A stretch of DNA of 27,514 bases, from positions 1 to 27,514 of the forward strand of contig PWNZ01000256.1 in NCBI GenBank assembly GCA_003564135.1, written 5' to 3'. Origin of the DNA: Candidatus Cloacimonadota bacterium (GTDB lineage: Bacteria > Cloacimonadota > Cloacimonadia > Cloacimonadales > PWNZ01). The notes below the pieces were generated by a model. The model ran no database searches. It saw only the letters and a list, made by a program, of their open reading frames with translations, and had not been told where the DNA came from. Both the position numbers and the translations under genes were made by a program. Positions 1 to 27,514 of this stretch are shown here, in pieces; positions within the stretch are counted from its first letter, which is position 1, and each line of letters starts with the position of its first letter.

Positions 1-112
1 AGCTCGCCGGACGAAGTACGGCAACTAGTCTTTTTAGAAGCTCGCCGGACGAAGTACGGCAACTAGTCTTTTTAAACTAGCTCGACGCAGTCAATATTAT
101 TGATAAGGTATT
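1..112. repeat. Left terminal repeat array: two tandem 38-bp units (1-38, 39-76; 28-bp core agctcgccggacgaagtacggcaactag plus T-rich 10-bp spacer), then a degenerate third unit and an inner segment (78-112). The whole block is the imperfect reverse complement of 27335-27490
   Basis: Direct inspection: units 1-36 and 39-74 are identical. The reverse complement of the right-end unit (agctcgccggacggagtacggccactag) matches the left core at 26 of 28 positions. Inner 78-112 matches the reverse complement of 27335-27380 at about 30 of 35 positions. Confidence 0.85.
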
Positions 113-375
113 AATGTTTAAAAGCGGCCATGTTCTCTTGGAGACCGGACAAGCTCGTGTCTGCAAAGTCCTGTCTTAGCGAGCACCATTGATAGAAGAT
201 CGATGTTTTATGATCTGAGAGACAATACTCTCGCTGATAGTCAGCTTAATCGATCGGAAGTGGACAAGCAGATTATTGGGTAAAGTTTAGCGGGGTTCGG
301 GATTATTTCTATCGTTCCGGGTCGGAGCACAAGGAGGTTTGGTTGCGAAACAGCAAAAAAAAAGAACAATAAGTT

Positions 376-402
376 TTGACAGGATACTAATCGAAGTAAT
401 AT
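376..402 (+). promoter_or_regulatory. Candidate sigma70-type promoter upstream of dnaE (-35 TTGACA 376-381, -10 TAATAT 397-402, 15-bp spacer)
   Basis: Hexamer matches seen in sequence. The spacer is shorter than optimal and nothing else supports the call. Confidence 0.25.
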
Positions 403-520
403 TGGTCTTCGATTGAGCATTTAGAACTTGCAGATGAAGGCTTTAGCCATGCTATATCTGCAATTGAGAACGTTTAACAACGTTTGCTCAACAAAAAAAA
501 GGAGATGATTTCGTGAAGAA

Positions 521-3500
521 ATGAGCTTTGTACACTTACATAACCATACCCAATATAGCGCCTTAGATGGTGCTTGCCGCATAGATAAAATGATCGATTT
601 AGCATTACAATATGACATGCCTGCTGTGGCCATAACAGATCATGGTACGATGTCCGGAGCGATCGATTTTTACTGTCAAGCCGCCAAGAAAGGGATCAAA
701 CCGATAATCGGGATAGAAGCTTACGTTATCGATTTTGACTATGATCATAGCAAATCCAAAAAGGCTAGGCGGAATCATTTAGTCTTGATAGCAAAAAATA
801 AGACCGGATATAATAACCTGATAAAACTTTCGTCAATATCTTACACGCAAGGGTTCTATTACAAACCGAGAATGAGCAAACAGCTTTTAGAAAAACATTC
901 GGAAGGATTAATATGTCTTTCCGCATGTGTACAAGGAGAGATTGCTCAACTGCTATTAGACGGACGTCATGAAGATGCCGTATACGCCGTTGAATGGTAT
1001 AAAAATGTATTCCGAGACAGCTATTATTTAGAAATAATGAAGCATGATCTGAGTGACGAAGATCTGGTTATGCCCAAAATTATAGAGCTAGCGCACAAAA
1101 CCGACACACCGTTAGTAGTCACCAACGATTGCCACTATCTGAAAAAAGAAGATGCAAAAGCTCATGACGTGTTACTATGTATCCAGACAGGCAAAACCAT
1201 AGACGATTCTTCGCGGATAAAATATGAAACCGATCAGCTATATTTCAAAACTGAAGAAGAAATGAGAGCACTGTTTCCTGAATGCCCCGAAGCTTATGAC
1301 AATTCAGTGAAGATAGCCGAATCAACAGATCTTAAACTTGAGTATGATACCTTTTTGCTGCCCAAAGTGGATTTGCCGGCGCACTATTCAACCAACAGTG
1401 AGTATCTTAGATCGTTATGCTATGAAAGCGCAGCAAAAAAATATGTACAGTTTTCACAAGATTATCAGCAAGATCCAAACAAGGCGAGTCGACTTGAAAT
1501 CGAAGAAAGGATTGATTATGAATTAGGCATTATCAAACGAATGGGTTTTGAGGATTATTTCTTGGTCGTCAAGGATCTGATTGACAGCACGCGGAAGAGA
1601 GGTATTCCTGTCGGTCCCGGCAGGGGTTCAGCGGCGGGTAGTATAGTCTCCTATTTATTAGAGATCACGTTAATGGATCCGATAAAGCATAATCTGTTAT
1701 TTGAACGTTTTCTGAATCCCGATAGAATAGAGATGCCTGATATTGATATAGATTTCTGTGCTGAAGGCAGGAATCAGGTCATTGAATACGTAGTAAATAA
1801 ATACGGTCGCAACAGTGTGGCTCAGATTATCACTTTCAACACCTTAGGGGCGAAGTCTGTGATTAAGGATGTAGCCCGCGTTTTAGGGGTGTCGCCTGCT
1901 GAATCGAATAGAATGACCAAACTTATGCCCTCAACTCCCAAGATCACCTTAGAAAAATGTATGCAGGAATGTCCGGAATTCGTCAAGCTTATGGAAAGCA
2001 CCGGGCAATATAGCTCAATTCTGAAATATGGTAAGGTGATAGAAGGCTTGATCAGGCAACACGGTATACATGCAGCCGGCGTTGTTATTGGTCCCGACGA
2101 TCTGTCAAACTACGTTCCGCTGTCAACCAGCAGCCAGAAGGGAAGCCAATCGACGGTTCTTGTGCAGTATGAAGGGAAGTGGCTCGACTATCTGAAGATG
2201 CTGAAGATGGATATTTTAGGGCTCAAGACATTGACAATAATCCGAAAAACATTGGAGCTGATTAATCAATCTCGGGGTATCGACATCGACATCCTAAAAG
2301 TTCCTACTGATGATAACAAAACCTATGAATTGTTTTCAAACGGATTAACCGACGGCATCTTTCAGTTTGAATCGGCCGGCATGAAAAAGCATCTCAAAGA
2401 GCTAAAACCTAATGAATTTTCGGATTTAGTAGCGATGGTGGCTCTATATCGTCCCGGGCCAATGCAGTTTATAGATACTTATATAAAAAGAAAATACGGA
2501 TTACAAGAAATCGAATATGATCATCCGCTGACAAAAAATGCCCTCAAAGAGACTTATGGAGTGATAATCTATCAGGAACAGGTGATGCAGATATCACGCG
2601 AGATGTGCGGTTTTTCCGGTGGTGAAGCCGATACTCTCAGGAAAGCAATGGGTAAGAAAATAATGGAAGTGATGGATAAACTCAAGCCTAAGTTCATTGA
2701 AGGGGGTAAAGCGAAAGGAGTTGAAGAGCATATAGTTAAGAAAGTTTGGGACAAGTGTCTTGATTTTGCCAAGTATGCTTTCAATAAAAGCCATTCTGTG
2801 TGTTATGCTTATGTGGCCTTCCAAACAGCTTATTTGAAAGCCCATTACCCGACAGAATTCATGGCAGCATTGCTTTCTCAAGAAAATGACCCCTCTAAGA
2901 TTCCGTATTTTCTCGAAGAGTGCAGAAATATGGGTATAGAAGTAATTCCACCAAACATTAACCGCTGTGAAAAAGAGTTTATTGTTCAAGGGAATAAGAT
3001 TCTTTTTGGCTTGCGGGCTATTAAAAATGTCGGTGAGGTAGCGATTCAAAGACTCTTAGAAGAGAGAGATGAAAATGGAGTTTTTACTGACTTTTTCGAA
3101 ATGTGTTCACGAGTTGATCCTATGGCAGTTAATAAAGCCGTCTTAGAAAGCCTGATCTATTCGGGAGCATTAGATGAACTTGCCGGTAACCGGCCACAAA
3201 AATTGGCAGCTCTCGAAGCAGCGGTAGAATACGGAAACAGTGTTAATAATGAAAAACGTAGCGGCCAGCAAACTCTGTTCAGCATTTTAGAAGAAGACGA
3301 TGACTCCGGGATCCCCACAGGGTGTAAGCCTGTTTTACCGGAGGTTAAAGATTGGACACTAAGTGAGAAATTGGAAAAAGAAAAAGCGATACTCGGCTTC
3401 TATTTGTCTGGTCACCCACTGTTTAAATATCGTCACGAACTCACCATATTTGCTAACTTAGATACCAAGAGATTTTTAGATAGAGGGCAGAAGGTTCCCT

Positions 3501-4024
3501 ACCCTATAATCATTGCCGGGGTAGTCAATATAATCAATTATAAAAAAGATTCTCGTAACAGACCATATTGCACAGCCGTTTTAGAAGATATGTACGGCAA
3601 GTTTGAATTAGCGATATTCGGCAAGGATGTAGAAAAGTATGACTCTACATTAAAATCTGATGGACTCTATATCATATCTGGTAAACCTTCGTCCTATAAC
3701 TATCAGCAGAATGGAAGTACTGATAATACAACTCTACGCATTGTGCCGGAAAAGATTATTCCGCTGGATGATCTGTCCCAGCATTTCACAGGTTCGCTAC
3801 ACCTAAATGTTGAAGAGGGAAAAATTTGTGACGGTTTGTATGATAAATTGATATCTTTAAGCAGCCGGCATCCCGGTAAGTTTGATCTTGTTCTCATAGT
3901 AACTACCAAAAAATTCGGATGTATAAAGATCACACCTCAAGATATAGCTGTTTTCCCCAATGAAGGGCTGAACAAAGCTTTGAAGGAAATGTTTGGCACA
4001 ACCGTAGCAGTCAAGGTAGGCTAA
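521..4024 (+). CDS. dnaE: DNA polymerase III alpha subunit
   Basis: 1167-aa ORF. N-terminal PHP domain (HLHNHTQYSALDGA...AITDHGTMSGAIDFY), polymerase core motifs and a C-terminal OB-fold region, with length and architecture typical of DnaE. TAA stop. Confidence 0.95.
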   Translation: MSFVHLHNHTQYSALDGACRIDKMIDLALQYDMPAVAITDHGTMSGAIDFYCQAAKKGIKPIIGIEAYVIDFDYDHSKSKKARRNHLVLIAKNKTGYNNLIKLSSISYTQGFYYKPRMSKQLLEKHSEGLICLSACVQGEIAQLLLDGRHEDAVYAVEWYKNVFRDSYYLEIMKHDLSDEDLVMPKIIELAHKTDTPLVVTNDCHYLKKEDAKAHDVLLCIQTGKTIDDSSRIKYETDQLYFKTEEEMRALFPECPEAYDNSVKIAESTDLKLEYDTFLLPKVDLPAHYSTNSEYLRSLCYESAAKKYVQFSQDYQQDPNKASRLEIEERIDYELGIIKRMGFEDYFLVVKDLIDSTRKRGIPVGPGRGSAAGSIVSYLLEITLMDPIKHNLLFERFLNPDRIEMPDIDIDFCAEGRNQVIEYVVNKYGRNSVAQIITFNTLGAKSVIKDVARVLGVSPAESNRMTKLMPSTPKITLEKCMQECPEFVKLMESTGQYSSILKYGKVIEGLIRQHGIHAAGVVIGPDDLSNYVPLSTSSQKGSQSTVLVQYEGKWLDYLKMLKMDILGLKTLTIIRKTLELINQSRGIDIDILKVPTDDNKTYELFSNGLTDGIFQFESAGMKKHLKELKPNEFSDLVAMVALYRPGPMQFIDTYIKRKYGLQEIEYDHPLTKNALKETYGVIIYQEQVMQISREMCGFSGGEADTLRKAMGKKIMEVMDKLKPKFIEGGKAKGVEEHIVKKVWDKCLDFAKYAFNKSHSVCYAYVAFQTAYLKAHYPTEFMAALLSQENDPSKIPYFLEECRNMGIEVIPPNINRCEKEFIVQGNKILFGLRAIKNVGEVAIQRLLEERDENGVFTDFFEMCSRVDPMAVNKAVLESLIYSGALDELAGNRPQKLAALEAAVEYGNSVNNEKRSGQQTLFSILEEDDDSGIPTGCKPVLPEVKDWTLSEKLEKEKAILGFYLSGHPLFKYRHELTIFANLDTKRFLDRGQKVPYPIIIAGVVNIINYKKDSRNRPYCTAVLEDMYGKFELAIFGKDVEKYDSTLKSDGLYIISGKPSSYNYQQNGSTDNTTLRIVPEKIIPLDDLSQHFTGSLHLNVEEGKICDGLYDKLISLSSRHPGKFDLVLIVTTKKFGCIKITPQDIAVFPNEGLNKALKEMFGTTVAVKVG

Positions 4025-4121
4025 CAGCGTGTCCCGAGATGATGTTAGAGATAAATAATACAGTGCGCACCTAACGAATGGTGATAGCGCTGAACCTACA
4101 AGACTAAAATGAGACAAAATA

Positions 4122-5288
4122 ATGGTTAAAATAAAAGAGCGAATGAGAAAAAGTTTTCTAGCCGTAGTCATAATGATGGTAATGGTTAGCCTTACTGCCT
4201 CATCGATAGAGTTTAGATCGGAGAATATAGGCGGCAGAATTGAAGGTTTGCTGCTGATTTCTTACAATGATTTTTTCTCTGAACAAACTGACCAGACGAT
4301 TGAGATAAATAACTATTTGTCAGTAAGCATTGTCACTAATGACCATGATATTGTTTATCAGGAGCAATTCCAAGTCATTATGAGTATAAATACTGATTCT
4401 CTACAAGGATTTCGATATCTTACGCTGTACGATGAATATTTTCCCTTAAAATTCTCAACCGAGATTGAGCCTGATGAATATGAATTAATAGTTACCCTCA
4501 ACTCTCACCGAACAAGTCAGAAAAGAACATATAGAGAAAAAGTAAATCTTCCGCAAGAAAAGAAAATCATCGGCTCTTCTTTGCTGGTAGCCCGGATTGA
4601 TGATTTCATGTTTGCCATAAGAGATAACCGATACTTAATAGATCGTTATGACGAGATCAAACTTTGGCAGCATTACAGTGAAACACCCGATACAACAAAG
4701 ATAGCCTTGTCAGTTGATGGTAAGAGCAAGCATGTATCCGTGTCAGAGATAAACGAACTATATGACAAGTTGCGGGGTATAGATGAGTTTACTATAGAAG
4801 TGCACAATAAATATAATGAGAAAACATTTAATTCTGAACCGGTATTCCCCACGATCAGTTTCTTTTTTCAAGAGCGCTTTAGCCCCGATCAACAATTGGC
4901 ACAATTGCGGAATATTCTCAATCATAACGAGTATCGTGAGTTACGTGGCTTAGAAAGCGATGAGTTGCAACAAGGTATTGATGAGTATTGGAATAGATTG
5001 GATCCTGATATTTATTCAGTTGACAATTATTACCAACGAGTTTTCTATAACAGAGTTATCTATGCGGATAGAAATTTCGGCATAAAAGGTTATTTAGAAG
5101 GTTGGGAAACCGACCGAGGTAAGATCTATATTAAATATGGCCCTCCGGACAACATATCTACCGATGCTTTCCCTATCGGTAGGAGTCCGAGGATAACATG
5201 GCACTATTACAGCATTAATAGGACATTTAACTTTTATGACTTGAGAGGATATGGACAGTATGAACTCAGAGAAAAATGGATGGATTAG
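4122..5288 (+). CDS. Secreted GWxTD-domain protein (function unknown), paralog 1
   Basis: 388 aa with an N-terminal signal peptide or TM segment. The C-terminal motif YLEGWETDRGKIYIKYGPPD matches the GWxTD domain signature, and there is an upstream EYWNRLDPD-type motif. It shares the C-terminal domain with the next ORF. Confidence 0.6.
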   Translation: MVKIKERMRKSFLAVVIMMVMVSLTASSIEFRSENIGGRIEGLLLISYNDFFSEQTDQTIEINNYLSVSIVTNDHDIVYQEQFQVIMSINTDSLQGFRYLTLYDEYFPLKFSTEIEPDEYELIVTLNSHRTSQKRTYREKVNLPQEKKIIGSSLLVARIDDFMFAIRDNRYLIDRYDEIKLWQHYSETPDTTKIALSVDGKSKHVSVSEINELYDKLRGIDEFTIEVHNKYNEKTFNSEPVFPTISFFFQERFSPDQQLAQLRNILNHNEYRELRGLESDELQQGIDEYWNRLDPDIYSVDNYYQRVFYNRVIYADRNFGIKGYLEGWETDRGKIYIKYGPPDNISTDAFPIGRSPRITWHYYSINRTFNFYDLRGYGQYELREKWMD

Positions 5289-6615
5289 ATACTTTGTAAC
5301 AGCACTGCTGGTGGCGGTAGTGTCGATAGCCGGTGCTAATGAGTTAAACATAGCCTTTGAACACAACAGGTTCTTAGATGATCAAGGAAACACGATTCAT
5401 CATTTCAACTATAAAGTTCCTAATAATCAATTAACTTTTGCTGAATCAGATGATGGATACTTAGCTTTGCTTGATGTGAAAATCAGTTCTGAAAAGGATG
5501 GAGAAGAAAAAGTACTCGATGAATTTACTCATCACATTGGAGTCAGAGAACAAAGAGCAGCTTTTTCTGAAGAGTTGTATTATCTTGATAAAATCCAACT
5601 CACTCTTGCTCAATCGGGATTAAATTTCCGTGTTGATTTCCAAGATCAGCTATCCGGCAAGCAATTTCAATGGTCGAGAACTTTAGAAAACTTGGATTCC
5701 AATAGCTTAGTTAGCGATATTGAGTTTTCACATCAGATATTAAGAGGGGTAGAGCATCCGGGATTAGAACAATTCTTGCGAGGCAATTATCAGTTTTATG
5801 TTGATCCGGCGCATATCTACAGGACAGAAGCTCAGGATACAGTCTTCTTTTATTACGAGATACAGAATCTTTATCCTGCTGTCGATGGTAATCATTACTT
5901 TGCCGAGGAAATCTTAATTTATAGCGATAAAGACACGCTGAAAATTGAAAATAGATATCAAGACCCTGATCCGTATGTAGATATGATGAAAGACATCCCA
6001 ATGGAGAAATTATCAACAGGTTACTTCAATGTCGAAGTCTCAATCACGGATATGGTTAGAAATATGACACATACTGCGAAAGACTACTTTGTCATAGCCG
6101 AACGTAGAACTCCTATCCAACGGCTTTTCCCTGATAATGAGACAGAATATAGGTTATTGAGATACTTTTTGCCCTCTTCTTATTTTAGAAACTGGGATGA
6201 GATGAGCACGAGAGCGCAGAATAACTTGATCGATAGGTTTTGGAGACAAAATGATCCCGTCCCACAAACTGAAGCAAATGAGTTTTTAGAAAACATCAGG
6301 CAGAGAATTGAATACGCTAATGAACAATTTCCTCACCATAGCGATGGATGGGAGACTGATCGCGGAAGGGTCTACGTGAGGCAGGGTGCACCTGACGATA
6401 TCGTCAGGGATAATATTGAAGGTGATATCAGGTTGACCAGAAGGGAATATATTGTGTGGAGGTATCACAGCTCTAATAAACTCTATCTTTTCATAGATCC
6501 ACAAGGTATGGGCAGCTTTCGGCTTATCTACAATAGGAACGATGACCGTGAGCAGACTGTGTCCAATTGGGAAAGATATGTCGGCGAAGATTTTGACATG
6601 AGTATTCTCGAATAA
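5251..6615 (+). CDS. Secreted GWxTD-domain protein (function unknown), paralog 2
   Basis: 454 aa with a signal-peptide-like N-terminus. The C-terminal HSDGWETDRGRVYVRQGAPDD and the DRFWRQNDP motif parallel paralog 1. It overlaps the upstream gene by 38 bp, and an alternative start at Met 5260 is possible. Confidence 0.6.
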   Translation: MDSMNSEKNGWIRYFVTALLVAVVSIAGANELNIAFEHNRFLDDQGNTIHHFNYKVPNNQLTFAESDDGYLALLDVKISSEKDGEEKVLDEFTHHIGVREQRAAFSEELYYLDKIQLTLAQSGLNFRVDFQDQLSGKQFQWSRTLENLDSNSLVSDIEFSHQILRGVEHPGLEQFLRGNYQFYVDPAHIYRTEAQDTVFFYYEIQNLYPAVDGNHYFAEEILIYSDKDTLKIENRYQDPDPYVDMMKDIPMEKLSTGYFNVEVSITDMVRNMTHTAKDYFVIAERRTPIQRLFPDNETEYRLLRYFLPSSYFRNWDEMSTRAQNNLIDRFWRQNDPVPQTEANEFLENIRQRIEYANEQFPHHSDGWETDRGRVYVRQGAPDDIVRDNIEGDIRLTRREYIVWRYHSSNKLYLFIDPQGMGSFRLIYNRNDDREQTVSNWERYVGEDFDMSILE

Positions 6616-6843
6616 TCCCACCTGTCTTATTCTGTGGTGTAAGAAAGTAAGAATTTAAAAAATCGATGTATTTGACTAGATCAGGATAATTAAATGACAA
6701 TAATAGGTAGAGAATTGCGACTGTTATTATTGCAGGCTTAAAATGGGAGATGTTGCCTTTAACAATAGCAAGGTTGAAATTTTTTTCTGGACAGTAAAAA
6801 CGTTAGGCATATTATTGCCTGAAAAAACGAAGCGAGGTGAAAT

Positions 6844-7188
6844 ATGAGCAGTTACCATGAACCGGTGGAAGAATTGAAAGCAAAAGATCGTGACTTCTCA
6901 AGAGCGCTTAATAGCCTCAAAGAAGAGATCGAAGCTGTCGATTGGTACCAACAACGTGCAGCAACAACTACAGATGAAGAGCTTAGAAAGATTGTCGAAC
7001 ACAATCGTGACGAAGAAATCGAACACGCTGTCATGACTCTCGAATGGCTCAGACGCAACATGCCGGGTTGGGATGAAGAAATGCGTACCTATTTATTCAC
7101 AACTAAACCGATCACCGAACTCGAAGATGATGAAGAAGAAGAAGAAACTAACAAAGACGGTGATCTTAAAATCAGAAACCTCAAATAA
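6844..7188 (+). CDS. Encapsulin cargo: ferritin-like protein (Flp) with C-terminal targeting peptide
   Basis: 114 aa, helical, with E-rich and ExxH metal-binding motifs (EEIEAVDWY and DEEIEHAVMTLEW). An acidic poly-Glu linker (EDDEEEEE) precedes a C-terminal GDLKIRNLK, which resembles family-1 encapsulin cargo-loading peptides. It sits 9 bp upstream of the encapsulin shell gene, and has the RBS GAGGTGA. Confidence 0.75.
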   Translation: MSSYHEPVEELKAKDRDFSRALNSLKEEIEAVDWYQQRAATTTDEELRKIVEHNRDEEIEHAVMTLEWLRRNMPGWDEEMRTYLFTTKPITELEDDEEEEETNKDGDLKIRNLK

Positions 7189-7197
7189 GGAGAGATT

Positions 7198-7992
7198 ATG
7201 GACTTACTTAGACGTCATTTAGCACCTATAAACAATGATGCCTGGGAAGAGATTGATGAGCAAGCGGTGATATCTCTTAAGCAGTTCTTATCAGCTAGAA
7301 AAGTCATTGATGTTGAAGACCCAAAAGGATGGGATTTTTCATCAGTTACTACAGGTAGAATGACACTGGGAAATGACAAAGCAGGTGTCTCCTACGGAGT
7401 CAGAGAATCGTTACCTGTAATAGAACCAAGGATCAGTTTTACCCTCAATAAGTGGGAATTGGATAATATATCAAGAGGTGTCGAAGACCCTGATTTGGAC
7501 ACTTTGCAAGAAGCAGCTCAAAAAATTGCCTTCTTCGAGGAGAATATACTTTATAATGGGTTTAAAAAACATGGCATCAAAGGCTTACTAGACACGGATA
7601 ATAAGGCCGAAAACCTACCTAAAGATACTTCTAAATGGCCGGATACTATCATTGAAGCTGTATATAAGCTTAACCAAGCAGCAATTGAAGGTCCCTATGC
7701 TTTAGTGTTGTCACCTAAGCTCTGGCAAGGATTTAACTATCTGACTAGTTGCGGTTGTTCTAAGCGAATGCAGTTAGAAACACTTATCGGAGGCCCGGTA
7801 GTTTTGTCTCACTTTATCAAGGACGGTCTCTTAGTGTCGATAAGAGGCGGTGATTTTAAGATGAGCATCGGCAGTGACTTCTGTATCGGATATGAAAATT
7901 CGACCAAAGAGGATGTAACTCTCTACTTAACAGAATCATTTACCTTCCAAAACCTTGAGCCTAATGGCGTTATCCCCATTAAAGCAGAATAA
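7198..7992 (+). CDS. Family 1 encapsulin nanocompartment shell protein (linocin M18-like, HK97 fold)
   Basis: 264 aa. The N-terminus (LRRHLAPINNDAWEEIDEQA), VIDVEDPKGWDFSSVTTG, GPYALVLSPKLW and the C-terminal LVSIRGGDFKMSIGSDFCIGYENSTKEDVTLYLTESFTFQ are collinear with T. maritima and M. tuberculosis encapsulins. Strong RBS TAAGGAGAG. Confidence 0.9.
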   Translation: MDLLRRHLAPINNDAWEEIDEQAVISLKQFLSARKVIDVEDPKGWDFSSVTTGRMTLGNDKAGVSYGVRESLPVIEPRISFTLNKWELDNISRGVEDPDLDTLQEAAQKIAFFEENILYNGFKKHGIKGLLDTDNKAENLPKDTSKWPDTIIEAVYKLNQAAIEGPYALVLSPKLWQGFNYLTSCGCSKRMQLETLIGGPVVLSHFIKDGLLVSIRGGDFKMSIGSDFCIGYENSTKEDVTLYLTESFTFQNLEPNGVIPIKAE

Positions 7993-8008
7993 TAAAGTAA
8001 AACTTTAC

Positions 8009-8049
8009 GAGCCTTGCATTAATTTTTTCCGGTGCAAGGCTCATTTTCG
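8009..8049 (+). terminator. Candidate rho-independent terminator of the encapsulin operon
   Basis: A 10-bp perfect stem (gagccttgca / tgcaaggctc) with a 14-nt loop, followed by ATTTTCG. It overlaps the nominal ATG of the next ORF, which argues that the real start of that gene is downstream (ATG 8083). Confidence 0.45.
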
Positions 8050-8865
8050 AATAAATATGGCGGGGGGCAATCAAGTCGGTACATGCTAATCTTCGGTCTT
8101 TTCTTTGTTGGATTCTTTCACCTGATTGGAATTTGGTCATTTCCTACTCTTACCAGATTTGTGGTTGATTTATTAATTCTGAGTGGTTTATCACTTATTA
8201 TAGCCTATTATTGGGAGTCTAAAAGAGAAGCCTACTTTTGGAAAGGGTTTGTTGTATCGATGACTTTTAGCCCGTTTACTGGGATTATTATTGGCTGGTC
8301 ATTCGACCGCCTTGATCTGCTAGGAAAGAAATCAGAGGGGGCTGTACTTAATGAATTGATGATGGCCGCAGTAGAAGCAAAGCCGAATATTCTCGAAAAT
8401 ATAATAGCCGGTGGCGCTAATCCGCAACAAAAGACACCATCTAAACGAACTGCCCTTATGATAGCAGCAGAATCCAATCCTTATCCCGATTCTTGCAGAG
8501 TTTTATGGAAAGCGGGAACTGATGTAAACGGTCAAGATAGAGAAGGAAAAACAGCTCTTATGTATGCCGCTATCAACAACGATAAACCCCTAGTTACCTA
8601 GGCTATAATAGAAGGTGGAGCTAATCCCAATATTCAAGATAATCAAGGAGCGACTGCCTTAATGTATGCTGCTTATAACAACCCTGAGCCTAAAGTATTG
8701 GATCGCTTACTTAGAGCAGGGGCTAATCCAAAAATCTTGGACAATGATGGGAAGTCGGTGTTTGATTATGCTTATAAGATACCTAATCAAACTATTTTAG
8801 AGTCCGATGTGTACATAAAGCTGCGAAGAATAACCTTAGCAACAATCAAACATGAAAACAGGTAA
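8032..8865 (+). pseudogene. Membrane-anchored ankyrin-repeat protein interrupted by one in-frame TAG at 8599-8601
   Basis: ORFs 8032..8601 and 8662..8865 share a reading frame, and translation across the TAG continues an ankyrin repeat (…NNDKPLVT*AIIEGGANPNIQDNQGATALMYAA…). Hydrophobic N-terminal TM segments precede at least 4 ANK repeats. The likely true start is ATG 8083. Confidence 0.6.
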
Positions 8866-9109
8866 GATTATTACCATTGAATGCAAATGTGGTAGAAAGC
8901 TATTTCGCTATTTCAAAGCTGGCAAAGGCCGGATTATTAAGTGTTTTATAGACCGCATGGCAGATGATTATGTCGGGGTACAAAATGCCGAAACATTCTC
9001 GAAACCGATATGCCCGCAATGCGGAAAAGATTTAGGCATAATCATGATGATACGAGGCAACCCTGCTCTAAAACTCAATCAAGGTACAATAAAAAAAGTC
9101 AGAGTATAA
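8852..9109 (+). CDS. Small Cys4 zinc-ribbon protein (85 aa, function unknown)
   Basis: A CxC...CxxC arrangement (CKCGRK...CPQCGK) and a basic composition. It overlaps the ankyrin gene end by 14 bp. I recognise no family. Confidence 0.4.
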   Translation: MKTGKIITIECKCGRKLFRYFKAGKGRIIKCFIDRMADDYVGVQNAETFSKPICPQCGKDLGIIMMIRGNPALKLNQGTIKKVRV

Positions 9110-9123
9110 AAGAAGGAGAAGTA

Positions 9124-9681
9124 ATGGCCTGGATAAAAACAATTAATGAGGATGAAGCAACCCAAGAACTAAAGATCATATACGATAACATAACCAAGGG
9201 AAGAGGGCGAGTTTCAAACATCCTTAAGACACACAGCCTCAAACCACATACTATGCAGACTCACCTCGACCTGTATATGTCGATTATGTTCAGTAAATCA
9301 AAACTGTCGAGAGAAAAGCAGGAAATGGTCGCTACAGTCGTGTCGTTGGCAAATAAGTGTCCCTACTGCATTAATCATCATGTCGAAGCGTTGAATCATT
9401 ATTGGAAGAGTAATGAAAAAGTCGAAATGTTCTGCAAAGATTACAGGAAGCTTGAGCTGGGTGCGAAAGAATCAGCTATGCTCGAATACTCCAAGAAGCT
9501 GACCCTGAAGCAGCATGACATGACTGAAGATGATATAAATAAACTACGAGATGTAGGTTTCGAAGATGAAGAGATTTTATCCATTAATCTAATCGCTTCT
9601 TATTTTAACTTTGTCAACAGGATTGCGCTTGGGTTAGGCGTTGAGTTCACTGAGCACGAGAAAAAGGGGTACAAGTATTGA
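9124..9681 (+). CDS. Carboxymuconolactone decarboxylase (AhpD-like) family peroxidase-related protein
   Basis: The CPYCINHH motif (CxxC-x-H) is typical of the AhpD/CMD family. I chose the start at ATG 9124 rather than the six-frame ORF start (9010) because of the RBS GAAGGAGAAG 6 nt upstream. TGA stop. Confidence 0.7.
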   Translation: MAWIKTINEDEATQELKIIYDNITKGRGRVSNILKTHSLKPHTMQTHLDLYMSIMFSKSKLSREKQEMVATVVSLANKCPYCINHHVEALNHYWKSNEKVEMFCKDYRKLELGAKESAMLEYSKKLTLKQHDMTEDDINKLRDVGFEDEEILSINLIASYFNFVNRIALGLGVEFTEHEKKGYKY

Positions 9682-9715
9682 ATCTGAGCAATTTATAGTT
9701 ATTATGCATTGCTGG

Positions 9716-10085
9716 CCTGTAAGACAGGAGTTTCTATGTTTAAAATTGATTTACCAGTTATCAATTACCAGTGGTTCCGGAACGCTGACTTTCAGTCGGC
9801 TGGCACGCCGGCTTTAGCCGGTAATTTAATCATCCCCTCGGGTGTCTTCATTATTCATTCTTCATTCTTCATTCTCGCAGTCATGGACGTTTACTATGTT
9901 TAAAATTGATTTTCAGCCTCCGAGAACACCGAAAAAAGCACCGAATAATGGCCTTCACAGCTGACTCTCGTCTCTTTCGTTAATGTTATAATTATTAGCT
10001 CGGGTGTCATCATATTTTGTTCATTGTTCTTGGTTCATTGTTCTTCGTTGAGGCTGTCATGGACGTTTACTATAATGCATTTCTG
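9716..10085. repeat. Diverged tandem duplication (periods about 160 and 176 bp, 2.2 copies) carrying TTCAT/TCTTCAT-type microsatellites in the dxs upstream region
   Basis: Anchors repeat as ctatgtttaaaattgattt (9734, 9894) and gtcatggacgtttactat (9880, 10056). The tcgggtgtc(t/a)tcat... ttcattSttc blocks repeat at 9836-9876 and 9998-10050. Confidence 0.8.
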
Positions 10086-10188
10086 GAGGCCCGGATCTAG
10101 GCTTCACTGCAAATTTTCGATTAATGGTTGACATCAACACCTTAAATTAAGAAGATATAAAAAAATAGCTGTTGCAAGGTTGAAAGTA

Positions 10189-12084
10189 ATGTTATTATCC
10201 AATATAAAAGGCCCTGAAGACGTAAGAAGTCTTGGAATAAATCAATTAAGTGAATTAGCTGACGAAGTTCGTCACAGAATAATCGAGGTAACTTCTAAAA
10301 CCGGCGGACATTTATCACCCAGTTTGGGTGCTGCAGATATCGCGATAGCAGTCCTCAAGGTTTTTGACCCTCTGATTAATCGTATTGTATGGGACGTAGG
10401 ACACCAGTCTTATGCTTATAAAATCTTGACGGGGAGAAATGAACAGTTTGATACTTTGAGGCAATATGGGGGCATAAGTGGGTTTAATAATATATTCGAA
10501 AGCGAATATGACGGATTTGGCGTTGGTCATAGCAGTACATCGATTTCAGCTGCTTTAGGGATTGCTGTAGCCGAAAGTATGAAAGGAAACAACGAAAAGA
10601 TGATTGCCATTATCGGAGACGGTGCATTAACCGGTGGCATGTCATTCGAAGCTCTCAACCATGCCGGTCATTTACAGAAAGAAATACTAGTCATTCTTAA
10701 TGATAACACCATGTCTATCTCAAAAAATGTGGGTGCATTACAAAACTATCTATCCGGAATGCTGGTTAGCAAGTCCTACAACTCATTAAAAAAACAGATT
10801 TGGGAACTGTCTGACACCCATCTTCCCTCAAAAATAAGAAGTACGTTTCTTTATGGCGCAAAAAAAATTGAAGAGAGTGTACTTAACATATTGATCCCCA
10901 ACATAATATTTGAAGATCTCGGTTTCAAATATGTAGGGCCTATAGATGGGCATAATATCCCACGGATGGTTAAGATTTTTAAGAATGTTAAGAACAATAT
11001 GGTAGGTCCTGTCTTTGTACACGTAATAACCCAAAAAGGTAAAGGGTGCTGTTTTGCCGAGAAAGACTGCACTAAATATCATGGGTTAGGCCCCTATTCT
11101 CAAAAGACAGGTGAGGTTAAGAAGAGTAGTTCCACCTCCTATTCTAAGTTTTTTGGTCAAACCCTATGTGATTTGGCCAGTAAAAATGAAAAAATCGTCG
11201 CAATTACTGCTGCAATGAGCGAAGGAACAGGTCTTAGCATCTTTGAGGAAAAATATCCAGACCGCTTTTTTGATGTTGGTATTGCCGAACAGCATAGTGT
11301 CACCTTTGCCGGAGGATTAGCCTTGAGAGGGTTCAAGCCATTCGTAGCTGTTTATTCAACCTTCATGCAAAGAGCGCTCGATCAAATCATCCATGACATA
11401 GCCTTACAGAAGATACCGGTCGTGTTTTGTTTGGACAGAGCCGGATTAGTTGGCGAAGACGGAGCCACTCATCATGGTGCATATGACTTGTCATTTTTAA
11501 ACTTTGTGCCCAACTTAGTCGTTATGGCTCCTACGTGTGCTGAAGAATTTGCAATGATGCTTGCTTTTGCAGCAGAGTATCAAGATGGACCGGTAGCTAT
11601 CCGATATCCTAGAGGTGGAGTTAAATATAGGGGTGAACCGATACCCCCATTGCAGCTAGGTAGTTCTGAAGTATTGGACAGTTGTGGAGATGAAAATCAG
11701 GCGTCGAAGAAGTCAATTGCTCTTTTGGGTATCGGCTCAGGTTTTAATCTAGCCCACCAAATATCTCAAGAGCTTGATGGTAAAGATGTACGGACTATCC
11801 CGATTAATGCTCGCTTCCTCAAACCAATGGATACTGAGATGCTGAAAAAGCTGACAGATAAAGTCGATACCGTGATTACAATAGAGGAAAACTCATTAAA
11901 GGGAGGCTTTGGCAGTACTATCAGTTCCTTTATGTCATCATATAAAATACCGGTTTTCTCTTATGGAATCCCTGATAAGTTCATACCTCATGGTGCGACT
12001 GACATACTGAAAGAAACTATTAGCTTGAATAAAGACAAGATATTAGCATCAATAAACGAAATCATTGCTGGTGAACAAGCGTAA
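10189..12084 (+). CDS. dxs: 1-deoxy-D-xylulose-5-phosphate synthase
   Basis: TGGHL, WDVGHQSYAYKILTGR, the TPP-binding GDGALTGGMSFEALNHAG motif, and transketolase-like central and C-terminal domains. I preferred start ATG 10189 (AAGG 10 nt upstream) over TTG 10180. Confidence 0.95.
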   Translation: MLLSNIKGPEDVRSLGINQLSELADEVRHRIIEVTSKTGGHLSPSLGAADIAIAVLKVFDPLINRIVWDVGHQSYAYKILTGRNEQFDTLRQYGGISGFNNIFESEYDGFGVGHSSTSISAALGIAVAESMKGNNEKMIAIIGDGALTGGMSFEALNHAGHLQKEILVILNDNTMSISKNVGALQNYLSGMLVSKSYNSLKKQIWELSDTHLPSKIRSTFLYGAKKIEESVLNILIPNIIFEDLGFKYVGPIDGHNIPRMVKIFKNVKNNMVGPVFVHVITQKGKGCCFAEKDCTKYHGLGPYSQKTGEVKKSSSTSYSKFFGQTLCDLASKNEKIVAITAAMSEGTGLSIFEEKYPDRFFDVGIAEQHSVTFAGGLALRGFKPFVAVYSTFMQRALDQIIHDIALQKIPVVFCLDRAGLVGEDGATHHGAYDLSFLNFVPNLVVMAPTCAEEFAMMLAFAAEYQDGPVAIRYPRGGVKYRGEPIPPLQLGSSEVLDSCGDENQASKKSIALLGIGSGFNLAHQISQELDGKDVRTIPINARFLKPMDTEMLKKLTDKVDTVITIEENSLKGGFGSTISSFMSSYKIPVFSYGIPDKFIPHGATDILKETISLNKDKILASINEIIAGEQA

Positions 12085-12181
12085 ACAGCATTTTATTCGA
12101 GGAATACTATAGTTTATATTTGTGGAAATAAGCCTTAGAGAATCTGCAGCCTAAAATAAATACCGGGTTTGAGTACTGCCT

Positions 12182-13588
12182 ATGATAAAGAAATTAAATG
12201 ATACTATAGTTGCCCTTGCCACGCCGTCTGGCAGAGGAGCTATTTCTGTTATTAGGATTAGTGGAAAAGATGCTTTCTGCTGCTTGGCCTCATGTTTTAG
12301 AGGTTTCTCTACAATAAAAAAGACCGAGGGCAGCACCAAAAAAGTCACAGTTAAAATAGCTGTCCCAACAATAAGAAAAAATAAAAAATTATATGGGGTG
12401 ATTTGTGATAAAGATGTGATTATTGACGAAGTTGTGGCCTTCGTGTTTGTAGCGCCTCATAGCTATACTGGCGAACATGTCGTCGAGCTGTCTTGTCATT
12501 GCAATTCATATATTATCAAACAGATACTAAGAGTATTATTAAAACAATCCAGATTAGCAGAACCGGGTGAATTTACCCAACGTGCTTTCATTAATAATAA
12601 AATCGACCTTATCCAAGCCGAGGCTGTCGCCGATCTTCTTAATGTTAAAACTGCCTCTTCACATCAAACAGCCATCCAGCAGTTAGAAGGCAAGCTCAGC
12701 AACCAGATAAATCAACTATTAGAAGAGCTTACCCGGCATAGAGTTAAGTTAGAAGTTGAGATTGATTTTACAGATCATGATATAATGGAATTAGATTTAG
12801 ACGACTTAAAAAAAGAGTTGAACAAGTATAAAGAAAAACTGGAAAGTCTTATTAAGAAAGGTAAAGAAGGCAGGATCATCAGAGAAGGAATAACCGTTTG
12901 TTTAGCGGGGCCGCCTAACGTAGGTAAGTCAAGCATCTTCAACGCTTTATTGGAGTCTTCCCGAGCTATAGTAACTGATCAGCCCGGTACGACGAGGGAC
13001 TATTTGGAGGAGACGCTGGCGATTGAAGGTTACTTAGTTAATCTGATCGATACTGCCGGATTGAGAGAGTCGCATAATCAACCCGAAGCCATAGGCATTG
13101 ATAAGAGTCTAGAATTAATGATTCAGGCCGAAAAGATCTTATATGTTGAAGACTACATCACCCGAAAAGGATCTAATAATAATTGGCTGGAAGAAAGGTA
13201 TAGTGATAAGATCATAAAGATACTTAACAAGGCGGATATTTTGGATGAAATAATTATCAGTAGCTATGAATCACAAGGATACATTCCGGTATCCGCTAAA
13301 ACAGCTCAAGGGTTGGACAAGATAAAGGAAACAGTTGTTGACGTGTTCCACCTATCAAAAAAAGATATTGACCAAGGAGTTCTTTCAAATATAAGACAGA
13401 TCCAAGCAGTAGAAAATTCTGTGGCAGCAGTGAGCAAAGCCATAGTTGCCATTGAAATGAATCTCGGGATTGAGTTTATAGCGTTTGATTTGAAAGTAGC
13501 GAGTGAATATTTAGAGGGAATAATCGGGAAAGTAACTGATGACGATATTCTCAACAGAATTTTTGCCGATTTTTGTGTTGGTAAATAG
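12182..13588 (+). CDS. mnmE: tRNA modification GTPase MnmE (TrmE)
   Basis: N-terminal DTIVALATPSGRGAISVIRISG, a G-domain (GPPNVGKSS, DTAG) and the conserved C-terminal CxGK (FCVGK) immediately before a TAG stop. Confidence 0.9.
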   Translation: MIKKLNDTIVALATPSGRGAISVIRISGKDAFCCLASCFRGFSTIKKTEGSTKKVTVKIAVPTIRKNKKLYGVICDKDVIIDEVVAFVFVAPHSYTGEHVVELSCHCNSYIIKQILRVLLKQSRLAEPGEFTQRAFINNKIDLIQAEAVADLLNVKTASSHQTAIQQLEGKLSNQINQLLEELTRHRVKLEVEIDFTDHDIMELDLDDLKKELNKYKEKLESLIKKGKEGRIIREGITVCLAGPPNVGKSSIFNALLESSRAIVTDQPGTTRDYLEETLAIEGYLVNLIDTAGLRESHNQPEAIGIDKSLELMIQAEKILYVEDYITRKGSNNNWLEERYSDKIIKILNKADILDEIIISSYESQGYIPVSAKTAQGLDKIKETVVDVFHLSKKDIDQGVLSNIRQIQAVENSVAAVSKAIVAIEMNLGIEFIAFDLKVASEYLEGIIGKVTDDDILNRIFADFCVGK

Positions 13589-13617
13589 AACCTTGAATAT
13601 TGATAACGGAGAGTGTT

Positions 13618-14637
13618 ATGGATAGAATTATATCACCGGTTGAATTGAAAGCTGAAGCAGATTTTGATAGGACTTTGCGACCGAAATCATTGGCAGAGTT
13701 CACCGGCCAGAAGAAGATTAAGGATATTCTGGAAATAGCCATCGAGGCAACCAAGAGAAGAGGCGAGCCATTAGACCATATTCTTTTCTTTGGGCCTCCC
13801 GGCTTAGGGAAAACAACTTTAGCTCACATTGTTGCTTCACAGTTAGAAGTAGAGCTAAAAGTCAGCTCGGGCCCGGTTTTAGAGAAACCATCAGATCTTA
13901 CTGGTCTATTAACTAATCTACAGCGCAATGATAATCTTTTTATTGATGAGATTCATAGGCTTAATCATGTGGTGGAGGAATACCTTTATCCCGCTATAGA
14001 AGATTTTCGACTGGAGATTATCATCGATAGTGGCCCAAATGCCAGATCTTTCAGGATTGACTTAGAGCCTTTTACTTTGGTAGGCGCTACCACTCGAGCA
14101 GGGCTTTTAACTGCCCCGTTAAGAGCCAGATTTGGAATAACTTTGAGGTTGGATTATTACGACACAAAAAGCATAGAAACTATAATAGGTCGATCTGCTA
14201 AATTATTAAATGTACCTATAGATGGAGCAGGGAGATTGGAAATTGCCAAACGAAGCAGGGGTACACCCCGAGTTGCAAACAGGTTGTTAAGAAGGGTGAG
14301 GGACTATGCACAGGTCAAAGCTGATGGGTCAATAAATGCAGATATAGCCGTTAAGGCTCTTAAGATGTTAGATGTAGACCACGCAGGCCTTGATGAAATG
14401 GACAAGCGGCTCCTGTTGTCGATAATCGAAAACTATCAAGGTGGACCTGTAGGAGTAAAAACTTTGGCTGTAGCAGTAGGCGAAGATACGGGTACCATAG
14501 AAGAAATTTATGAGCCATATCTAGTTCAACAAGGATTCTTGGATAGGACACCTCAGGGACGTAGAGCTACCCATAAAGCTTATAAACACTTCGGTATGGA
14601 AAAAGTGCAAGAGCAGCCTTCCATCGAATTTGAATAA
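13618..14637 (+). CDS. ruvB: Holliday junction branch migration ATPase RuvB
   Basis: Walker A (GPPGLGKTT), sensor motifs and a winged-helix C-terminus, highly collinear with RuvB. I chose ATG 13618 with GGAGAG upstream. An in-frame TTG at 13600 is an alternative start. Confidence 0.95.
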
Positions 14638-14716
14638 AGAGCTAGCAAATAATCACTTGACTTGTGATGATAAATTCTAAAGGGTTCAATCAAGTGAAAA
14701 TATTAGGAGAAATTAA

Positions 14717-15934
14717 GTGAAAATAGCGAATGTAGTTACTACGATAGTATTAGTCATGATAATAAACCTGCTGTTTTACCAATTATCTAACAGCAGTAAT
14801 ACTCAAGGACACGGGCTGGAAACGGATAGACCTACTCGCCACAGGATAAAAGTAGATTCGATTGAAGAAATTGACATGGAGACTATTGTTGCTCAAGAAA
14901 GCAGACATAGAACAGATAGTGAGTATCAAGCCCGGAGAAATAATGCCGTCACAGAAGCGGTAATGCACACAGAGCCATCCGTAGTTAGCATTAATGTTAT
15001 TAAAACGCAGGTTGTGCGTCGTTCGACGAATCCTTTCGATAATCCATTTTTCGGATTTTTTCACTATAGACCTTACCGCCGAGAGGTGCAAAGTATAGGC
15101 TCGGGTTTTATATACAACGAGGATGGGTATATTGTTACTAATGCCCATGTGGTAGAAGGAGCAACAGAGATAAAAGTTATATTAAATGATGGTAGTCAGC
15201 ACGAAGCAGAGATAACCGGTAAAGACAGTGTCCTTGATATAGCCGTTTTACAGATAGACCATAGTGGCTATCTGCCTGTAATCAATCTCGGAGACTCTGA
15301 AGATCTCATATTAGGCGAGACAACTATTGCCATAGGAAACCCGTATGCTTTTTTAATCAAAGATAGTAAGCCAAGTGTTTCGGTGGGAGTTGTTTCGGCC
15401 ATAAACAGGAATTTTTCCCAGGATTCCGGAGGAAAGATATACCAAGGAATGGTGCAAACTGATGCCGCAATTAATCCCGGCAACAGTGGAGGCCCTTTAA
15501 TAAATATTTTGGGTGAAGCGATAGGGATGAATACATTTATTTTTTCCGAATCAGGTGGAAGTATCGGTGTTGGCTTTGCTATACCGATTAACAGAGTTAA
15601 GATGATCACCGAAGAGATAATTGAATACGGAAGAAGAAGACAAATATGGTTTGGATTCAGGATTCAGGATTTGAATCCGATGATAGCTTCCTACTTGCAG
15701 TTAGAAGACCTTAATGGAGTGATCGTTAGTTATGTCGACGATAACAGCCCTGCGGTTGCTGCCGGACTAAGAAGAGGCGATATAATAGTTAGGATAAATC
15801 AGCACCAAATCAACAATGCCAATGAAGCAGAAATAGCGACTTTGGAGTTCTCAATTGGTGATGAGATAGAACTGGAAATAATCAGAAATACCAGAGGAGA
15901 AATCATTAGGTTTCCTGCGGTTGAATCACAATAA
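14717..15934 (+). CDS. HtrA/DegP-like trypsin-fold serine protease with C-terminal PDZ domain
   Basis: Catalytic-triad context (TNAHVV, DIAVLQI, GNSGGPL) and PDZ-like C-terminal residues. GTG start at 14717 with RBS AGGAGA 6 nt upstream. N-terminal TM or signal segment. Confidence 0.85.
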   Translation: MKIANVVTTIVLVMIINLLFYQLSNSSNTQGHGLETDRPTRHRIKVDSIEEIDMETIVAQESRHRTDSEYQARRNNAVTEAVMHTEPSVVSINVIKTQVVRRSTNPFDNPFFGFFHYRPYRREVQSIGSGFIYNEDGYIVTNAHVVEGATEIKVILNDGSQHEAEITGKDSVLDIAVLQIDHSGYLPVINLGDSEDLILGETTIAIGNPYAFLIKDSKPSVSVGVVSAINRNFSQDSGGKIYQGMVQTDAAINPGNSGGPLINILGEAIGMNTFIFSESGGSIGVGFAIPINRVKMITEEIIEYGRRRQIWFGFRIQDLNPMIASYLQLEDLNGVIVSYVDDNSPAVAAGLRRGDIIVRINQHQINNANEAEIATLEFSIGDEIELEIIRNTRGEIIRFPAVESQ

Positions 15935-15976
15935 TATCTATAGGAATTGAAACTAAGCGATTGAGGTGTATTAAGG

Positions 15977-16663
15977 ATGGGAAAGAGCAAAGAAGAGTTC
16001 CAAATGGATAATTTGCTGGAGAAACACGGTGTTTCTTCTCAGCTAACAGAGTATTTTCTTATTGATACTCCGGACAAAGAAGCTAAGTTAGACTACCGGT
16101 TAGTTTTCGGCAACAATAACCCGGTTGTAATGGAGATTGGAAGTGGTAGAGGCGAGCTAATCTATCAATTGTCGAAGCTTAATCCCAAGGTGAATTATTT
16201 AGGAGTTGAATTATCGGCTAAGCGAATTGTTACTATGCTAAAAAGGTTTGATCCGAATGTGAATTCCAACATTAGATTGATTAAAGCGAAAGTTGATTCT
16301 GGTTTCCTGAGTTGTTTTCCTCATAGAGGACTTGCTCAAGCAATTATTCTCCATCCGGACCCGTGGCCGAAAAGACGACACCATAAAAAAAGGTTGATCA
16401 ATGAAGTATTTATCGAATGTTTAGCCAATCTCATAATTAATGATGGAGAGGTCTACGTCTCTACCGATCATAGAAGTTATGCAGAGGCAATCCTCAAATG
16501 CTTTAACCAGCATGACAAATATTCACCAGTGTATTCTGACGGTTATCGTAGAGTTCCTTTCTGGGATGAATTGCCCACCTATTTCGAACAAAAAATGAAA
16601 AAAGAGGGCTATACACCTTATTACATGAGGTATGTAGTTCTCAGCGGCAAAGAAGACTCTTAA
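15977..16663 (+). CDS. trmB: tRNA (guanine46-N7)-methyltransferase
   Basis: SAM-binding EIGSGRGE and the TrmB signature HPDPWPKRRHHKKRL. Confidence 0.9.
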   Translation: MGKSKEEFQMDNLLEKHGVSSQLTEYFLIDTPDKEAKLDYRLVFGNNNPVVMEIGSGRGELIYQLSKLNPKVNYLGVELSAKRIVTMLKRFDPNVNSNIRLIKAKVDSGFLSCFPHRGLAQAIILHPDPWPKRRHHKKRLINEVFIECLANLIINDGEVYVSTDHRSYAEAILKCFNQHDKYSPVYSDGYRRVPFWDELPTYFEQKMKKEGYTPYYMRYVVLSGKEDS

Positions 16664-16752
16664 CCTAAACAGGGACTCGTATATGCTCTTTATTGCAACG
16701 GGTTAACAATGCCTTTTATGATTTTTTTATCGCTAAAATTTGAGGATAGCTT

Positions 16753-17952
16753 ATGTCATTAACATTACAAGACATATTCGGCCAAAGTAATAGGATTTAC
16801 GAAGAGGGGCTTTCACAATATGCTTGCCGTCAAAATCAAGCCTACAGATTGAAAAGCGAGCCCGAAAACCGACTCCGTTCGGACTTTGCGGTGGATCGTG
16901 ACCGCATTTTATACAGTGGTGCTTATCGCCGCTATCAAGGCAAAACTCAAGTTTTTTCTTTCACAAATATGATCGATGAAGAGATGACCAATCGCAGCCT
17001 TCACACTACCTATGTTTCACAAATTGCCCGCAGTATCGGAAAAGTTCTCAGGCTTAACTTAGAGCTAATAGAAGCGATTGCATTAGGGCACGATCTGGGG
17101 CACACACCTTTCGGGCATGAAGGAGAACGAGCATTAGACCTATGTTGCAAAAAACATAGTATCGGCAGGTTTAAACATAACGTTTCCAGTTTATATATTG
17201 TAGATCATATTACGAAAAGAGGTGAAGGCTTGAACTTGACTTTCCAAGTAAGGGACGGGATTGTATCGCATGATGGCGAGACTCATAATAAGCTGCTAAA
17301 GCCAGATAGAGAAAAGAATGAGCAAGATATAAAAGACTATATCCAAAGCGTGAACCAAGGATTTAATTCCGGTCGTTTTGAACGCTCACCGGTAATTGAA
17401 GATCACAGTAAAAACAGTCAATGTTTACCTGCCACTTTAGAAGGATGTTTAGTAAGGGTATCCGATACTATAGCTTATATCGGCCAAGATATAGAAGATG
17501 CAATTAGGTTTAATATTCTCAAAAGGGAGCAACTTCCACCGCCGTGTGTCGAGTTTTTTGGCAATACAAACAGCGAGATTATTCACAAATTGATTACGGA
17601 TGTAATAACCCATAGCTATGAGAGGGATTATATCTCTTTGGGAGAGGAATCTTCACAGATGCTTTATATACTGAAAGATTTTAACTATAAGGAAATCTAC
17701 AGTAATCCTAAGATAAAAGCCTATCAGAAGAGAATCTTCTTTGCCATGGATTTATTGTTCGATAAATATCTCGATGATATCAGATTGGATAAACGGGAAT
17801 CGAAGTTTTTCAAACATTTTTTGTGCCATAAAAGCGATAGATACCTTGACAATTTCTCGGATCAAGAAAAGGCTCGTGACTTTATAGCGACTATGACCGA
17901 CAGGTATTTTAACGAGGAGATAAAAGATTATCTCATCCCTTGGAAATATTGA
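16753..17952 (+). CDS. dGTP triphosphohydrolase-like HD-domain protein
   Basis: The HD motif (HDLGHTPFGHEGE) and N-terminal DRDRILYSGAYRRYQGKTQ are typical of the dGTPase (Dgt) family. Confidence 0.8.
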   Translation: MSLTLQDIFGQSNRIYEEGLSQYACRQNQAYRLKSEPENRLRSDFAVDRDRILYSGAYRRYQGKTQVFSFTNMIDEEMTNRSLHTTYVSQIARSIGKVLRLNLELIEAIALGHDLGHTPFGHEGERALDLCCKKHSIGRFKHNVSSLYIVDHITKRGEGLNLTFQVRDGIVSHDGETHNKLLKPDREKNEQDIKDYIQSVNQGFNSGRFERSPVIEDHSKNSQCLPATLEGCLVRVSDTIAYIGQDIEDAIRFNILKREQLPPPCVEFFGNTNSEIIHKLITDVITHSYERDYISLGEESSQMLYILKDFNYKEIYSNPKIKAYQKRIFFAMDLLFDKYLDDIRLDKRESKFFKHFLCHKSDRYLDNFSDQEKARDFIATMTDRYFNEEIKDYLIPWKY

Positions 17953-18009
17953 TCAGGTCAAAATTGTCGGCCCGAAATTACTGAAAATATAGAAATAAAG
18001 GATAGAGTT

Positions 18010-19120
18010 ATGGAAAAAAATGAATTATTGCAATCTCTCGATCAGTTGAGTGACAAGCTAAAAGAAATCAGGAGGTATCTTTGATGTAGGTAAAGTAATA
18101 TCAAATCTTACCGACCTACAGACAAGAAGCAATCAGCCAGGATTCTGGAACGATCAAAGTCGTGCTCAAAAAATACTAAAAGAAATAAATTCTTATCAAG
18201 CTCAACTTGATAGAGATAATCATCTTTTAGAAATGCAAGAAGAGTTAGCTACTTATAAGGAGTTATTAGCTGAAGACGAAGCAGGAACCTTAGTACAAGA
18301 AGCCCTTAACAAGTTGCAAGAATACCGGAAGATTAGTGAAACTGTAGAAATTGAGTCTCTGCTAGGTCAAGAAACCGACCAAAATAGTGCTGTCCTGATA
18401 ATTCATCCGGGTGCAGGTGGTACCGAATCTCAGGACTGGGCGCAGATGCTTTATCGGATGTACACAAAATGGGCAGAAAGCAAAGGGTATAAAGCTTCAG
18501 TCGATGACTTGCAGCCCGGAGAAGAAGCAGGCATAAAAAGCGTTACTATGGAGATTGAAGGTGACTATGTTTACGGCTATTTAAAAGCCGAGATAGGAAT
18601 ACACCGCTTAGTAAGGATTTCGCCTTTTAATGCTCAAGGGAAACGACAGACGTCGTTCGCCTCGGTTTTTGTCTATCCGATCATTGACGAGACGATTGAA
18701 GTAGAAATAGATTCAAATGATCTCAAGATAGACACCTACAGAGCAAGTGGTGCAGGGGGACAGCATGTTAATACAACTGACTCTGCCATCAGGATTACTC
18801 ACCTACCTACGAACATTGTTGTCCAGTGCCAGAAAGAAAGGTCGCAAATGAAAAATAAAGGAACAGCTATGAAGCTTTTAAGAGCTAGACTTTATAAGCA
18901 TTATGAAGACATTAAAGAGAAAGAAAAACTAAAGATGGAGCAAACTAAAACCGAGATTGGTTGGGGGAATCAGATAAGGTCTTATGTTTTTCAGCCCTAT
19001 CAAATGGTTAAAGATCATCGTACAAACTATGAAGTGGGCAATACCGAGAAAATTATGGATGGAGATTTGGATGGGTTCATTTATGCTTATCTCAAGGAGG
19101 CCGTTAGGTCGGCAAATTAA
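18010..19120 (+). CDS. prfB: Peptide chain release factor 2, expressed through a programmed +1 ribosomal frameshift (frame 0 from 18010 to 18081, +1 frame from 18083)
   Basis: The frame-0 ORF MEKNELLQSLDQLSDKLKEIRRYL ends at TGA 18082-84 inside the canonical motif AGGAGG-TAT-CTT-TGA. The +1 frame continues into the 295-aa RF2 body with SPF and GGQ motifs (RISPFN, SGAGGQHVNTTDSA). Confidence 0.9.
18070..18084 (+). promoter_or_regulatory. prfB autoregulatory +1 frameshift site (internal SD AGGAGG, slippery CTT, in-frame TGA)
   Basis: The sequence aggaggtatctttga is directly visible, and its spacing is identical to the E. coli RF2 site. Confidence 0.85.
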
Positions 19121-19157
19121 AGCTTATACTTTTTAATGAAATATAAAGGTGAAGACT

Positions 19158-19892
19158 ATGGAATATAAAAAGATGGTAGATCAGGCTAAGATGTTGGCAT
19201 TGCCCAAACACATAGGAGTCATTATGGATGGTAACGGCAGGTGGGCAAGAAAGCATCATACAACCAGAATCAATGGACATAAACGGGGTGCCGAAGCTGT
19301 AAGAGAGATTGTGGAGGCAAGTGTCGAGGTGGGACTAGACTACCTGACTGTTTATGCCTTTTCTACCGAGAACTGGCGTCGTTCCAAGCAGGAAGTTCAC
19401 GGTCTTTTGAAGCTAATAATCAATACGTTGATGCAAGAAATTGATGAACTGGCAGCGAACAACATTGTAGTACGCTTTATTGGTAGTAAGAAAGGACTAT
19501 CTGATGATTACCACAAAAGGATAACCGAAAATTGCCAGAAAAGCTGGAAGAATAACGGCTTGAACCTTAATGTAGCCATGAACTATGGTGGGAAACAAGA
19601 GATTATTGAAGCGGTAAGTTCTATAGTGAAAGACGTTGAAACCGGGAAAATCTCAAGTGATGATATTGACCATGATATGCTCAGCGATTATCTCTACACC
19701 AAAAGTATTCCTGATCCCGATTTATTAATTAGGACCAGCGGTGAGTTTCGCTTATCTAACTTTTTGATATGGCAAGCTGCTTATGCAGAGCTATGGTTTA
19801 CTGAAACCTTGTGGCCTGATTTTAATCGTACAGAATTTCTACAAGCAATCCTGGACTATCAAAAGCGGCAGAGAAGATTTGGCGCAACCTAA
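19158..19892 (+). CDS. uppS: Undecaprenyl pyrophosphate synthase (cis-prenyltransferase)
   Basis: HIGVIMDGNGRWA and the conserved RTSGE.RLSNFLLWQ region. ATG 19158, with an in-frame GTG 19149 as alternative. Confidence 0.9.
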   Translation: MEYKKMVDQAKMLALPKHIGVIMDGNGRWARKHHTTRINGHKRGAEAVREIVEASVEVGLDYLTVYAFSTENWRRSKQEVHGLLKLIINTLMQEIDELAANNIVVRFIGSKKGLSDDYHKRITENCQKSWKNNGLNLNVAMNYGGKQEIIEAVSSIVKDVETGKISSDDIDHDMLSDYLYTKSIPDPDLLIRTSGEFRLSNFLIWQAAYAELWFTETLWPDFNRTEFLQAILDYQKRQRRFGAT

Positions 19893-19920
19893 AAATTCCA
19901 GTAGGGATGGAGAAAATTTG

Positions 19921-20721
19921 ATGAAAACTGTCATACAAAGAGTTCTAGTCGCCATGGTCTTTATACCATTGATAATATTGGTAATGCTAAACGGCGGCGC
20001 TCCACTTATATTGCTGCTTTCGCTTATTTCTTTGATAGCTACCCACGAGTTTTGTGCTATTCTAAGCAATAAATATACCCGTTTACCTCTGGTGATAGTA
20101 CCTCTCAATGTCGTCTACCTAGTCTTTTTTTCGCTGAGTGAGGGTAGCGCCGGCTGGATATTCCCATTTACTTTTTTGATATTTTCCGGCTATGAAATCT
20201 TTTCTAACCGTATCGACGGAGCTTTAAGCAAGTCTGCATTGGTTTTGCTTGCTGTGATCTATATTCCATATTTTCTGTCTTTTGCATACCAGGTTAGTAC
20301 TCTTAATGGAGGTAATTATCTTCTAATTTCGATTATTATAGCTATCTGGACAACTGACACATTCGCCTATTTTTTTGGGATGCTTTTAGGCAAACACAGA
20401 AACATATTTAGGGTTAGTCCCAAAAAGTCTCTAGAAGGATACTTTTTCGGCATTATTGGAGCGCTGCTGTCATCTTATTTGTTATATCGTATTTTTTCAG
20501 GGTCTTTTTCTTTCTTGCAAATGCTTTTAATAGCTATATCCGCCGGTATATTCGGACAATTCGGCGATCTTGTCGAGTCTATGATTAAAAGGGATGTCGG
20601 CGTTAAGGATAGTTCTAACATTATACCCGGACACGGTGGAGTTTTAGATCGGTTTGACAGCTTTTTAATCTCTGTTCCGATTTTTTATTTGCTTAACCTA
20701 CTGATGATCTGCTCCCGTTAA
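19921..20721 (+). CDS. cdsA: Phosphatidate cytidylyltransferase (CDP-diglyceride synthase)
   Basis: Polytopic membrane protein with the CdsA signature SMIKRDVGVKDSSNIIPGHGGVLDRFDS. Start chosen at ATG 19921 downstream of the uppS stop; the six-frame ORF extends upstream, overlapping uppS. Confidence 0.9.
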   Translation: MKTVIQRVLVAMVFIPLIILVMLNGGAPLILLLSLISLIATHEFCAILSNKYTRLPLVIVPLNVVYLVFFSLSEGSAGWIFPFTFLIFSGYEIFSNRIDGALSKSALVLLAVIYIPYFLSFAYQVSTLNGGNYLLISIIIAIWTTDTFAYFFGMLLGKHRNIFRVSPKKSLEGYFFGIIGALLSSYLLYRIFSGSFSFLQMLLIAISAGIFGQFGDLVESMIKRDVGVKDSSNIIPGHGGVLDRFDSFLISVPIFYLLNLLMICSR

Positions 20722-20869
20722 GCTTGACATGAATTTGTGTGGATCAGTATCCGGTAACCATGCTGAAACAAACTCAAACACCGATCAGAGCCAACAACCC
20801 ATCTTCATTGAGAGCCAAAGCTGAAAATGGACAGCGCCGGTTAAATTATGCTAAGCAGTTGAGGGTTAA

Positions 20870-22939
20870 ATGAACACCGCTAAAGTTATGACATTTTTTT
20901 GGTTGATTATCATGCAATTTGCCACGATTAATCTCTATAGTGATGAAGATCTGCCCTTAATAAATGAGTGGAACGTTTATCCTCTTGACACCATGTATTA
21001 TTGGCCCGACGATCTGTTCCCGGATATTATCAAAATTTACGATGATTATCCTCATCTCGTCGATTGGCACATTGTTGGTGAAAGTAGCACGCATAAGCTC
21101 CCTATCTATGCTTTTAGGCTAACTAATAAGCAAAACCAAACACCAAAACCTTCGCTGCTACTGCATGGACAACACCATTCAGAAGAACCGATTGGCGTAG
21201 AAATCGCCATGCAGATTGCCAGATATTTACTGGAGAATTATGAGACAGAGCCTTTTGCTAATAAGCTGCTGGATGAATTCGAGATCTGGATAGTTCCTAC
21301 ATCCAATCCTGAAGGGTTCAGGGTAGTTAACTCCGGCGAGAATCGACTGAAAAGAAAGAATGAAACCGACACCAATTTTAACGGTATCAGAGAATTACAT
21401 CTGGATGGAGTTGATTTGAACCGGAACTATGACTTCAACTGGCACAGTAGCGGCGGCAACGACCCGGAAAGCCCATACTTCAAGGGCTATGAGCCTGCCT
21501 GCCAGAGAGAAACCAGAGCAATGCAAACCTTTTATGCTCAACGAGGCTTTAACTTAGCCTTTTTCTATCATAGTTCGGCGACAGGAGCTTACTCCGAGCG
21601 GATTTTTTTCCCTTGGAGGTGGGGAGATGAGCTATCACCAGATTACCGGGAAATGCTCGAGTTAGCTAAGGTTTTAGCTTCCAAGCTGCCCAAAACATAT
21701 CAGGATGGTAATTATGAGGTTCATAGGTTGAATACCTCAAAAAGAAGTTTTGCCCGGGACTATATATATTCCCAACATAACACACTTGCCTGGTTGATAG
21801 AAATAGGTGGTAATTCACCTTTCGGAGAAGGGATAGTAAATCCGCCTAATCATGTCTTGCAAAAGCATATCGATATCCATATAGATGCCATGCTCAATCT
21901 TCTTCAGCACTACCGCAAGAACCTTTACAGCTTTCAAGTGCTGGATATTGATGATAAGCCGGTATCAGGGATAGAAGTGATAGTAGATGACAAAAAGAGC
22001 ACCTACAAAAATTACATCACTACCTGTGAAGAAGGTTATTTCTTCCATTATTTTCTGCCGGGGAATGACTTTAATACTGTGGAAATAGCTGGTATGGAAA
22101 CTTTCACTTTTAGTTTGCAAGATATTCCCAATAATCATATTCAGATTAAAATTGACCTCACCGAACAATGCTCTAAGGCTTATGTTGAATCGTTAAACGA
22201 AAATGAAGCTATCATACTAGCAAACCCGGTATTCCAATCTTTCGATCGTTTGGGTATTAATGCGTGGGGGAAAGGCACACTTACAAGAGATCGTTTGCAA
22301 GGGCAATTGGCTTATATTTCTCTTCTAAAAAATAACACTATCTCTTATCGCAGATCAACCGGTATAGAAGACGGCTCCATATCTATCCCTTGGCTCCCTG
22401 TTGACATTATCGATAAAGGGGTTCTTACTGTCCAAATAAATGACATATCACCGCTGACCGATGAGCTGAAAGCAGCAAATAAGATAGCTTTTCTTAGCGA
22501 TAAGCAAGAGGTTTTATCTTACTGTATAAAACCTACGCCTGTGAGCAGATACTATTTACATCCTGCTACTAAGGTCGGGATCGATTACTCCCTCTATCCC
22601 GCCGGAGATAATGATTACCAAATCCAAAAAATAAAAATCTCTGCAGAACCGGTTGATAACCAAGAGGAACTGGAGATTTCTTTATATGACGGAGCCGAAC
22701 CCCTGATGAAAACAACAGCGATTTATAACGAACAAGGACTCTATGAAGCCGAAATAAACAAGAAATTTCCCGACAATCTCTTCTTAGTTATTACCAACAA
22801 TGGCACCGGAACTGTGTCTATCCGGCGTGATACTGTTCAAGATGTTAACTCCCGGAGGACCGAGGTTTTCTTTTCATACTGGCAGGCTTTAGAAGGTCCC
22901 GATTTAGCAGTGGATATTCATTTGTTTAAAAAAGAATAG
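20870..22939 (+). CDS. Secreted M14-family zinc carboxypeptidase-like protein with a long C-terminal extension
   Basis: Signal peptide. HxxE zinc motif (HGQHHSEEPIG), the substrate-binding NRNYDFNW motif, a second His region (FFYHSSATG) and a Glu near WLIEIGG. About 350 aa of unknown domains follow. Confidence 0.7.
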   Translation: MNTAKVMTFFWLIIMQFATINLYSDEDLPLINEWNVYPLDTMYYWPDDLFPDIIKIYDDYPHLVDWHIVGESSTHKLPIYAFRLTNKQNQTPKPSLLLHGQHHSEEPIGVEIAMQIARYLLENYETEPFANKLLDEFEIWIVPTSNPEGFRVVNSGENRLKRKNETDTNFNGIRELHLDGVDLNRNYDFNWHSSGGNDPESPYFKGYEPACQRETRAMQTFYAQRGFNLAFFYHSSATGAYSERIFFPWRWGDELSPDYREMLELAKVLASKLPKTYQDGNYEVHRLNTSKRSFARDYIYSQHNTLAWLIEIGGNSPFGEGIVNPPNHVLQKHIDIHIDAMLNLLQHYRKNLYSFQVLDIDDKPVSGIEVIVDDKKSTYKNYITTCEEGYFFHYFLPGNDFNTVEIAGMETFTFSLQDIPNNHIQIKIDLTEQCSKAYVESLNENEAIILANPVFQSFDRLGINAWGKGTLTRDRLQGQLAYISLLKNNTISYRRSTGIEDGSISIPWLPVDIIDKGVLTVQINDISPLTDELKAANKIAFLSDKQEVLSYCIKPTPVSRYYLHPATKVGIDYSLYPAGDNDYQIQKIKISAEPVDNQEELEISLYDGAEPLMKTTAIYNEQGLYEAEINKKFPDNLFLVITNNGTGTVSIRRDTVQDVNSRRTEVFFSYWQALEGPDLAVDIHLFKKE

Positions 22940-22949
22940 CAAGGGTTAT

Positions 22950-24644
22950 ATGAAAAAGATAAATTCGCTTATATTCTACAACAAACAGCTATTTTTTCTG
23001 ATTACGGTGCTTCTAATTCAGACAGGGATAATGTTGGCTGAAGATTCTTATATCCATGTCAGTTTGCTTGCCGGCGAGACAAAAAATGAAACGGATATAC
23101 TGCATCTGACGGAGCGGAAGGATGTGGACAAGCTCTTTTCGGTTGAATCTTTTACCGAGCCTCATTTTAGATTCGCTTTCAATAGCCGGGCTGCCTTTAC
23201 AGATGCCTTGAAAACATTTCTAACAGAAACCGAAAAGCCCGGAAACTTAATAGATTATCAGGTAGTTGACAAAAAGATGTCCGGCAGGTTTAAATTTAAT
23301 ATAGGCGGCGGGGTTGACTATCACTCCAACTTAGACAACTCTTACCTTCATCCTTACCGCAGATTCTATGTTCAAGCTAATTTCCATAACCGGCTGTTGA
23401 TGTGGGCTGAATGGTGGGCCGGTAGATTTCAAGGTGATGAAGATGATCTTGACTTTGCTGAAGAGACTTCGCCTCTTATAAAAGGATGGTATAAGTCTCA
23501 TAGAAATGAGGGACAGGCCTACACTAACCTTAACAATATTACCGGACAGATAAGCTATCTGTTCGGGTTCGGTAATCTATCTGTCGGCAGAGGAAATCAT
23601 CTCATCGGAGATAATATTAGCGGAAGCATAATACTTAATGATCAAGCTAATGAATACGGGTATTTCAGCAGCGAGTTAGAGTTCGGCAAGCTAAAACTTT
23701 CTTTCTTGCATGCGAGTCTGATACCCAATGAAAGAGATCCGATATACTCCGATCCCTACTACGGAACTCATTTCGTCGATAAATTCTTGGCGCTACATCA
23801 GTTAGACTATCAACCATGGCCAAACCTGAACCTATATTTCGGCGAACAGGTAACCTATGCCAACAGAGGGATTGATGTCAACTATCTGCTGCCGCACACA
23901 TTCTACCGCATAACCGAACACAACCTGCATGACCGTGATAGTGTCAGGATATATGCGGGCGGCAGATGGCAGGCTTACAATATAGACCGGAATCCAATCT
24001 CTCTAACATTATACGGCAGCTTATTGCTCGATGAATTAAGAAAAAGTGAGATTTTCAGTGACTGGTGGGGCAACAAATATGCACTGCAAGGAGGTGTTTC
24101 CACTGAATATCTTCCCGGCTTTATTCACAATGAAAATAAACCAATCAGAACGACTGTCGAGCTGACAGCTGTCAGGCCTTGGACTTATACTCATAGAAAC
24201 TATAAGACAAACTTTTCGCATGATGGAATAGGCCTAGGCTATCCCGGAGGGAACAATATTATTCAGAGAACTTTTAGTGAAGAAAAAAAAGAATTTATTC
24301 AAGACCCTTCAAGCGGCAGCAACATCGTTCTGGGTGCTGCCGAACTAACCTTCCCGTTATTACCCTACCTGAAAATCAGTCAATACTTGTCATACAGCGA
24401 GCAGGGAAGCTTAGGAAATTGCTGGTCTCTGAACTATAATGACGACCGTAAAGACGAAGATGGGAATTTCTTAGAAACTGCCGAATGGCTGGAAGGAGAT
24501 GTTACCAAGCGGTTTTTCTCGAGATCGGTGCTGGATTTTTCACTATTAGCGCATCACAGTATCAAGTTGGGCTACCAAACAGAAACAGCGACAAATGAAG
24601 AGACAAAAAAGGAACTGATAATCAGCTACAGTTTTATGTTTTGA
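22950..24644 (+). CDS. Putative outer-membrane (beta-barrel-like) protein, function unknown
   Basis: N-terminal signal or TM segment, Gly/Tyr/Asn-rich alternating composition and a C-terminal aromatic residue (…YSFMF) typical of OM barrel C-termini. It resembles capsule-assembly or porin-like proteins, but I do not recognise the family. Confidence 0.4.
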   Translation: MKKINSLIFYNKQLFFLITVLLIQTGIMLAEDSYIHVSLLAGETKNETDILHLTERKDVDKLFSVESFTEPHFRFAFNSRAAFTDALKTFLTETEKPGNLIDYQVVDKKMSGRFKFNIGGGVDYHSNLDNSYLHPYRRFYVQANFHNRLLMWAEWWAGRFQGDEDDLDFAEETSPLIKGWYKSHRNEGQAYTNLNNITGQISYLFGFGNLSVGRGNHLIGDNISGSIILNDQANEYGYFSSELEFGKLKLSFLHASLIPNERDPIYSDPYYGTHFVDKFLALHQLDYQPWPNLNLYFGEQVTYANRGIDVNYLLPHTFYRITEHNLHDRDSVRIYAGGRWQAYNIDRNPISLTLYGSLLLDELRKSEIFSDWWGNKYALQGGVSTEYLPGFIHNENKPIRTTVELTAVRPWTYTHRNYKTNFSHDGIGLGYPGGNNIIQRTFSEEKKEFIQDPSSGSNIVLGAAELTFPLLPYLKISQYLSYSEQGSLGNCWSLNYNDDRKDEDGNFLETAEWLEGDVTKRFFSRSVLDFSLLAHHSIKLGYQTETATNEETKKELIISYSFMF

Positions 24645-24663
24645 TTGACGGCAAGCATCAATA

Positions 24664-25764
24664 ATGAGCTATCTTATATATCTTTATTCATTGGCACTAA
24701 TAGCAGCAACTATCGGGATTCTAGCTAACACTAAAAGTAAAAAAAACAAAGACCGGAACTATTCCATCGTAATTGTTGCCCGTAATGAGCAAGATTACCT
24801 ACCGTTTCTGCTGCAGTCGCTCAGTAAGTTAAAATACCCCGATGATATGTACGAGGTGATATTAGTCGATGATGGCTCACAGGACGATACTAACAGCATA
24901 ATGACTGCCGCTTCCGAAGCTTTTCATAACTATAAAGTCATAAAAATAGATAACAAACAGTTACCGGGGAAAAAACAAGGACTGCAAACCGGACTAGAAA
25001 CAGCCAAGCATGAAATTTTATTGTTAACAGATGCCGATTGTATCGTTTCACCGGATTGGTTGGAAAAGATTAATGAATATTGGAACGATGAAACTGCTAT
25101 GCTCATCGGTTTCGCTCCCGAGATTTCCTGGCCGCAATTAATATCCGGCTATTATGCTGATCAGCTTAAAGCCGCATCCTTAGAAAACCTTAAAAGTTAT
25201 ATAACCTATTCTTTTCGTCGTTTTGTAAGTTTAGTAGCGGCCGGCATATATGCTGCATCTGCCGGGCTTAAGATCCCCTTCAGCTGTGCAGGAAGAAACT
25301 TAGCCGTAAGAAGAGAATTGCTGCATCAATTAGGCGGTTATACATCATTTAATAGATATAAATCGGGAGATGACAAACAGGCACTCAATTTGATAAAAAA
25401 AAATAAAGGGGTAGTCCGGTACTGCCCGGCTGAAACTGTTAATACGTTGCCCGGACTCGGATCATTCCATCGGCAACAGAAAAGAAGGTTTGGTAAGATC
25501 AAGATTTCATCACCTTTCTTCGCCTTGGTGACAATTATGTTTATGCTGTTTTATCTATATCTGCCCTTCTATCTCATTTTCAACTTAGACTATACGGCAG
25601 CAATAATGGTTTTTGGTGCTGCTATTCTGATCTGGTCGGTTAACTTGTTAAAGCATCGTCAAAGACTACGGGCTGTCGAGATATTGTTTTTGCTCGTCTA
25701 TCCTTATTATTTCATCTATTTCACTTTAATAGGTTCTTTTCTTGCACACAAATGGAAGGATTAA
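24664..25764 (+). CDS. Family 2 glycosyltransferase with C-terminal transmembrane segments
   Basis: GT-A fold motifs (IVIVARNEQDYL, EVILVDDGSQD, the DxD-like TDADC) followed by 3-4 hydrophobic helices. Confidence 0.8.
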   Translation: MSYLIYLYSLALIAATIGILANTKSKKNKDRNYSIVIVARNEQDYLPFLLQSLSKLKYPDDMYEVILVDDGSQDDTNSIMTAASEAFHNYKVIKIDNKQLPGKKQGLQTGLETAKHEILLLTDADCIVSPDWLEKINEYWNDETAMLIGFAPEISWPQLISGYYADQLKAASLENLKSYITYSFRRFVSLVAAGIYAASAGLKIPFSCAGRNLAVRRELLHQLGGYTSFNRYKSGDDKQALNLIKKNKGVVRYCPAETVNTLPGLGSFHRQQKRRFGKIKISSPFFALVTIMFMLFYLYLPFYLIFNLDYTAAIMVFGAAILIWSVNLLKHRQRLRAVEILFLLVYPYYFIYFTLIGSFLAHKWKD

Positions 25765-25768
25765 AGGC

Positions 25769-26635
25769 ATGAAGAAAACGGTTTTCACAATTATAAAACT
25801 TAGTATAACCGCTATTATACTCTTCTTCATTTTCCGAAGGATAGACCTATCACAAACGATAAGGCTAATTACCGGTATCTCCGCAAAAACGATATTGCTG
25901 CTGCTGTTAACCGCTGTCCTCAAGCAGGTCACTCAGTTTGTTAACTGGAATTTCTGCCTGAGAATCAATGACGGTTATCGGCCGGAAGTGTCAGAAACTC
26001 TGAACAGTATGTTTATCGGCTCTGCTCTGAGGTTTTTGATTCCCGGTGGGCATGCTACCTATGGGAAAGTATATTATTTGAATTACAGCAAAATAGGGAC
26101 TGCTATTTCTATTACTATGGAAAAGTTTATGCTCACCTGGTCTGTGCTGTTGTTTGGAGCTATAGCGACAATGTTCTATTTCACTAGGTTCAGCCTGATT
26201 CTGCGAATAGTTATCCTGACAGTTGTTGCTATTATACCATTACTATTGAGCAAAGTGAGGTTTGTCTTCCCTAAATATTCAGGCTATTTTGACAACTGCC
26301 TCAATATCGTACCGGTTATGACCATTGTTCAAGCAGTCTACGTATCTCTGACAGTTTTGCAGTACTACATGATCATAAACAACTTTGTATGTCTCCCTTT
26401 CACTGCGGCCTTGTTAGCTGTACCACTCATCCTCACCGCCAACACCATACCGATAACATATTCCGGGTTGGGTATGCGTGAATCGTTTTCTATCTATATG
26501 CTTTCCAATTTTGGCATATCGCCCGAAATCGCAGTAACTGCTTCTCTACTCGTGTTCATGATCAATGCTGTCATACCGGCAATCATAGGAATAATACTGA
26601 TCCTGACATCCTCAATCGCTGCTAAAAAAAAATAG
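25769..26635 (+). CDS. UPF0104 / lysylphosphatidylglycerol-synthase-TM-region-like (flippase-like) integral membrane protein
   Basis: A polytopic membrane protein beginning MKKTVFTIIKLSITAIILFFIFRRIDL, typical of this family. ATG 25769 with an AAAGG RBS. The GT2 gene ends at 25764, so the two are adjacent and may be translationally coupled. Confidence 0.6.
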   Translation: MKKTVFTIIKLSITAIILFFIFRRIDLSQTIRLITGISAKTILLLLLTAVLKQVTQFVNWNFCLRINDGYRPEVSETLNSMFIGSALRFLIPGGHATYGKVYYLNYSKIGTAISITMEKFMLTWSVLLFGAIATMFYFTRFSLILRIVILTVVAIIPLLLSKVRFVFPKYSGYFDNCLNIVPVMTIVQAVYVSLTVLQYYMIINNFVCLPFTAALLAVPLILTANTIPITYSGLGMRESFSIYMLSNFGISPEIAVTASLLVFMINAVIPAIIGIILILTSSIAAKKK

Positions 26636-26703
26636 CTAACTGCTATGGTCGACTGCTTCTTAAGCTGAGTGCGAATATGTCTGATCACTGAATTCTTAAC
26701 CCG

Positions 26704-26726
26704 TGAACCGAGTTTACGAACTCGGT
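26704..26726. repeat. Hairpin (8-bp stem accgagtt/aactcggt, loop tacg) that is a solo remnant of the terminal-repeat junction
   Basis: 26704-26718 tgaaccgagtttacg is the exact reverse complement of 27484-27498 cgtaaactcggttca, which borders the right repeat array. Confidence 0.6.
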
Positions 26727-27273
26727 AAAGCCCAATCTTCTCTTCTATTACACTGGATTAGCCGGCTTCAATAGATATCAATACACCTTGAGCTGTATAA
26801 AAATTGCTACTATCCAGTCATCTACTATTACTTGTCTCACTTTATCGTCAATAATGCAGTAGTAGTTAAATCTGCCAAAGATTGCTATAAGTGTAACGGT
26901 AATCTGCATTTATGCGGCATATTCTTCCTCCTCATCTTGCCGGAAAAGAAAAGCCGCTAATTGCCGGATAAATCCAGATTGTCAGACAAATGCTTCAGCT
27001 TTTGCACAGGATTTGTACTTTTATTACAAGACTGAAGACAGCGTACCGGACAGCCGATTAACTAAGTCACTGACTAATAATGTGTTTGAGAAGAGAATCA
27101 GGATAGAGATCAGGTATAGTTAATTAATTATGAGGTCTGTAATCCTCAAGCATAATTATCTTGACGTTGTAGTGATCAGGTATAGTTAGTAGGACATTGG
27201 GATGGAGGATCATTTACAACGGGCTAAAGCCTATGCAAAAATTAAGGAACACGCTCTTCTAACCATTGAAGTA

Positions 27274-27325
27274 TCTTTCATATAACTAGTAGTCGTTTTA
27301 TCCCGACTACTAGTTATATGAAAGA
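27274..27325. repeat. Perfect 22-bp palindrome (tctttcatataactagtagtcg / cgactactagttatatgaaaga) with an 8-nt spacer
   Basis: Seen directly. There are no mismatches, no flanking T-tract, and it lies 10 bp inside the right terminal repeat. Confidence 0.85.
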
Positions 27326-27334
27326 GATAATTAG

Positions 27335-27490
27335 CACTTTATCAATAACATTGACTGCGTCGAACTCGTTTAATAAAGATTAGTGGCCGTACTCCGTCCG
27401 GCGAGCTCGTAAAAAAACTAGTGGCCGTACTCCGTCCGGCGAGCTCGTAAAAAAACTAGTGGCCGTACTCCGTCCGGCGAGCTCGTAAAC
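27335..27490. repeat. Right terminal repeat array: inner segment (27335-27380) plus three tandem 38-bp units (27381, 27419, 27457), each with core tagtggccgtactccgtccggcgagct and spacer cgtaaaaaaac. It is inverted relative to 1-112
   Basis: Exact 38-bp periodicity seen in sequence. It is the reverse complement of the left-end units with 2 mismatches per core. Confidence 0.85.
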
Positions 27491-27514
27491 TCGGTTCATA
27501 TTTTTTTTGGCAGA

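Follow-up and report, generated by a model that had tools for sequence, protein, structure and literature searches.

BOX elements of pneumococci are small, non-coding and intergenic, and consist of fixed end modules around a tandem middle whose copy number varies readily (boxA–boxB(n)–boxC; PMC3049150). The locus described here, which forms both ends of a metagenomic contig, is likewise modular, non-coding and intergenic, with the order leader, 38-bp unit (n), trailer. BOX carries terminal inverted repeats, target-site duplications and a stem-loop, whereas this module has no self-complementarity and no inverted repeats of its own; BOX also occurs in well over 100 copies, against two demonstrated copies and a 21-nt fragment, in one contig, here. 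STAR of Staphylococcus aureus shares with the module GC-rich intergenic direct repeats at ~40-bp intervals in a lower-GC genome, but consists of 14-bp motifs with variable spacers, where the module has an invariant 38-bp unit and a defined 37-bp trailer. MIRU of mycobacteria resemble it as tandem 40–100-bp units that vary in copy number and recur at several intergenic loci; they lie inside operons and overlap small open reading frames (ORFs), and the invariant unit and 37-bp trailer again set the module apart. REP/BIME and MITE are, like the module, short intergenic non-coding repeats that commonly fragment assemblies, but they are imperfect palindromes or bear terminal inverted repeats, whereas the unit and arm described here fold no better than shuffled sequence.

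Other known arrays bind proteins or act as RNAs. Plasmid iterons and centromere arrays are protein-binding, near-perfect head-to-tail repeats of similar length (43 bp in F sopC, 37 bp in IncN iterons). They lie on plasmids and adjoin rep or par genes, DnaA boxes and AT-rich unwinding elements, whereas the module has no such neighbours in the window and its context is chromosomal. The ends of Tn7, Mu and IS21 are imperfectly inverted and hold several direct repeats in unequal numbers, as do the arms here, but their sites are ~20 bp long and not perfectly identical including the spacers, as the module units are, and no transposase lies between the arms. Antitoxin repeats of toxIN loci have a mean length of 38.1 nt (31–62) and a mean of 2.8 copies (1.9–5.6), are mostly perfect, and are followed by a short palindrome or terminator and then the toxin gene, with 1–50 bp between parts (Blower et al. 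2012, PMC3401426). Like these ToxI-type arrays, the locus has perfect 38-nt tandem repeats, 2.87 copies on the right, with an A-tract in each unit; a weak hairpin plus U8 behind them may correspond to the palindrome. Unlike them, its candidate terminator and promoter are weak, it has no Rfam match, its copies are inverted around housekeeping genes, and the contig ends before the position of a toxin.

Anatomy of the two arms

The window is an entire MAG contig, since its DnaE is listed with one contig only, 27,514 nt long like the window. It comes from an uncultured soda-lake member of the Cloacimonadota, probably in Kulunda soda-lake sediment; a sequence-only reading had called the genome Bacteroidota-like. 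Two 38-bp tandem arrays lie in opposite orientation, 27.3 kb apart (Table 1). Tandem Repeats Finder reported both with 100% matches (~1.9 copies on the left, ~2.9 on the right), and our own periodicity check gave identical limits. The 28-bp core pattern matches the window five times, twice on the + strand (left) and three times on the − strand (right), and was matched in 0 of 100 dinucleotide-preserving shuffles. The inverted 38-bp arrays that the sequence-only reading placed at both ends are upheld by these results, and we conclude that the unit and the arrays are real.

Table 1 Repeat features of the contig, in window coordinates
Feature	Position	Strand	Remarks
Left array, 1.95 perfect copies of AGCTCGCCGGACGAAGTACGGCAACTAGTCTTTTTAGA	1..74	+	28-bp core, 61% GC, plus T-rich spacer
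Left array, cut by contig start	1..74	+	
Left inner flank: variant spacer end (AACT) and 37-bp trailer AGCTCGACGCAGTCAATATTATTGATAAGGTATTAAT	75..115	+	Homology with right arm stops at 115
Solo inverted copy (20/21 identical) of leader/first-unit junction	26704..26726	+	E=0.001
Perfect palindrome, 22-bp stem, 8-nt loop	27274..27325	.	-21.2 kcal/mol, z=-9.7
Right inner flank: 37-bp trailer (27330-27366, 32/37 vs left) and variant innermost spacer (27367-27380)	27330..27380	-	
Right array, 2.87 perfect copies of AGCTCGCCGGACGGAGTACGGCCACTAGTTTTTTTACG	27381..27489	-	Core 68% GC
Distal leader of right array	27490..27514	-	25 nt

The arms are reverse complements of each other, with 87% identity over 116 columns and one indel (1–115 against 27445–27330), and the homology ends sharply past ...TAAT, at 115 and 27330. 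The inverted homology claimed earlier for 1–112 and 27335–27490 is thus real, but its limits are 1–115 and 27330–27489, with 25 nt further distal on the right. Left and right agree at 33 of 38 unit positions, 26 of 28 core positions and 32 of 37 trailer positions, and no uninterrupted stretch of identity exceeds 14 bp. Units of one array are identical (100%) throughout, their 10-bp spacers included, and the differences between the arms fall at the same positions in every unit as well as at 5/37 trailer positions. The cores are as GC-rich as first described (61–68%), but the window background of 40% GC is not strongly AT-rich.

The module layout, a leader, n 38-bp units and a trailer, is complete at the right end, where non-repeat sequence flanks the array on both sides inside the contig; the left end has the trailer and units. 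Because the window is the entire contig and starts inside the left array, that array is truncated, and the earlier comparison of ‘2 versus 3 units’ has no meaning. The left trailer begins like a unit and then becomes AT-rich; it contains the near-palindrome TCAATATTATTGA and, read on the opposite strand, TTGACT, a −35-like hexamer. The solo copy near the right end folds into a clean hairpin whose stem has 8 bp (z=−3.1) and lies 69 nt past the stop codon of the last gene. The perfect palindrome lies 4 bp inward of the right trailer. It has no counterpart in the left arm, and its membership of the repeat module is uncertain.

Two sets of matches bear on how the arrays arose. The leader of the right arm ends in TTTACG, the same 6 nt that close every internal unit there. 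On the left, the spacer between units reads TCTTTTTA followed by GA and, as far as TTTA, equals the innermost spacer, TCTTTTTA followed by AACT. We read both matches as the footprint of duplication at TTTA.

Our preferred but tentative reading is that each contig end is a copy of a lineage-specific tandem-repeat module of intergenic DNA, that slippage at its flanking TTTA microhomology expanded the module, and that the assembly broke there. The ends would thus be two diverged inverted copies of a small non-coding module composed of a distal leader, n 38-bp units and a 37-bp trailer. The anatomy suggests that the arrays grow, and stay homogeneous, through slipped-strand mispairing or unequal exchange between the short TTTA/T-run microhomologies on either side of the GC-rich core. 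Such events would explain both the 100% identity of units inside one array, against only 87% from one array to the other, and the hybrid nature of the internal spacers, which combine the post-unit flank with the leader end. Short-read metagenome assembly may then have stalled at the repeats, owing to copy-number or allelic heterogeneity or to further copies elsewhere, and this would be why the gene block is one contig bracketed by two copies. A module of this kind would not move the enclosed genes and should be a poor substrate for RecA-mediated inversion. It would be most like stand-alone intergenic repeats with a tandem middle (BOX, STAR or MIRU type), and any effect it has would probably be a by-product on neighbouring transcription, not that of a dedicated machine. 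Against this reading stand the confinement of both copies and the 21-nt fragment to one contig and the failure of the collections searched to yield another copy.

Gene content, relatives and the ends of the contig

Both module copies lie in long intergenic DNA that flanks a co-directional gene block. The 21 non-nested ORFs with 80 aa or more all read in the + direction, and NCBIfam and Pfam scans assign housekeeping and envelope functions to the enclosed genes, with dnaE, prfB, ruvB, dxs, uppS and cdsA among them. The same scans of the ORFs found no transposase, integrase, cas or rep gene between the arms, and six-frame scans of the flanking non-coding DNA found no coding remnant. The view that the window is not a classical transposon is borne out by this gene content.

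Exact-pattern scans of 185,579 species genomes, JGI metagenome contigs and IMG/VR found no other copy, such scans being blind to copies that differ at a specified base; BLAST found none in plasmids or phages. In the window, the only copy besides the two arms is the 21-nt fragment at 26704. The idea of a dispersed family has thus gained nothing from the collections searched. Upstream of dnaE, none of the relatives with 84%, 72%, 69% and 65% DnaE identity has the array, which points to recent, lineage-specific acquisition or expansion. In the 84% relative, contigs break at both edges of the equivalent block in two samples, and the contig ends are not inverted repeats of each other. The dnaE–GWxTD part lies within an ordinary 53.7-kb chromosomal contig in a relative.

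The probable source study was assembled with MEGAHIT at a k-max of 131. The last locus-specific base at the right end is 27380, and the remaining 134 nt correspond to about one k-mer at that setting. The ends carry 74 periodic bases on the left and 134 on the right, and no k of the MEGAHIT series fits a simple de Bruijn prediction. Since the assembler traversed the 109-bp right array, the array itself did not stop the assembly at that end; this and the misfit of the end lengths count against our preferred reading, the distance of one k-mer in its favour. The two ends share no terminal overlap. That a repeat broke the assembly at both ends, as first proposed, fits a window that is a whole contig, and most likely the module marks where short-read assembly stopped, rather than a transposon, a chromosome end or an inversion switch.

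The arms could instead belong to a larger multi-copy element outside the contig (an insertion sequence, transposon, prophage or duplicated region) and be its innermost edges in diverged form, which we regard as unlikely but worth weighing; with the same low likelihood, the 38-bp units would be its subterminal repeats, such as recombinase or transposase binding sites, and the arms its two termini. Contigs end most often at multi-copy elements, the two termini of a transposable element are imperfect inverted repeats of each other, and a unique segment between two element copies should end in outward-facing imperfect inverted repeats, as this one does. Inward, the homology of the arms breaks off sharply; outward, it continues as far as the contig does. 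Tn7 and Mu-type ends are known to carry subterminal sites in unequal numbers, and insertion-sequence ends commonly have a −35-like hexamer that points into the element. However, known transposon-end binding repeats are ~20 bp long and conserved only at contacted bases, unlike identical 38-bp units with their spacers, and we know of no insertion-sequence family that the arm tips (ATTA...) match. Scans of the collections turned up no related sequence, and identical element copies should leave equal de Bruijn overhangs, where the contig has 115 and 185 bp.

The position of the repeats exactly at the contig ends, and the failure to find a copy elsewhere, would also suit an assembly or library artefact. 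We consider this very improbable: the consistency of the arm differences across units and in the trailer marks independently evolving natural copies, not a pasted read or adaptor, a third partial copy lies in the interior, and to our knowledge the repeats do not resemble Illumina, Nextera or 454 adaptors.

There is an equally slight chance that the inverted arms, as related sequences 27.3 kb apart, are a recombination switch that flips the 27-kb block. Inversion would reverse 21 co-directional genes including dnaE, the window has no invertase or recombinase gene, and the arms have diverged without homogenising each other. The minimal efficient processing segment for RecA-dependent recombination in E. 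coli is roughly 23–27 bp, as reported by Shen and Huang in 1986. The arms fall short of it, sharing at most 14 bp of uninterrupted identity, which makes RecA-driven inversion, and with it the inversion by homologous recombination suggested earlier, unlikely.

We give almost no credence to the contig being a real small replicon, either linear with telomere-like arrays or circular with abutting quasi-palindromic arrays. Inverted tandem arrays at both ends of a complete contig, a stop 25 nt past a fully traversed array and the co-directionality of all genes speak for it, as does the agreement of the last three bases (AGA) with the last three of the left-type spacer. It was on those three bases that the end-to-start palindromic joining in the sequence-only reading rested. 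By homology with the right leader, which runs ...GAGTTTACG into AGCTCG, the unseen left leader should end ...TTTAGA, but the window ends in ...TTTTGGCAGA, that is ...GGCAGA, a mismatch. A circular de Bruijn contig is expected to show terminal overlap, which is absent between the ends of the window, and the joining is not sustained. The cargo consists of core chromosomal genes, part of which lie in the 53.7-kb chromosomal contig of a relative; no replication initiator, protein-primed polymerase, terminal protein or telomere resolvase is present in the window; and the contig ends of the 84% relative are not mutual inverted repeats. If the replicon were real, it would imply a segmented genome in a free-living lineage of Cloacimonadota, with the essential genes dnaE, prfB, ruvB and dxs on the replicon, and in its linear form, capped by inverted 38-bp arrays, it would resemble some linear mitochondrial genomes.

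Class of the unit and possible functions

The units fold no better than shuffled sequences (z=0.0 and 0.47), nor do the 189-nt arms (z=+1.18 and +0.21), in agreement with the earlier description of the core as non-palindromic. With no imperfect palindrome, no terminal inverted repeats of its own and no stem-loop in unit or arm, the module is not of the REP/BIME or MITE type, and the MITE/REP-like label is to be dropped. An intrinsic terminator array was also rejected: the best stem in the unit has 4 bp, the T-run begins 8 nt later, and terminator scans called none in either array. CRISPR, already dismissed in the sequence-only reading, is indeed incompatible with 10-bp spacers that are identical within each array, where unique spacers of ~26–72 bp are expected; no cas family was found among the window proteins and no Rfam CRISPR-DR match at E≤1.

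An iteron origin or oriC, the former among the earlier suggestions, was set aside: the window has no rep or dnaA gene, and DnaA-box matches occur at chance level with no cluster and none near the arms. A replication fork trap (Tus/Ter or RTP type) was likewise rejected. A search for dif-like sites found none and, over all 20 genes, the GC3 skew is flat and noisy, so that no terminus lies inside the bracket. More broadly, the units might be arrayed sites for a DNA-binding protein, as in iteron- or centromere-like arrays or polar barriers to replication forks or transcription; we judge this improbable. A GC-rich core is repeated at a fixed 38-bp spacing, it is polar because it is non-palindromic, perfect conservation extends to the spacing, and the polarity of the arrays is opposite on the two sides of a fully co-directional block. 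The window, however, has no rep, parA/parB, tus or rtp-like gene, and the lack of a DnaA-box cluster or dif-like site and the flat GC3 skew tell against such arrays in general. Furthermore, successive sites would be out of helical phase, since 38 bp is ~3.6 turns, and the absence of the array at the same locus in relatives argues against a conserved chromosomal function.

It is doubtful, although several details fit, that the arms are type III antitoxin-like RNA arrays with toxin genes just beyond the contig ends. Transcription would then run outward (+ on the right, − on the left) from a promoter region in the trailer, with a weak hairpin and U8 as attenuating terminator, and the conserved block would sit between two paralogous loci in variable (defence) islands, where differences among strains would break the assembly; we consider these elaborations just as doubtful. 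No toxin gene is visible, the contig ending 25 nt past the right array and, on the left, inside the array. Two paralogous loci that exactly bracket a housekeeping block would be a demanding coincidence, and a 38-bp period with ~3 copies is unremarkable for any minisatellite. TTGACT is conserved in both trailers, but inspection of the sequence found no acceptable −10 at 16–18 nt downstream of it in either arm. On the + strand, a weak hairpin (~27479–27497, −5.1 kcal/mol) directly follows the right array and is followed, after 3 nt, by T8 (27501–27508), 6 nt before the contig end; with z=−1.2 it is below the criteria of the terminator scans and was not called. The arrays match no known antitoxin RNA in Rfam even at E≤1. 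In favour, the outward transcript would hold an A-run (A5–A7) in each unit, the module is missing from relatives, as accessory DNA would be, and the breaks in the 84% relative at both block edges in two samples fit variable flanks. The right array, perfect at 38 nt × 2.87, and the left, with at least 1.95 copies, fall inside the ranges of PMC3401426. This match in unit length, copy number and hairpin plus U-run counts against our preferred reading, since it suggests a specific function outside that reading of a slippage-expanded intergenic module.

Two inverted modules at the contig ends

Both ends of the contig carry a tandem repeat with a 38-bp period and 100% matches (Tandem Repeats Finder; 1.9 copies on the left, 2.9 on the right), and a separate periodicity check reproduces the same limits. 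The 28-bp core of the unit occurs five times in the window, as two + strand copies on the left and three − strand copies on the right, and in 0 of 100 dinucleotide-preserving shuffles. The repeats are real and beyond chance, and an artefactual origin of the arms is disfavoured. As reverse complements, 1–115 and 27445–27330 align at 87% identity with one indel, and beyond ...TAAT at 115 and 27330 the homology ends sharply. Tandem Repeats Finder, core matches and arm alignment agree on the inverted repeats described in the sequence-only reading; their presence stands, and the limits of 1–112 and 27335–27490 proposed there are corrected to 1–115 and 27330–27489.

Units are identical inside each array; between the arms, identity is 33/38 for the units, 26/28 for the cores and 32/37 for the 37-bp inner trailers. 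The cores have a GC content of 61–68%, against a background of 40%. The arms are two diverged inverted copies of one module, homogenised internally and carrying TTTA duplication footprints. Since the window is a complete contig of a metagenome-assembled genome, the left array is truncated where the contig begins, and the difference of two versus three units, earlier remarked on as a contrast between the ends, is therefore uninformative.

The leader and all internal units of the right arm end in the same 6 nt, TTTACG. The left arm's internal spacer follows the innermost spacer as far as TTTA and then reads GA instead. This is the product that would be expected of duplication between TTTA/T-run microhomologies flanking the core, and the footprint would predict an unseen left leader ending in ...TTTAGA. 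The last bases of the window, ...TTTTGGCAGA, do not match that prediction. This counts against a left-type unit continuing from the right end, and hence against the proposal that joining end to start would create one large palindromic array. The arms as real replicon ends are likewise disfavoured.

Slippage or unequal exchange would create such arrays and keep them uniform, and branching of the assembly graph at the repeats probably ended the contig; the branching could stem from alleles of different copy number in the population, from additional copies or from variable DNA on the flanks. The early suggestion of a repeat that broke the assembly at the contig ends fits a complete contig bounded by repeats. 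The source study is likely one in which MEGAHIT was run with k of 21–131 in steps of 10 and contigs of at least 2.5 kb were binned (PMC6146748). At the right end the last locus-specific base, 27380, lies 134 nt from the contig end, about one k-max-sized k-mer. The 74 (left) and 134 (right) periodic or shared bases fit no MEGAHIT k between 21 and 131 exactly, so the k-mer distance is not relied upon.

Features of the arms, the intergenic regions and the enclosed block
Feature	Position	Strand or reading	Sequence or description
Left periodic array	1–74	+	
Left arm	1–115	+	two units (GAAG and GCAAC variants; spacer TCTTTTTAGA), variant spacer TCTTTTTAAACT, trailer
−35 element upstream of dnaE	376–403		TTGACAGGA
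dnaE	521–4024	+	first gene of the block
Family 1 encapsulin genes	6844–7992		shell gene, with its ferritin-like cargo gene ahead of it
Tandem duplication, AhpD-like gene to dxs	9700–10100		segment of ~160–176 bp, about 75% identity
prfB	18011–18240		segment with the +1 frameshift site, which is at ~18071–18086
Partial third copy	26704–26724	inverted	20/21 identical to the leader/first-unit junction of the right array
Hairpin	26704–26726		8-bp stem, ACCGAGTT-TACG-AACTCGGT
Direct repeats	27092–27188		TAG(A/T)GATCAGGTATAGTTA, 66 bp apart
Perfect palindrome	27274–27325		22-bp stem, 8-nt loop: TCTTTCATATAACTAGTAGTCG / TTTTATCC / CGACTACTAGTTATATGAAAGA
Right periodic array	27381–27489	−	
Leader, right arm		read on unit strand	TCTGCCAAAAAAAATATGAACCGAGTTTACG
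Two full units, right arm		read on unit strand	AGCTCGCCGGACGGAGTACGGCCACTAGTTTTTTTACG
Third unit with variant spacer, right arm		read on unit strand	...CTAATCTTTATTAAACG
Trailer, right arm		read on unit strand	AGTTCGACGCAGTCAATGTTATTGATAAAGTGCTAAT

A partial third copy of the module coincides with a clean hairpin lying 69 nt beyond the last gene's stop codon. The hairpin may be the motif that gave rise to the array leader, or a repeated terminator-like hairpin.

Two further structures occupy the 695 bp of non-coding DNA that precede the right arm. The direct repeats adjoin a 13-bp tandem repeat, and the perfect palindrome, 4 bp inward of the right trailer, folds as DNA at −21.2 kcal/mol (z = −9.7), is flanked by no U-run on either strand and has no counterpart at the left arm. 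Rfam returns no matches in the whole window at gathering thresholds and nothing meaningful in the end regions at E ≤ 1, the non-coding stretch at the right arm included; the E ≤ 1 matches are eukaryotic snoRNA and miRNA models only, all on the palindrome and far under their gathering scores.

Searches for further copies and the lineage context

The sequence-only reading had called for a search for the unit in other genomes, and this yielded no copy in genome, metagenome, viral, plasmid or phage collections. Exact-pattern scans with the core, AGCTCGCCGGACGNAGTACGGCNAC, give 0 matches in a set of one genome per species (185,579 species), in JGI metagenome contigs and in IMG/VR, and the trailer pattern gives 0 in the latter two; such scans require an exact match at the specified bases, so that diverged copies escape. 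A loose 17-mer core has 13 single matches in viral contigs, about the chance expectation. A loose three-unit pattern finds, at a minimum, more than 119 loci in genomes, mostly high-GC genomes among the matches listed, where the 25 lowest-GC loci are unrelated tandem repeats; blastn detects no similarity to the unit in any of the three-unit loci fetched from these listed matches. A blastn search of plasmids and phages gives no match. No relevant named Cloacimonadota repeat was found in the literature. We file the module, unmatched in every searched collection, as a new member of the broad class of intergenic tandem-repeat modules.

Among named organisms the best DnaE relatives are Cloacimonadota, at 55–63% identity, and the closest overall are Logan assemblies at 84%, 72% and 69%. 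The array is absent upstream of dnaE in the relatives at 84%, 72%, 69% and 65% DnaE identity, and conservation there is confined to the dnaE promoter and 5′ UTR. The −35 element of this promoter recurs in relatives of 65–84% DnaE identity (near position 148 of locus L001, 414 of L005, 1655 of L023 and 27 of L024), which indicates a standard sigma-70-type promoter in the lineage.

Gene order in the 84% relative is unchanged at both block ends (loci L001, L002, L021 and L022). In two independent samples (SRR32456876 and SRR32456884) its contigs end at identical bases, 292 bp upstream of dnaE and 88 bp past the last gene, a hint that the block edges are repeats or difficult or variable DNA in this relative too. 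GrpB is encoded immediately upstream of dnaE in the 72% relative; this GrpB has no close orthologue, and the sole NCBI candidate contig is unrelated. The product of the last gene is also encoded on a 946-bp contig of JGI metagenome 3300000563 (SL_3KL_010_SED), which stops at window position 26648; the name of the sample indicates soda-lake sediment, and the genome probably comes from sediment of the Kulunda soda lakes.

Candidate identities of the module

The most specific rival is that the arms are type III toxin–antitoxin loci, with a toxin gene just off the contig. Antitoxins of the toxIN family consist of mostly perfect tandem repeats, on average 38.1 nt long and present in 2.8 copies, in the order array, short palindrome or terminator, and toxin gene, with 1–50 bp between each (PMC3401426). 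The module resembles these loci in its array: on the + strand, in the outward direction, the right arm consists of 2.87 copies of a 38-nt repeat, each unit with an A7 tract. A weak hairpin (−5.1 kcal/mol) and U8 come immediately after the array, and the contig end lies 6 nt further on. The defining toxin gene would sit beyond the contig, promoter and terminator are both sub-standard, and two paralogous loci around a housekeeping block would be a stretch. If the arms do encode type III antitoxin RNAs, Cloacimonadota would have a type III-like locus that came to light through its RNA part alone; this phylum was not seen among those listed in the type III surveys consulted for comparison (including PMC3401426). 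The signature of array, hairpin and U-run could then reveal such loci at contig edges.

It may equally be that the arms represent the inner margins of a larger multi-copy element lying beyond the contig. Perfectly identical 38-bp subterminal repeats would be unusual for transposon ends. As judged earlier, the block is not a classical transposon: none of its 21 non-nested ORFs is a transposase, integrase, cas, rep or par gene. The non-coding flanks (408 bp and 700 bp) yield no decayed genes in six-frame Pfam scans, whose single weak hit (E = 0.08) lies far under the gathering threshold.

In build, the intergenic tandem-repeat module that we favour is similar to STAR and MIRU-type repeats and to BOX elements, in which a variable, tandemly repeated middle module lies between end modules (PMC3049150); lacking a hairpin and terminal inverted repeats, it falls outside the BOX and MITE classes. 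Compared with shuffled sequence, neither the units nor the entire arms fold more stably (z of 0 to +1.2); they are thus not REP/MITE-type hairpins, contrary to one of the readings first offered, and terminator scans call none within either array. CRISPR, dismissed at the outset, is also rejected here because the entire 38-bp unit, its 10-bp spacer included, is invariant.

Protein-binding arrays are disfavoured, and an iteron-like reading is unsupported, with no rep gene and no DnaA-box cluster. An oriC is rejected (DnaA-box matches are at chance level, with none near the arms), as is a terminus or fork trap, a dif-like site being absent and GC3 skew flat across the block; the bulk GC skew shift after 20 kb thus reflects protein composition rather than a terminus. 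Enrichment of palindromic tetranucleotides, as a restriction-site decoy or polylinker would show, is not significant (P = 0.09–0.24). Efficient RecA-dependent exchange in E. coli needs roughly 23–27 bp of identity. The longest uninterrupted identity between the arms is 14 bp and the window has no site-specific recombinase gene, so that the large inversion once envisaged for the arms, a 27-kb switch, is unlikely.

Taken at face value, the contig is bracketed by imperfect inverted repeats, yet it is neither a transposon nor a complete linear genome, which is a caution for pipelines that read inverted terminal repeats as a sign of completeness. The module is an unrecorded repeat family in a poorly sampled phylum. 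If the arrays are mere minisatellites, they are potential variable-copy-number markers for strain typing, and assembly breakers, in a soda-lake lineage.

The enclosed gene block

Each of the 21 non-nested ORFs of 80 aa or longer lies on the + strand, within 521–26635. Their products are DnaE, two GWxTD proteins, an encapsulin with ferritin-like cargo, an ankyrin protein, an AhpD-like protein, Dxs, MnmE, RuvB, HtrA, TrmB, a dGTPase, RF2, UppS, CdsA, an M14 peptidase, a glycosyltransferase, a flippase-like protein and two unknowns. The two GWxTD-domain proteins are encoded directly downstream of dnaE, an arrangement kept in relatives. prfB contains the classical programmed +1 frameshift site, AGGAGG TAT CTT TGA, which is why the ORF list gives only the C-terminal 295 aa of its product. 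In the tandem duplication that separates dxs from the AhpD-like gene, the heptamer TCTTCAT recurs in runs, and there are small hydrophobic ORFs beginning with MFKID... and ending with ...AVMDVYY; the duplication could represent doubled small-peptide genes or a leader region.
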